The translations under genes and the position numbers were made by a program. A DNA stretch of 47,427 nt from Myxococcota bacterium. GTDB lineage: Bacteria > Myxococcota_A > UBA796 > CAJQPC01. Below are positions 1 through 47,427 of this stretch, in pieces. The stretch spans positions 1-47,427 of the forward strand of contig JAZAMN010000063.1 in the NCBI GenBank assembly GCA_036229005.1, written 5' to 3'. Within the stretch, counting starts at the first letter, position 1; every line of letters begins with the position of its first letter. The notes under the pieces are model-generated. The model did not search any database. It was given only the letters and a program-made list of their open reading frames with translations, and was not told the DNA's origin.

Positions 1-70
1 ACGTGCCGAGCAGCTCGTCCAGCAGCTCTTCGCGCTTCTTCTCAATCTCGCTCTTCTTCTTGCGTGCCAT
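1..70 (-). CDS. IS256-family transposase, N-terminal part (runs off the window)
   Basis: Manual translation from the ATG at 70 gives MARKKKSEIEKKREELLDELLGT, matching the 'ELLDELL' N-terminus typical of IS256 transposases. GGAG lies 7 nt upstream and an IS256-type end is adjacent. Confidence 0.75.
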   Translation of the reverse strand, partial: MARKKKSEIEKKREELLDELLGT

Positions 71-139
71 CGGGCATCTCCGGGTGGAGGAGATCACCCG
101 GAGGGCTTGACGCGTCTACACAGAATTCTGGACACCCTC
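1..139 (-). mobile_element. Left end of an IS256-family insertion sequence (terminal IR at ~114-139)
   Basis: The minus strand from 139 reads GAGGGTGTCCAGAATTCTGTGTAGAC, resembling IS256-family terminal IRs (GAGnnTGTC...AATTCTGTGTA), about 70 nt before the transposase start. Confidence 0.75.
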
Positions 140-243
140 GACCGGAGACCGGGGACCGGCCCCTCCCCGAGACGCCTGAACCAGTCGGCTTGCGCGGCGC
201 TCGCCCCCAGCAGAGCGTCATCGGCGGTCCCCGGTCCCCGGTC
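140..243. repeat. Inverted repeat built from 7-bp GACCGGG units
   Basis: 140-158 (gaccggagaccggggaccg) matches the reverse complement of 225-243 at 18/19 positions. Confidence 0.8.
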
Positions 244-277
244 GCCTGTCGCCGCGCGCCTCCCTGCCTCCGTCACC

Positions 278-393
278 GCGCAATCCGACCCGAATGCACC
301 ATCTGGCAGCTCAACCCCACCCGAATGCACCACCGGGCCGCGCAACCCCACCCGAATGCACCATCCGGCCGCGCAACCCCACCCGAATGCACC
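278..393 (+). repeat. Tandem array A: 4 copies with 31-bp period
   Basis: The 23-bp core GCGCAACCccaccCGAATGCACC (with minor variants) starts at 278, 309, 340 and 371. Confidence 0.95.
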
Positions 394-420
394 CCAGCCG
401 CCCCATCCTCGACCCCCACC

Positions 421-536
421 GGTGCACTCACCCCCGGTTGCGCACAAGCTCGGTGCACTCACCCCGGGTTGCGCACAAGCTCGGTGCACTCACCCCCGGT
501 TGCGCGCAAGCTCGGTGCACTCACCCCGGGTTGCGC
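421..536 (-). repeat. Tandem array B: 4 copies with 31-bp period, inverted relative to array A
   Basis: GGTGCACTCAcccc(c/g)GGTTGCGC starts at 421, 452, 483 and 514. Its reverse complement GCGCAACC-N5-TGAGTGCACC matches the array A core. Confidence 0.95.
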
Positions 537-569
537 ACCCACGCCAGCCCACGCCCTACAATGCCCCCG

Positions 570-1373
570 ATGCTCCTCCTCCTCGCCACCCTGGCCCACG
601 CCGCCCAGACCGTCGTCATCGAAGTCGACCGCGGCCCCCTCGACGCCGCCCCCATGCTCTCCCTGCGCGGCGGCGGTGAGCAGCTCGACCAGGCGTGCCG
701 CGACGACGGCCAGGGGCGCGACCGCGTACGCAACGACAGCATCCACACCTGTGTCGCCCAGGCCCCCGGCTACCCCCTGGAGCTGCTCGTGCGCTGGGGC
801 AGCGGCGAGGCCAGGCACCAGCTCGCCCAGCAGCCCTCCGGTGACCTCACCCTCCGATTGGGCCCCGATGGCTTCGAGCCCCTGGACCTCTCCAAGCTGC
901 GCCAGCCGCCACCCCAGCCCCAAGGCGCCGACCCTCTCTCCCGGCCCGGCACCACACAGACCTTCTGGGCCCTGCTCGTGGGGATCGTGGCTCTCGGGGC
1001 GGCTGCCTTCACCCTCTGGCCCCGCCGCCTGCCCGCCGGCCTCTCTTGGGATCCCCCCACCCGCGAGGACACCCTCCCCCTGACCCTCCCCCAGGCCCAC
1101 GCCCGCTTCTCCGGCCAGGGCCCCGTCCTCGTCGTCGGCCAAGCCCCCGTGGACGCTCCCGCGCTCCACGCCAAGTCCACCGACGTCCAGGACCTGCTCG
1201 ACACCCTGCGCCGCATCGCCCGCGCCCAGCCCCTCCAGGCGCGCACCCTGCTCATCCCCGCCGACGCCACCCTGTCAAACCCCGGCGACGTCGGCCTCAG
1301 CCCCCGCGAGCGCCTGCTGCGGGACGCGCCCCCCGGCACCCGCGTCGTCTTCCTGACCACGCCCACCGCCTGA
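570..1373 (+). CDS. Hypothetical exported single-pass membrane protein
   Basis: Short signal MLLLLATLAHA (alternative ATG at 561), a DDG..D...D.I.T motif resembling choice-of-anchor X, and a TM helix FWALLVGIVALGAAAFTLW. The upstream part of ORF 294 is translated repeat DNA. Confidence 0.7.
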   Translation: MLLLLATLAHAAQTVVIEVDRGPLDAAPMLSLRGGGEQLDQACRDDGQGRDRVRNDSIHTCVAQAPGYPLELLVRWGSGEARHQLAQQPSGDLTLRLGPDGFEPLDLSKLRQPPPQPQGADPLSRPGTTQTFWALLVGIVALGAAAFTLWPRRLPAGLSWDPPTREDTLPLTLPQAHARFSGQGPVLVVGQAPVDAPALHAKSTDVQDLLDTLRRIARAQPLQARTLLIPADATLSNPGDVGLSPRERLLRDAPPGTRVVFLTTPTA

Positions 1374-1388
1374 ACCCGGGAGACCCCC

Positions 1389-2735
1389 ATGCTGCCCCTG
1401 CTCCTGACCCTCCCCGCCGCCGCCCAGCTCCAGCCCGGCGAGTGGGGCGTGAACGACACCCCCGACATCCTGCTCATGGGCAACTCCTACACCTTCTACA
1501 ACGGCGGCTTGGACGCCGCGCTGCGCCCCATGCTCGAAGAGGGCCTCGGCGTCAGCGAGGTCCGCGTCCGAATCCTCGCCGAGCCCGGCCGCAGCCTCGC
1601 CGACCATGCGGGCTGGGCCGCCGACCCCGAGCACGCCTGGAACCTCGCCCTGGAGGAGGGCGAGTGGGACTACCTCGTCGCCCAGGACCAGTCCCAGATC
1701 CCCGGCTTCCCCCAGACCGAAACCTACTGGCAGGACAGCCGCGACGCCGCCGTCTACCTGGGGCAGCGCGTCAACGACCAGGGCGGCGAGCTCGTCCTGC
1801 TCATGACCTGGGGCCGCCGCGACGGGGACAGCCAGAACGCCAGCCTCTACCCCGACTACGCCACCATGCAGGCCCGCCTGGAGGACGGCTACCTGGCCTA
1901 CGCCGAGGCCACCCAGGGCCGCATCGCCCCCGCCGGGCTCGCCTGGGAGGTCATCCACCAGGACATCCTGGACGACGGCGGCACCCCCACCGACAACCCC
2001 GGCTTCACCGACCTCTACGTGGCCGACGGCTCCCACCCCTCCGTCGAGGGCACCCTCCTCGCCGCCTCCGTCATCTACGCCAGCATCACCGGCCGCAGCC
2101 CCATCGGCCTGACCACCGCCTACCAGGACGTCAGCGCCGCTCGCCGCGACCAGCTCCAGCAGGCCGCCCACCGCGCCGTCTTCGAGTCCGGTCCCGGCCG
2201 CGTCCCCATGCCCTATCTGTGGGAGGACGACCGCATCGCCCAGGCCGGCGGCGTCCTCAGCCACGGCGGCCAGTGGGTCACCGGCTACGTCAGCGACCAC
2301 CAGGGCGACCTCGTCCTCTCCGAGACCAGCACCGCGTGGATCGCCGGTCAGCTCGACGGCGCCATCCTCGGGGACGGCAAGGTTGTCCTCGCTGGCACCT
2401 GGATGCTCCCTGAGCTCGGCGTCACCCTGGAGGGTCAGTTGGTGGGGGAGGGGACCCTGGTGCTCCCCGATCTGCCCTCACCCGGAGACACCATCCTCCA
2501 GGCCAACACCTGCGACGATCTCTCCACCGTCGAGGTCATCGGTCCGCAGGGCGACCCCGTCCCCGTCGTGGTCGAGGGCTGCCTGCTCTACGCCTCCAAC
2601 GGCGAGCCCAGCGACGACACCGGCCTCTCCTCGGACCCCGGCGGCTGCGGCGGCTGCGCCCACGGCCCCGGCGGATCGCCCGCCTGGATCCTCCCCTTGG
2701 TGCTCCTGGGACTCGCCCGGCGCCGCGATCCCTGA
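1389..2735 (+). CDS. SGNH/GDSL-type hydrolase (DUF4886-like) with MYXO-CTERM-like tail
   Basis: GNSYT block I, QDQS and DGSHPS catalytic motifs, C-terminal GGCGGCA...WILPLVLLGLARRR, and a GGAG RBS. Confidence 0.85.
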   Translation: MLPLLLTLPAAAQLQPGEWGVNDTPDILLMGNSYTFYNGGLDAALRPMLEEGLGVSEVRVRILAEPGRSLADHAGWAADPEHAWNLALEEGEWDYLVAQDQSQIPGFPQTETYWQDSRDAAVYLGQRVNDQGGELVLLMTWGRRDGDSQNASLYPDYATMQARLEDGYLAYAEATQGRIAPAGLAWEVIHQDILDDGGTPTDNPGFTDLYVADGSHPSVEGTLLAASVIYASITGRSPIGLTTAYQDVSAARRDQLQQAAHRAVFESGPGRVPMPYLWEDDRIAQAGGVLSHGGQWVTGYVSDHQGDLVLSETSTAWIAGQLDGAILGDGKVVLAGTWMLPELGVTLEGQLVGEGTLVLPDLPSPGDTILQANTCDDLSTVEVIGPQGDPVPVVVEGCLLYASNGEPSDDTGLSSDPGGCGGCAHGPGGSPAWILPLVLLGLARRRDP

Positions 2736-2789
2736 GCCCCGCTGACTTGGGGTCAGCAAAGCACCGGCCCGCCGAGTAGACTTGCGGCC

Positions 2790-4988
2790 ATGACCTTGCT
2801 CGCCCTGTCCTTCCTCGCCTGTTCCACCGAGCCGCCCGATGACCTGGATGTCTACAGCCAGGCCCACGGCTGCTACGCCCTGCGCTCTGGGGGCAAGTAC
2901 CTGGTGTCCTCCGACGACCAGGTCGCTTTCTCCACCCGCAGCGTGGACGAGGCCACCGCCTTCCGCTTCCAGCCCGCGGACCTGGGGAGCTACCTGCTCT
3001 ACGACCCCGAGCGCGGCTTTGTGGTCAATGAGAACCAGACGGACCTGCAGCGCCTCACCGAGCTGGAGTCCGACGTCACCCTGGTCGACGACGGCTACAT
3101 CTCCGGCGCCCAGTGGTCCCTGACCGCCCACGCAAAGCACGGCGACCGCTTGGCCCTCAAGAGCGACCGCACCGGACTGTGGTTGGACGAGAAGGGCCTG
3201 GTGGAAGAGGGCACCAAGGCCGCCGACCTGGAGCTGGAGCCCGTAGACGGCTGCGCCGACTTCCCCGAGCTCAGCGTCGACGCCGAGGGCGAGATCGGCA
3301 TGACTGTGTGGGAGGACGGCGAGCTCTACGGCTATGTCGACGTCCACTCCCACCTGCTCACGAACTTTGGGTTCGCCGGCGGCATGTATCACGGAGCCCC
3401 CTTCCACCCTCTGGGCGTCGAGCACGCTCTGCACGACTGCGCCGTCGTGCACGGGGAGATGGGCAGAAAGGACATGTTCGGCTGGGTCTACGACAACCAG
3501 GGCAACGGCGGGGACCTGACCGAGGCCCTGCCCATGATGTTGGCCGGCGAGATCGAAGAGGACAACCACTACACCGACGGCTACCCCACCTTCACCGACT
3601 GGCCCCACGCCAACGAGCGCTTCACCCACCAGACACAGTATTACAAGTGGCTGGAGCGCAGCTACCTGAGCGGCCTGCGTCTGGTCGTCCAGCACGCCAC
3701 CACAAACTCTGTCATCTGCCACCTGACCGTCGGCGAGGAGTGGTCACCCGCCCGCTATTCGTGTGAGGACATGGTCGGCGTGGACCGCGAGATCGAGGGC
3801 GCCTACGACATGGAGCGCTACATCGACGCCCAGAGCGGCGGCCCGGGCCAGGGCTGGTTCCGCATCGTCCGCACCCCCGAGGAGGCCCGCCAGGTCATCG
3901 AAGAGGGCAAGATGGCCGTCATCCTGGGCATCGAGACCTCCGACCTCTTTGACTGCCACCTCACCCCCCGCGAGGGCGGCCCGGTCTGTGATGAGGCCTA
4001 CGTCGACGCCCAGCTCGACCACTACTACGACCTGGGTGTGCGCGCCCTCTTCCCCAACCACAAATACGACAACGCCTTCACCCCTGGCGACGGCAGCGAT
4101 GGCTTCATCGAGGTCGGGAACTTCCTCAACTCCGGCCACTACACCAACAAGGTACAGAACTGTCCCGAGGGGGTGCCTGGCAACTTTGACGGCGGCAGCG
4201 TCACCTTCTCCGGCCTGCTGGAGCCCCGGGACGAGTATCAATCCGACCCCCCCGAGGACGTCAGCGGTGTCTACGGCGACGAGCCTCTGGACGCCATCTT
4301 GCCCTACGCCCTCAAGCTCACCGGTGGCGGCGTGGACGGCCAGCACTGTCAGAACGGAACCCTCACCCCAATCGGCGAGTATCTCATCAATGGCATGATG
4401 CAGCGCGGCATGATCATCGAGGTCGACCACCTCCCCATGTGGTCCTACGTGCGCGCCGTCGAGATGCTCGAGGCCAACGACTACCCCGCCGTCGGCACCC
4501 ACGGCCGCGACTGGGACGGCAAGATCTTCGCCCTGGGCGGCACCACCTTTGGCAACTTCTCCCGCTGCCATGACGCACAGAACCCCGGCGCTGCCATGAA
4601 TGGCTACAACGAGCGTCTCCAGCGCAAGATCGACGCCGGCGGCCACGCCAGCCTGGGCTTTGGCTTTGACTACAACGGCCTGGCCAGCGGTCCCCGCAAC
4701 CGCTTCGGCGACGACTCTCCCTGCGTCGACCAGACCGACCCCGTGACCTACCCCTTCACCTCCTACGATGGCTCCATCACCTTCACCGAGCCCGTCGCCG
4801 GCGAGCGCGTCTTTGACTACGGCACCGAGGGCATGGCCCACATCGGCCTCATCCCCGAATACATCCAGGACGCCCGCAACGACGGCGCCACCGACGCCGA
4901 CCTGGAGCCCCTCTTCCGCTCCGCCGAGGGATACGTCCAGGTCTGGGAGAAGGCCGTCGCCCGCGCGGAGGCCGGGGCTGGGCAGTAG
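2790..4988 (+). CDS. Lipoprotein of the amidohydrolase/membrane dipeptidase (M19) fold, ceramide N-deacylase-like
   Basis: Lipobox SFLAC, N-terminal beta-rich domain, DVHSH, ILGIE, IIEVDH, GFDYNG and GMAHIGLIPE motifs. Confidence 0.8.
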   Translation: MTLLALSFLACSTEPPDDLDVYSQAHGCYALRSGGKYLVSSDDQVAFSTRSVDEATAFRFQPADLGSYLLYDPERGFVVNENQTDLQRLTELESDVTLVDDGYISGAQWSLTAHAKHGDRLALKSDRTGLWLDEKGLVEEGTKAADLELEPVDGCADFPELSVDAEGEIGMTVWEDGELYGYVDVHSHLLTNFGFAGGMYHGAPFHPLGVEHALHDCAVVHGEMGRKDMFGWVYDNQGNGGDLTEALPMMLAGEIEEDNHYTDGYPTFTDWPHANERFTHQTQYYKWLERSYLSGLRLVVQHATTNSVICHLTVGEEWSPARYSCEDMVGVDREIEGAYDMERYIDAQSGGPGQGWFRIVRTPEEARQVIEEGKMAVILGIETSDLFDCHLTPREGGPVCDEAYVDAQLDHYYDLGVRALFPNHKYDNAFTPGDGSDGFIEVGNFLNSGHYTNKVQNCPEGVPGNFDGGSVTFSGLLEPRDEYQSDPPEDVSGVYGDEPLDAILPYALKLTGGGVDGQHCQNGTLTPIGEYLINGMMQRGMIIEVDHLPMWSYVRAVEMLEANDYPAVGTHGRDWDGKIFALGGTTFGNFSRCHDAQNPGAAMNGYNERLQRKIDAGGHASLGFGFDYNGLASGPRNRFGDDSPCVDQTDPVTYPFTSYDGSITFTEPVAGERVFDYGTEGMAHIGLIPEYIQDARNDGATDADLEPLFRSAEGYVQVWEKAVARAEAGAGQ

Positions 4989-4995
4989 GGGAGTT

Positions 4996-5391
4996 GTGGC
5001 GATTGAATACACGCTTTACGCGGCAGAGCCGATCTCCGGGATTCCAATCCCGGGCGCTTGTCGAGATTCTTCAGTTCGACCGACGAGGTACAGCCTCTCT
5101 GCCTGTTCGTGGGTGCCCTTGCCAGTGGAAGGCCGAGTTGCCCAGTTTGTGGAGGAAGACCATCGTCTGGTCCCTCGGGAGATGATCATCTTCCGTCTGG
5201 ACAAGTTCAATCAAGTGGTGGCGAGCCGCCAGTTGGCCGTCGTTCTGAGGGCCCTGGTCGGCAACTCGCATGGAGAGTTGCTACTTCTCTTCAACGGGGA
5301 GCATGTGGTGCTTCGCCGCGGGAGGCAAGGCTTGTGGTTGGATGAACAGTCGTTGCCGATGCAGTATTTCGCCGAGACTGCGCCGGAGTAG
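4996..5391 (+). CDS. SitI3-family-like immunity protein (orphan)
   Basis: A GTG start inside ORF 4768 gives MAIEYTL...EEDHRLVPREMIIFRLDK...GELLLLFNGEHVVLRRG..LWLDE. This follows the recalled SitI3 pattern (MA(I/L)EY.L...FRL.K...LLFNGE.IVL.R). Confidence 0.65.
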   Translation: MAIEYTLYAAEPISGIPIPGACRDSSVRPTRYSLSACSWVPLPVEGRVAQFVEEDHRLVPREMIIFRLDKFNQVVASRQLAVVLRALVGNSHGELLLLFNGEHVVLRRGRQGLWLDEQSLPMQYFAETAPE

Positions 5392-5452
5392 CGCTTGTGT
5401 CGCGCCGGTTGGGTTCAGCTCAAACCCGTGGTTCAGCGTGCGTCGGTACACA

Positions 5453-6388
5453 CTATCCTGGCTGGTAGTCCCTGAACGCGTGGACACCGTCCCTGTGCGG
5501 AGTCTCTCCGTTGTCATCCGGAGCACTGATTCTGTTCGTGTTGAACCAGAGACGCCGCGCCCCCGCATCGGGGTTGTCGTCGACACCGACGCCTTCGATC
5601 TCGAACTTGGTCGAGTATTTCTTGGAACGGATTCGGAAGGAGAGGCTCTCGGAAGCTCGAAGACTGGAGATGCCTTTCTGAGGATCCAGGTCGAAGACCG
5701 CTACGACGCTGACATGGGGCTTCCCGGCGGCCTCGCTCCCTCCCCAAAGTGGACAGAAGACCTGTCCTTTGTGGTAGGTAATGCCTTGGTGGATGAAATG
5801 CCGGACAGGCTCCCCGGCCACCACCAGGTCCGCGAAGTTGCACTGGTGCTCGGCGGAGACTTTCAAGATCCCCGTCTGGCGGTCCAGGGGGATGTCTACC
5901 TCGTAGAAGCGGTCGCTGGACTTGAGCACCGCCTGGATCACGGTTCCTGAGGATTTGTACCCGGTCTTGGTGATTCCGGAGACTGCACTGATTCCCGTAC
6001 CGTGTAGAGAATAGCCACCAACCACTTGATAGCTGTTCCCCTTGTATTCCAGCTTGACAATGTCCAAGGCATTGTTGCTGCGCATCGTCGCAACGTACAT
6101 GAACAGTCGCCCGCTGGAATCATGTGCAAGGACGATGTCGTTCCCATGCCCCAGTTCAGTCGTGTAGTCCGAGTGGCCGCCCCGCGCGTTCTGCATCAGG
6201 CTTGTCTTCCTGGTGCGCAGATGTGTTCGGTAGACCATCGCGCGCGTGTCCTTCGGGATGGTTTCCGTCCCATGGGCTACCTTGATTGTGTACGCGTAGG
6301 TGGAACCTGTAGCAAATCCCTGAACGGCTCCGCAGCCCTTTGCATAGGGAATGTCAGAGATGTCCTCGTAGTGTTTGAAGGTCTGCAT
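5453..6388 (-). CDS. Hypothetical beta-propeller-like protein (TagC/phage RBP-propeller-like)
   Basis: Likely start MQTFKHY at 6388. Blade-like motifs VQGFA, LGHGND, HQGITY and FEIEGV; codon usage atypical for the window. Confidence 0.6.
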   Translation of the reverse strand: MQTFKHYEDISDIPYAKGCGAVQGFATGSTYAYTIKVAHGTETIPKDTRAMVYRTHLRTRKTSLMQNARGGHSDYTTELGHGNDIVLAHDSSGRLFMYVATMRSNNALDIVKLEYKGNSYQVVGGYSLHGTGISAVSGITKTGYKSSGTVIQAVLKSSDRFYEVDIPLDRQTGILKVSAEHQCNFADLVVAGEPVRHFIHQGITYHKGQVFCPLWGGSEAAGKPHVSVVAVFDLDPQKGISSLRASESLSFRIRSKKYSTKFEIEGVGVDDNPDAGARRLWFNTNRISAPDDNGETPHRDGVHAFRDYQPG

Positions 6389-6613
6389 GATCCCTACACG
6401 GCTCCTTTGTCTGGCGTGGCCTGCGCATTGCCAACGGTGTGAGTCACCCCAAAACCTCCCACCTTCCACCCCGCCGGACCAGCAGCTCCCGAATCAACGG
6501 ATGGTCCACCTGCGGACCCGAGGTCTTCCGAATCACCTCGCGGAGCATGTCCGGACCTCCGGGGTTGTCCAAGCCGGTGAACGGTAGCATGTCCCATGCG
6601 GGCACGGTGGCGA

Positions 6614-6784
6614 TCAAGGGACCCCGGACCTGAGGAGGCGTTCGAGCACTGGCGCCTGGTCGCCCTCCATCACGATTGTGGTGCGTCCCTGTGCGTCATC
6701 GCTTTCCGCGCGCTTGATGAGCGGGATCAGCTGATCCGGAGTCCCCCTGGGGGGCGGTGTCTTCTTCTTGAACCAATCGAACAT
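6614..6784 (-). pseudogene. Short or truncated ORF (MFDWFKKK..., 56 aa)
   Basis: Strong AGGAG RBS before the ATG at 6784. The ORF stops after 56 codons, while another open frame continues to ~6440. Confidence 0.4.
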
Positions 6785-6801
6785 GCGAACTCCTGTGCTC
6801 C

Positions 6802-7359
6802 TCACTGACCAACGGCGTGGACACACTCCCACTCTCCCAGCTCCTCAAACTCCACCGCCGCCCCATCGGGCCCAATCACCCGGACAGCCACACTCCCACC
6901 CGTCTCCGGCCAGGCCATCACAGATCGGTTCGTGAAGAACCAGATCTGGGCTCCAACCTGGAGCTCCACGACCACCCCTCGTTTCCATGCGTCAGGGGAC
7001 AACCAGTCGGCGGTGAGACCCACCCCGCAATCTCCGGTTTCCACCAACTCGGGGCGAGTCAGCCCGCTCAGGTCAAGCGGGACAGTACCCCCGAGAACGC
7101 TGATCTGGAACTCGACACAGTCCAGGTCATGGGTTCCCATTTTCGCGAACTCATCCATTCGCCACAGAGTGCACCCTTCGGTGTCGGTGGTCGCAGTCCA
7201 TCCTGTGAGGCAGTCTTCGTCCTGAACGGTCTCCGTTGTGGCATACCAGGGGCGGTCGCCAACGTGCCATTCCCGACTGATGGGATCACACCAGCCACGG
7301 AAGCTCTCGGGGTCCTCTGTATACGGCTCCCCACTACAACCCAACAGCAACACCCACAT
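6802..7359 (-). CDS. Hypothetical lipoprotein
   Basis: MWVLLLGC lipobox; the ATG overlaps the SRAP stop (TGATG). Confidence 0.7.
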   Translation of the reverse strand: MWVLLLGCSGEPYTEDPESFRGWCDPISREWHVGDRPWYATTETVQDEDCLTGWTATTDTEGCTLWRMDEFAKMGTHDLDCVEFQISVLGGTVPLDLSGLTRPELVETGDCGVGLTADWLSPDAWKRGVVVELQVGAQIWFFTNRSVMAWPETGGSVAVRVIGPDGAAVEFEELGEWECVHAVGQ

Positions 7360-8120
7360 CAAAGCACCACCGCCTCACCCACAGTCTCCTGCACCCCCTC
7401 CGACTTGTCTCCAACCCGCCCAACCCGCTCGTTGAGCCGCAGGGCCTCCAGGGTGCCGGGCTGGGGAGGCTGGATGAGGGAGAGGGGCTCGGGGGTCTCG
7501 GGGTTGAGCCACTCACCCCACAGACTCTGGGGCAGGACCACGGGGCTGCGATCGTGGTAGCCAGCGAGGTCACCCTTGGCGGCTTGGGTGATGATGACTG
7601 CGCTGTCTGTGTGAGGTGCGCCGGGCGGGTCCCAGGGGCTCCACATGCCGGCCAGGGCCAGCAGGCCGCCGCCGCGGGGCTGGAATCTGTAGGGGATGCG
7701 CTGGGGCTTGCTGGAGCGGGGGGCGGCGCCGAAGAGGGAGGTCTGTGCTTGCTGCTCCAGTGTGTCCTCGACGCGCCACTCCATCCAGCCGCTGACGAGC
7801 ACCAGGCAGCGCCGGGCGGTGAAGGGCGATCTCCAAGGGCCCCAGCGCAGCAGCTTGTCCTCCCTGGCGTTGATGAGGGGGCGGCCGATGGCGGACTTGG
7901 GGGCCTGGCGCTTGTCGTCGGGGACCAGACCCCAGCGGACGCTGCTGAGCTTGGGACCCTGGGCGTCCAGGCGCAGGATGGCGATGGGGTCGGTGGGGGC
8001 GATGTTGGGGCTGCGCAGGGTGCTGTCCTGGAGCTCGTCGTCGCGGATGTCCGGGTCCAGGCTGCCCACGAAGAAGCGCAGCTTGACGCGCTGGGTGAGG
8101 AGCAGGGTGCGGGCGCACAT
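7359..8120 (-). CDS. SOS response-associated peptidase (SRAP/HMCES/YedK family)
   Basis: N-terminal MC, NIAPT, RWGLVP, INAR, RRCLV...GWMEW and HDRSPVVL motifs. Confidence 0.92.
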   Translation of the reverse strand: MCARTLLLTQRVKLRFFVGSLDPDIRDDELQDSTLRSPNIAPTDPIAILRLDAQGPKLSSVRWGLVPDDKRQAPKSAIGRPLINAREDKLLRWGPWRSPFTARRCLVLVSGWMEWRVEDTLEQQAQTSLFGAAPRSSKPQRIPYRFQPRGGGLLALAGMWSPWDPPGAPHTDSAVIITQAAKGDLAGYHDRSPVVLPQSLWGEWLNPETPEPLSLIQPPQPGTLEALRLNERVGRVGDKSEGVQETVGEAVVL

Positions 8121-8147
8121 GGGGACCTCCTGGGCACATCATAGGGG

Positions 8148-9023
8148 TCAGCGGAGGGGGATGGCGGCGAGCTCCTGGGCGAGCGCCCGGAGCTGGGCGG
8201 CGCGGTGGTGGCCCTTGCGCCAGACCAAGCGGAAGTGGTCGGAGCGCAGCGTGAGCTTGGGCAGAGGCTGGATGAGGCGGCCCTGGGCGAGGTCCTGACG
8301 CACGAAGTACTCGGGGAGGACGGCCAGCCCCCCGCTGGCGAGCAGGCGGGCGCGAACGGCGCCGATGGTGCCCAGGATGCGGGTGCGCGAGAAGTCCCAG
8401 TCGGCGGCGGCGGGGTGGGCGTCGAGCAGGTAGCGCCACAAGGGGAGGTCGGAGGCGGTGTCCAGACGCTCCAGGCCGGGCGCGCCCAGGACGCAGCCAG
8501 GGCAGGTGACGAGGCGGTAGTGCTCTTCGTGCAGCGGGGCGGTGTCGAGGCCGCCCTGGGAGAGGCGCACCGAGGTGATGGCGGCGTCGGCCTGGCCGAG
8601 GCTGAGGGCGCGGAGCAGGTCGGGGCTGTCGCCGAAGCCCAGGTGCAGGGTGCGCTCCGGGTGGGCGGCGTCCAGGGTGGGGAGGGCGGGGACGAGCCAG
8701 CTCAGGCCGAGCTCGTAGCGGGTGCCGAGGGTGAGCTCGAAGGGGAGGGCCTGGGCGCTGGGGTCCACGGCGGCGACGCAGGACTCCAGCGAGCGGAGGA
8801 CCTGGCGGGCGGCGGGGAGGAGGGCGCGGCCGGCCTCGGTGAGCTCGATGCGGCGGGTGGTTCGGGTGAAGAGGGGGCTGCCAAGATCGGCCTCCAAGCG
8901 CTGGATTCGCTCGGAGAAGGCGGCGGGGGAGAGGGCGACCTTGGCGGCGCTGGCGCGGAAGGTGGGGAGCTCGGCGGCGGCCAGGAAGCAGCGCAGGGAG
9001 TCGACGTCGGGGAGCTGGGGCAT
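8148..9023 (-). CDS. LysR-family transcriptional regulator
   Basis: Starts MPQLPDVDSLRCF; the HTH is followed by LEADLGSPLFTRTTRRIELTEAG and a LysR substrate-binding domain. Confidence 0.95.
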   Translation of the reverse strand: MPQLPDVDSLRCFLAAAELPTFRASAAKVALSPAAFSERIQRLEADLGSPLFTRTTRRIELTEAGRALLPAARQVLRSLESCVAAVDPSAQALPFELTLGTRYELGLSWLVPALPTLDAAHPERTLHLGFGDSPDLLRALSLGQADAAITSVRLSQGGLDTAPLHEEHYRLVTCPGCVLGAPGLERLDTASDLPLWRYLLDAHPAAADWDFSRTRILGTIGAVRARLLASGGLAVLPEYFVRQDLAQGRLIQPLPKLTLRSDHFRLVWRKGHHRAAQLRALAQELAAIPLR

Positions 9024-9033
9024 GCGTCTATTG

Positions 9034-9048
9034 TTCGGTAGAGGCGAA
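9034..9048. promoter_or_regulatory. Putative LysR binding box TTCG-N7-CGAA (T-N11-A)
   Basis: Dyad in the divergent intergenic region, 10 nt upstream of the LysR start. Confidence 0.6.
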
Positions 9049-9125
9049 GGGTTGTCTACGGAAAATACGACGCGACACCCACAGGTGGAAGCGGTCATGT
9101 TCCAATGGCCACAGAGGAGCAAGAC

Positions 9126-9572
9126 ATGCGGAAAGAGAGCTTCAACAAGGGTGTGCTGGCGGCGGCCCGCGTCGCGTGCGCCATCGCGCTGGTCGGGTCG
9201 GCGACGGCCTGCCGCAGCACGGACAAGGTGCCCACGGACAGCATGGCGAGCGTGATCGACGACACGCAGGGCCAGGACAGCGGGGACACGGGAGCCACCG
9301 ATACGGGGCCCACGGACACGGGGCCCACGGACGCGCTCGCGGAGTGCCGGGAGCAGGTGGCCGAGGTGTTCGCCGAGGCGGCACCGGCCCCCAGCCAGGA
9401 TGACCTGGACTGCTGCCAGGACATCGCGGAGTACTACGACTCGGTGGACCTGGCGGGGCTCGAGGAGTGGCAGGAGCGCAACGGCTGCTGCGAGGCGCTG
9501 GACTGGCAGGGGAGCCTGGCGTGCACGCCCTGGGGACCGCCCTGTCCGCCCAAGATGCGAGGTGCGGCGTGA
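9126..9572 (+). CDS. Cys-rich lipoprotein of unknown function
   Basis: GAGGAG RBS, lipobox SATAC, a DTG-repeat linker and a C-terminal CC...CC...CTPWGPPCPP. Confidence 0.8.
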   Translation: MRKESFNKGVLAAARVACAIALVGSATACRSTDKVPTDSMASVIDDTQGQDSGDTGATDTGPTDTGPTDALAECREQVAEVFAEAAPAPSQDDLDCCQDIAEYYDSVDLAGLEEWQERNGCCEALDWQGSLACTPWGPPCPPKMRGAA

Positions 9573-10336
9573 CCCTGGATCTGCGGGCCCAGGCGGCGCA
9601 GTACGAGCCGGCGCTGCCCCCGGTGGGGGACCACAACCGACCGGCGGCGCTGCACACCTGGCGGGGCCGGATGGTGAACGAGTCGGGGAGCGCGGCGGTG
9701 TTCGAGGGGCTGGCGGAGCAGTTCCGGGCGCTGGAGATGCCGGCGGAGGCGCGCACGTGCCTGGAGTTCGCGGCGGAGGAGCGGCACCACGGTGTCCTCT
9801 GCGGGGCCGTGGTGCAGGCGCTGGGTGGAGAGGCCACGGCCGCCGGGAGGGTGAACCCGGACTACCCGCTGCACCCCGAAGTCGCTCCTCTGGAGGCGCT
9901 GGTGCGGAACCTGCTGCACATAAGCTGCCTGTCGGAGACCATCGCGGTCGCGCTGATCGGGGCCGAGCGGGAGGAGATGCCGGAGGGCGCGCTGCGGGCG
10001 CTGCTGACGCGCATCTGGGCGGACGAGTGCGGACACGCCAACTTTGGCTGGCGCACGCTGCCCAAGCTGCTGGCGCTGGACCCGACGCTGGCGGGCCGGA
10101 TGGGGCCCTGGCTGCAGGTGGCGTTCGCGGACGTGGAGCGCCACGAGCTGGAACACCTGCCTTCGTCAGATGCCAGTCCAGACGCCGAAGGTGCGGCGCT
10201 CGGGCTGTGCAGCGGACCCCACGCGCGCGGCATCCTGTACGCGACGCTGGAGCAGGTGGTCGTGCCGGCGCTGGAGGCGCAGGGGATGCCGGCGCGGCAG
10301 GCCTGGGAGAGGCGGAGCGAGGCGGCGCTGGGATAA
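9569..10336 (+). CDS. Ferritin-like (di-iron carboxylate) protein
   Basis: GTGA overlap with the upstream gene. E...EERHH and E...DECGH provide paired (D/E)ExxH motifs. Confidence 0.85.
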
Positions 10337-10346
10337 GGAACCGGGC

Positions 10347-11375
10347 ATGAACACGCTCGTCTTCCTGTCCGCCCTGCTGTCCTCCTGCGCCCTGTCCCGG
10401 GCCGAGCCCCCGGAGGCGGTGGAGGCGGCGCCCCCCAGCCAGGAGGGGGTCTACGACGCGCGGCTCAGCGGCGTGGCCTACCCCTTCCCGGTCAAGACCT
10501 ACGCGGTGAAGAGCCAGGGCCAGGACCTGGAGATGGTCTACATGGACCTGGAGCCGGCGCAGCCCAACGGGGAGGCGGTGGTGCTGCTGCACGGCAAGAA
10601 CTTCTCCGGGGCCTACTGGGAGCGCACCGCGCGGGCGCTGGTCGACGCGGGCTACCGGGTGGTGATCCCGGACCAGATCGGGTTCGGGAAGTCCTCCAAG
10701 CCGGTGGCCTACCAGTACAGCCTGGCGAACATGGCCTTCCTGACCCATGGGCTCCTGTGGGAGGAGCTGGGCCTGGAGCGCGTGGCGGTGGTGGGGCACT
10801 CGATGGGCGGGATGGTCGCCACCCGCTTCGCGCTGATGTACCCGGTGCAGACCACGGAGCTGGTGCTGGTCAACCCCATCGGGCTGGAGGACTGGTCGCA
10901 GGTGGTGCCGTATCAGCCGGTGGACGTCTGGTACGCAAACGAGCTGGGCAAGACGCCGGAGAAGGTGCAGGCGTACATGCAGGCCAGCTATTTTGACGGG
11001 AACTGGGAGCCGGCCTACGACGCGCTGGCCCAGCTCCAGATGCGCTGGACGGAGAGCCCCGACCGCGAGCAGCTCGCGATGGTGTCGGCGCTGACCTACG
11101 ACATGGTGTTCACGCAGCCGGTGGTGCAGGACTTCCCGCGTGTCCAGGCGCCGACGACGCTGATCATCGGGACCCGGGACCGCACGGCGCTGGGCAAGCC
11201 CTTTGCCCCGGCCGAGGTGCGGGAGACCATGGGCCGCTACGAGGTGCTGGGCAAGCAGACGGCCGAGGCGATCCCGGACGCGGAGCTGGTGGAGCTGGAG
11301 GGGATCGGGCACATCCCGCAGGTGGAGGCCTGGGATGCGTACATTCAGGCGCTGATGGGGGCGCTGGAGGGCTGA
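10347..11375 (+). CDS. Exported alpha/beta hydrolase (probable lipoprotein)
   Basis: LLHGKN, DQIGFG, GHSMGG nucleophile, GHIP His motif, LSSC lipobox and AAGGA RBS. Confidence 0.92.
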
Positions 11376-11390
11376 GGCGCTTGTAGAAGC

Positions 11391-12893
<1,503 letters not shown>

Positions 12894-12933
12894 GGGCCTC
12901 AGGGTATCCCGGTGACCGTGCTAGCATCCACGG

Positions 12934-13812
12934 ATGCACACACCTCCTCCTTCTCCTTTCCTGGTCCCCTTTGACGGCAGCTTCCGGATCGCGGACGCGG
13001 CCACCGCCCTGCCGGAGGACCACCCGGCCACCAGAAAGCGCGGCAAGCAGCTCGACGCCGCCATCGAAGAGCTCGCTGAGCTCCAGCACCGCTTCCACGC
13101 GGATGGCTCCCGGGCGCTGCTGCTGGTGTTCCAGGCGATGGACGCGGCGGGCAAGGACAGCACGATTCGGCGGGTGTTCTCGGGGGTGAACCCGGCGGGC
13201 TTCCGGGTGCATGGCTTCGGCGCGCCCTCGAGCCTGGAGCGCAGCCACGACTTCCTGTGGCGCCTGCAGACCCGCCTCCCGGAGCGCGGCCGCATCGGCA
13301 TCTTCAACCGCTCCCACTACGAGGAGGTGCTGGTCGTGCGCCTGAACCCGGGCTTTTTGGCGGGGCAGGGGCTGGACCCCAGCGGGGATCTGGACGCCCT
13401 GTGGGCCCAGCGCTTCGAGTCCATCCGGGGCTGGGAGAAGCACCTGGCCACGCACCGCACGACGGTGGTGAAGTTCTTCCTGCATGTGTCCAAGGAGCAG
13501 CAGCGGCTGCGTTTTCTGGATCGGCTGGATGACCCCGAGAAGAACTTCAAGTTCAACCCCGATGATCTCAAGGTGCGCGCGCGCTGGGATGAGTACATGG
13601 GCGCCTACGAGGACGCGCTGAATGCGACCTCGCGGCCCTGGGCTCCTTGGTACTGCATCCCGGCGGACGACAAGAAGGCGATGCGCGTGATCGTCGCGCA
13701 GCTCCTGGTACAGACCTTGCGCAGCCTGGACCCACAAAATCCGACTCTGGGGCCAGAGGATCTGGCCCAGTTGGATACGTGGAAGTCACAACTGGAGGCA
13801 GACAATGGCTGA
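12934..13812 (+). CDS. ppk2: Polyphosphate kinase 2 family protein (single domain)
   Basis: FQAMDAAGKD Walker A, FNRSHYEEVL and APWY.IPAD.K motifs. Confidence 0.95.
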   Translation: MHTPPPSPFLVPFDGSFRIADAATALPEDHPATRKRGKQLDAAIEELAELQHRFHADGSRALLLVFQAMDAAGKDSTIRRVFSGVNPAGFRVHGFGAPSSLERSHDFLWRLQTRLPERGRIGIFNRSHYEEVLVVRLNPGFLAGQGLDPSGDLDALWAQRFESIRGWEKHLATHRTTVVKFFLHVSKEQQRLRFLDRLDDPEKNFKFNPDDLKVRARWDEYMGAYEDALNATSRPWAPWYCIPADDKKAMRVIVAQLLVQTLRSLDPQNPTLGPEDLAQLDTWKSQLEADNG

Positions 13813-15880
13813 GACGGCACCCGCCCCCGTGGACCTGCAGGACCCGGCGCTCTACCTGAACCGCGAGCTCTCCTTTTTGGAGTTCAACCGCCGCGTGAAG
13901 GCCATGGCGGAGACCTCCACGACCCCGCTGCTGGAGCGCCTGCGCTTCCTGACCATCGTCAGCTCCAACCTGGACGAGTTCTTCGAGGTGCGGGTGGGCC
14001 TGCTCAAGCAGCGCATCGCCCTGGGGCTGGCGCTACAGGGGGCCGACGCCACGCCGCCGCGGGAGCTGCACCAGGCCATCAAGGCCAAGGTGGAGTCCAT
14101 CGTCACGCGCCAGTACGCGCTGCTCAACGACCAGATCCTGCCCGACCTGGAGAAGGAGGGGATCCGCCTGCTGCGCCGCTCGCGCTGGACCGACAAGCAG
14201 AAGGCCTGGATCCGCGAGTACTTCGAGAGCCAGGCGCTGCCGGTGCTGACCCCGGTGGGGCTGGACCCCGCGCACCCCTTCCCGGTGGTGCAGAACAAGG
14301 GCCTGAACTTCCTGCTGACCCTCAAGGGCGAGGATGCGTTCGACCGGGACGCGGACATCGCCATCCTGCAGGTGCCGCGCTGCCTGCCGCGGGTGATTCA
14401 GCTCCCCGAGGAGCTGGGCGGGGCCGAGGACTTCACCCTGATCTCCTCGGTGATCCACGCCAACGTGGAGCGGCTGTTTCCGGGGATGGAGGTCACCGGC
14501 TGCTACCAATTCCGCGTGACCCGAGACTCCAACATGTGGGTGGACGAAGAGGAGGTCGAGGACCTGCTGGCCGCCCTCAAGGGAGAGCTGCACGGGCGCA
14601 ACTACGGCCACTGTGTGCGGCTGGAGGTCGCGCAGGGCACGCCGGAGCCGGTGGTCGACTTCTTGCTGCGCCACCACTCGTTGACCCGGCGGGATCTGTA
14701 TGTGGTCAACGGACCGGTGAACCTGCACCGCCTGGGCGCGCTGGTCAACCACAGCCACAAGGACGGCCTCAAGCACCCGCCATTCACGCCAGGGTTGCCC
14801 CAAAGCCTTGGGCCAAAGCAGGACTTGATGGCGACCCTCCGTTCGCGGGATGTGCTGCTCTACCACCCCTACCAGTCCTACAACCCGGTGGTGGACCTGC
14901 TGGAGCGCGCCGCCAGCGACCCCGAGGTGCTGGCCATCAAGATGACTCTGTATCGGGTCGGCAAGGCCTCCCGCATCACCGAGGCGCTGCTCCAGGCCGC
15001 CCGCGCCGGGAAGGACGTGACGGTGGTGGTGGAGCTGCGCGCGCGCTTTGACGAGGCGGAGAACATCTCGCTGGCCACGCGCCTGGCGGAGGCTGGCGCG
15101 AACGTGGTCTACGGCGTCGTGGGCTACAAGTGCCACGCCAAGATCCTGCTCATCGTGCGCCGGGAGTCCGGCAAGCTGCGCCGCTACGTGCACGTTGGGA
15201 CGGGCAACTACCACGTGGGCAACGCGCGCCTGTACACGGACTACAGCCTGATGTCCACGGACCCCAAGCTGGGCCAGGACGTGCACCGGGTGTTCATGGG
15301 GCTCACCGGCCTGGGCAAGGTCCGGCCGATGAACCACCTGCTGCACTCGCCCTTCACGCTGCGGAGCCGGGTGGTGGAGCTGATCGATGCGGAGACCGCC
15401 GCCGCCAAGGCCGGCAAGAAGGCCTGGATCCGCGCCAAGATGAACTCCCTGACCGAGCCGACGGTGATGGAGGCGCTCTACCGGGCGAGCCAGGCCGGCG
15501 TGAAGGTCGACCTGATCGTTCGCGGCATCTGCTGCCTGCGTCCGGGCGTGCCGGGGGTCTCCGAGAACATCCGGGTGCGCAGCATCGTGGGCCGCTTCCT
15601 GGAGCACGACCGGGTCTACGCCTTCCACGCGGGCGGCAAGACCAAGGTCTACATCGCCAGCGCCGACTGGATGGACCGCAACCTTTGGCGTCGGGTGGAG
15701 GTCGCCGCACCGGTGCTGGACCCCGAGGGCCGCAACCGCATCCTGGCCAACCTGCAGCGCTTCATGGACGACGACGTGCTGGGCTGGACCCTGTCCTCGG
15801 ACGGGGAGTACAGCCGCGTGGAGCCCGCGGGCAGCCTGTCCTCGCAGGCGCTATTGCTTGCCGAGCACGAGAGCCGGTAG
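13805..15880 (+). CDS. ppk1: Polyphosphate kinase 1
   Basis: NRELSFLEFN, SNLDEFFEVR, HPFP, YHPY, ARFDE, GRFLEH and SADWM.RN motifs. Confidence 0.97.
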   Translation: MAETAPAPVDLQDPALYLNRELSFLEFNRRVKAMAETSTTPLLERLRFLTIVSSNLDEFFEVRVGLLKQRIALGLALQGADATPPRELHQAIKAKVESIVTRQYALLNDQILPDLEKEGIRLLRRSRWTDKQKAWIREYFESQALPVLTPVGLDPAHPFPVVQNKGLNFLLTLKGEDAFDRDADIAILQVPRCLPRVIQLPEELGGAEDFTLISSVIHANVERLFPGMEVTGCYQFRVTRDSNMWVDEEEVEDLLAALKGELHGRNYGHCVRLEVAQGTPEPVVDFLLRHHSLTRRDLYVVNGPVNLHRLGALVNHSHKDGLKHPPFTPGLPQSLGPKQDLMATLRSRDVLLYHPYQSYNPVVDLLERAASDPEVLAIKMTLYRVGKASRITEALLQAARAGKDVTVVVELRARFDEAENISLATRLAEAGANVVYGVVGYKCHAKILLIVRRESGKLRRYVHVGTGNYHVGNARLYTDYSLMSTDPKLGQDVHRVFMGLTGLGKVRPMNHLLHSPFTLRSRVVELIDAETAAAKAGKKAWIRAKMNSLTEPTVMEALYRASQAGVKVDLIVRGICCLRPGVPGVSENIRVRSIVGRFLEHDRVYAFHAGGKTKVYIASADWMDRNLWRRVEVAAPVLDPEGRNRILANLQRFMDDDVLGWTLSSDGEYSRVEPAGSLSSQALLLAEHESR

Positions 15881-15929
15881 GCTGCGGGGCCCGGAGAGGT
15901 GGGCTGCGGGGTGTTCAGCGCCCCTTGGC

Positions 15930-17423
15930 CTACCCAAAGACCAGAGAGAGCCCCGCCGCACCCTGACGCTTGCGTTCGTGCGCGAGGCCATCTCGGCTCA
16001 TGGCGCGGTGCTCCAGGAAGCCCTCGGGGAAGGCCAGGGTCATCGTCTCGCCCTTGACGCGGACCTTGGGCACGGGGAGCGGCTTGGGGGAGCGGCGGCG
16101 GTGCAGGAGCACGCTCAGGCGCAGGATGCGCACGCAGGCCAGCAGGCGGGGCTGGTGTTCGCGCAGGCCGTCCATTGGGGGGCTCTTGAGCTTGCCGCGC
16201 TGCAACCGAACCAGCAGGGCCAGGGCGTGGCGGTCCTGCAGGGAGAAGCCGGGGAGCTCTCCGCTCTCCAGGATGTAGGCGCCGTGACGCTGGTAGCCGG
16301 AGAAGGAGATGAACTGCCCGACCTCGTGGAGCAGGGCGGCCCACCGCAGCAGGCGACGCTGGCGCGGCCGCAGATCCAGGCTGGACTGGAGCTGGTCGAA
16401 GACGGCCAGAGACCACTGGGCGACGCGGGCGGCCTGGGCGGTGTCCACCTGCAGGCGCTCCATCAGGTGCTGGACGCTGGCCTCGCGCAGATCGTGCCCG
16501 TAGAGGCGCCCCAGGAGGTCCTGCAGCAGGCCCTCGCGCAGGGCGGTGGGGGAGGCCACCATGTGCTCGATGGGGAGCTCGGCGAACACGGCGGAGAGGA
16601 TGGCCAGGCCGCCGGGGAGCACCTGGGCGCGCTCGGGGCTGAGGCCCTGGAGCTGCAGCGCCTCGACGTGGCCGGCGCTGATCAGCTCCTGGCGCAGCTT
16701 CTTGAGGGCCGGGCGGGTGATGCCCCCAGGGGAGATGCCCTCCTGGAGCAGGATCCGCTCGATGGCCTTGATGGTGCCGGAGCTGCCCAGGGCGTGGTCC
16801 CAACCGATGGCGCGGAAGTCCCGGGAGACGCGGCCCAGGAGCTGGCTGGCGTGGCCCATGGCCTCCTTGAAGCCCTTCTGGGTGATGCGCCCGTCCGCGA
16901 AGAACTTGCGGGACCAGCTCACGCAGCCCATGTGCAGGCTGCGGCCGAGCCCGGGGGTGGGGCCGTTGCCGGTGATCACCTCGGTGGAGCCGCCGCCGAT
17001 GTCCACGACCACGCGCCGGTCGGCCTGGGGCGGGTCCACGGACTGGTCGACGCCCTGGTAGACCAGGCGGGCCTCCTCCTGGCCGGAGACGATCTCGATG
17101 CTGTGCCCCAGGGCCAGCCGGGCCTTGCGCAGGAAGTCCTCGCCGTTGCGGGCCCGGCGGAAGGTGTCGGTGCCGACGGCGCGGACCTGCGTGTGGGGGA
17201 TCTCGGCGATGCGCTCGCCGAAGCGGGCCAGACAGGCCAGGGCGCGGGCCTCGGCCTCCAGGCTGATGCGCTTGTCTTCGAGCCCCCCGGCGATGCGGAC
17301 GCGCTCTTTCATGCGGTCCAGGACGCGCAGGCGCTGCTGCTCGTCGATCTGGGCCACCACCATGTGAAAGGAGTTGCTGCCCAGGTCGATGGCGGCGACC
17401 TGGGATCCGACCGCTGCGCTCAT
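15930..17423 (-). CDS. ppx: Ppx/GppA exopolyphosphatase
   Basis: AAIDLGSNSFH, GQEEARL, DIGGGSTE, ALREG and a C-terminal LLHEVG. The start MSAAV at 17423 overlaps the sixA stop. Confidence 0.95.
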   Translation of the reverse strand: MSAAVGSQVAAIDLGSNSFHMVVAQIDEQQRLRVLDRMKERVRIAGGLEDKRISLEAEARALACLARFGERIAEIPHTQVRAVGTDTFRRARNGEDFLRKARLALGHSIEIVSGQEEARLVYQGVDQSVDPPQADRRVVVDIGGGSTEVITGNGPTPGLGRSLHMGCVSWSRKFFADGRITQKGFKEAMGHASQLLGRVSRDFRAIGWDHALGSSGTIKAIERILLQEGISPGGITRPALKKLRQELISAGHVEALQLQGLSPERAQVLPGGLAILSAVFAELPIEHMVASPTALREGLLQDLLGRLYGHDLREASVQHLMERLQVDTAQAARVAQWSLAVFDQLQSSLDLRPRQRRLLRWAALLHEVGQFISFSGYQRHGAYILESGELPGFSLQDRHALALLVRLQRGKLKSPPMDGLREHQPRLLACVRILRLSVLLHRRRSPKPLPVPKVRVKGETMTLAFPEGFLEHRAMSRDGLAHERKRQGAAGLSLVFG

Positions 17424-17917
17424 GCGACCGATCGGTCCTTGAGCTCCTTGGGCCGGACGAACTCCTGCAGGGTCCAGGGCCCCGCCAAGGCGCTCTTCCA
17501 GTCGCTGGCCTGGCTCTCCAGGAGCGCGGCGTTGCAGGTGGTCATCCGGTGGAACTCGCCGCTCAGATGCGCGGCCAGGTTCTCCATCCCCGGGTTGTGC
17601 CCCAGCACCAGCAGCGTGCTGGCGTCCTGGTGGCCGCCGGCGATCTCCGCGAGCAGGGTCTGCACGCTGGCCAGGTACAGGTTGGGGGTGAACTCGGCGG
17701 GGAGGTGCCCGAACACGGGGATCATCCCGGCCCAGGTCTCGCGCGTGCGCTCCGCGTTGGAGCTGAGCACCCGGTCCGGAGACCAGCCCAGCTCGGCCAG
17801 CGCCTGGGCGACGCGGGGGGCGTCCCGGTGGCCTCGGGAGGTCAAGGGGCGCTCGTGGTCGCTGAGGCCGGCGTCCCCGTGGGAGGACTTGGCGTGTCGG
17901 AGGAGGATCAATCGCAC
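17420..17917 (-). CDS. sixA: SixA-like histidine phosphatase
   Basis: RHAKS, DHERPL, R.RET and GHNP motifs. Confidence 0.9.
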   Translation of the reverse strand: MRLILLRHAKSSHGDAGLSDHERPLTSRGHRDAPRVAQALAELGWSPDRVLSSNAERTRETWAGMIPVFGHLPAEFTPNLYLASVQTLLAEIAGGHQDASTLLVLGHNPGMENLAAHLSGEFHRMTTCNAALLESQASDWKSALAGPWTLQEFVRPKELKDRSVA

Positions 17918-17998
17918 CTCCAGACCTTATCCGGGAGTGCAAAGGCTGTCGCGGGGGATGCGTCAATCGCGTTAGCAGAGCCGCCCAGGAGACTTCAC

Positions 17999-18202
17999 AT
18001 GTCCGACACCGAGAACGAGAAGACCGAGACTTCCTCCGCTGAATCCGCCGAGGCCAAGAAGGAGGGGGCCACCAGCTTCCCCAGCCCGATCCCGGCCCTG
18101 GTCAAGCAGAGCGACCGCGCAGCCCGCCCCGGCTTCCGAAGCCCCGCCAACAACAAGACCAAGGCCCAGAAGAAGCAGCGGAAGGGCAAGAAGAGGCGCT
18201 GA
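17999..18202 (+). CDS. Small protein (67 aa) with acidic N-terminus and Lys/Arg-rich C-terminus
   Basis: AGGAGA RBS, host-like codon usage, ending KAQKKQRKGKKRR. Confidence 0.75.
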   Translation: MSDTENEKTETSSAESAEAKKEGATSFPSPIPALVKQSDRAARPGFRSPANNKTKAQKKQRKGKKRR

Positions 18203-18227
18203 GGCGCTCTCCAGCCCCGACCCAACC

Positions 18228-18268
18228 AAAACAGGCCCCCGCAGTGTCCAGCACTGACGGGGGCCTGT
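18228..18268 (-). terminator. Intrinsic terminator hairpin between convergent genes (possibly bidirectional)
   Basis: Stem acaggcccccgcagtg / cactgacgggggcctgt, with a short T-run after it on the minus strand. Confidence 0.7.
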
Positions 18269-18293
18269 CTGCATCGGCGAGGACCGACTGGCG

Positions 18294-20192
18294 CTACTGG
18301 CAGAAGCCGCCGGTGCGCACGGTCTCGTTGTTGGCCTCGGAGCACTCGCCGATGGCGCTGGCGCCGGTGCCGTCGTCGTCGACGACGACCCAGAGCTTGT
18401 CTGCGCGCATCAGGTCATCGCGGGTGAGCTCGGTGACCTGGGCGTTGCCCGTCCAGCCAGCGGGGATCAGCTCCTTGGTCTCCACGGTCCCGACCAGGGT
18501 GCGGGTCCCGCCGTCGTCGGCGTAGAGCGCCAGCGACACGCCAGCCTCCAGGTCGACCTCGGCGTAGTTGAGCACCCGCCAGGTCACGAACACGCGGTTG
18601 ACGGCGCACTCGTCCTCGCAGACCTCCAGGATCTCCACGGCCAGGTCCATGCCGTCCTCGAAGGGGGAGGACTCGGCCAGCGCGCCGTGCCAGGTGTTGT
18701 GGTCCTGCCAGGCGTACTGGGGGCCGGCGGGGATGGTCCCGTCGTCGTTGATGTTGTTGATGCTGTAGCCGTGCTGGTTCCACAGGGGGCGCGCGTCGGC
18801 CCAGGTGGAGTCGGCGTCGCCGTATACGCTCATGGGCTTCATGCCGCCCAGGGGCGAGTTGTGGCAGACCAGGATCTCGGCGTTGTGGTCCCCATCCACG
18901 TCGGCGATGGTGGGGTAGTCGAACATGGTGTTCGAGGCGTGCTCGGTGCTGTAGAACTTGATGCCGCCGGTGGACCCGTCGAAGGCGATCATCTGCACCT
19001 CGTCGATGTAGACGACCTCGGGCTGGCCGTCCCCCTCGAAGTCGAAGATGCTCGCGCCGGTCGCGCCGGACTCATCGGTGGCGGCCGCGGACCAGAGCAC
19101 CGTGCCGTCGTGGTTGAGCGCCCACAGCTCGTTGCCGCCGGCCACCACGATCTCGGGCATGCCGTCCAGGTCGATGTCGCCGATGGCCGGGGTGCTCAGG
19201 ATGTTGGCGGAGGGGATGGTGATGGGGCCCCACTTGACCGTGCCGTCGTGCTCCATCGCGCGCACGCTGGCGCCGGAGATGGCGACGATCTCGCCCTCGG
19301 GATCGGAGTCCAGGTTGGCCACGCCCACCATGCCGTCGGTGAACTCGGCGTTGTGCCAGATGGTGGAGCCGTCCTTGTTGTAGGCGGCGTTGCCCACGAT
19401 GACCTCGGCCTGGCCGTCCAGGTCCAGGTCAGCGACGGCGGACACGGCGGTCTCGGAGATGTAGAGGTCGCCAAGCTGGCTGATCCCGTAGCTCCCGTGC
19501 CCGTGCTCGCCTACACCGATGGTCGCGCCGGTCTCGGCGTTCAGGATGGCGGCGCCGACGACCAGCTCAGCCACGCCGTCACCGTCCATGTCGGCGAAGG
19601 AGGGGGCGGCGGAGCCGTCGTAGACGGGAGCGCCCACGTGCTCGGACTCCCAGATCAGGTTGCCGTTGTGGTCAAGCAGCAGAGTGCTGTACTCGCCCTC
19701 GGAGAAGGAGAAGATGCCGTTGACGTACTCCTTAATGATAGCGATCTCGAAGTCGCCGTCCCCGTCGATGTCCGCCACCGCGGGGATGGAGCCCGCGCCC
19801 GCCTGCAGGTCCTTGGACCAGACGGTGCCGCTGCCGTCTCCGGCCTCGTTGTAGAGGGTGGCGGGGCTGGAGAAGCCGTCGTTGACCAGCACCAGCACGT
19901 TGGGCAGGCCGTCGCCGTCCAGGTCCGCGACCACAGGCAGGCTCAGGCAGCCGCCGCTGGCGTTCATCTCCCACTCGATCTCGGGGGTGAAGCCGGGGGG
20001 CAGCTCGTCGGGACACTGGTCCGAGGTCCCGATCTGCATGGGCTCCCAGTTCCCGGGCTTGCACTCCTCGGGGAGGTCGGCGATCAGGCCGGTGTCATCG
20101 CCGGAGGCGGTGTCGTCGTTGCCTCCGTTGTTGTCGTTGTTTCCGACCAGCCGGTAGTCGTTGCAGGCAAGCGCCAGCACGGCGAGCAACAT
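18294..20192 (-). CDS. FG-GAP/VCBS-repeat lipoprotein with C-terminal CARDB-like domain
   Basis: LALAC lipobox, repeated ADLDGDG..EI motifs, and C-terminal VVDDDG...ECSEANN. Confidence 0.88.
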   Translation of the reverse strand: MLLAVLALACNDYRLVGNNDNNGGNDDTASGDDTGLIADLPEECKPGNWEPMQIGTSDQCPDELPPGFTPEIEWEMNASGGCLSLPVVADLDGDGLPNVLVLVNDGFSSPATLYNEAGDGSGTVWSKDLQAGAGSIPAVADIDGDGDFEIAIIKEYVNGIFSFSEGEYSTLLLDHNGNLIWESEHVGAPVYDGSAAPSFADMDGDGVAELVVGAAILNAETGATIGVGEHGHGSYGISQLGDLYISETAVSAVADLDLDGQAEVIVGNAAYNKDGSTIWHNAEFTDGMVGVANLDSDPEGEIVAISGASVRAMEHDGTVKWGPITIPSANILSTPAIGDIDLDGMPEIVVAGGNELWALNHDGTVLWSAAATDESGATGASIFDFEGDGQPEVVYIDEVQMIAFDGSTGGIKFYSTEHASNTMFDYPTIADVDGDHNAEILVCHNSPLGGMKPMSVYGDADSTWADARPLWNQHGYSINNINDDGTIPAGPQYAWQDHNTWHGALAESSPFEDGMDLAVEILEVCEDECAVNRVFVTWRVLNYAEVDLEAGVSLALYADDGGTRTLVGTVETKELIPAGWTGNAQVTELTRDDLMRADKLWVVVDDDGTGASAIGECSEANNETVRTGGFCQ

Positions 20193-20287
20193 CGTGCGCT
20201 CCTATTGGGGTGGTGCCCTGAGGGAGCGCAGCCTACGCGCTGGGGCGCGGACTGTAAAGGCGGAAGCCCCCATCTGCGGGGATGGGC

Positions 20288-21343
20288 TCAGCGCCGCCGC
20301 ATGCGGACGGGGTGGGCCTCGTCGTCCAGGAAGACCTCCCAAGGCCCGTCTTGGCCCTCGGCGGGGCAGCGCAGCGCCCCGAGCTGGCCCTTGAAGGGGG
20401 GAGCGCCGCCCAGGCGCTCGAAGTAGCGGCGGCCCACCGAGAAGTCCACGCAGTAGACGTCCCCGCGGCCCATGGCCCGGAAGGGCTCGTCGCCGTCGAA
20501 GATGCCGCCGTGGCGCTGCAGGGGGGGCATGCGCGGGCTGCGGCGCCAGTAGTGGCCCACGACCACCAGGGGGCCGATGTAGTCCTCCCACCAGGGCACC
20601 CGCCGCAGCATGCGCCAGCGGCCCGCCGCGAAGAAGGGGCGCTCGGCGAGCTGCTCCAGGCCCGAGGTCAGCACGCGCACCGGGTTGCCGGTCTGTCGGG
20701 CGAGCTCCTCTTCGGCGGTCCACTGGAGCAGGGGCGGGGTGTAGTCGGGGTCCCGCAGGTCGTAGGGGGCGCGCTCCTGCTCGGCGCGCTTGGGGACGCC
20801 GGCCTCCTGCAGCCGGGTGTGGATCAGGGTGTCCCACTGGTCCACCAGATCGCCGATGGGGACGTTGGGCGCGATGCGCAGGGCCTCGATGCTGGGCGGG
20901 TGCCAGCAGGCGTGGACGACCCGCAGGTCGCTGCGCTCCAGGGCCAGGGGCTGGGCGGCCAAGAAGCCCAGGATCTCCTGGCGCTCGGCCCGGTCGGCCT
21001 TGACGGAGTCGTAGAGGATCCCGTCCCGGATGACCTCGTCTGCGCCATAGAACCAGTGGTTGCCCGACTTGCGCTCCCAGCGAAGGAGGTTGAGCTCGTG
21101 GTTTCCGAGCACCACGAGCGCCGCTCCCTCCTCCACGAGACCGCGCACGCGGCGGAGGACCGCGAGGCTGTCGGGGCCCCGGTCGACCAGGTCCCCCACG
21201 AACACGAGCTTGCGGCCCTGGGCCTGCGCCTGGCCGCTGTCGTAGCCCAGCGCGGCGAGCTGCAGGTTGAGCGCGTCGATCTCGCCGTGGACGTCGCCGA
21301 TCACGTCGAGGGGGCAAGAGGGGAGGGACTGGATCCAGCGCAT
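20288..21343 (-). CDS. Metallophosphoesterase (ApaH/PrpE-like)
   Basis: GDVHG, GDLVDRG, GNHE, VHA and GHYW motifs. Confidence 0.9.
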   Translation of the reverse strand: MRWIQSLPSCPLDVIGDVHGEIDALNLQLAALGYDSGQAQAQGRKLVFVGDLVDRGPDSLAVLRRVRGLVEEGAALVVLGNHELNLLRWERKSGNHWFYGADEVIRDGILYDSVKADRAERQEILGFLAAQPLALERSDLRVVHACWHPPSIEALRIAPNVPIGDLVDQWDTLIHTRLQEAGVPKRAEQERAPYDLRDPDYTPPLLQWTAEEELARQTGNPVRVLTSGLEQLAERPFFAAGRWRMLRRVPWWEDYIGPLVVVGHYWRRSPRMPPLQRHGGIFDGDEPFRAMGRGDVYCVDFSVGRRYFERLGGAPPFKGQLGALRCPAEGQDGPWEVFLDDEAHPVRMRRR

Positions 21344-21414
21344 GACCCCATCCTCACCGATCTGGCCGCGCGATTGGCTTTCAACTCCTTTTCAATCGGA
21401 CCCCAGCGAGGTGA

Positions 21415-22101
21415 TCAGAACTGCCAGCCCACCCCGGTGGAGACGACCACGCCGCGCGGGGCCTCGCGGCTGCCGCTGCTCTGCTTGTCGACCACCGAGA
21501 TGCCCACGGCGTTGAGGCTCACGTCGGAGTCGGCGTCCGCCATCACGCCCTCGGACCACCCGAGCTCGCCGTTGAGCACGAAGCCCTGGCCCAGCACGAT
21601 GTCCAGGCCGGCGGAGGGGGTGAAGCCCCAGGAGAGCTGCTGCCAGCTCGCGCTGCCGTCCACGACGCTGCCGTCGCGGCTGGCCTCGACCTTGAGCCAG
21701 CGGGGCCCGAACGCGGAGGCGAAGTAGGGGTGCACCCGCGCCTGGTCGTTGCGGCTGAACTCCAGGATCCCCCGGGCGTCCATGCCGACGCTGCGGGCGA
21801 CCACCCGGGTGCTGCCTTCGGGGATGAAGTAGGCCAGCGCGCCGTTGGTGGCGGTCTGGAGCAGGAAGGGCTGGCCGTAGGAGAGCTGGGTGCCGCCGGC
21901 GATGCTGAAGGGGCCCAGGCGGAGCAGGCCAAGGTCGGCGCTGCCCTCGAAGCCCCACCAGCTCACGGCCCACAGGGCCCAGCCGCCGTTGCCGCGGACG
22001 CGGGGGTTGGTGCCGGTCCCCAGCCGGATCTCCAGGTCGCCGGGCTCCAGGGCACGGACGATGGCGGCGGGGGGCTCTGGGGGGAGGTCGGTGATGGGCA
22101 T
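21415..22101 (-). CDS. Putative small outer-membrane beta-barrel protein
   Basis: Amphipathic beta strands, HPY motif and C-terminal GVGWQF; no clear signal peptide. Confidence 0.6.
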   Translation of the reverse strand: MPITDLPPEPPAAIVRALEPGDLEIRLGTGTNPRVRGNGGWALWAVSWWGFEGSADLGLLRLGPFSIAGGTQLSYGQPFLLQTATNGALAYFIPEGSTRVVARSVGMDARGILEFSRNDQARVHPYFASAFGPRWLKVEASRDGSVVDGSASWQQLSWGFTPSAGLDIVLGQGFVLNGELGWSEGVMADADSDVSLNAVGISVVDKQSSGSREAPRGVVVSTGVGWQF

Positions 22102-22176
22102 GGTGCCAGTCTGACACCGGATTGGCCGCAGACAATCCCCAAAGTGAGGGCGGCGACAGAGGCCGCCCCCGCGGGA

Positions 22177-22521
22177 TCAACCCTGGGTGTAGCGACGCAG
22201 GCGGTTGGCCATGCGGTCGGTGCCGTTGCCGGCCCAGCGCTTGACGGGCTCGCCGTTGACGTAGATGACGTTGGTGGGCAGGTCGTTGACCTCGCCGAGC
22301 CAGGGGGTGGCCTTCTTCCACTTGCCCAGGCCGCCCTTGTCCAGGAGGATCTTGGCGAAGCGGACCTCGCCGAACTCGCTGTCCTCCTCCAGGAAGCTCT
22401 CGAGCTCCTCGGTCCAGGCGTTGCAGGCGGCGCAGGTGGTCTTGCCGAGCAGGATCATGGCCACGGGGGCGTTGACCGCTTCCTCCCAGGTGTCGCGTTC
22501 CAGTACTTCGAGCTTGGCCAT
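22177..22521 (-). CDS. Thioredoxin-family protein
   Basis: CAAC (CxxC) motif, LPT cis-Pro loop, NGE and GGAGG RBS. Confidence 0.85.
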   Translation of the reverse strand: MAKLEVLERDTWEEAVNAPVAMILLGKTTCAACNAWTEELESFLEEDSEFGEVRFAKILLDKGGLGKWKKATPWLGEVNDLPTNVIYVNGEPVKRWAGNGTDRMANRLRRYTQG

Positions 22522-22656
22522 GGTGGCCTCCTTGTGGGGTGTGCGTGTGTGTGTGCGTGGGGCCCAGAGGACGGACGCCCCCGGCGAAGGGCCGGAGGCG
22601 CTGTCTGGCGTCTCTTCGCGCTCTGCGAAGCGGGCCCGTGACTCAGCAGGGCTGAA

Positions 22657-23181
22657 TCAGCCGACGAACTCGTCGCCCTTCTTCCAGTCGGCGCCGCAGA
22701 GGCCACCGGACTGGAGCGCCTGCACGGTGCGCAGGGTCTCGTGGGGGGAGCGGCCAGCGTCGAGATCGTTGATGGTCTCGGAGCGGACGATGCCCTTGTC
22801 GTCGACGATGACGGTAGCGCGGAAGGCGACACCGGCGTCCTCGAAGAGGTAGCCGAAGGCCTTGGTGACGCTGTGGTTGGTGTCAGCGATGACGGGGTGG
22901 GTGATCTTCTGCTCGAAGGTCTTGCCGTCGTTGAACCAGGCGTTGTGGGAGTGCCAGGAGTCGGTGCTGGCGCCGATCACGGCCACGCCGTCGTCCGCGA
23001 AGTCCTCAGCGAGGGACTCGAAGCCGCGGATCTCGGTGGGGCAGACAAAGGTGAAGTCCAGCGGGTACCAGTACATGACGTACCACTTGCCAGCGAAGTC
23101 GCTGCTGCTGATGACCTTCTCCTCGCCGTTGACGTAGGCGACGGAGCTCCACTCGGGGGCGGGCTTGCCGACGTTGCTCAT
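22657..23181 (-). CDS. ahpC: 2-Cys peroxiredoxin (AhpC/TSA family)
   Basis: YPLDFTFVCPTE, GRS and C-terminal LCGADW. The start MSNVGK has a GGGAG RBS. Confidence 0.93.
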   Translation of the reverse strand: MSNVGKPAPEWSSVAYVNGEEKVISSSDFAGKWYVMYWYPLDFTFVCPTEIRGFESLAEDFADDGVAVIGASTDSWHSHNAWFNDGKTFEQKITHPVIADTNHSVTKAFGYLFEDAGVAFRATVIVDDKGIVRSETINDLDAGRSPHETLRTVQALQSGGLCGADWKKGDEFVG

Positions 23182-23211
23182 GAGGTTCTCCCTTCTTTGC
23201 GTTGTTGAGGC

Positions 23212-23230
23212 GTTTGGAATCTTTCCAAAC
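23212..23230. promoter_or_regulatory. Palindromic operator GTTTGGAA-tct-TTCCAAAC (Fur/PerR-like)
   Basis: AT-rich dyad with perfect 8-bp arms, 30 nt upstream of the peroxiredoxin start in GC-rich DNA. Confidence 0.65.
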
Positions 23231-23298
23231 CAGTGTCTCAAAGCTAAGGGGGCCTCGACGGAGCGTCAAGGCCGAGACAGTCTGACCCGTGACTGGGC

Positions 23299-25053
23299 TC
23301 AGTGGTTGGAGTTCGTGGCCCCGGGAGAAGCCAGGATCTCGCTGGCAAACTCTGGGTTCACGGCCCCGATCCCCTCGTCTCCCTGGTAGGCGCTCCAGTT
23401 CTGGGGGTCGCTGCCGTCTCCGGGGACCAGTGCCCGCTCCATGGAGCGCACCTTGCCGTCGGTGCCGAGCCCACCAGCGAACGCGCCGCCGCCGTCTCCG
23501 ACGGTGTCCACGACGTTCCCGCGGGGGTCCATCAGGAAGAGCTCCAGGGAGCCGTCCTTGATGTAGAGGCGGGACTGGCGGTTGTCGTTGAAGGCGTTGA
23601 CGACCATGTCGCCCCAGGTGTAGGCGCTGTACTCATCCTGGGGAGCCCCGTCCTCGTATGCCTCCAGGACGTGATCCACGATGAGGAAGGTCTCACCGGC
23701 CTTGATGGTGGTCCCAGGGGGGAGACCGACCGTGAAGTCGTCCACTCCCGTGATCTGCCACATGTCGAGCTTGAGGTCGCGGTCGGTCATGTTCCGCAGC
23801 TCGATGAACTCGTCGAAGCCTTCGTTGTCCGCGGAGTGGGCGCCGTACCACATGACCTCGTTGATCACGACGTCGCCGGGCTCGATGCTGTTGTAGAGCT
23901 CGCCGTCGGGGGCGTCACCGACGAAGGTGTACCCCATGTAGGTGCCGTTGTCCCAGAGGCTGGTGAAGTAGTCGGCGTAGGCCTCGGCCACGCGACCGCC
24001 CTTGAACACCAGCAGGTACTCGTCGTTGCTGACGGTCGCGGAGGAGCTCCAGTTGAAGGAGCCGGTGACCACGACGGGGTTCTCGCCATCGGCGTCGATC
24101 AGCATGGTCTTGGAGTGCAGGCGACCGCCGCCGGCCTGGTAGTCACCGGGCTGCTTGGAGGAGTCGTTGCCGTCCAGGCGCATGGGGATCTGCGCGCCCA
24201 TCAGGCGGTAGACCTCGTGGTACTGGCCGTTGGAGTGCATCTGGGACTTGTCGACCACGCCGGCCACGCCGTAGCGGGGATCCGAGCCGCTCAGGCCGTC
24301 CCAGAGGGCGTCGTCGCCGTGGAGCTCGGCCAGCTCCTCCTGCTTGCGGATGAACGCGGAGCCCACCTGGTCCTTGGTGAAGGCGAAGATGGTGAAGCGC
24401 ACGGACTCCTGGGCGCCGTCGACCAGCTCCAGGATGCGGCCCATGCTGTCCTCGTTGGGGGAGAACCAGACCTCGACCTCGGTGTCACCCAGGGTGTAGC
24501 TGCGGCCGTTGTGGAGCTCGACCTTGGAGTGCCCGAAGGCGCCGCCCCACATCTGCTCGAACTCGGCCTGGAAGTCGGCGGCCACGGCCGGGCTGTCCAT
24601 GAAGGCGAAGTTGTTGGAGTTGTGGATGAGGTCGGTGTCGGTCCAGTTGGCGGTGCCGCAGAACACGTAGCGGCCGTCCACGATCATGAACTTGTGGTGC
24701 ATGATGTGGGCCTGGTTGCCGGTGACGATGGGGATGTCCCGGTCCAGGAAGGTCTGGTAGCCGCTGTTGTAGAGGTGGCCGGCGTCACCGACCATGCGCA
24801 CCACAACGCCGCGGTCGTGGGCCCGCACGAAGGCGTCCACGACGTCCTGCTGGTAGAAGCCCATCACGGCGAAGTCCAGGGTGGCGTCGGCGGAGTCGAT
24901 GAGCTCGACCATCACGTTGACGACGTCCGGGTACCAGAGGTTCTCCAGCCGGGTGCCCGGCTCGTTGAAGAAGGTGTCGACGCGGCCGCCGCGGGTGCTG
25001 TCCAGGTCCTCTTCGGAGGGGGCGCAGGCGAGCAGGAGGAAGAGCGGGGTCAT
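23299..25053 (-). CDS. PLD-superfamily (Nuc-like) lipoprotein with two HKD motifs and a C-terminal lamin-tail domain
   Basis: LLLAC lipobox, HHKFMIVD..GTAN, HSKTMLID..GSFN, and LTD motifs VVINEV...DEFIELRN...SPG. Confidence 0.9.
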   Translation of the reverse strand: MTPLFLLLACAPSEEDLDSTRGGRVDTFFNEPGTRLENLWYPDVVNVMVELIDSADATLDFAVMGFYQQDVVDAFVRAHDRGVVVRMVGDAGHLYNSGYQTFLDRDIPIVTGNQAHIMHHKFMIVDGRYVFCGTANWTDTDLIHNSNNFAFMDSPAVAADFQAEFEQMWGGAFGHSKVELHNGRSYTLGDTEVEVWFSPNEDSMGRILELVDGAQESVRFTIFAFTKDQVGSAFIRKQEELAELHGDDALWDGLSGSDPRYGVAGVVDKSQMHSNGQYHEVYRLMGAQIPMRLDGNDSSKQPGDYQAGGGRLHSKTMLIDADGENPVVVTGSFNWSSSATVSNDEYLLVFKGGRVAEAYADYFTSLWDNGTYMGYTFVGDAPDGELYNSIEPGDVVINEVMWYGAHSADNEGFDEFIELRNMTDRDLKLDMWQITGVDDFTVGLPPGTTIKAGETFLIVDHVLEAYEDGAPQDEYSAYTWGDMVVNAFNDNRQSRLYIKDGSLELFLMDPRGNVVDTVGDGGGAFAGGLGTDGKVRSMERALVPGDGSDPQNWSAYQGDEGIGAVNPEFASEILASPGATNSNH

Positions 25054-25057
25054 GGTC

Positions 25058-26182
25058 TCACCGGGCCTGGGAGGCTGCGTGCTCCCAGAGGGCGATCAAG
25101 GCGTCCATCTGGGCGTTGGAGTCACTGCCGGGGGCGTCGTAGTCGTCCAGCACCCAGAGGCTGCCGTCCAGGAGCTGGTCGGTCAGCACGGTGGCACCCC
25201 GGTTGAGGCGAGCTGCGGAGACGACGTCATGGGACAGGCACATCGCCTTGGCGGTGTTCCAGGTCCCCCGGCGGTCGATCTGGGTGTCGACGAGGACAAC
25301 CGTGGGTACCACGAGTCCGTCGGGAAGCTGGCTGAGGGGCACGCCGGTGTCCTCCAGCGTGCTCGACAGGGAGCGGTTGGCCTCCTTGAAGTTGGGGCCC
25401 ACGATGACCTGGACGTCGAAGCCGTCCTCGTACTTGGCCTGCAGCGCGTTCGCGAGGCCCTCGTCCAGGAAGTCGTCCGTCAGCACGTAGATGTTGGAGC
25501 GGGCGCCGTAGCTGGCGTCCACGATGCGCTTGATGAGGCGCTCCTGGGGGCCGAGCCACACCTCGAGCTGCTCGTCGGACTGGGTGCCGTAGAGCCAGCG
25601 GTTGTCCGCGACGGACTTGGCGAGCGAGTCGTAGGCCGTCAGGGAGCTGGCGTCGGAGCCGCCGAAGATCTGGTTGTGCTCGATGTCCCAGTCGTAGGAC
25701 AGGTCCTGTCCGGTGGCGTGGATCATCCAGCGCATGCCGTCGCCGGGGAGCAGGCTGGAGGCGTTGAGCACCTCGGAGCGGTCCACGACCATGGCGGTGT
25801 GGGTCATCCGCACGTCCTCGGAGTCCCAGGCCACGTCGGCGTTGAGGCTGAACTCGAAGTAGGCCACGGCGTCGTCGCCCAGGGACACGGGCACGCCGGC
25901 GTCCTGGAGGGCCACGATGCCGGAGTCTTCGGCGGAGTCGATGTCGGTGGCGACGGCCACGCTCAGCCCGTCCTCGTATGCGGCGATGATGGCCGCGGTG
26001 AGATCGGCATCGACCAGGCCCGGGAGGAGGACCGCGAGATCGGAGGTGGCTCCGTCAGCCGCTTCGATGAAAGCGTCGATGACGGCGTCCCCACCGCTGG
26101 CGTCGGTGTAGGTCTCCACCGTGACCACGTTGAAGGCCTCGGTGGTGTCGGGGGCGGCGCAGGCCAGAAGGAGCAGGATCAT
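25058..26182 (-). CDS. PLD-fold lipoprotein with degenerate HKD motifs (pseudo-enzyme)
   Basis: Aligns by eye with the neighbouring PLD: MTHTAMVVD vs MHHKFMIVD, and EVWLGPQE.LIKRIVD vs EVWFSPNE.SMGRILE. Confidence 0.75.
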   Translation of the reverse strand: MILLLLACAAPDTTEAFNVVTVETYTDASGGDAVIDAFIEAADGATSDLAVLLPGLVDADLTAAIIAAYEDGLSVAVATDIDSAEDSGIVALQDAGVPVSLGDDAVAYFEFSLNADVAWDSEDVRMTHTAMVVDRSEVLNASSLLPGDGMRWMIHATGQDLSYDWDIEHNQIFGGSDASSLTAYDSLAKSVADNRWLYGTQSDEQLEVWLGPQERLIKRIVDASYGARSNIYVLTDDFLDEGLANALQAKYEDGFDVQVIVGPNFKEANRSLSSTLEDTGVPLSQLPDGLVVPTVVLVDTQIDRRGTWNTAKAMCLSHDVVSAARLNRGATVLTDQLLDGSLWVLDDYDAPGSDSNAQMDALIALWEHAASQAR

Positions 26183-26868
26183 TCGAAGGACCCCGTGCTG
26201 TAGGCGCCGGAGTAGTCCGGCGAGTTGGGGCGGCCCGGGCTGGCCAGGGTGTTCCGCTGGCAGTCTTCCGAGATGCGGTCGTTGTTGGCCACGTCGACCT
26301 CGGCCGGGGTGTAGTAGTGCCAGGCGGAGGGCTCGGTGCCGCGGCCGCCGAACATCAGCTCCACCTTCTCCATGGAGCGGGAGCGCACGTAGTCGTAGCC
26401 GCCGGCGTAGGGGGGCATGTCCTTGGAGCCCGCGGGCTCGATCAGGCGCTCGTCGCTGTCCTTGAGGGTCAGGCGGAAGGGGTCGCCGTCGCCGAAGCGC
26501 AGCTTGGGGAGCAGCGCGTCGGGCTCGGGGAAGCAGCCGGTGTCCTTGGCGGCCAGGAAGACGTGCTCACCGACCTGGACCCAGAGCTCCTGGCGGATGA
26601 CGTAGGTCTCCTCGATGGTGCCCTCCTGGTCGATGAACCAACCCTGCAGGTTGATGGGGCGCACGCCCTCGTTCCGGATCTCCACGAACACGTCGCTGGC
26701 GTCCCGGTTGCCGTCGTTGTCGACGGAGCCGGACCAGAGGACCTCGGAGATCTTGATGTTGCCGCGCTCACCGCTGCTGGTGCCGTCGGAGCTGTCGGTG
26801 CCATCCCGATAGCCGACCTGCTCCAGCCGGCCTTCAGGGGCGCCACATGCCAGGAGGAACAGGAGCAT
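26179..26868 (-). CDS. Lamin-tail-domain lipoprotein
   Basis: MLLFLLAC lipobox, IKISEV...FVEIRN....INLQGW and ASPG.PN motifs. Confidence 0.8.
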   Translation of the reverse strand: MLLFLLACGAPEGRLEQVGYRDGTDSSDGTSSGERGNIKISEVLWSGSVDNDGNRDASDVFVEIRNEGVRPINLQGWFIDQEGTIEETYVIRQELWVQVGEHVFLAAKDTGCFPEPDALLPKLRFGDGDPFRLTLKDSDERLIEPAGSKDMPPYAGGYDYVRSRSMEKVELMFGGRGTEPSAWHYYTPAEVDVANNDRISEDCQRNTLASPGRPNSPDYSGAYSTGSFE

Positions 26869-28415
26869 CAGAACCTCACGCTGGTGCCCACGCTCACGGA
26901 CCAGGGGGTGGCCTCGCCGTCCCAGCCGAGCTGGCTGCCGGCGATGCGCGAGACGGGGATCTCGTAGAACGCGCCGGGCATGAACAGCGCCCCGTTGCCG
27001 CGGAGCTGGACGTTGTCGGTGAACTGGTAGAAGAGGTCCACGTCGGCCTCGTGACCGAGCAGCTCACCCATGCGGGCCTGCGCGGCGAACTCCTCCCGGG
27101 AGTAGCCGAAGGGGGTCTCGACGGAGTCGAGGCTCTCCAGGTCGGTGTAGGTCACGCCCATGTCCTGGAAGGTCCACCAGCGGCCCTGCACGGTGAGCTT
27201 GCCGAAGTCGTAGCCCAGGCGGGCGTGCAGCACGCGGGTGCCGGACTTGCGTGCGATCTCGTGGGGCGAGTCGCTGACGCCGAACATGCCGACGTAGGCG
27301 CTGGGGTGCCAGCCCATCAGGCGGTCGGCGAACACGCCACCGGTCTGGCGGGCCTTGAGGCCGACGTAGCCGTGGCTGTACTGCAGGCCGGAGTCGCCAG
27401 AGGCGTTGCCGTAGGAGGCGCCGTCAGCCTGGAAGTAGGAGAGCTCGCCGCGGACGCCGGTCTCCTCGCCCTTGGCCATGGAGACACCCAGGGTGTAGGC
27501 CATGCCGTTGGTGTCGATGTCGCGGGCCACCAGCTCCTTGCGGTCGATGCCGCGGGAGGCGTCCACCGAGAAGTAGGGGGTGAAGGTGTCGGCCACGGTG
27601 ATGTTGCCGCGGACGCCGACGTTGGCGACCCAGTCGTTGTCCGAGAAGTTGCCCAGCAGGCCGCCCTCGGAGATGTCCGAGCCGGTGCCCAGGGCGCCCA
27701 CGTCGGTGTAGAAGCCGTAGGCGCGCAGCTCCACGTTGTCCTTGGGCTCCAGGGCCAGCACACCGCCGGTGCGCTTGGTCATGTGGTCACCGCGGAAGCC
27801 GTAGGTCTGGGTGGTGGACTGGCCGGCGTAGGACACGAAGTTGGCGTTGTCGTTGGAGCTGGACATGCCGACCACGTTGATGGGCAGCAGCTCCAGGTGG
27901 CCGATCTCGCCCAGGGGGATGTCCACGCGCACCATGTCGATGACGTCCGCGTAGATGTAGTCGCGGGCGCCGCCAAGGCCGCCGATCTCGTAGTACTGGC
28001 GGCCGACGCGGGCGGTGAAGGCCTCGCTGGTGGGGGTGAACTCCCCGTACATGGCCGTGAAGTAGACGAAGCCGCCGAACTGGTTGACGACGCCGATCTG
28101 GTCGTTGCCCCAGAGGCCTCGGTGGGAGGCGCCCAGCACGAAGCGGGTGACGCCGGCGTCCTGGTCCAGGGTGTGGGCCAGGTTCAGGTAGGCGCCGGAG
28201 AAGGCGAAGGAGTTGCGGTCGTCCGAGTCGAAGATGGCCTGGTCGCTGCTCTCATCCAGGGAGCGCAGGTCCAGGTTGTCGTACTCGAACCACTGGGCCT
28301 CGAAGCCGCCGGAGACTTCGGTGGTGCCGGACCCCTCGATCTGGGTGTCGCGGTACTCGAGGTCCCGGTCGTCCTGAGCAAAGGCGACGGCGGAGATGGC
28401 AATCAGCAGGTTCAC
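26868..28415 (-). CDS. Outer-membrane beta-barrel protein (porin/alginate-export-like)
   Basis: Signal ending AFA-Q, RVGRQ, LLGHEAD and FMPG motifs, alternating strands and a terminal Phe. Confidence 0.8.
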   Translation of the reverse strand: MNLLIAISAVAFAQDDRDLEYRDTQIEGSGTTEVSGGFEAQWFEYDNLDLRSLDESSDQAIFDSDDRNSFAFSGAYLNLAHTLDQDAGVTRFVLGASHRGLWGNDQIGVVNQFGGFVYFTAMYGEFTPTSEAFTARVGRQYYEIGGLGGARDYIYADVIDMVRVDIPLGEIGHLELLPINVVGMSSSNDNANFVSYAGQSTTQTYGFRGDHMTKRTGGVLALEPKDNVELRAYGFYTDVGALGTGSDISEGGLLGNFSDNDWVANVGVRGNITVADTFTPYFSVDASRGIDRKELVARDIDTNGMAYTLGVSMAKGEETGVRGELSYFQADGASYGNASGDSGLQYSHGYVGLKARQTGGVFADRLMGWHPSAYVGMFGVSDSPHEIARKSGTRVLHARLGYDFGKLTVQGRWWTFQDMGVTYTDLESLDSVETPFGYSREEFAAQARMGELLGHEADVDLFYQFTDNVQLRGNGALFMPGAFYEIPVSRIAGSQLGWDGEATPWSVSVGTSVRF

Positions 28416-28424
28416 GGTGCTTCC

Positions 28425-29258
28425 TCAGCCGTCCAGCACTTCGAGCTGGCCGACGTTCATGATGACGATCTGGTATTCGCTGTAGCTCAAGAGCACGGGG
28501 CCGGTGACCTGGACGGTCTGACCGACCTCGGGGGCCCACTTGCGGCGGTTGATCTCCGAATCCAGGGAGACCAGGTGCTTGCTGCCGGAGGCGTCCTCGA
28601 GCTGGAACTGGCCGAAGGTGTCGGCCTCGCGGGTGACCACCCCGGTGACGCGCTTGACCAGGGCCATGTCGCTGGCTCCCAGGCTGCGTCCCTCGACCAC
28701 CTCGTAGTAGATGGCGCTGTAGTCCCGCTCCACGGACACGATGTCGTGGGCGTAGATCATGGGCAGGTCGTAGTTGGTCTTGGTGGCCCGGACGGTCATC
28801 ACCACCCGGTCACCCACGTCGAAGTGGGCCACCTTGGAGTCACCCAGCACGAACAGCCCGCCGGTGTCGTCCTGGATGAAGTAGCTGCCGTAGTACTTCT
28901 CGTCGGAGGACCGGTCGCAGCCCTGGGTCTTGAAGTAGAAGCGCGGGTGCAGCGTGACCACGCCCTGCACCGTCATGGGCAGGGAGCTGTCCGTGCTGGT
29001 GTCGCAGTCGGCGTCGTCGCTGAGGGCGTCCTCGGGGGCGTACACGATCTCGCCGGCCGTGGCCGTCTCGATCACGTCGTCCTGCAGGTCCGAGATGGAC
29101 ACCACACCGTCGACCGCCGGCAAGGAGTAGTTCTGGTCGGTGAACGCGATGGGCTCACTGACGTCGAACATCTCGCCGGAGTCGTACCAGGCGCTCCAGT
29201 CTTCGGCCTGCTCGCGGACATCGCAAGCGAGCAGACCCAGGGCAAGCAACATGGGCAT
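28425..29258 (-). CDS. Lipoprotein with tandem OB-folds (DUF5689/YhcR-OB-like)
   Basis: VQGVVT...YFIQDDTGGL.V...VGDRV and VTGVVT...LED.SG...VGQTVQVTG...YQI motifs. Confidence 0.75.
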   Translation of the reverse strand: MPMLLALGLLACDVREQAEDWSAWYDSGEMFDVSEPIAFTDQNYSLPAVDGVVSISDLQDDVIETATAGEIVYAPEDALSDDADCDTSTDSSLPMTVQGVVTLHPRFYFKTQGCDRSSDEKYYGSYFIQDDTGGLFVLGDSKVAHFDVGDRVVMTVRATKTNYDLPMIYAHDIVSVERDYSAIYYEVVEGRSLGASDMALVKRVTGVVTREADTFGQFQLEDASGSKHLVSLDSEINRRKWAPEVGQTVQVTGPVLLSYSEYQIVIMNVGQLEVLDG

Positions 29259-30088
29259 CAGTCGATCCAGTCGAACCAGTCGAGGTCGCTCACGTCCATC
29301 TGGTCGGCGCCGGAGTAGGTGCCCAGGGGGACGACCACCTGCGCGCAGTCACCCTGGACCACGCCCTTGGAGCTGAGGATGCGCAGGGTGGTGGTGTTCG
29401 CGCCGTACTGGAAGTCGAAGCAGGTGTAGGAGGTGCTGCCGCCGCACTCCACGCCCTCGTCCATGATCTCGCCCCAGGCGTACACGAACTGCTCGGCGTG
29501 GGTCTCGTAGGACAGCGTGGTGTTGTTGCCGTCGGTCAGCCACACCTTGTCGGAGCCGGTCACGGTGACCTCGCCCATGGCGGTGATCTCCAAGGTGCCG
29601 TAGTAGTTCTTGATCTCGGTGGCGGTGAAGCTCACCACCTCGCCGCCGCTCAGAGCCACGCCGGGGTCGACGTAGTAGGTCCGGACGGTGCCGTTGACGT
29701 CGTTGAACCAGATGTTCGAGGGGTTGGAGCCCTCGGGGTAGTAGCCCACGGCCCCGACGACAGCGCCGGTCACGACCCACTCACCGGTCAGGGTCTCGCC
29801 CTCGGCGGGCTTGTCGGCGATGATGGCGCCCAGGCCAGCGTCGGTGGTGTAGGGGTTGGCCCCGACCACAGCGCCGTCTGCGCCAAAGAGCTCCTCGTAC
29901 ACGGGGGTCGCGCCGCTGATGTCGCAGTCGGCGTCACCATCGGCGTCGGTGTCGGTGTCGGTGTCGGAGTCCGCGTCGGAGTCCGCGTCACCCTCGACGA
30001 CGGGGCCGGTGTCCTCGGGGGGGCCCTTGGTGCAAGCGGCCAGGGCGATGGGAAGGCTGAGTGCAAGCGCGAGGCGAAGCATCTTCAT
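29258..30088 (-). CDS. Lipoprotein with Asp-rich linker and OB-fold-like domains
   Basis: AGGAG RBS, start MKMLRL, LAAC lipobox, DADSDADSDTDTD linker and IWFND.NG...GEVVS...YYGTLEI. Confidence 0.75.
   Translation of the reverse strand: MKMLRLALALSLPIALAACTKGPPEDTGPVVEGDADSDADSDTDTDTDADGDADCDISGATPVYEELFGADGAVVGANPYTTDAGLGAIIADKPAEGETLTGEWVVTGAVVGAVGYYPEGSNPSNIWFNDVNGTVRTYYVDPGVALSGGEVVSFTATEIKNYYGTLEITAMGEVTVTGSDKVWLTDGNNTTLSYETHAEQFVYAWGEIMDEGVECGGSTSYTCFDFQYGANTTTLRILSSKGVVQGDCAQVVVPLGTYSGADQMDVSDLDWFDWID
29927..29989 (-). repeat. Coding 6-bp tandem repeat encoding (D-A/S/T/G)n
   Basis: Runs of gtcggt/gtcgga/gtccgc encoding DADSDADSDTDTDTDADGDAD. Confidence 0.85.
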
Positions 30089-30228
30089 CTGGGACTCCTG
30101 TTCGAGTTTGCGCCCTGATACCCCATTGGGGCTCTCCGTGTGTTTCGGGAAAGCAACAGAAGGCCGGGCCACAGCAAACTGACAGGCCCCGCAGAGCCTT
30201 GCGCTACCCTTGTGCGCCCGGAGGAACG

Positions 30229-32019
30229 ATGCCCCCCCTGATGCTGCTCATCGCGCCGCTCGCCTACGCCGACGGCCTGCCTGCAGCCTCCCAGGACGGC
30301 GCCCCACTGGACGCTGGGATCCCCCTGCACCAGGCGCCGAGCGGCCAGTGGTACCAGGAGGACGTTCCGGTCTGGCGCACCGGCTCCCTGATCGTCTCGC
30401 TGGAGGAGGGAGAGGACCCGGAGTGGCTGTCCGCCCTGCCGGGCGTCGCCTCGGTGGACCACCTCCCGGGCCTGCACGCCACCTTCAAGCTGCTCATGGA
30501 TCCCGGCGCCGACGAGGTCATGCTGGCCGTGTCCCTGCAGGGCGCCCCCGGCCTGCGCTACGCCCACCCCAACCTGGCGGTGGAGCTCCACCCCACGGCG
30601 CTCCCCGACGATCCCCTGCTGGCCGACCAGTGGCACATCGAGAACAGCGGCCAGCGCAGCGAGACGGCCTGGCCAGGCGCCGACGCCAACGTGGTCCCGG
30701 CCTGGGAGACCACCTGGGGAGAGGGGCAGCTCATCGCGATCCTGGACTCCGGGGTGGACACCGCGCACCCGGACCTGGACACCGTCCCCGGGTTCACCCC
30801 CAGCGCCGGCGAGGACGAGAACCCGGACCTGGACTATTCCGGCCACGCCCACGGGACGGCCTGCGCGGGGCTGGCGGCGGGCACCGGGGACAACGGCATC
30901 GGCGTGGCGGGGGTGGCGCCCGCGGCCCAGGTGATGGGCGTGCGCCTGCTGGGCGAGATCCAGGAATACGCGGACATCTACGAGTCCATCGTCTACGCGG
31001 TGGACGGCGGCGCGACCGTGCTCTCCAACTCCTGGGGCATGGGGGAGGGCTGCCCGGCGTACACCCTGCCCGGGGTGGTCAAGGACGGCCTCTACTACGC
31101 CGAGGAGGTCGGCCGCGACGGGCTGGGCAGCGCCTGGGTCATGGCCATGGGCAACGACGGCTGCGACGCCAGCAGCGAGGGCTTCTTCCGGGTCAGCTCC
31201 ACCATCGCGGTGGGGGCCAGCACCGACCAGGACGCGCTGGCCGACTACTCCAACTACGGCGCCCGCATGGACCTTGTGGCCCCCAGCGGGCAGAGCGGGC
31301 GCCCCATGCTGCTGACCACCGACATCTCCGGCAGCGAGGGCTACGGCGCCTACCTGGGGGACGCCGACTACACCGGCCAGATGTCGGGCACCTCGGGCGC
31401 GACCCCCATCGTGTCCGGGGCGATCGCCCTGATGTTCGCGGCCAACCCCCGCCTGGACATCTGGAGCCTGCGCGAGGTCCTCTGCGAGACCGCGGTGCGC
31501 GTGCGCCCCGAAGAGGCCCAATACGACGACGAGGGCCGCAGCCTGCACTACGGGTGCGGGCGCATCGACGTGGCCGCCGCGGTGGCCGCCGTCGCCAACA
31601 CCGCCCCGGCGGCGCCTGTGCTCTTGACGCCCAGCGGCGAGATCTACCTGGACCAGGCCACCCTGCGCTGGGAGCCGGCCGTGGACCCCGACGCCGAGGC
31701 GCTCAGCTACGAGGTCGAGTTCACGCCGGCGAGCAACCCCGAGGGGAGCTGGTCGGTGGAGACCTCGGAGACCGCGCTGGATCTGCGACCCGATGTCCTC
31801 GCTGGTGAGGGGGTGTCCTTGCGGGTGCGCGCGGTGGACGCGTGGGGTCCAGGGGTGTGGAGCGATGCGGTGGCGCTCACGATCCTCTCCGACCCGACCC
31901 CTCCGGAGACGCCGACGGCGTCGGGCTGTCAGAGCGCGCCGGGGACCGCCCCCGGGGCCTGGTTGTTTGCGCTGGTTGTTGGAATGATCGGCCTCAAACG
32001 CCGGGAGTTGCGCGCATGA
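30229..32019 (+). CDS. S8 subtilisin-like serine protease with Fn3-like domain and MYXO-CTERM-like tail
   Basis: ILDSG, HGTACAG and GTSGATP triad, C-terminal SGCQS...WLFALVVGMIGLKRR, and a GGAGG RBS before the ATG at 30229. Confidence 0.93.
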   Translation: MPPLMLLIAPLAYADGLPAASQDGAPLDAGIPLHQAPSGQWYQEDVPVWRTGSLIVSLEEGEDPEWLSALPGVASVDHLPGLHATFKLLMDPGADEVMLAVSLQGAPGLRYAHPNLAVELHPTALPDDPLLADQWHIENSGQRSETAWPGADANVVPAWETTWGEGQLIAILDSGVDTAHPDLDTVPGFTPSAGEDENPDLDYSGHAHGTACAGLAAGTGDNGIGVAGVAPAAQVMGVRLLGEIQEYADIYESIVYAVDGGATVLSNSWGMGEGCPAYTLPGVVKDGLYYAEEVGRDGLGSAWVMAMGNDGCDASSEGFFRVSSTIAVGASTDQDALADYSNYGARMDLVAPSGQSGRPMLLTTDISGSEGYGAYLGDADYTGQMSGTSGATPIVSGAIALMFAANPRLDIWSLREVLCETAVRVRPEEAQYDDEGRSLHYGCGRIDVAAAVAAVANTAPAAPVLLTPSGEIYLDQATLRWEPAVDPDAEALSYEVEFTPASNPEGSWSVETSETALDLRPDVLAGEGVSLRVRAVDAWGPGVWSDAVALTILSDPTPPETPTASGCQSAPGTAPGAWLFALVVGMIGLKRRELRA

Positions 32020-32744
32020 GCCTGCTCCTGTTGCTGGGCTGTGGCGGCGCACCGCTGGTCTTCTCGGACTACGAGGTGGCGGCGACCTCGTTCTGTGGGG
32101 CGCCGGCCTCGCCCTCGCACTCGCGGCTGCGCTGGGTGGGGGAGCGGCAGACCACCCTGTCGCTGCAGATCGACCAGGGACGCCGCGCGCTGGCCGGGGG
32201 CTCGCTCTTTGCGAACCTGTACACCGAGGGCGAGCTGCCCGTGGATCAGTACGAGGTGCAGCTCGACAGCGAGGGCCGCCTGGAGCTGGACACCGCGGCG
32301 CTCCCGGAGACGGACGCGGTCTGGGCCTTCGTGTTCACCCGGGCCTGGGACAGCGACGAGGCCCTGGGCGAGCTGTGGCTGGAGCCTCTGGAGGACGCGG
32401 GCCCCACCATCCTCTGCGCCGGGCACATCAACGACCAGGGGCAGCTCGGCGAGCCCACGGCGCTGGCGGACGGCGCCACCTTCGAGCTCTGGGCCTTCAC
32501 CCACGACGCGGCCGGGCTGGACCTGACGCTGGCCATCGAGGGGCAGGCGGAGGGCTCGCCGATCTCCGTGGAGCTGGGCTCGGCCACCGGAGAGGTCAGC
32601 GCCTCGGAGGAGGTGGGCGGCTGGGTGAGCCTGAGTGTGCCCAGCGGCGCGGATCTGGAGCAGGTGGCGGTCTCGGGCAAGGCCAGCCTCTGGGACGGCG
32701 GCAGCCTGGTCTCCGAGCTGGGCTTTGTGCCCAACGTCGAGTAG
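32016..32744 (+). CDS. Hypothetical lipoprotein
   Basis: ATGA overlap with the protease stop; MSLLLLLGC lipobox. Confidence 0.75.
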   Translation: MSLLLLLGCGGAPLVFSDYEVAATSFCGAPASPSHSRLRWVGERQTTLSLQIDQGRRALAGGSLFANLYTEGELPVDQYEVQLDSEGRLELDTAALPETDAVWAFVFTRAWDSDEALGELWLEPLEDAGPTILCAGHINDQGQLGEPTALADGATFELWAFTHDAAGLDLTLAIEGQAEGSPISVELGSATGEVSASEEVGGWVSLSVPSGADLEQVAVSGKASLWDGGSLVSELGFVPNVE

Positions 32745-32819
32745 CGCGGGCGGATCGGCGGTACGCTCTGGGGGCGCTGAGGTGTCCAAAGCGCACAGCG
32801 CACTGTCCGGAGGCCGTCC

Positions 32820-33740
32820 ATGCTGCTCGCTCTGTCCACGCTCGCTCTCGCGGAGCCCTGCCAGATCTCCCTCAGCGTCCACATCACCCCCTACGGCACC
32901 CCCATCGAGGGGGCCGACGAGCTGCTCTACGGGGGCACCCGCCCGGCGCTCCGGGACACACCGCTGGCCTGCAGCAAGGAGTCCTGTCACCAGGCGCTGG
33001 ACTACGACTGGAAGGCGCTGCAGGGCGAGCTCTCCCGGGTCAAGCAGGCCTGCCCGGCGCACGAGCGCGTGACCCTGGTCGCCCAGGAGGACACCCGCTA
33101 CGACACCCTGAGCAGCGCGGCCCGGGTCGCCAGCGAGGTGTTCTCCGAGGTGATGATCGGCGGCACGGTCGCGGTCTCGGAGAAGAAGCCAGGGGCTCAG
33201 CAGCTCACGCTCACGGCCCACCAACGGCACCGGATCGATGGGGTCGAGACCTCGGAGTGGGACTTTGGCGCCGGCGAGGTCATCGAGCTGCAGGTCGAGG
33301 CCCCCGCGGAGCTGCCCTTCTCGGAGCTGCGGCCGGCGCTGCGCACGGCCTCGGAGGCGGGGTACCGGCGCTTTGTGCTGGCCCGGGAGAACGGGCAGGT
33401 GGTCGCGAAGGTGGCCGCCAACGCCGGCGGCTCGCTGGCCAAGGTGGTCAAGGGCAAGCTCTCCGCCGCCCAGGTCCAGGCCGGCGTGGTGGGGATCCAG
33501 GGGCAGCTCGGGGAGTGCTACAACGCCGCGCTCGCCCGTGACCCCAGCGCCGGCGGCGCGGGCAGCGTGGAGTTCCGCATCCAGGCCGACGGCAGCGTGT
33601 CCAGCACGTCCATGGCCAGCGGCGGCTTCCAGGACGCGGAGCTGCAGCAGTGCGTGCTGGACGCCTTCATGCAGGCGAAGTTCGATGAGCCCGGTGGGGT
33701 GCTCACGGGCACCTTCCCGCTGACCCTGGCGGTGGAGTAG
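32820..33740 (+). CDS. Exported protein with two ExbD/TolR-like periplasmic domains and an AgmX/PglI-type TonB-C domain
   Basis: YDWKAL..EL..VK...P....VTLV...DTRYDTL and VEA...LPF..L...L.....AG...F motifs, then CYNAAL..DP...G...F.I..DGSV....L.QCV. Confidence 0.75.
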   Translation: MLLALSTLALAEPCQISLSVHITPYGTPIEGADELLYGGTRPALRDTPLACSKESCHQALDYDWKALQGELSRVKQACPAHERVTLVAQEDTRYDTLSSAARVASEVFSEVMIGGTVAVSEKKPGAQQLTLTAHQRHRIDGVETSEWDFGAGEVIELQVEAPAELPFSELRPALRTASEAGYRRFVLARENGQVVAKVAANAGGSLAKVVKGKLSAAQVQAGVVGIQGQLGECYNAALARDPSAGGAGSVEFRIQADGSVSSTSMASGGFQDAELQQCVLDAFMQAKFDEPGGVLTGTFPLTLAVE

Positions 33741-33746
33741 GGACGC

Positions 33747-34139
33747 TCAGGGGGCGGTGGTGAAGCGCACTGCTGGCCCGCCGTCCACGCGGATCTCGTA
33801 GGCGGTGGCGCGCTCCAGGGGGCCCTTGAACTCCAGCCGGGGGGCGGGGCCGCAGAGCTCGTCGGTGGCCTCCCAGGCGCCGACCGGGGTGCCGTCGCCC
33901 GCGCGGACCAGGGTGACCTGCTCGACCTTGATGGGCCAGACGTGGCCGTTGGTGGTGCCGTCCGGGCCGCAGGAGCGGCAGGAGGTCACGCCGCTGTTGT
34001 AGCCGGAGAAGCTGAGGACCTGGGCGGGGTCGATGGCGTCGGCCTGGACGTCCTGGGCGCAGGCGGCCCCGTGGAGGCGGTAGAGGGGCGGGTTCATCAC
34101 GCCAGAGGCGTGCAGCAGGGCCATCACCAGCAGGGACAT
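33747..34139 (-). CDS. Hypothetical small exported protein with Ig-like C-terminus
   Basis: AAGGAG RBS, hydrophobic N-terminus and L...T.YEI.V....FTT motif. Confidence 0.65.
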   Translation of the reverse strand: MSLLVMALLHASGVMNPPLYRLHGAACAQDVQADAIDPAQVLSFSGYNSGVTSCRSCGPDGTTNGHVWPIKVEQVTLVRAGDGTPVGAWEATDELCGPAPRLEFKGPLERATAYEIRVDGGPAVRFTTAP

Positions 34140-34189
34140 GCGGGCTCCTTTGGGGGAGGAACGGGCTGGCGCTGCCGGGCCTTACAGGC

Positions 34190-36118
<1,929 letters not shown>

Positions 36119-36216
36119 AGGGACCTCCCGCGGCCCCGGGTGGTCTGGTCAGGGGCCTGTCGCGTCTACTCTACACCAAGGAAGGGGGCTTTTGCCGGTG
36201 AATCTCCGCGCCGACG

Positions 36217-36687
36217 CTAGCGCCGCATCAGGTAGCGCACCTGCTTGCCCTTGGCGTGGCCCTCGCCGACGGGCTCGAAGCCCAGCTTGGAGTGGAAGTC
36301 CAGGCTCTCCTGGTTCAGGGGTACTGTGTTGACCTCGCAGGCGACGGGGAGTCCCTGCTCGGACAAGGCCGCGTAGAGGGCGCGGCCGACCCCCCGCTTT
36401 CGGGCCCAGGGGTGGATCGCGATCCGGTCCAGGTACAGGATCTCTCCCCACCGCTCTCCGATCTGGTCCACGAACCAACGGTAGTTGGGGGACGCATACG
36501 AGGACTGGCTGTCCAGGACCAGCGCGAAGCCGGCCAGGCGCCCGTCCAGCTCGGCGGCCAGCGGGTGGGCGCACTGGGCGAGAAGGGTCTCCAGCTCCGG
36601 GGCGCTCAGGGGCCCCAGGGCGGGGAGGTTGGCCTGGTTGAGGGCCAGGATCTCGGGCAGGTCGGCGGGCTGGATCCGGCGGATCAC
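36217..36687 (-). CDS. GNAT-family acetyltransferase
   Basis: YLDRIAI...RKRGVGRALY and N..SL.FH..LGF motifs; GTGA overlap with the upstream gene. Confidence 0.9.
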   Translation of the reverse strand: MIRRIQPADLPEILALNQANLPALGPLSAPELETLLAQCAHPLAAELDGRLAGFALVLDSQSSYASPNYRWFVDQIGERWGEILYLDRIAIHPWARKRGVGRALYAALSEQGLPVACEVNTVPLNQESLDFHSKLGFEPVGEGHAKGKQVRYLMRR

Positions 36688-39188
36688 TTGCCTTCCAGGG
36701 TGGCCAGGCGGGCTTCGAGCTTGCGGAGGCGCTCTTCCAGCGATTCGATGGTCTTGCGGTCGGAGCCGGGGTCGGACTTGCGCAGCGCGGCGGCCAGCTT
36801 GCGCACCCGGGGCTTGTCCTGGACGGCGACGCGCTCGACGATGCCGTCGATCTCACTGGCGCCGGCGGGCTCCCCCAGCGCCTTGATGGCCTGGGCGGCG
36901 GCCATGCGGGTGCCGTAGTCGGGGTGGCGGGCCAGCACGGCGAGCTGGGCCAGGGTCCGCTCCCGCTGGGCGCGGTCCTGAACGCGGGCGCAAACGCCCA
37001 GGGCGGTGGTCGCGGCGATGCGCACGGGGCGGCGGATGCTGGGGTCCAGGGTGACCTCGTGGAGGCGCTCCAGTGCAGAGATGTGGCCGCTCTCCCCGAG
37101 CCCGAGCATTGCACCCCGCTGCACCCAGCCCCACCAGCCGCTGTCCTTGGACTTCTCGATGAGCAGGTCGATGGGGGCATCGGCGCGCTGCTTGCCCAGG
37201 GCGGTCAGGGCGTGTCCGCTGGCGCGGTAGGGGCGGCCGGGGACGGCGAGCCAGTCCTGGAGGGCGGCGGAGAGCTCGGGGGCGCGGTGGTTCTCGCAGG
37301 CTGCGCAGAGCGTGGTCATGACCTTGGGGTCGGTCTCCAGCTCCAGGATCTGGGCCAGGGCGGCGGGGGCGGCGTGGCTCTTGGCGCTGCCCAGGTAGCG
37401 GGCCCAGGCGCGGCGCACGCGGAAGGCGGGCTCCTTGGTCCAGGCGGCCACGATGGCGTGGATTCCGGTGGGGTCCCCGCTGTCGCAGAGGGCCTGGGCG
37501 GCGTGGATGCGGCCGCGCACGCTCTCTCCGCTCAGGGCGCGGATCAGGCGGTCCCGGCCGGGGTCGAAGTCCAGCTTGTGGAGGAGCTGGGTGTCGGGGT
37601 CCAGGACGATGGAGACCACGGGGCCGGTGAGGGGCACGGTCAGGCTGGTGACGGCGTGCTCGCACTGGAGGGTGTGGCGGGTCCACTGGCCGGCGCTGTG
37701 CTCGACGGCGACCACCAGGGGGAAGGTGAAGGCGCCGATGCCCTTGTCCTTGTCGATCTGGGTCTGGGTGACGCGCAGGGTGCCCTGGCCGTCGTCTTGG
37801 GACCACTCGGCCTTGAGCTGGGGGTAGCCGGGGCGGTGGAACCACTGGTCGAAGAAGGCGTTGAGGTTGCGCCCGCTGGCGGCCTCGAGCTCCTTGCGGA
37901 AGTCGGCGGTGTCGGCGACCTGCTCGTCGAAGCGGGCCAGGTAGCTGCGCACGCCGTCCCAGAAGACCTCATCCCCGAGCTGCTGCCGCAGCATGTGCAG
38001 GCGCCAGGCGCCGCCGGGGTAGAGGTGGTGGTCGAACATGTCCCAGCCGGACTCGAAGTGGCGGGTCACGATGGGGCGGGCGTAGCGGCTGGCGACTTCT
38101 CCCTGGTAGGCGATCGCGTCCTCGTGCATGTGGCCGTGGAAGGCCTCGCTGCCGATGGTGTCTTCGACGAACACGCCCTCCATGTAGGTGGCCCAGCTCT
38201 CCTTGAGCCAGACGTGGGCGAACTCGCGGCAGACCACCCGGTCGCCGAACCAGGTGTGGGCCATCTCGTGCAGGTTCACGGAGTCGACCAGCCAGCCCAT
38301 CTCGGCGTGGTAGGTCTCGTCCATCACCCAGGCGTCGTCCCAGCTCACCAGGGAGACGTTCTCCATGGCGCCGCCGATGCCGGCCACGGCGAACTGGAAG
38401 TACTTGGGCCAGGGGAGGGGGCGGTCCAGCTTGGTGGTGAGGTACTGCAGCATCTCGGCGCTGCGGCCGAAGCTGCGGAGGAGGTTCTCGGCGCTGTGGG
38501 GACGGGGCGCGTAGTAGGCGATGGGCGCGCCCTCGAAGGCGCCGTCCTCGGCGCAGACCAGATCCCCGACCACAACGCAGAGCAGGTAGATGGGGGTGCG
38601 CTCATCCAGGCGCCAGGTGGTGACGGCGAGGCCATCCTGACCAGGCTTGGTCCCCACCAGCGCGCCGGCGCTCACGGCGGTGTGGGCGGGGTCGTGGTGC
38701 AGGCGGATCTCGGCGGTGGTGCGGACCAGGGGGTGGTCCACCGCGGGGATCCAGTAGCGGGCCCGGGAGGTCTCGTGGTCGGAGGCGACAAAGGTGCCCT
38801 CGTCTGCGGACCCGAAGCGCAGTCCGGCGATGGGGTCCACCACCTCCCAGCGGAGGTGGGCCGTGATGCGCTGACCGCTCTTGAGCCCCTCGGCCCACTC
38901 CAGGTGCAGCTTCTGACCGTCATAGCGCCAGCTCAGGCCGGGCTGGTCGTCCACCCGCAGGCTCTGGAAGTGAACGGCGTCCAGGCTGAGCTTGCGGGCG
39001 CCGCTGCGGCGGGCGTGGAGGGTGAGGGTCTGTTCGCCGTGGACGCTCTTGTTGGGGAGATCCAGGCGCAGGTCCAGCTCCAGGTGAACCGGCTCGAGCT
39101 CCGGAACGGGGGCGTACTTGGGGCTGGTCTCAGGGCCCGCGAAGCCGGGGGTGGGCTGGGTCAGGCGGGCGCTGCGCTTGATGCTCAT
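36684..39188 (-). CDS. pepN: M1 aminopeptidase N with C-terminal HEAT repeats and coiled tail
   Basis: GGAMEN, HEMAH-x18-E and Y..G motifs. Confidence 0.93.
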   Translation of the reverse strand: MSIKRSARLTQPTPGFAGPETSPKYAPVPELEPVHLELDLRLDLPNKSVHGEQTLTLHARRSGARKLSLDAVHFQSLRVDDQPGLSWRYDGQKLHLEWAEGLKSGQRITAHLRWEVVDPIAGLRFGSADEGTFVASDHETSRARYWIPAVDHPLVRTTAEIRLHHDPAHTAVSAGALVGTKPGQDGLAVTTWRLDERTPIYLLCVVVGDLVCAEDGAFEGAPIAYYAPRPHSAENLLRSFGRSAEMLQYLTTKLDRPLPWPKYFQFAVAGIGGAMENVSLVSWDDAWVMDETYHAEMGWLVDSVNLHEMAHTWFGDRVVCREFAHVWLKESWATYMEGVFVEDTIGSEAFHGHMHEDAIAYQGEVASRYARPIVTRHFESGWDMFDHHLYPGGAWRLHMLRQQLGDEVFWDGVRSYLARFDEQVADTADFRKELEAASGRNLNAFFDQWFHRPGYPQLKAEWSQDDGQGTLRVTQTQIDKDKGIGAFTFPLVVAVEHSAGQWTRHTLQCEHAVTSLTVPLTGPVVSIVLDPDTQLLHKLDFDPGRDRLIRALSGESVRGRIHAAQALCDSGDPTGIHAIVAAWTKEPAFRVRRAWARYLGSAKSHAAPAALAQILELETDPKVMTTLCAACENHRAPELSAALQDWLAVPGRPYRASGHALTALGKQRADAPIDLLIEKSKDSGWWGWVQRGAMLGLGESGHISALERLHEVTLDPSIRRPVRIAATTALGVCARVQDRAQRERTLAQLAVLARHPDYGTRMAAAQAIKALGEPAGASEIDGIVERVAVQDKPRVRKLAAALRKSDPGSDRKTIESLEERLRKLEARLATLEGK

Positions 39189-39329
39189 GGGGACTCCTGT
39201 CCATGAGGGCTATCCACGATATGGGGCCGCCGCCACGGGCCGAGGGGGGCCGTGAGGTCAGCGCAGGGTAAGAGTCCTCGCGGTCTGTCAAGGCGTTATC
39301 AAGAGCGCCCCACCACATGGAGGAGACCC

Positions 39330-40262
39330 ATGTCCATCCTGATGATGCTCGCGCTGGCCACCACGGCCTTTGCCGCTCCGGAGCTGAGTGAAGCGCAGCT
39401 CGCAACCATCCCCGCCGAGGCCGCCGCCGAGCTGGACCCCCTGGAGGCGAAGCTGGCCGATCTGGACGTGCAGATCGAGGAGGCCACCCGCGTGCTGGCC
39501 GAGCTCGAGGGCGGCAAGGTCGAGGAGAAGCAGGAGCTGGCCCAGGACCGGGACGCCGTCTCCGACGAGAAGGCCGAGATGCGCGCGGTCCGCACGGAGA
39601 CCAGCGGGGATGTCGACGAGGCCAAGGCCGAGGTCAAGGGTGCCCGCGCGGATCAGCGGGACGCCAAGGGCGTGATGAAGGACGCGGAGGCCGAGCTCAA
39701 GCGGGCCAGCTCCGAGGTCAAGCGCCTCAAGAACCTGCGCAAGGCCGAGCGCCAGGCCGCCAAGGCCAACGTGAAGGCCGCCAAGGCGGACCTGGACGCC
39801 ACCAAGGAGTCCATCGCCGCGGTGCGCGATGAGGGCGACGCCCGGATCGCCGAGGTCGAGGCCGAGCTGGAGCGCGCGGAGGCCGACCAGGACCGCGCCA
39901 AGGCCGAGGTGAAGAAGGCCAAGGGCGACTACAAGAAGGCCAAGGCCGAGAAGAAGCGGGCCAAGCAGGACGTGGACGACGCCAAGGATGTCGCCGACGC
40001 CAAGGTGGACGCCGCCAAGGACCAGGTCGAGCTGCAGAAGGCCGAGAAGGAGCTCTCGCAGGAGCACCTCAAGGCCCAGAGCGAGGCGGTCGCCAAGCAG
40101 AAGGCCAAGGTCAAGAAGCTCAAGGCCGAGCGGGCGCTGGTTCAGGCGCAGCTTGAGCTGGCCCAGGCCAAGGCCATCAAGCAGGCCGGCGGCGAGATCG
40201 AGGTGGAGCCCTACAAGGCCGCCGTCGAGGCCGCCAAGGGCAAGGCCGAGCGCGCAGAGTAG
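39330..40262 (+). CDS. Exported long coiled-coil protein
   Basis: GGAGGAG RBS, signal ending AFA-A and A/K/E-rich heptads. Confidence 0.85.
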   Translation: MSILMMLALATTAFAAPELSEAQLATIPAEAAAELDPLEAKLADLDVQIEEATRVLAELEGGKVEEKQELAQDRDAVSDEKAEMRAVRTETSGDVDEAKAEVKGARADQRDAKGVMKDAEAELKRASSEVKRLKNLRKAERQAAKANVKAAKADLDATKESIAAVRDEGDARIAEVEAELERAEADQDRAKAEVKKAKGDYKKAKAEKKRAKQDVDDAKDVADAKVDAAKDQVELQKAEKELSQEHLKAQSEAVAKQKAKVKKLKAERALVQAQLELAQAKAIKQAGGEIEVEPYKAAVEAAKGKAERAE

Positions 40263-40388
40263 GCGGCTGAGCTTCGGCTCTAGGCGGGGTCCTCGGGGTC
40301 GGGGGCCCCGTCGCTGCTCTGGGGACAGAGCGGGCTTGCGTTCTCTCCCAGGCGGGGGCAGAGTCCTGTCCTGAACGGAGGGGGCGAG

Positions 40389-41918
40389 ATGCTCTTGTTG
40401 TTGCTGGCGTGTGGCGCATCCGAGGACAGCGCTGCGGAGGACACGGCGCTGCAGTCCTGGATCCTGGATCCCGTGGCTGCGCCCTACCAGTTCACCCAGG
40501 AGGAGGTCCCCAAGGCGCCCTTCTACGATGGCCAGCAGGCGGCCATGTCCGTCTTCGCGCAGGGGGACCTTGACGCAGATGGCGTCAACGACCTGGTGGT
40601 CATGAGCTACAACCCGGTGCTGCTCTGGTACCTCCCCGGGGTGGCCGGTGGGGGGCTCGGGGAGCCAGATCTGCTGCTTGAGCTGGAGTATCCCCACGAA
40701 GGGGTGCTCGCGGACCTGACGGGGGACGGGGTGGCTGACTTCGCCCTCGTGGGGCAGAGCTCGACGCTGTTGGTCGGCGGAGGCTCCCTGGCCTTTCCGG
40801 ACGGCGGCGTGGCCTTTGAGCAGGGCTGCGACAGCGCTGTGGCTGTGGTCACGGATGGGACGGGGGTGCCCCTGCTGGTGAGCGGCTGCGGGGTCTCGGC
40901 GGACACCGCCTTGTTGGTCCACAGCTTTGATGCTGACGGCAACGCGAGCTGCGAGAGGGTCGAGTTTCCGGACCTCTATGGCGTCAGTGATGTCGAGAAC
41001 ATCGGAGATGTCAACGGCGACGGCTATGCCGATCTGGCCCTGGGGGTCGAGGTCGCCGAGAGCCCCTTCCTGAACCGCGTGGTGGTCTCCCTGGGCGGCG
41101 CCCAAGGCTTCTCCTGGAGCGTGGACCACACGCTGGAGCCGGCGGAGCCGGACGACGACTTCTTCGGGCTGAGCATCGCGGGGCTCGGCGACGTGGACGG
41201 GGATGGGATGGCGGACTTCGCCGTCGGCGGGAAGGAGACGGTCGCCATCTACAAGGGCTCAGCGGAGGGCCCCCAGTTGTGGCAGCGGCTCCAGAACCCT
41301 GAGCCCGACGAGACCACCTTCGGCCATGTGGTTGCACCGGCCGGGGACCTGAACGGTGACGGGGTCCCGGATCTGGTGGTGGACTCGAACGGGTATCTGG
41401 CCTACGCAGGCGGCCAGGAGGGCTTCGGAGAGGCGCCCATGGCCGACTCCCGAGATAGCTGGGTCTCGGAGGGGGGGCTCAGAGGGGGCGGCCCGCCGAC
41501 CCCCGGCGGGGACATCAACGGTGACGGCGTCGATGACATGGTGCTCGCGCTCTCCAGCACCCAGCGCTCCAACGGCCCCATCCTCTGGTATGGAAGCTGC
41601 CGGCAGCGCCACTACGCGGACCTGGACGGCGATGGCTTCGGCGACCCCGAGACCTTCCAGGACACCTGTGCGCCCGACTTTGTCAGCGCGCTGACGGATG
41701 GGGACTGCGACGACACCCACCCCGGGGTCAACCCGCTGGCCCCCGAGACCCCCGGGAACGCTCTGGACGAAGACTGCGACGGCGTGGTGGAGCCGGGCGA
41801 TACCGGGGTCGAGGAGGAGGAGGAGGCGGGGAGCTGCAGCACCACGCCGGGCACACCGCTCAGCCTCTGGGTGCCCGCGCTGCTGCTCGGGCTGGCGCTG
41901 CGCCGACGAGGTCATTGA
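40389..41918 (+). CDS. FG-GAP (integrin-alpha-like) repeat protein with MopE-like repeat and MYXO-CTERM-like tail
   Basis: MLLLLLAC lipobox, GD.NGDG..D repeats, DGDCDD..P.VNP and GSCST...LLLGLALRRR. Confidence 0.85.
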   Translation: MLLLLLACGASEDSAAEDTALQSWILDPVAAPYQFTQEEVPKAPFYDGQQAAMSVFAQGDLDADGVNDLVVMSYNPVLLWYLPGVAGGGLGEPDLLLELEYPHEGVLADLTGDGVADFALVGQSSTLLVGGGSLAFPDGGVAFEQGCDSAVAVVTDGTGVPLLVSGCGVSADTALLVHSFDADGNASCERVEFPDLYGVSDVENIGDVNGDGYADLALGVEVAESPFLNRVVVSLGGAQGFSWSVDHTLEPAEPDDDFFGLSIAGLGDVDGDGMADFAVGGKETVAIYKGSAEGPQLWQRLQNPEPDETTFGHVVAPAGDLNGDGVPDLVVDSNGYLAYAGGQEGFGEAPMADSRDSWVSEGGLRGGGPPTPGGDINGDGVDDMVLALSSTQRSNGPILWYGSCRQRHYADLDGDGFGDPETFQDTCAPDFVSALTDGDCDDTHPGVNPLAPETPGNALDEDCDGVVEPGDTGVEEEEEAGSCSTTPGTPLSLWVPALLLGLALRRRGH

Positions 41919-41948
41919 GGCCGCGACCCCCTGTGGTAGACCTCCGGC

Positions 41949-43694
41949 ATGACCGACACCCCCAAGCGCTCCCCGATGGCCCTCTTCCTCGATCTCATCG
42001 AGAAGGTGGGCAACAAGCTGCCGGATCCCATCACCCTGTTCGCGGGCGGGGCCCTGTTCGTGCTGGTGCTCTCCCACGTGGGCGAGAGGGCCGGCTGGGA
42101 GGTCGACAAGCCCGTCGGCCAGCCCAAGATGGAGCAGGTCCTGGACTCCGGGACGGGCGAGCCGGTGCAGGCCATCCAGACCGAGATCGCCGGCCGCAAG
42201 GTGGTGCTGGTCACCGACGAAAACGGCATCCCCGTCGCCAAGCCGGTGACCCAGCCGGTGCTCTCCGACCAGGGGCAGCTCCAGCTCGTGAAGGGCTCCG
42301 AGCCGGTGCGGGCGCGCTCGCTGCTGACCCGCGAGGGCTTCAAGTGGGTCCTGGACAACCTGGTCGACAACTTCACCCACTTCCACCCCCTGGGCGTGGT
42401 GCTGGTCGCCATGCTGGGAATCGGCGTGGCGGAGAAGACCAAGCTGATCGACGCGCTGCTCAAGGCCATGGCGCTGATCACGCCCTCCAAGCTGCTCAAC
42501 CCCGCGATGGTGTTCATCGGCGTGATGTCCTCGATGGCGGCCGACGCCGGCTACGTGGTGCTCCCGCCCATCGCGGCGCTGCTCTACAAGTCCGTCGGGC
42601 GCTCACCGCTCGTGGGCATCGCGGCCGTGTTTGCTGGCGTTGCAGCAGGGTTCTCCGCCAACCTGGTGGTCACCTCCCTGGACCCGCTGCTCTCGGGGCT
42701 GACCCAGGTGGGCGCCAACATCGTGGACCCCACCTATGAGGTCCTGCCGACGGCGAACTACGCGTTCATGGTGGTCTCCACCTTTCTGCTCACCTTCGTG
42801 GGCTGGTTTGTGACCTCGCGCTTTGTTGAGCCCCGCTTCGCCGGCAAGCCGGCCAGCGAGGGTGGCCCCAGCGAGGTCACCGAGGAGGAGAGGGCCGCCG
42901 CGGTCCTCACCGACACCGACAAGTCCGGCATGGTCCACGCCGGCATCTGGGGCGGGGTCACTTTCCTCGCCGCCGCCGCGCTGATCTTCATCCCCGGCGC
43001 GCCCCTCTATGCCTACGAAGGTGAGGGCCCCCGGTGGGGACACGCCATCGTCCCCATCCTCTTCTTCGTCTTCCTGGCCTGCGGGCTGGGTTTTGGCCTC
43101 AAGACGGGCACCCTGCTGTCCCAGACCGGCGCCAAGCGCAAGGACACCGCCCTGGCCAAGATGATGGGCGCGACCATGGCCGACATGGCGCCCTACATCG
43201 TGCTCGCCTTCTTCGCCGCGCAGTTCGTGGAGTTCTTCAACCACTCCAACCTGGGCGTGATGTTGGCCGTGGTCGGCGGCAACTTCCTCTCCCAGATCGC
43301 TCTGCCGCCCCAGGCCCTGATGGCCCTGTTCATCGTCGTCGCGATGGTCGGCAACCTCTTCATCGGCTCGGCCAGCGCCAAGTACGCGTTCTTCGCGCCC
43401 GTGTTCGTGCCCATGTTCATGGCCGTCGGCATCAGCCCAGAGCTCACTCAGGCCGCCTACCGCGTGGGCGATAGCTGCACGAACATCATCACGCCGCTCA
43501 ACCCCTACTTTGTGGTCATCCTGGTGTTCGTCCAGAAGTACGCGCCCAAGGCCGGCATCGGCACCCTGGTGTCCATGATGATGCCCTACACCGTCGTGTT
43601 CTGGCTGGTCTGGACGGTGGTGCTGCTGGCCTGGATGACCCTGGGCTTCCCCCTGGGACCGGGCGGGCCCATCCACTACGAGGCGGCGTTCTGA
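41949..43694 (+). CDS. abgT: AbgT-family transporter
   Basis: IEKVGNKLPDPITLF, ADAGYVVLPP, GFSAN and QAAYRVGDS..NIITPL motifs. Confidence 0.95.
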   Translation: MTDTPKRSPMALFLDLIEKVGNKLPDPITLFAGGALFVLVLSHVGERAGWEVDKPVGQPKMEQVLDSGTGEPVQAIQTEIAGRKVVLVTDENGIPVAKPVTQPVLSDQGQLQLVKGSEPVRARSLLTREGFKWVLDNLVDNFTHFHPLGVVLVAMLGIGVAEKTKLIDALLKAMALITPSKLLNPAMVFIGVMSSMAADAGYVVLPPIAALLYKSVGRSPLVGIAAVFAGVAAGFSANLVVTSLDPLLSGLTQVGANIVDPTYEVLPTANYAFMVVSTFLLTFVGWFVTSRFVEPRFAGKPASEGGPSEVTEEERAAAVLTDTDKSGMVHAGIWGGVTFLAAAALIFIPGAPLYAYEGEGPRWGHAIVPILFFVFLACGLGFGLKTGTLLSQTGAKRKDTALAKMMGATMADMAPYIVLAFFAAQFVEFFNHSNLGVMLAVVGGNFLSQIALPPQALMALFIVVAMVGNLFIGSASAKYAFFAPVFVPMFMAVGISPELTQAAYRVGDSCTNIITPLNPYFVVILVFVQKYAPKAGIGTLVSMMMPYTVVFWLVWTVVLLAWMTLGFPLGPGGPIHYEAAF

Positions 43695-43744
43695 GGCCCC
43701 TCGGCCGCAGCCCCCAGGGCATCATCACGCCCCAGGGCGGCGCC

Positions 43745-44449
43745 ATGCCCTTCCAGGTCTCCCGCTGGGAGGTCTCCCAGGAACTCTCGGCGTTCGTCGC
43801 CCACATCTGGCAGGTGCGTTGGTCCCTGTCGGCGGGCGTCGAGCACACCCAGCCCACCCTGCCGGATCCGGTGGTCCACGTGGCCTTCGAGGGCGGCCAG
43901 GCCCACATCCACGGCCCCCTGAGCCACCGCTTCCAGCGCGGCCTGGAGGGCAGCGGTCAGGTCCTGGGCGTGCGCTTCCGGGCCGCCGCCTTCCGGGCCG
44001 TCTGGGAGCAGCCCCTCTGGACGCTGCGCGACCGCATCCTGCCGCTGGAGACCCCTGAGGTCCGGGAGCCCGAGGAGGCTGTGCGGTGGCTGGAGGCCTT
44101 TGTCCCCACCGCTCTGGACCCTGCGCTGGCGCGCCTCCGCGACCACGTCGAGACCCTCCTGCCCGCAGACGAGGTCACCCGGGTGCCGACCGCGGCGCAG
44201 GCTCTGGGCGTCTCGGAGCGCACCCTGCAGCGCCGCTACAAGGACGCCGTGGGGTGGACCCCCCTGGAGGTGCTCCGCCGCCGCCGGGTCAAGGCCCTGC
44301 TCGCCGCCCTGGACGCCGGTGAGCGCGAGCTCGCCGAGCTGGCCTACCGCCTGGGCTACGCCGACCAGGCCCACCTGAGCCGCGACTTCAAGGGGCTGAT
44401 CGGGCGCACGCCCACCCAGTACATCCAGGACGCCCAAGCCCGGTGTTGA
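43745..44449 (+). CDS. AraC-family regulator (DUF6597-type N-terminus)
   Basis: W.V.W...LPDP, SERTLQR and GYADQAHL.RDF motifs. Confidence 0.9.
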   Translation: MPFQVSRWEVSQELSAFVAHIWQVRWSLSAGVEHTQPTLPDPVVHVAFEGGQAHIHGPLSHRFQRGLEGSGQVLGVRFRAAAFRAVWEQPLWTLRDRILPLETPEVREPEEAVRWLEAFVPTALDPALARLRDHVETLLPADEVTRVPTAAQALGVSERTLQRRYKDAVGWTPLEVLRRRRVKALLAALDAGERELAELAYRLGYADQAHLSRDFKGLIGRTPTQYIQDAQARC

Positions 44450-44452
44450 ACC

Positions 44453-45937
44453 TCAGTTATGCGTGAGTCGGGGCGCCCCCAGGGTCCAGGTCTGCGTGCA
44501 CACCGCCTGGCCCAGCGCCTGGTCGTGGGTGACCAGCAGCAGGGCGCCCTCAAAGCCCCGCAGCGCCGCCTGCAGGGCCTGGCGCGCGGGGAGATCCAGG
44601 TGGTGGGTGGGCTCGTCGAGGACCCAGATCCAGGGCTGCCGGCCCAGCGCCAGGGCCAGGGCCAGCTTGCGGGCCTCGCCGGCCGAGGGCGCCTGGGTCT
44701 GGAGCACCTGCGTGGGCGGTACGCCTAGGGCCGCGAGGAGCTGGAGCACTGCGCCCTTGTCCTGCGACGGCAGAGCGTCCAAGCGCGCCAGCAGGCCCTG
44801 GATCTCCGCCTCGCTGAGCTCCTGGGGCAGCAGGGCGACCCGCTCCGGAGGCAGGGCCGCCGCCTGGAGCAGCGCCCGCAGCAGAGTGCTCTTTCCGCTG
44901 CCGTTGGGGCCGCGCAGCCACACCTTGTCGCCCCGCTCCAGGCGCAGATCCAGGTCCTCCGCCAGCAGCTTGGGACCCCCCATGAGCCGGGGGATGCGGA
45001 GCTCCAGCAGGGTGCGCCGGCGGGGCGTGTCGCTGGGGAGGGTCAGGGCACCGCCCAGGGCGTCAGGGCGCTCCAGATCGAGGCTCTGGGCCTCGGCTCT
45101 CGCCAGGGCCGCCCGCTGCTGCCGATAGCGCTTGGCGTGGGCGGCCTCGGCTTTCGCGAGGCGCCCCTTTCGGGCCGAGGAGCGGGCGTCACCGTCCTTG
45201 GCGCTCACCCGCCGCCGGCTCTTGGCCCGGGAGGCGGCCTCCAGTTGCTGTCGGGCCTGTTGGGCGCGGCGCTGGGCCTTCCGGCGCTGGGAATCGGCGG
45301 CCTCGTTCAGGCTGCGGGCGCGCTCGGCGTCGGCCTCCCAGACCTCGGCGGCCTGGGACCAGGGCAGCGGGAGGGCCTCCAGGCGGGCGCGGTGCAGGCG
45401 CACGGTCTGGGTGCTGAGGGCGTCCAGCAGGGCGCGGTCGTGGCTGACCACCACGCCGATCCCGTCAAAGTGCGCCAGGGCCTCCACCAGGCGCTCTCGG
45501 GCCTCCAGATCCAGGTGGTTGTCGGGCTCGTCCAGCAGCAGCACCTGGGGGCGGGCCCAGAGCGCGGCGGCCACCTGGAAGCGCCGGCGTTGACCCGGGG
45601 AGAGGGTGGTCCAGCGCGCCACGCCGTCCTCGGGCAGCTCCAGCAGGCTGAACCAGCGCAGGGCCGCCCGGTCCCAGGCCGCGGCGAAGGCCTGCACGCG
45701 CTCGGAGGGGGCCTCGATGCCCTGCTGCACCCGCAGGATGCGCAGCTCCGGTGGCTCCGGGGTGCGACCGGAGACTGGCAGGCTGCCCTCGAGGATGCGC
45801 AGCAGGGTGGACTTGCCGGCGCCGTTGGGACCGACCAGCCCGGTCCAGCCGGGGCTCAGGTGCAGGTGGGCGCGGTCGAGCAGAGGCCGACCGCCAAAGG
45901 AGAAGGACACGCCATCCAGGCGCAAGGACACAGACAT
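44453..45937 (-). CDS. ABC-F family ATPase
   Basis: Two NBDs (GPNGAGKST, GPNGSGKST; LDEP twice), a basic helical linker and no TM helices. Confidence 0.9.
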   Translation of the reverse strand: MSVSLRLDGVSFSFGGRPLLDRAHLHLSPGWTGLVGPNGAGKSTLLRILEGSLPVSGRTPEPPELRILRVQQGIEAPSERVQAFAAAWDRAALRWFSLLELPEDGVARWTTLSPGQRRRFQVAAALWARPQVLLLDEPDNHLDLEARERLVEALAHFDGIGVVVSHDRALLDALSTQTVRLHRARLEALPLPWSQAAEVWEADAERARSLNEAADSQRRKAQRRAQQARQQLEAASRAKSRRRVSAKDGDARSSARKGRLAKAEAAHAKRYRQQRAALARAEAQSLDLERPDALGGALTLPSDTPRRRTLLELRIPRLMGGPKLLAEDLDLRLERGDKVWLRGPNGSGKSTLLRALLQAAALPPERVALLPQELSEAEIQGLLARLDALPSQDKGAVLQLLAALGVPPTQVLQTQAPSAGEARKLALALALGRQPWIWVLDEPTHHLDLPARQALQAALRGFEGALLLVTHDQALGQAVCTQTWTLGAPRLTHN

Positions 45938-46005
45938 GGGGACACCGAGAGGGGGGAGCGCTTTCGCTGCGGGCTCAGGCTCGGGTGTCCAACGTCGTGT
46001 CCTCC
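45938..46005 (-). promoter_or_regulatory. Putative attenuator leader of the ABC-F gene with a 5-codon uORF (45975-45992)
   Basis: GGAGG, 8 nt, then TTG GAC ACC CGA GCC TGA. GGACACCCGAG (45990-45980) pairs with CTCGGTGTCC (45949-45940), just before the ATG. Confidence 0.55.
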
Positions 46006-46018
46006 AACTGCCAGGAAG

Positions 46019-46429
46019 CTACTCGCCAGTCGCCGGGGTGTCCACCTTGGGCTCGGGGGGCGCCGCCTGGGCGGGGGCCTCCAGGCGCAGGCGCGTGGTG
46101 GTGTCCTCTGTCAGCTTGAACTCCCCCCGGCTGTCCCAGGCCACGGGCTCGTCGGCCTGCCGCTCGTTGTCGCCGTTCTGGTCGATCCAGGCCAGGAGCT
46201 GCACGCGGGGCTCCGGGCTGCAGCAGCTCCCCAGGCTGGCCGTCACCTTGCCGTCGGGGGGCAGCGGGAGCACCTTTCGGTTGCGCTCCTGTCCTTGAAG
46301 TTCGAGGTTCAAGCTCCCACCTTGAGCGACCAGGGTCGGCGCCACGGTGACCTCGTAGGTGATCTCGTAGGCGTAGGAGCAGCCCGTCAGGGCGGCCAGG
46401 GCCAGCAGTGGGACAAGGGGTGTGCGCAT
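46019..46429 (-). CDS. Hypothetical lipoprotein
   Basis: TGATG coupling; MRTPLVPLLALAALTGC lipobox. Confidence 0.75.
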   Translation of the reverse strand: MRTPLVPLLALAALTGCSYAYEITYEVTVAPTLVAQGGSLNLELQGQERNRKVLPLPPDGKVTASLGSCCSPEPRVQLLAWIDQNGDNERQADEPVAWDSRGEFKLTEDTTTRLRLEAPAQAAPPEPKVDTPATGE

Positions 46430-47427
46430 CAGTCCTGCAGCTCCAGAAGCTCCTCGTACAGCTCCCTCCGCTCCACCCGGAGGTCCGCCAGGGTCACCTT
46501 CGCACGCGCCCGCAGGATCCGCACCCGCAGCCCCCGCCAGGCCTCCCGCACGCCGCGCACGTAGCGGAGCAGCGCCATGCCGCCGAGCATCCCCAGCACC
46601 CCGACGAGCACGCCCACCAGCCAGGCCGCGTCGGGCATCCCGTCCACGTGGTCCCGCACCCAGTCGGCGAAGCGCCACGCACCCAGCCCCGCCCCCAGCC
46701 AGGAGAGGGGGTAGGTGAGCGTGCCGAGCATGATCTTCACCGTCGCGTCGTCTCGGGGGGAGCGCGAGAAGCGGCGGGTCGCCAGCCAGCCGATGGCGGT
46801 GGCGGGCCAGTTGACGACCAGGCCCAGGACCAGCAGCGGGGGCATCACCAGCACCAACCCGGCGAGCTGGAGCAGCAAGAGGAAGATGAGGGAGGGGCTG
46901 AGCAGCTCGGGATCACGCTCCAGGTCCACCACCTGGAGATCCAGGGCGCGGAACTGCTGGTCAAAGACCTCCATGCGCCGGCGAAGTGCGGCGATCCGCT
47001 CGGGGTGCGTCTCTCGCTGGGATTGGTAGCCCGACCAGATGCGCCCCATGCCCTGAACCCGGTCGGGGAAGGCGCTGCGTCGCGGCTGTTGGCCTGCCTC
47101 CAGGGCCTGCTCGACGGCGACGATCTCGGCGGCCCGCTCCATGAGGCGGTGCAGCTCCCAGGACTCGGTGGCGTGCACGGCCTGGGTGAGGGCCTCGCGC
47201 ATCTGGTCGCGGAGGGCGCGGGCGGGCTCCAGCCAGGACTCGGGGGGCGCGTCGGGGGCGGGGTCGAAGTCGAGCTCGGGGGGCAGCTCCAGGGGCGGGT
47301 GGATGCGCACGAGCACGTCGGAGCGCCACAGGGTCTTGTCGTCGTAGAAGAGCCCCACGGGCAGGATGGCGGGGGGCGGCGCGGGGCTGGGGTCGGGGGC
47401 GGCCTGGGGACCCTGCTCGCGGGCGAG
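46429..47427 (-). CDS. Glycerolipid acyltransferase-like membrane protein, C-terminal part (5' end beyond the window)
   Basis: ILPVGLFYD.K..WRSDVLV....P (PlsC-like domain end) followed by TM helices with ATVK. Confidence 0.75.
   Translation of the reverse strand, partial: LAREQGPQAAPDPSPAPPPAILPVGLFYDDKTLWRSDVLVRIHPPLELPPELDFDPAPDAPPESWLEPARALRDQMREALTQAVHATESWELHRLMERAAEIVAVEQALEAGQQPRRSAFPDRVQGMGRIWSGYQSQRETHPERIAALRRRMEVFDQQFRALDLQVVDLERDPELLSPSLIFLLLLQLAGLVLVMPPLLVLGLVVNWPATAIGWLATRRFSRSPRDDATVKIMLGTLTYPLSWLGAGLGAWRFADWVRDHVDGMPDAAWLVGVLVGVLGMLGGMALLRYVRGVREAWRGLRVRILRARAKVTLADLRVERRELYEELLELQD

Follow-up and report, generated by a model that had tools for sequence, protein, structure and literature searches.

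Can a bacterial protein be sent to export by an N-terminus that consists of a start residue and a few hydrophobic, uncharged residues? The tripartite signal, with a basic n-region, an h-region of ~10–15 residues, and a c-region, is among the longest-standing rules of how proteins are exported, and every signal predictor rests on it. The window analysed here, the whole 47,427-nucleotide stretch of DNA from a Myxococcota bacterium, contains a series of genes that open with ultra-short leaders ending in a lipobox cysteine or an AxA-type site. The sequence-only reading had seen in these leaders a trait of the lineage, and had proposed an altered recognition by Sec, SRP, Lgt, or Lsp. If the leaders are functional, the natural minimum for Sec targeting, Lgt recognition, and LspA cleavage would shift down to Met plus 6–9 uncharged residues, which would raise the question of how a 5–7-residue core engages the lateral gate and membrane-embedded active sites. 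Moreover, if predictors turn such leaders down, the secretome and lipoprotein counts of these environmental bacteria may be far too low.

Short leaders in the window

All 13 leaders listed by the sequence-only reading were found at their positions, with the refinement that two of them, VNLLIAISAVAFA and VLLFILAAC, start with GTG and not ATG (Table 1). At least one further lipobox leader and one canonical leader were also present. The proteins behind the short leaders are of the FG-GAP, MopE, PLD+LTD, subtilase-neighbour, and PMP-repeat types.

Table 1. Leaders encoded in the window, with the sequence context of their starts
Feature	Coordinates	Strand	Context
SPase-I-like leader MLLLLATLAHA	570..602	+	Putative cleavage after AHA; ATG 3 codons upstream, another at 294
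SPase-I-like leader MLPLLLTLPAAA of DUF4886 protein	1389..1424	+	In-frame TGA 5 codons upstream, no intervening start codon
Lipobox leader MTLLALSFLAC, Cys 11	2790..2822	+	In-frame stop 18 codons upstream, no intervening start
Lipobox leader MWVLLLGC, Cys 8	7336..7359	-	TGATG overlap with stop of SRAP gene; TTG one codon upstream only
Lipobox leader MLLAVLALAC, Cys 10, FG-GAP protein	20163..20192	-	TAG 3 codons upstream; AGGAG 8 nt upstream
Lipobox leader MTPLFLLLAC, Cys 10, PLD + lamin-tail-domain protein	25024..25053	-	Start bounded by upstream stop
Lipobox leader MILLLLAC, Cys 8	26159..26182	-	ATGA overlap with upstream gene; 128 open codons upstream without start codon
Lipobox leader MLLFLLAC, Cys 8, lamin-tail-domain protein	26845..26868	-	TGATG overlap with upstream gene
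SPase-I-like leader VNLLIAISAVAFA (GTG start), then QDD	28377..28415	-	TGA 3 codons upstream; GAGGAAG upstream
Lipobox leader MPMLLALGLLAC, Cys 12, additional to the 13	29223..29258	-	–
Canonical leader MKMLRLALALSLPIALAAC	ORF 29258-30172	-	One such in window
Lipobox leader MSLLLLLGC, Cys 9	32016..32042	+	ATGA overlap with subtilase gene; in-frame GTG at 31842 inside subtilase gene, start not strictly bounded
SPase-I-like leader MLLALSTLALA, then EP	32820..32852	+	In-frame stop 13 codons upstream, no intervening start
Lipobox leader VLLFILAAC (GTG start), Cys 9, MopE/PMP-repeat protein	36092..36118	-	In-frame stop 10 codons upstream
Lipobox leader MLLLLLAC, Cys 8, FG-GAP/MopE protein	40389..40412	+	GGAGGGGG upstream; 35 open codons upstream without start codon

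Translation starts of the short-leader genes

Apparent short leaders would also arise if the true N-termini were longer, through wrong start calls, non-standard start codons, read-through, or assembly errors. Possible upstream starts exist for two of the 13 window leaders, 570 and 32016, and the start is ambiguous in 194 of 614 lipobox genes genome-wide. On the other hand, the ORF list and a reading of the upstream sequence bear out the view that most starts have no alternative, as ten of the 13 (1389, 2790, 20192, 25053, 26182, 26868, 28415, 32820, 36118, and 40389) have no ATG, GTG, or TTG back to the previous in-frame stop. The overlaps with preceding genes also agree by coordinates, with TGATG at 7359 and 26868 and ATGA at 26182 and 32016.

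Several genome-wide features weigh against longer N-termini. Of the 310 starts that match the leader pattern, 58.7% have a GGAG or GAGG motif at −12 to −9, compared to 17.2% of internal start codons, and codon periodicity is lost in the region upstream of the pattern starts. The in-frame stops upstream of 320 short-leader genes lie at a median distance of 10 codons and comprise TGA (196), TAG (97), and TAA (27). The leaders therefore cannot be put down to the recoding of one stop codon; TGA recoding or read-through in particular is ruled out, since 124 of the 320 stops are TAG or TAA. In addition, public annotation and independent assemblies give the same starts and lengths for all eight proteins that were looked up, and the orthologues of the 28415 gene found in three other species of the genus have the same stop-bounded start. 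The short N-termini are thus true translation starts, and longer ones are highly improbable.

Contigs from RNA libraries, at least 99% identical, cover parts of four short-leader genes, and one spans the start at 25053. They serve as a hint only, since neither transcription nor starts nor levels can be read off contigs.

Genome-wide extent of short leaders

Hundreds of genes in this genome start with Met and 6–12 hydrophobic, uncharged residues, against a textbook expectation of ~20 residues with a basic start. In a home-made, GC3-based gene set, 310 of the 4592 first possible starts (6.8%) lead into an uncharged stretch and a lipobox with Cys at 8–14, compared to 184 of the 93478 internal ones (0.2%), a 34-fold enrichment at gene starts; the lipobox in these matches is built in, being demanded by the screen. 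An SPase-I-like pattern of 9–14 residues, with a hydrophobic core, a terminal AxA, and a polar mature start but no n-region, was found at 152 of 4592 first starts and 382 of 93478 internal start codons, some of its matches overlapping lipobox leaders (...LACA). The genome-wide distribution of the lipobox Cys, called for by the sequence-only reading, places it at residue 13 or earlier in 320 of 614 lipobox genes with a mode of 8–10, and these positions, computed from the farthest possible start, are upper bounds on leader length.

The same genome retains ~100 canonical lipoprotein leaders, with K/R in 72 of 100 and a median Cys position of 18, which indicates that its machinery still handles normal signals. 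In the short leaders, the median Cys position is 10 and K/R occur in 7 of 320, partly by construction because the screen forbids charge in the seven positions before the Cys. Leucine makes up 64% of their core, compared to 45% in canonical leaders. Among 28 random short-leader proteins, 12 belong to exported-type or repeat families, 14 to no family, and two to clearly cytoplasmic enzyme families, which puts the false positives of the screen at ~7%.

Two candidate correlates were rejected. In samples of 28 and 28 proteins, short and canonical leaders were not seen to mark separate protein classes, and MopE, FG-GAP, HEAT, LTD, and phosphodiesterase-type families carried both. An acidic mature N-terminus does not offset the absent charge either, as residues +2 to +21 carry a net charge of −2.55 after short leaders and −3.17 after canonical ones.

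Orthologues and lineage distribution

The FG-GAP orthologues keep the motif C-[NQSTV]-DY behind leaders of very different kinds. Genera g1 and g9 have MLLAVLALAC, MLLVLMALAC, MVLFMTLAC, and MLLLCLAC, whereas other genera present the same Cys behind canonical leaders such as MLRTARLSPALLLVGFAFGC and MERPVIAFSSLLFLGLQAGC. Of 12 FG-GAP loci, 10 had readable N-termini (L009 and L012 have long open frames), and these 10 conserve the Cys and following motif. By this comparison, the leader Cys and the lipobox Cys in the relatives' canonical leaders are orthologous. Similarly, the SPase-I-type leader at 28415 is kept in all four species of the genus, while the orthologue in G022, from another family, has a 22-residue leader with Arg.

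The median Cys position moves from 10 in the genus and one sister genus to 14.5 in the rest of the family, 18 in the rest of the order, and 21 outside, and K/R are present in 4 of 33 sampled leaders of g1 and g9 compared to 24 of 27 outside the order. An 8-codon leader pattern has 51–97 matches per genome within the genus, and at least 14 matches in 17 of 60 genomes of the order but in none of 341 outside. Outside genomes of similar GC (G041 and G060) have two matches each. Within the order the pattern is patchy, with no match in the two f2 genomes of one search, 0–2 matches in the four f2 genomes of another, and none in several f3 and f5 genomes. The trait is therefore genome-wide and lineage-restricted; these counts uphold the earlier idea of a lineage trait, with true N-termini that lack a basic n-region and are no oddity of the window. 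Canonical and minimal leaders on paralogous proteins in one genome, together with a graded series across relatives, amount to a natural experiment. The best PPK1 match of this bacterium is in a metagenome-assembled genome labelled Bradymonadia bacterium, at 61% identity.

Likeness to known signal peptides

Canonical Sec/SPase II signals: The short lipobox leaders share with lipoprotein signals of the E. coli Lpp type the N-terminal site, the hydrophobic core, and the lipobox [LVI..][AST..][GAS]C, and processing by the encoded Lgt and LspA is predicted, Lnt also being encoded. In contrast, they lack the basic n-region, carry the Cys at 8–13 and not at ~18–21 as in relatives outside the family or order, and have a core of 5–7 residues with more Leu. 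Thus the lipobox Cys expected of an SPase II substrate is present, whereas the positive n-region and the normal h-region length (leader ~15–25 residues) are absent. The tripartite n–h–lipobox layout of prolipoprotein signal peptides is described in excerpts of PMC9360617.

Canonical Sec/SPase I signals: The hydrophobic core, the small residues at −3 and −1, and the polar mature start are common to both, and signal peptidase I genes are present. The leaders here differ in having 9–14 residues in total and no charged n-region.

Engineered minimal signals: Work on E. coli from the Inouye/Vlasuk, Hikita and Mizushima, and Kendall laboratories is said to have found that signals with a very hydrophobic core tolerate losing the basic n-region and that poly-Leu cores of ~6–8 residues can work; Hikita and Mizushima reportedly showed in 1992 that core hydrophobicity compensates for charge. 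Charge-less or minimal E. coli signals (Vlasuk 1983 and Iino 1987) are among those cited in PMC9360617. Those were laboratory constructs and usually less efficient, whereas here such a leader is the default of hundreds of natural genes. No published description of such ultra-short leaders was found in the literature searched, which covered the main texts of articles on signal peptide length, on short or unusual lipoprotein signals, and on those of Bradymonadales and myxococcal bacteria.

The short N-termini are probably functional minimal Sec-type signals, formed by a Leu-rich core and a lipobox or AxA. The short-leader proteins would be threaded through SecYEG, after which the conserved Cys would be lipidated by Lgt and the leader cut by LspA, while AxA-type leaders would be cut by signal peptidase I. 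The Leu-dense core may offset both the short length and the absent basic n-region. We infer that the proteins are exported, lipidated, and cleaved from sequence features, and the opposite reading is that the short N-termini are no export signals at all, leaving the proteins cytoplasmic or stuck to the inner membrane face with the Cys unlipidated. Five to seven hydrophobic residues are too short to span a bilayer, and the two cytoplasmic enzyme families among the 28 sampled matches point the same way. However, the domains are of kinds typical for exported proteins, the Cys and following residues are conserved with orthologues bearing full canonical lipoprotein leaders, the pattern is strongly enriched at gene starts, and the SPase-I-type leaders have a polar stretch after their terminal AxA. 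A lack of export is thus improbable.

Export machinery and the SecY pore ring

The genome encodes one SecY, one SecA, one Ffh, four Lgt, two LspA, and one Lnt, plus S26 peptidases (signal peptidase I), and the standard Sec/lipoprotein machinery is complete. SecY and LspA were compared at residue level, and SecA, Ffh, and Lgt were scored for presence. The proposed altered recognition finds no support in LspA: all 65 sequences compared, 37 from the order and 28 from outside, retain every conserved residue, with no order-specific replacement. LspA was not found in one of 31 genomes (G020). Extra paralogues were also rejected as a correlate, since the order has 1–2 LspA and 3–6 Lgt copies with no relation to the trait.

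The one concrete change in line with the proposal lies in SecY. The position equivalent to I187 (E. coli numbering, by alignment to PDB 5abb_A), which we take to be one of the six pore-ring residues, is Ala (18) or Ser (8) in all 26 SecYs read from the order and Ile in all 24 read from outside. Only one other position is likewise conserved outside yet replaced throughout the order. No change was seen at F67, I191, I278, F286, or I408. A DNA pattern matching the replacement was found in 38 of 60 genomes of the order and 2 of 341 outside.

E. coli has a pore ring of six isoleucines, according to excerpts of PMC8082313 and PMC7530735. The latter excerpt places prlA alleles, which permit export despite defective or missing signals, in the pore ring, plug, and lateral gate. 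Super-active translocation from diverse pore-ring substitutions is reported in an excerpt of PMC13537251. I187 is described as channel-lining in part of PMC2171872. The SecYs of the order thus carry a substitution in a region where prlA alleles lie and, like PrlA4 (F286Y+I408N; PMC7530735 and PMC2171872, both in part), replace a channel-lining pore-ring isoleucine. In contrast to prlA, the change is natural, fixed, and order-wide, affects the I187 position, leads to Ala or Ser and not Asn, and is known from sequence alone. No prlA allele at I187 was named in the literature searched, where the paper covering I187, I408, and SecY reports weak cross-links only.

It is possible, and suggested here tentatively, that the order-wide replacement of I187 by Ala or Ser loosens the proof-reading of signals in a prlA-like manner and so let the leaders shrink. 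Since the change spans the order and the extreme leaders are scattered within it, the change would be at best permissive for short leaders. Moreover, the association of SecY and leaders is that of one clade, i.e., one evolutionary event. An independent lineage with Ser at this position (f43 g133: G135 and G301) was considered as a replicate, but both of its genomes have zero leader-pattern matches, which argues against the SecY change being sufficient.

These zero counts would also fit minimal signals that are functional but that any diderm would accept with its ordinary Sec/Lgt/Lsp machinery. The shortening would then come from neutral or mutation-driven drift, in which start codons of a GC-rich lineage slip into the h-region, and the SecY change would be an unrelated clade marker. 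The unchanged LspA, the canonical leaders alongside in the same genome, and the many genomes of the order with a changed SecY and few or no 8-residue leaders are in line with this, and the richer Leu core could suffice alone. Such drift would nevertheless have to account for the confinement of the higher match counts to the SecY-changed order, for the low counts in outside genomes of similar GC, and for the position of the replaced residue in the pore ring. We regard it as rather unlikely. The broadest form of the SecY-linked reading is likewise doubtful: an order-wide natural Prl-like SecY together with several lineages that have rewritten the minimal signal, the genus being the most extreme, so that hundreds of proteins would be exported and lipid-anchored via 7–12 uncharged residues unable to span the bilayer, and Sec, Lgt, and LspA would in vivo need neither an n-region nor an h-region that spans the membrane.

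A second step in SecY, S282A at a prlA site (with V97 and V98), was considered and rejected. The replacement is specific to g1, g9, g2, and g3 but does not track the trait, since genus g3, which has it, shows 1–5 leader-pattern matches and family f7, which keeps Ser, shows 3–51.

Short leaders within the window

The source genome (G000) comprises 6.4 Mb in 74 contigs with 70% GC, and C63 is the contig of the window. The sequence-only reading had quoted 13 leaders from it, each composed of Met and uncharged hydrophobic residues ending in a lipobox Cys or AxA, and every one of them is present. Its view that several of these starts have no upstream in-frame start is borne out for 10 of the 13, for which the ORF list and the upstream frames contain no ATG, GTG or TTG back to the previous in-frame stop; 570, 7359 and 32016 do have such candidates (see the table). 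This stop lies 3-35 codons upstream in eight of the ten; at 26182 and 26868 the open frame runs through the upstream gene, yet without a start codon. The ATGA and TGATG overlaps from which translational coupling had been read are present in the window sequence, and purine runs resembling a Shine-Dalgarno (SD) sequence precede several starts: AGGAG (20192), GAGGAAG (28415), and GGAGGGGG (40389).

The public records of 8/8 window proteins give exactly the same starts, and independent assemblies agree with the window proteins in leader and length. The short-leader proteins are of exported type, including FG-GAP, MopE, PLD plus lamin-tail domain, PMP repeats, and DUF4886. The window also contains a further short leader, absent from the earlier list, and one canonical leader, MKMLRLALALSLPIALAAC. 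Contigs from RNA libraries cover parts of four short-leader genes at an identity of at least 99%; such contigs are no proof of transcription. A segment of about 10 kb in the table is matched in marine and seawater metagenomes from several studies.

Four consecutive, translationally coupled genes all carry short leaders. Of their products, one (515 aa) is unknown, one has a lamin-tail domain, one is weakly PLD-like, and one joins PLD with a lamin tail. The set resembles an operon for exported proteins of nuclease or phospholipase type. The repeated units in the open frame before the 570 start suggest that a non-coding leader region there contains direct repeats at the DNA level.

Features located in the window and, in the last row, on contig C8 of the same genome
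Coordinates	Strand	Feature	Observation
180-570	+	Open frame before the 570 start	Repeated Pro/Arg/His-rich units (RNPTRMH twice; CTHPRLRT, CTHPGLRT)
570		Short leader	Upstream start codons possible
1389		Short leader	Stop-bounded
2790		Short leader	Stop-bounded
4001-8000		GC-poorer segment	GC 0.63 vs ~0.70 elsewhere
~5000-6800		Segment	No frame with coding GC3 signature found
7359		Short leader	Sole upstream candidate TTG, one codon before
7359-8120	-	SRAP (SOS-response peptidase) gene	
12934-15880	+	Adjoining PPK2 and PPK1 polyphosphate kinase genes	8-base overlap; best PPK1 match (61% identity) in a MAG labelled Bradymonadia bacterium
18250-28200		Segment matched in metagenomes	
20192		Short leader	Stop-bounded
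23299-28415	-	Four coupled genes	Starts 28415, 26868, 26182, 25053
25053		Short leader	Stop-bounded
26182		Short leader	Stop-bounded
26868		Short leader	Stop-bounded
28415		SPase-I-type leader	Stop-bounded; VNLLIAISAVAFA then QDD
29258		Additional short leader	MPMLLALGLLAC
32016		Short leader	Upstream start codons possible
32820		Short leader	Stop-bounded
36118		Short leader	Stop-bounded
40389		Short leader	Stop-bounded
68341-71709 (C8)		lspA-lspA-lgt cluster	

Short leaders across the source genome

The short starts are real, and the leaders are minimal and uncharged. The gene set was home-made and crude, namely 4612 frames, each running from stop to stop over 90 codons or more and showing a coding GC3 signature, and the start choices were likewise home-made. 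The lipobox screen, which required seven uncharged hydrophobic residues and then a lipobox no more than 60 codons from the first possible start, was positive in 614/4612 frames. When the farthest possible start is used, so that no leader can be longer than counted, the genome-wide plot of lipobox Cys position that the sequence-only reading had proposed peaks at residues 8, 9, and 10 (74, 78, and 73 genes), and 320 of the 614 genes have the Cys at residue 13 or earlier. The start is ambiguous in 194 lipobox genes, 112 of which also place the Cys at residue 13 or earlier under a simple SD/codon rule.

A regular expression for a start, an uncharged stretch, and a lipobox with Cys at 8-14 matched 310/4592 first possible starts, compared to 184/93478 start codons located at least 70 codons inside genes. 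These 310 starts use ATG (226), GTG (64), and TTG (20). GGAG/GAGG, with a peak at -12 to -9, precedes 58.7% of them vs 17.2% of internal start codons, and the three-base coding periodicity is lost in the DNA upstream. Stop-codon reassignment as a route to longer N-termini is ruled out, since the in-frame stops upstream of short leaders are of all three kinds (TGA 196, TAG 97, TAA 27; median 10 codons before the start) and one recoded stop could not lengthen these N-termini. Leaders of SPase I type (9-14 residues, an AxA end, then a polar stretch) occur at 152/4592 first starts vs 382/93478 internal ones, part of these matches coinciding with the lipobox class. Genome-wide, a strong C run (47-56% C) occupies -5 to -1 of short-leader starts, between the SD-like GGAG and the start codon, e.g., gagacccccATG.

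Canonical leaders exist side by side with the short ones. In 100 lipobox genes the Cys is forced to residue 14 or later, with a median position of 18 and K/R in 72/100, and the leaders of this class are fully canonical, e.g., MKRLTTTPLLAATLLGALSTLVAC. Leu makes up 64% of the core in short leaders vs 45% in canonical ones. An acidic flank as special compensation is ruled out because the mature N-terminus is acidic after both kinds of leader (net -2.55 for short, -3.17 for canonical). Pfam scans of 28 random members per class found the same kinds of family (MopE, FG-GAP, HEAT, LTD, and others) with both leaders, and leader type is thus not supported as a marker of protein class; two of the 28 short-leader members were cytoplasmic false positives (HMGL-like and HypB-type).

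Distribution among relatives

As judged from sequence, the Cys of the short leaders corresponds by orthology to the lipobox Cys of canonical leaders. Among orthologues of the FG-GAP lipoprotein, the Cys is retained, as is the DY motif after it. Their leaders are MLLAVLALAC, MLLVLMALAC, MVLFMTLAC, and MLLLCLAC in the source genus (g1) and its sister genus (g9), and MLRTARLSPALLLVGFAFGC, MERPVIAFSSLLFLGLQAGC, and ...VKALWWAPLVLTGC in other genera of the source family; an orthologue from another family has a long basic leader. In 4/4 species of the source genus, the leader of the SPase-I-type protein at 28415 is 13 residues long and bounded by a stop, and the orthologue of this protein in the family f5 has a leader of 22 residues with Arg. 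The same pipeline was applied to 17-140 kb from each of 21 related genomes, with starts picked by SD and codon. The sample is small, with 1-12 lipobox genes from each genome; in it, the Cys lies at a median position of 10 in g1 and g9 (K/R in 4/33 leaders), 14.5 in other genera of the source family (28/44), 18 in other families of the order (25/31), and 21 outside the order (24/27).

A census that does not need gene calls was based on the DNA pattern ATG, five NTN codons, KSN, and TGY, which encodes M, five hydrophobic residues, an A/G/S-type residue, and C. Reversed-pattern controls gave 0-1 matches per genome for members of the order and at most 6 for other genomes. The source genus has 62, 97, 76, and 51 matches (G000, G001, G002, and G003), and g9 has 53 and 68. 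Among further genera, there are 28 in g2, 16 in g5, and 1-11 per genome in g3, g4, g6, g7, and g8. At family level, the count is 3-51 in 12/12 genomes of f7, 14-18 per genome in f4, up to 24 in individual genomes of f6 and f3, and 0-2 in six genomes of f2. At least 14 matches are present in 17/60 genomes of the order vs 0/341 outside it in the 401-genome phylum sample, where the top outside genome (G047) has 11 matches and 3 in its reversed control. The short-leader trait is thus restricted to a single order, where its occurrence is patchy, and it is most extreme in the source genus.

Export and lipidation machinery

The machinery is standard, and the pore-ring change in SecY is restricted to the clade. 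G000 has a single gene each for SecY, SecA, Ffh, and Lnt, together with four for Lgt, two for LspA, and several for S26 signal peptidases. Its two LspA genes stand in tandem, adjoining lgt, and this arrangement, at times with a second lgt, also occurs in g9 (genomes G011 and G015) and in the genomes G026 and G022. Copy number of LspA or Lgt as a correlate of short leaders is rejected because 1-2 LspA (not found in 1/31 genomes, G020) and 3-6 Lgt copies occur throughout the order.

Altered Sec/SRP/Lgt/Lsp recognition had been proposed from the window. LspA gives it no support: an alignment of 65 sequences (37 from the order, 28 from outside) has no order-specific LspA replacement, and every conserved LspA residue is kept. 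In SecY, however, one position is changed throughout the order. The six pore-ring isoleucines of E. coli SecY are at positions 82, 86, 187, 191, 278, and 408. Residue numbers were assigned by aligning the sequences with the E. coli protein of PDB 5abb_A. Five of these positions are Ile in 50/50 SecYs. At the sixth, I187, 24/24 SecYs from outside the order have Ile (3 of the same class, 21 of the same phylum), whereas 26/26 from within it have Ala (18) or Ser (8). Over the full length of SecY, T168 (to S/A) is the sole other position that is conserved outside the order but replaced in all of its members. The motif G-N-G-[A/S]-S, searched for as a DNA pattern that misses AGY serine codons, was found in 38/60 genomes of the order, 0/18 of the same class, and 2/323 of the rest of the phylum. 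The latter two, G135 and G301, come from the same genus and represent an independent Ser lineage, and the leader census pattern has 0 matches in both. The I187 change is a single evolutionary event and is not sufficient for short leaders.

The E. coli pore ring consists of six isoleucines according to PMC8082313 and PMC7530735. The latter maps prlA alleles to the pore ring, plug, lateral gate, and channel interior; proteins with defective or missing signals can pass in such mutants. Super-active translocation from diverse pore-ring substitutions is described in PMC13537251, and I187 faces the channel according to PMC2171872. Together with the clade-wide change, this literature makes the I187 replacement a plausible permissive step for short leaders.

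In the proposed working, a nascent Met-(Leu-rich)5-7 core would engage the SecY lateral gate without a basic n-region, at a threshold lowered by the high Leu density and perhaps also by a loosened pore ring. Lgt would modify the Cys and LspA would then remove a peptide of 7-12 residues; alternatively, signal peptidase I may cut after AxA. A core of 5-7 residues is too short to cross the bilayer. During processing, the N-terminus would need to stay inside the membrane or channel, and a formyl group, if retained, would leave it uncharged. The canonical signal-peptide model is stated in the review PMC9360617, and the SignalP 6.0 preprint gives a Sec/SPI n-region of ~4 residues on average and 2 at minimum. 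Short uncharged leaders of the present kind were not found described in the literature searched.

Two other SecY sites also vary. Replacement of S282, a prlA site, by Ala in g1, g9, g2, and g3 is a nested second change that the trait does not follow. At the position of F286, which is also the second site of PrlA4, the genomes G024 and G022 (loci L239 and L240) have Ala and Ile, respectively, and the other 48 SecYs have Phe.

Follow-up and report, generated by a model that had tools for sequence, protein, structure and literature searches.

The question raised by this locus is what six neighbouring genes, predicted to encode five lipoproteins and an outer-membrane barrel, do at the cell envelope of Myxococcota bacterium GCA_036229005.1. 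We analysed 47,427 nt of contig JAZAMN010000063.1 (the window), in which the genes occupy positions 23299..30088. A preliminary description had read them as a system that captures, degrades and takes up extracellular nucleic acid. The features are as follows.

g1, 30088-29258, minus strand, 276 aa: predicted lipoprotein, Asp/Thr-rich linker and tandem OB fold resembling DUF5689
g2, 29258-28425, minus strand, 277 aa: predicted lipoprotein, tandem OB fold with conserved basic and aromatic residues
g3, 28415-26868, minus strand, 515 aa: predicted 18-strand outer-membrane beta-barrel, AlgE/OccD-like fold, without TonB plug
g4, 26868-26179, minus strand, 229 aa: predicted lipoprotein, single lamin-tail domain (LTD), conserved C-terminal tail
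g5, 26182-25058, minus strand, 374 aa: predicted lipoprotein, tandem PLD fold, paralogue of g6, without HxK(x4)D motifs
g6, 25053-23299, minus strand, 584 aa: predicted lipoprotein, two PLD repeats and C-terminal LTD; candidate nuclease
Intergenic stretch between g1 and a divergent S8 peptidase gene, 30089..30228, no strand: presumed promoter region

The six genes had been described as co-directional and tightly spaced, and this was borne out: all lie on the minus strand, and the junctions from g1 through g6 measure -1, +9, -1, -4 and +4 nt. All six reading frames are intact (no internal stops; GC3 0.94-0.97). The products of g1, g2, g4, g5 and g6 carry a hydrophobic leader followed by a Cys that is kept in nearly all aligned homologues; the leader of g3 lacks this Cys, and the last residue of g3 is Phe. 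A Shine-Dalgarno-like AGGAG precedes g1; a sigma-70-like site, a terminator and an Rfam match were all sought in 30089..30228, and none was found.

Among 401 Myxococcota genomes searched, the barrel was detected in 74 and g6 in 74, both being present in 73 of the 75 genomes that had either. The order barrel-LTD-pseudo-PLD-PLD (g3-g6) was kept in 47 of 49 well-flanked loci, where g2 adjoined g3 in 43 and all six genes were contiguous in 37; g4 lay immediately downstream of the barrel gene in every Myxococcota locus with flanking sequence. The first gene was absent or displaced in several loci and was often duplicated. In two families nearly every sampled genome carries the operon, which is almost always single-copy (in the family designated f18, g6 was found in 34/34 genomes and the barrel in 33/34). 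Its carriers are uncultured myxobacteria and the lineage to which the predatory Bradymonadia belong, and homologues of the barrel have been named in cultured members of the Bradymonadia. Conservation of gene order across Myxococcota, the first check suggested for the preliminary reading, therefore gave a positive result. We conclude that the six genes are a conserved operon-like unit, the order of which is kept across several families beyond what chance would give, and that the operon is self-contained, because the flanking genes vary between loci. Two remote loci retained the barrel, PLD, pseudo-PLD and LTD genes, and neither OB gene was detected in them. The invariant core is thus the barrel, the LTD lipoprotein, the PLD and the pseudo-PLD, and the OB genes are accessory.

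In the model of g3, 18 strands form a barrel without a TonB plug, and the best fold match is AlgE, which is an exporter. This agrees with the earlier assignment of g3 to a non-TonB class of barrel. A crude parity count gave 10 acidic and 4 basic conserved charges on the lumen side of the strands; over the whole protein the conserved charges were 18 acidic versus 13 basic, unlike an arginine ladder. Alginate_exp (PF13372) gave weak matches in 19 of 84 g3 homologues at E<=0.1 (best 9e-8) and none in the g3 of the window; Atlas clusters with 20% PF13372 were also found. The AlgE-like fold and these weak matches would suit export of a polysaccharide, as performed in Myxococcus by the 18-strand barrels EpsX, ExoB and WzpB according to the sections consulted of PMC9601211. 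However, the operon, unlike the loci of those barrels, is not accompanied by genes for polysaccharide synthesis or for an OPX protein, and a survey of recurrent flanking families in 65 loci (crude gene calling, with selected representatives scanned against Pfam) detected no glycosyltransferase, Wzx/Wzy, OPX or synthase gene. The constant partners of the barrel are instead PLD, LTD and OB lipoproteins, and we regard polysaccharide export as very improbable.

The barrel was also compared with the Leptospira LA_2168 family (NF047476, cut-off 250 bits). The family model matched 9 of 23 distant barrel homologues weakly (best E 3e-10, 39 bits, far under the cut-off) and did not match the barrel of the window, so membership of g3 in the family was rejected; these scores suggest that g3 may be a distant relative. 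By locus numbering only, LA_2168 lies two genes from a PLD lipoprotein, as far as the consulted parts of PMC10100824, PMC2387172 and PMC5406399 indicate.

We examined the LTD protein and the PLD pair by profile comparison. Both g4 (35.2 bits) and g6 (52.1 bits) scored above the PF00932 cut-off of 34.3 bits, in keeping with the lamin-tail folds first proposed for them. PLDc_2 matched g6 with 130.5 bits over two stretches and g5 weakly (E 1e-4), and hhalign related g5 to g6 with a probability of 99.4. The motif residues of g6 are H119/K121/D126/N136/N148 and H313/K315/D320/N334/E345; both HxK(x4)D motifs were present in 55 of 56 full-length homologues, the remaining one being masked, and HxK(x4)D with G[ST]xN was invariant in 19/19 aligned rows. 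HxKxxxxD was found in 0/61 homologues of g5, in which His128 is retained in 18 of 20 and the Lys is gone. Judged by these motifs, g6 is probably active, and we infer that g5 is a pseudo-enzyme.

The profile ranking of g6 placed NucT first (E 5e-15) and cardiolipin synthase far lower (E 0.04), and against solved structures the order was Zucchini/PLD6, Nuc and NucT, followed by the Serratia-type phospholipase 7e0m (E 5e-10) and the PLD3/4 exonucleases. The HxK(x4)D, G[ST]xN and downstream N/E positions of Nuc, NucT and Zucchini are conserved in g6, but g6 differs from these best sequence matches in having two repeats per chain, an LTD and a lipid anchor, and in being paired with a motif-less paralogue. 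The ranking and the two intact motifs uphold the earlier classification of g6 as a probable Nuc-type PLD. Nevertheless, Zucchini/PLD6 proteins, its top structural relatives, tie with NucT and Nuc in the profile ranking and bear the name cardiolipin hydrolase in their database entries; nuclease and phospholipase therefore cannot be told apart by the fold. Were g6 a phospholipase D acting on prey membranes or the cell's own, the operon would serve phospholipid scavenging or outer-membrane lipid remodelling, with the barrel passing head groups. The match to 7e0m is consistent with this, as is an invariant core that holds the PLD pair and not the OB genes, and choline or ethanolamine would fit a pore that is acidic or carries no charge. 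The low rank of the cardiolipin-synthase models beside NucT argues the other way, and a lipid substrate leaves the tandem-OB genes and a neighbouring EEP gene (see below) unexplained; we consider it improbable.

The OB proteins are where the preliminary description needed partial correction. The tandem OB fold that it assigned to g2 was recovered in the model, the closest folds in our searches being RPA, Teb1 and the p202 HIN domain, which include ssDNA binders; g1, by contrast, had been taken for a single-OB protein and proves to be tandem-OB as well, homologous to g2 (hhalign probability 97, E 5e-11, 143 columns). Residues 82-276 of g1 matched a DUF5689 cluster of the Atlas by structure (TM 0.62/0.68), its predicted structure also matched Atlas clusters of LTD+OB+EEP nucleases, and g1 alone gave zero Pfam matches. 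DUF5689 (PF18942) matched 7 of 19 g2 homologues under the Pfam cut-off (best E 0.003); it exceeded the cut-off in 0/5 genomes, and in genome G053 the sole DUF5689 match was g2. The charge of g1 is -11 per 100 aa, the level of background lipoproteins, and conserved basic residues are almost absent from it. Based on its model, g2 is a candidate nucleic-acid-binding partner of the barrel.

The closest described parallel is ddbABCDEF, a six-gene DNA-utilisation locus of Bacteroides thetaiotaomicron that is required for depletion of DNA and encodes three nucleases with shown activity and, beside the transporter gene, the DUF5689 protein DdbD, modelled as similar to p202 (4JBM) (PMC12478041). Both are six-gene envelope loci with PUL-like logic in which a barrel stands beside a p202 HIN-like tandem-OB lipoprotein and candidate or known secreted nucleases. 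They differ in that DdbC is TonB-dependent whereas g3 is an 18-strand barrel without a plug, in that one candidate PLD-type nuclease, a pseudo-PLD and an LTD lipoprotein stand here in place of three nucleases, and in phylum; moreover, the DUF5689 similarity here falls under the Pfam cut-off. The operon is not a member of the ddb-type loci, because the transporter and nuclease are unrelated, but by analogy it likely works like them. Identity with a SusCD/PUL system was likewise rejected, since the barrel class differs and none of the six proteins has a SusC or SusD Pfam match. The statement that no described system resembles this one thus needs qualification: ddbABCDEF shares its logic and a related OB protein, and the distinctness of transporter and nucleases stands.

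LTD, tandem OB and nuclease also make up the architecture of ExeM of Shewanella oneidensis, as the consulted part of PMC6085458 describes it. In ExeM and YhcR-like nucleases a single chain holds these domains together with an EEP catalytic domain, and a barrel is lacking, whereas here separate lipoproteins surround a PLD. In the family designated f33, 5 of 6 loci had a gene for an ExeM-like EEP lipoprotein placed head to head with g1; this neighbour and the DUF5689/p202-like OB proteins, which recall that of ddb, are support that the preliminary description did not contain. Neither nucleoside transporter nor nucleotidase genes were seen among the recurrent flanking families.

A DUF5689 protein also stands beside an outer-membrane barrel that handles outside DNA in Riemerella anatipestifer (RA0C_RS04915/RS04920), and according to the consulted portion of PMC8459023 transformation, the role shown for them, requires both RS04920 and the adjacent barrel. 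Together with the ssDNA binders among the nearest folds of g2, this would suit a gate for competence or DNA import. DNA caught by the OB lipoproteins would be threaded as a strand through the barrel and be trimmed by g6 in the periplasm on its way to ComEC, along the lines put forward for the Riemerella pair and for cyanobacterial ComA, a protein to which PMC7690421 ascribes DNA-binding and endonuclease domains. However, the Riemerella barrel is TonB-receptor-like, and that portion of the source describes no PLD or LTD genes. ComEC and DprA were present in 5/5 carriers tested but likewise in 10/14 control genomes, so their presence says little, and no com gene occurred among the recurrent flanking families. 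The pore of g3 is not basic, and, judging from AlgE and OccD, an 18-strand pore with inward loops would be narrow for DNA. We think such a gate unlikely.

The constancy of the LTD proteins admits a further reading, in which the barrel anchors or exports LTD lipoproteins and displays the PLD pair at the surface without importing a solute. The part common to Myxococcota and the remote lineage is the barrel, an LTD lipoprotein, a PLD-LTD and a pseudo-PLD(-LTD); in remote loci L120 and L122 every neighbour of the barrel bears an LTD, and the C-terminal tail of g4, DY[ST]G..., is present in 47/47 aligned rows. An exporter as the best fold match of g3 fits as well, and a membrane-directing role for bacterial LTDs is suggested in the consulted part of PMC6085458. 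Against it, g1, g2 and g5 here lack an LTD, 8 of 10 remote barrels have no LTD, PLD or pseudo-PLD neighbour in the flanking DNA examined, and the g3 model shows no POTRA-like or other known translocon part. Display alone seems rather unlikely to us.

We return to nucleic-acid scavenging, to which we give about an even chance: the proteins of the six genes would jointly capture DNA or RNA from the surroundings at the outer membrane, cleave it and let the small fragments through to feed the cell. The g2 protein and the variable g1 copies would bind nucleic acid, by analogy with the proposal for DdbD; g6 would act as a metal-independent Nuc-type nuclease whose two repeats build one active site, with g5, itself without catalysis, binding either the substrate or g6 as its partner; and g4 and the LTD of g6 may dock the enzymes onto the barrel, through which nucleotides, nucleosides or short oligonucleotides would diffuse without TonB energy. 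Purine synthesis is missing from many prey-dependent Bradymonadia (the group is reported without a complete purine pathway; PMC7460792), and there the products may feed salvage from lysed prey; in other carriers the operon may supply phosphate, nitrogen or bases. Sequence and model comparisons lend partial support to the nucleic-acid uptake originally proposed. The non-basic pore, the acidic g1, the retained purine and pyrimidine genes and the remote loci without OB genes all speak against a simple scavenging picture. The genome of the window has pyrB, purM and purE, purM and purE are present in 4 of 5 carriers tested, and genes for making purines and pyrimidines persist in most carriers tested; the distribution is therefore not accounted for by nucleotide auxotrophy.

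A broader and more doubtful version is that the core is an old, undescribed machine, an AlgE-type barrel that serves an LTD adaptor and a pair of PLD nucleases, one active and one a pseudo-enzyme, and that ranges from Myxococcota as far as lineages related to spirochaetes (perhaps with Leptospira LA_2168-LA_2170 among its loci), to which predatory Bradymonadia added tandem-OB capture lipoproteins, giving purine-auxotrophic predators a TonB-independent route to eat prey nucleic acid. We found no description of an operon of this composition in the literature searched, and it would remain an undescribed conserved envelope machine even if g6 were a phospholipase. A compact, nearly single-copy unit with barrel homologues in strains that are both cultured and non-pathogenic is directly testable, and it offers a handle on bacterial lamin-tail domains and on a strictly conserved pseudo-PLD. 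If scavenging is correct, nucleic-acid feeding has been built here from other parts than in the gut Bacteroides system; if the core is such an old machine, a system for DNA utilisation would have been assembled independently a second time, and bacterial lamin-tail domains would gain a defined job as barrel-docking modules. The finding bears on how nucleic acid gets through the outer membrane of diderm bacteria when neither a pilus secretin nor a TonB transporter carries it, and on how prey-dependent Bradymonadia make up for missing purine synthesis.

The envelope operon is real and strongly co-inherited, and the six co-directional genes of the preliminary description were borne out, running on the minus strand of the window from 30088 to 23299. 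They encode two predicted tandem-OB lipoproteins (g1, g2), a predicted 18-strand AlgE-like barrel with no TonB plug (g3), a predicted LTD lipoprotein (g4), a motif-less PLD paralogue (g5) and a predicted PLD-LTD lipoprotein with two motifs (g6). All six are without internal stops, their GC3 is 0.94–0.97, and the junctions from g1 to g6 measure −1, +9, −1, −4 and +4 nt.

23299–30088, minus strand: six-gene operon
22657–23181, same strand, after g6: peroxiredoxin (AhpC/TSA)
22177–22521, same strand, after g6: thioredoxin-like gene
30229–32019, divergent: S8 subtilase

The two downstream genes are kept as neighbours within the genus only, as is the subtilase, whose C-terminal tail we take, from its motif, to be a myxobacterial-type sorting tail. 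In a Pfam scan of the six proteins, LTD scored above the cut-off in g4 and g6, g6 carried two PLDc_2 stretches, the PLD match of g5 and the OB-type matches of g2 were weak, and g1 and g3 had no match. Five of the six encoded proteins open with a hydrophobic leader followed by a Cys, and nearly all homologues keep that Cys. Lipoprotein display we consider quite unlikely as the operon's function. The g4, g5 and g6 leaders in the window genome are just 7–9 residues long, a length set by overlap with the preceding stop codon, and homologue leaders are of ordinary length (medians 11–16); the short leaders at 26868, 26182 and 25053 (the g4, g5 and g6 starts), and another at 20192, have no basic n-region. 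RNA libraries from two studies (X1; X3/X4) contained contigs that match parts of all six genes at 99–100% identity; as evidence for expression this is weak, because DNA carry-over is possible. RNA-library contigs also covered the peroxiredoxin gene nearly end to end.

When barrel and g6 profiles were run against 401 genomes, sampled evenly across the phylum, each profile matched 74 genomes, 73 of them in common, and the two mismatches were fragmented assemblies; these counts, like those of loci below, are no statistical test because relatives are not independent. The barrel was found in 33/34 genomes of family f18 and 20/21 of family f3, in just 1/11 other genomes of the window's own family, and not in several large families searched. 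Sufficient flanking sequence was available for 49 of the 65 wide loci (64 distinct), and in these the gene order that the preliminary description had left to be checked across Myxococcota proved conserved: g3-g4-g5-g6 were ordered in 47, g2–g6 in 43, all six genes were present in 41 and contiguous in 37. The two exceptions to the core order were L093, with g6 on another contig, and L102, with a split g4 (two ORFs at L102:7959-8781, a frameshift or assembly error). Recurrence of neighbouring genes was confined to within families, and barrel sequences clustered largely by family and order, a tree that fits vertical descent with loss. Named barrel homologues came from Bradymonas sediminis, Persicimonas caeni, Lujinxingia species and Microvenator marinus, so we infer that f18 is likely Bradymonadaceae; the six genes were in order in 16/17 f18 loci examined. 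One single-contig genome with a single barrel has a second, near-equal g6 copy far from the operon (G178:C1:8532374-8534095).

Two PLD repeats generally build one active site, and Nuc-type enzymes are not known to need a metal. The invariant residues of g6 are H119/K121/D126/N136/N148 and H313/K315/D320/N334/E345, and the motif pair is present in 55/56 full-length homologues. In profile scores NucT was best, DrmC next and cardiolipin synthase poor; against solved structures the leading matches were Zucchini/PLD6, Nuc and NucT, with phospholipase 7e0m and the PLD3/4 exonucleases behind them. Phospholipid use, for which the resemblance of g6 to 7e0m would speak, we regard as rather improbable. 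The paralogue g5 has HxK(x4)D in 0/61 homologues but is well conserved, and its role is therefore likely to be binding or structural.

The OB genes vary. Expansion of g1 takes the form of triple or double fusions or of extra copies flanking g2 on either side (L093:1-2508; L087:11624-13564; L037, L042, L106), which suggests that g1 is a variable binding module. Away from the operon lie two tandem g1 paralogues whose N-termini are nearly identical and whose linkers consist of Ser-Asp repeats (G000:C73:106868-108708; L123:7869-9697, minus strand), with no PLD, LTD or barrel gene beside them. In a g2 homologue (L094:6112-9000) the second OB region holds an insertion, some 630 residues long, of calcium-binding thrombospondin type 3 repeats.

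Metagenome contigs were scanned with a remote barrel subgroup, whose members are named Spirochaetia and Ca. Hydrogenedentota, and 10 loci resulted. In L120 and L122 the genes around the barrel encode an LTD protein and two PLD-LTD proteins, one with two motifs and one motif-less, and no OB gene was detected, which argues that barrel, LTD, PLD and pseudo-PLD would form an old core to which the OB genes were added. The other eight barrels (L113–L119, L121), seven apparently of one lineage, stood alone among unrelated genes, without PLD or LTD neighbours within the contig stretches covered, some of them short. The LA_2168 family model (NF047476), named for a Leptospira locus, was weakly matched by 9/23 distant barrels; in PMC10100824, PMC2387172 and PMC5406399 the Leptospira loci LA_2170 and LIC11754 are entered as PLD lipoproteins, and one literature table gives LA_2170 as up on macrophage contact (log2 3.0 RNA, 2.1 protein). 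Locus numbers are what link barrel and PLD lipoprotein in Leptospira. In 5/6 loci of family f33 (L089, L090, L095, L096, L112) a lipoprotein gene with an EEP domain lies head to head with g1; ExeM/NucH was its best model, at a score below the cut-off.

ExeM combines LTD, tandem OB and nuclease in a single chain (PMC6085458). The closest described system is ddbABCDEF of Bacteroides thetaiotaomicron (PMC12478041), which comprises nucleases, a TonB-dependent transporter and an adjoining DUF5689 protein modelled like p202, and which is required for DNA depletion. The operon shares its logic and a similar OB protein; unlike ddb, it has no TonB transporter and its nuclease candidate is a PLD. It likely works like ddb without being a member. 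The preliminary description had recognised no system of this composition. As a unit the six genes are apparently undescribed: a literature search, with subscription journals and bioRxiv supplements outside its scope, returned no description, nor did the portions seen of PMC7690421, PMC8289736, PMC11509652, PMC5406399, PMC2387172 and PMC10100824; in its logic and OB protein, however, ddb is similar. Myxococcus AlgE-like barrels are polysaccharide exporters (PMC9601211), but polysaccharide export genes were not seen near g3, and we judge export very improbable here. We infer instead, step by step, a function in which the operon would capture outside nucleic acid, cut it and take it up, the likeliest reading, to which we give about even chances.

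Uptake for competence could draw on the relation of ddb to Riemerella transformation genes (PMC8459023). ComEC and DprA were found in 5/5 carriers versus 10/14 controls; we hold competence to be unlikely. As to nutrition, Mu et al. report the complete purine pathway missing from all Bradymonabacteria genomes, and aspartate carbamoyltransferase from most (PMC7460792), and one f18 genome (G053) had no purM, purE or pyrB match. The pyrB model nonetheless matched 29/34 f18 genomes, mostly scoring below other families; a divergent PyrB may have been overlooked in that study, or the f18 label may cover other strains. Because purM and purE are present in most carriers tested (the window genome and three others) and pyrB is nearly universal among genomes searched, salvage does not explain the operon's distribution, but it can be one use.
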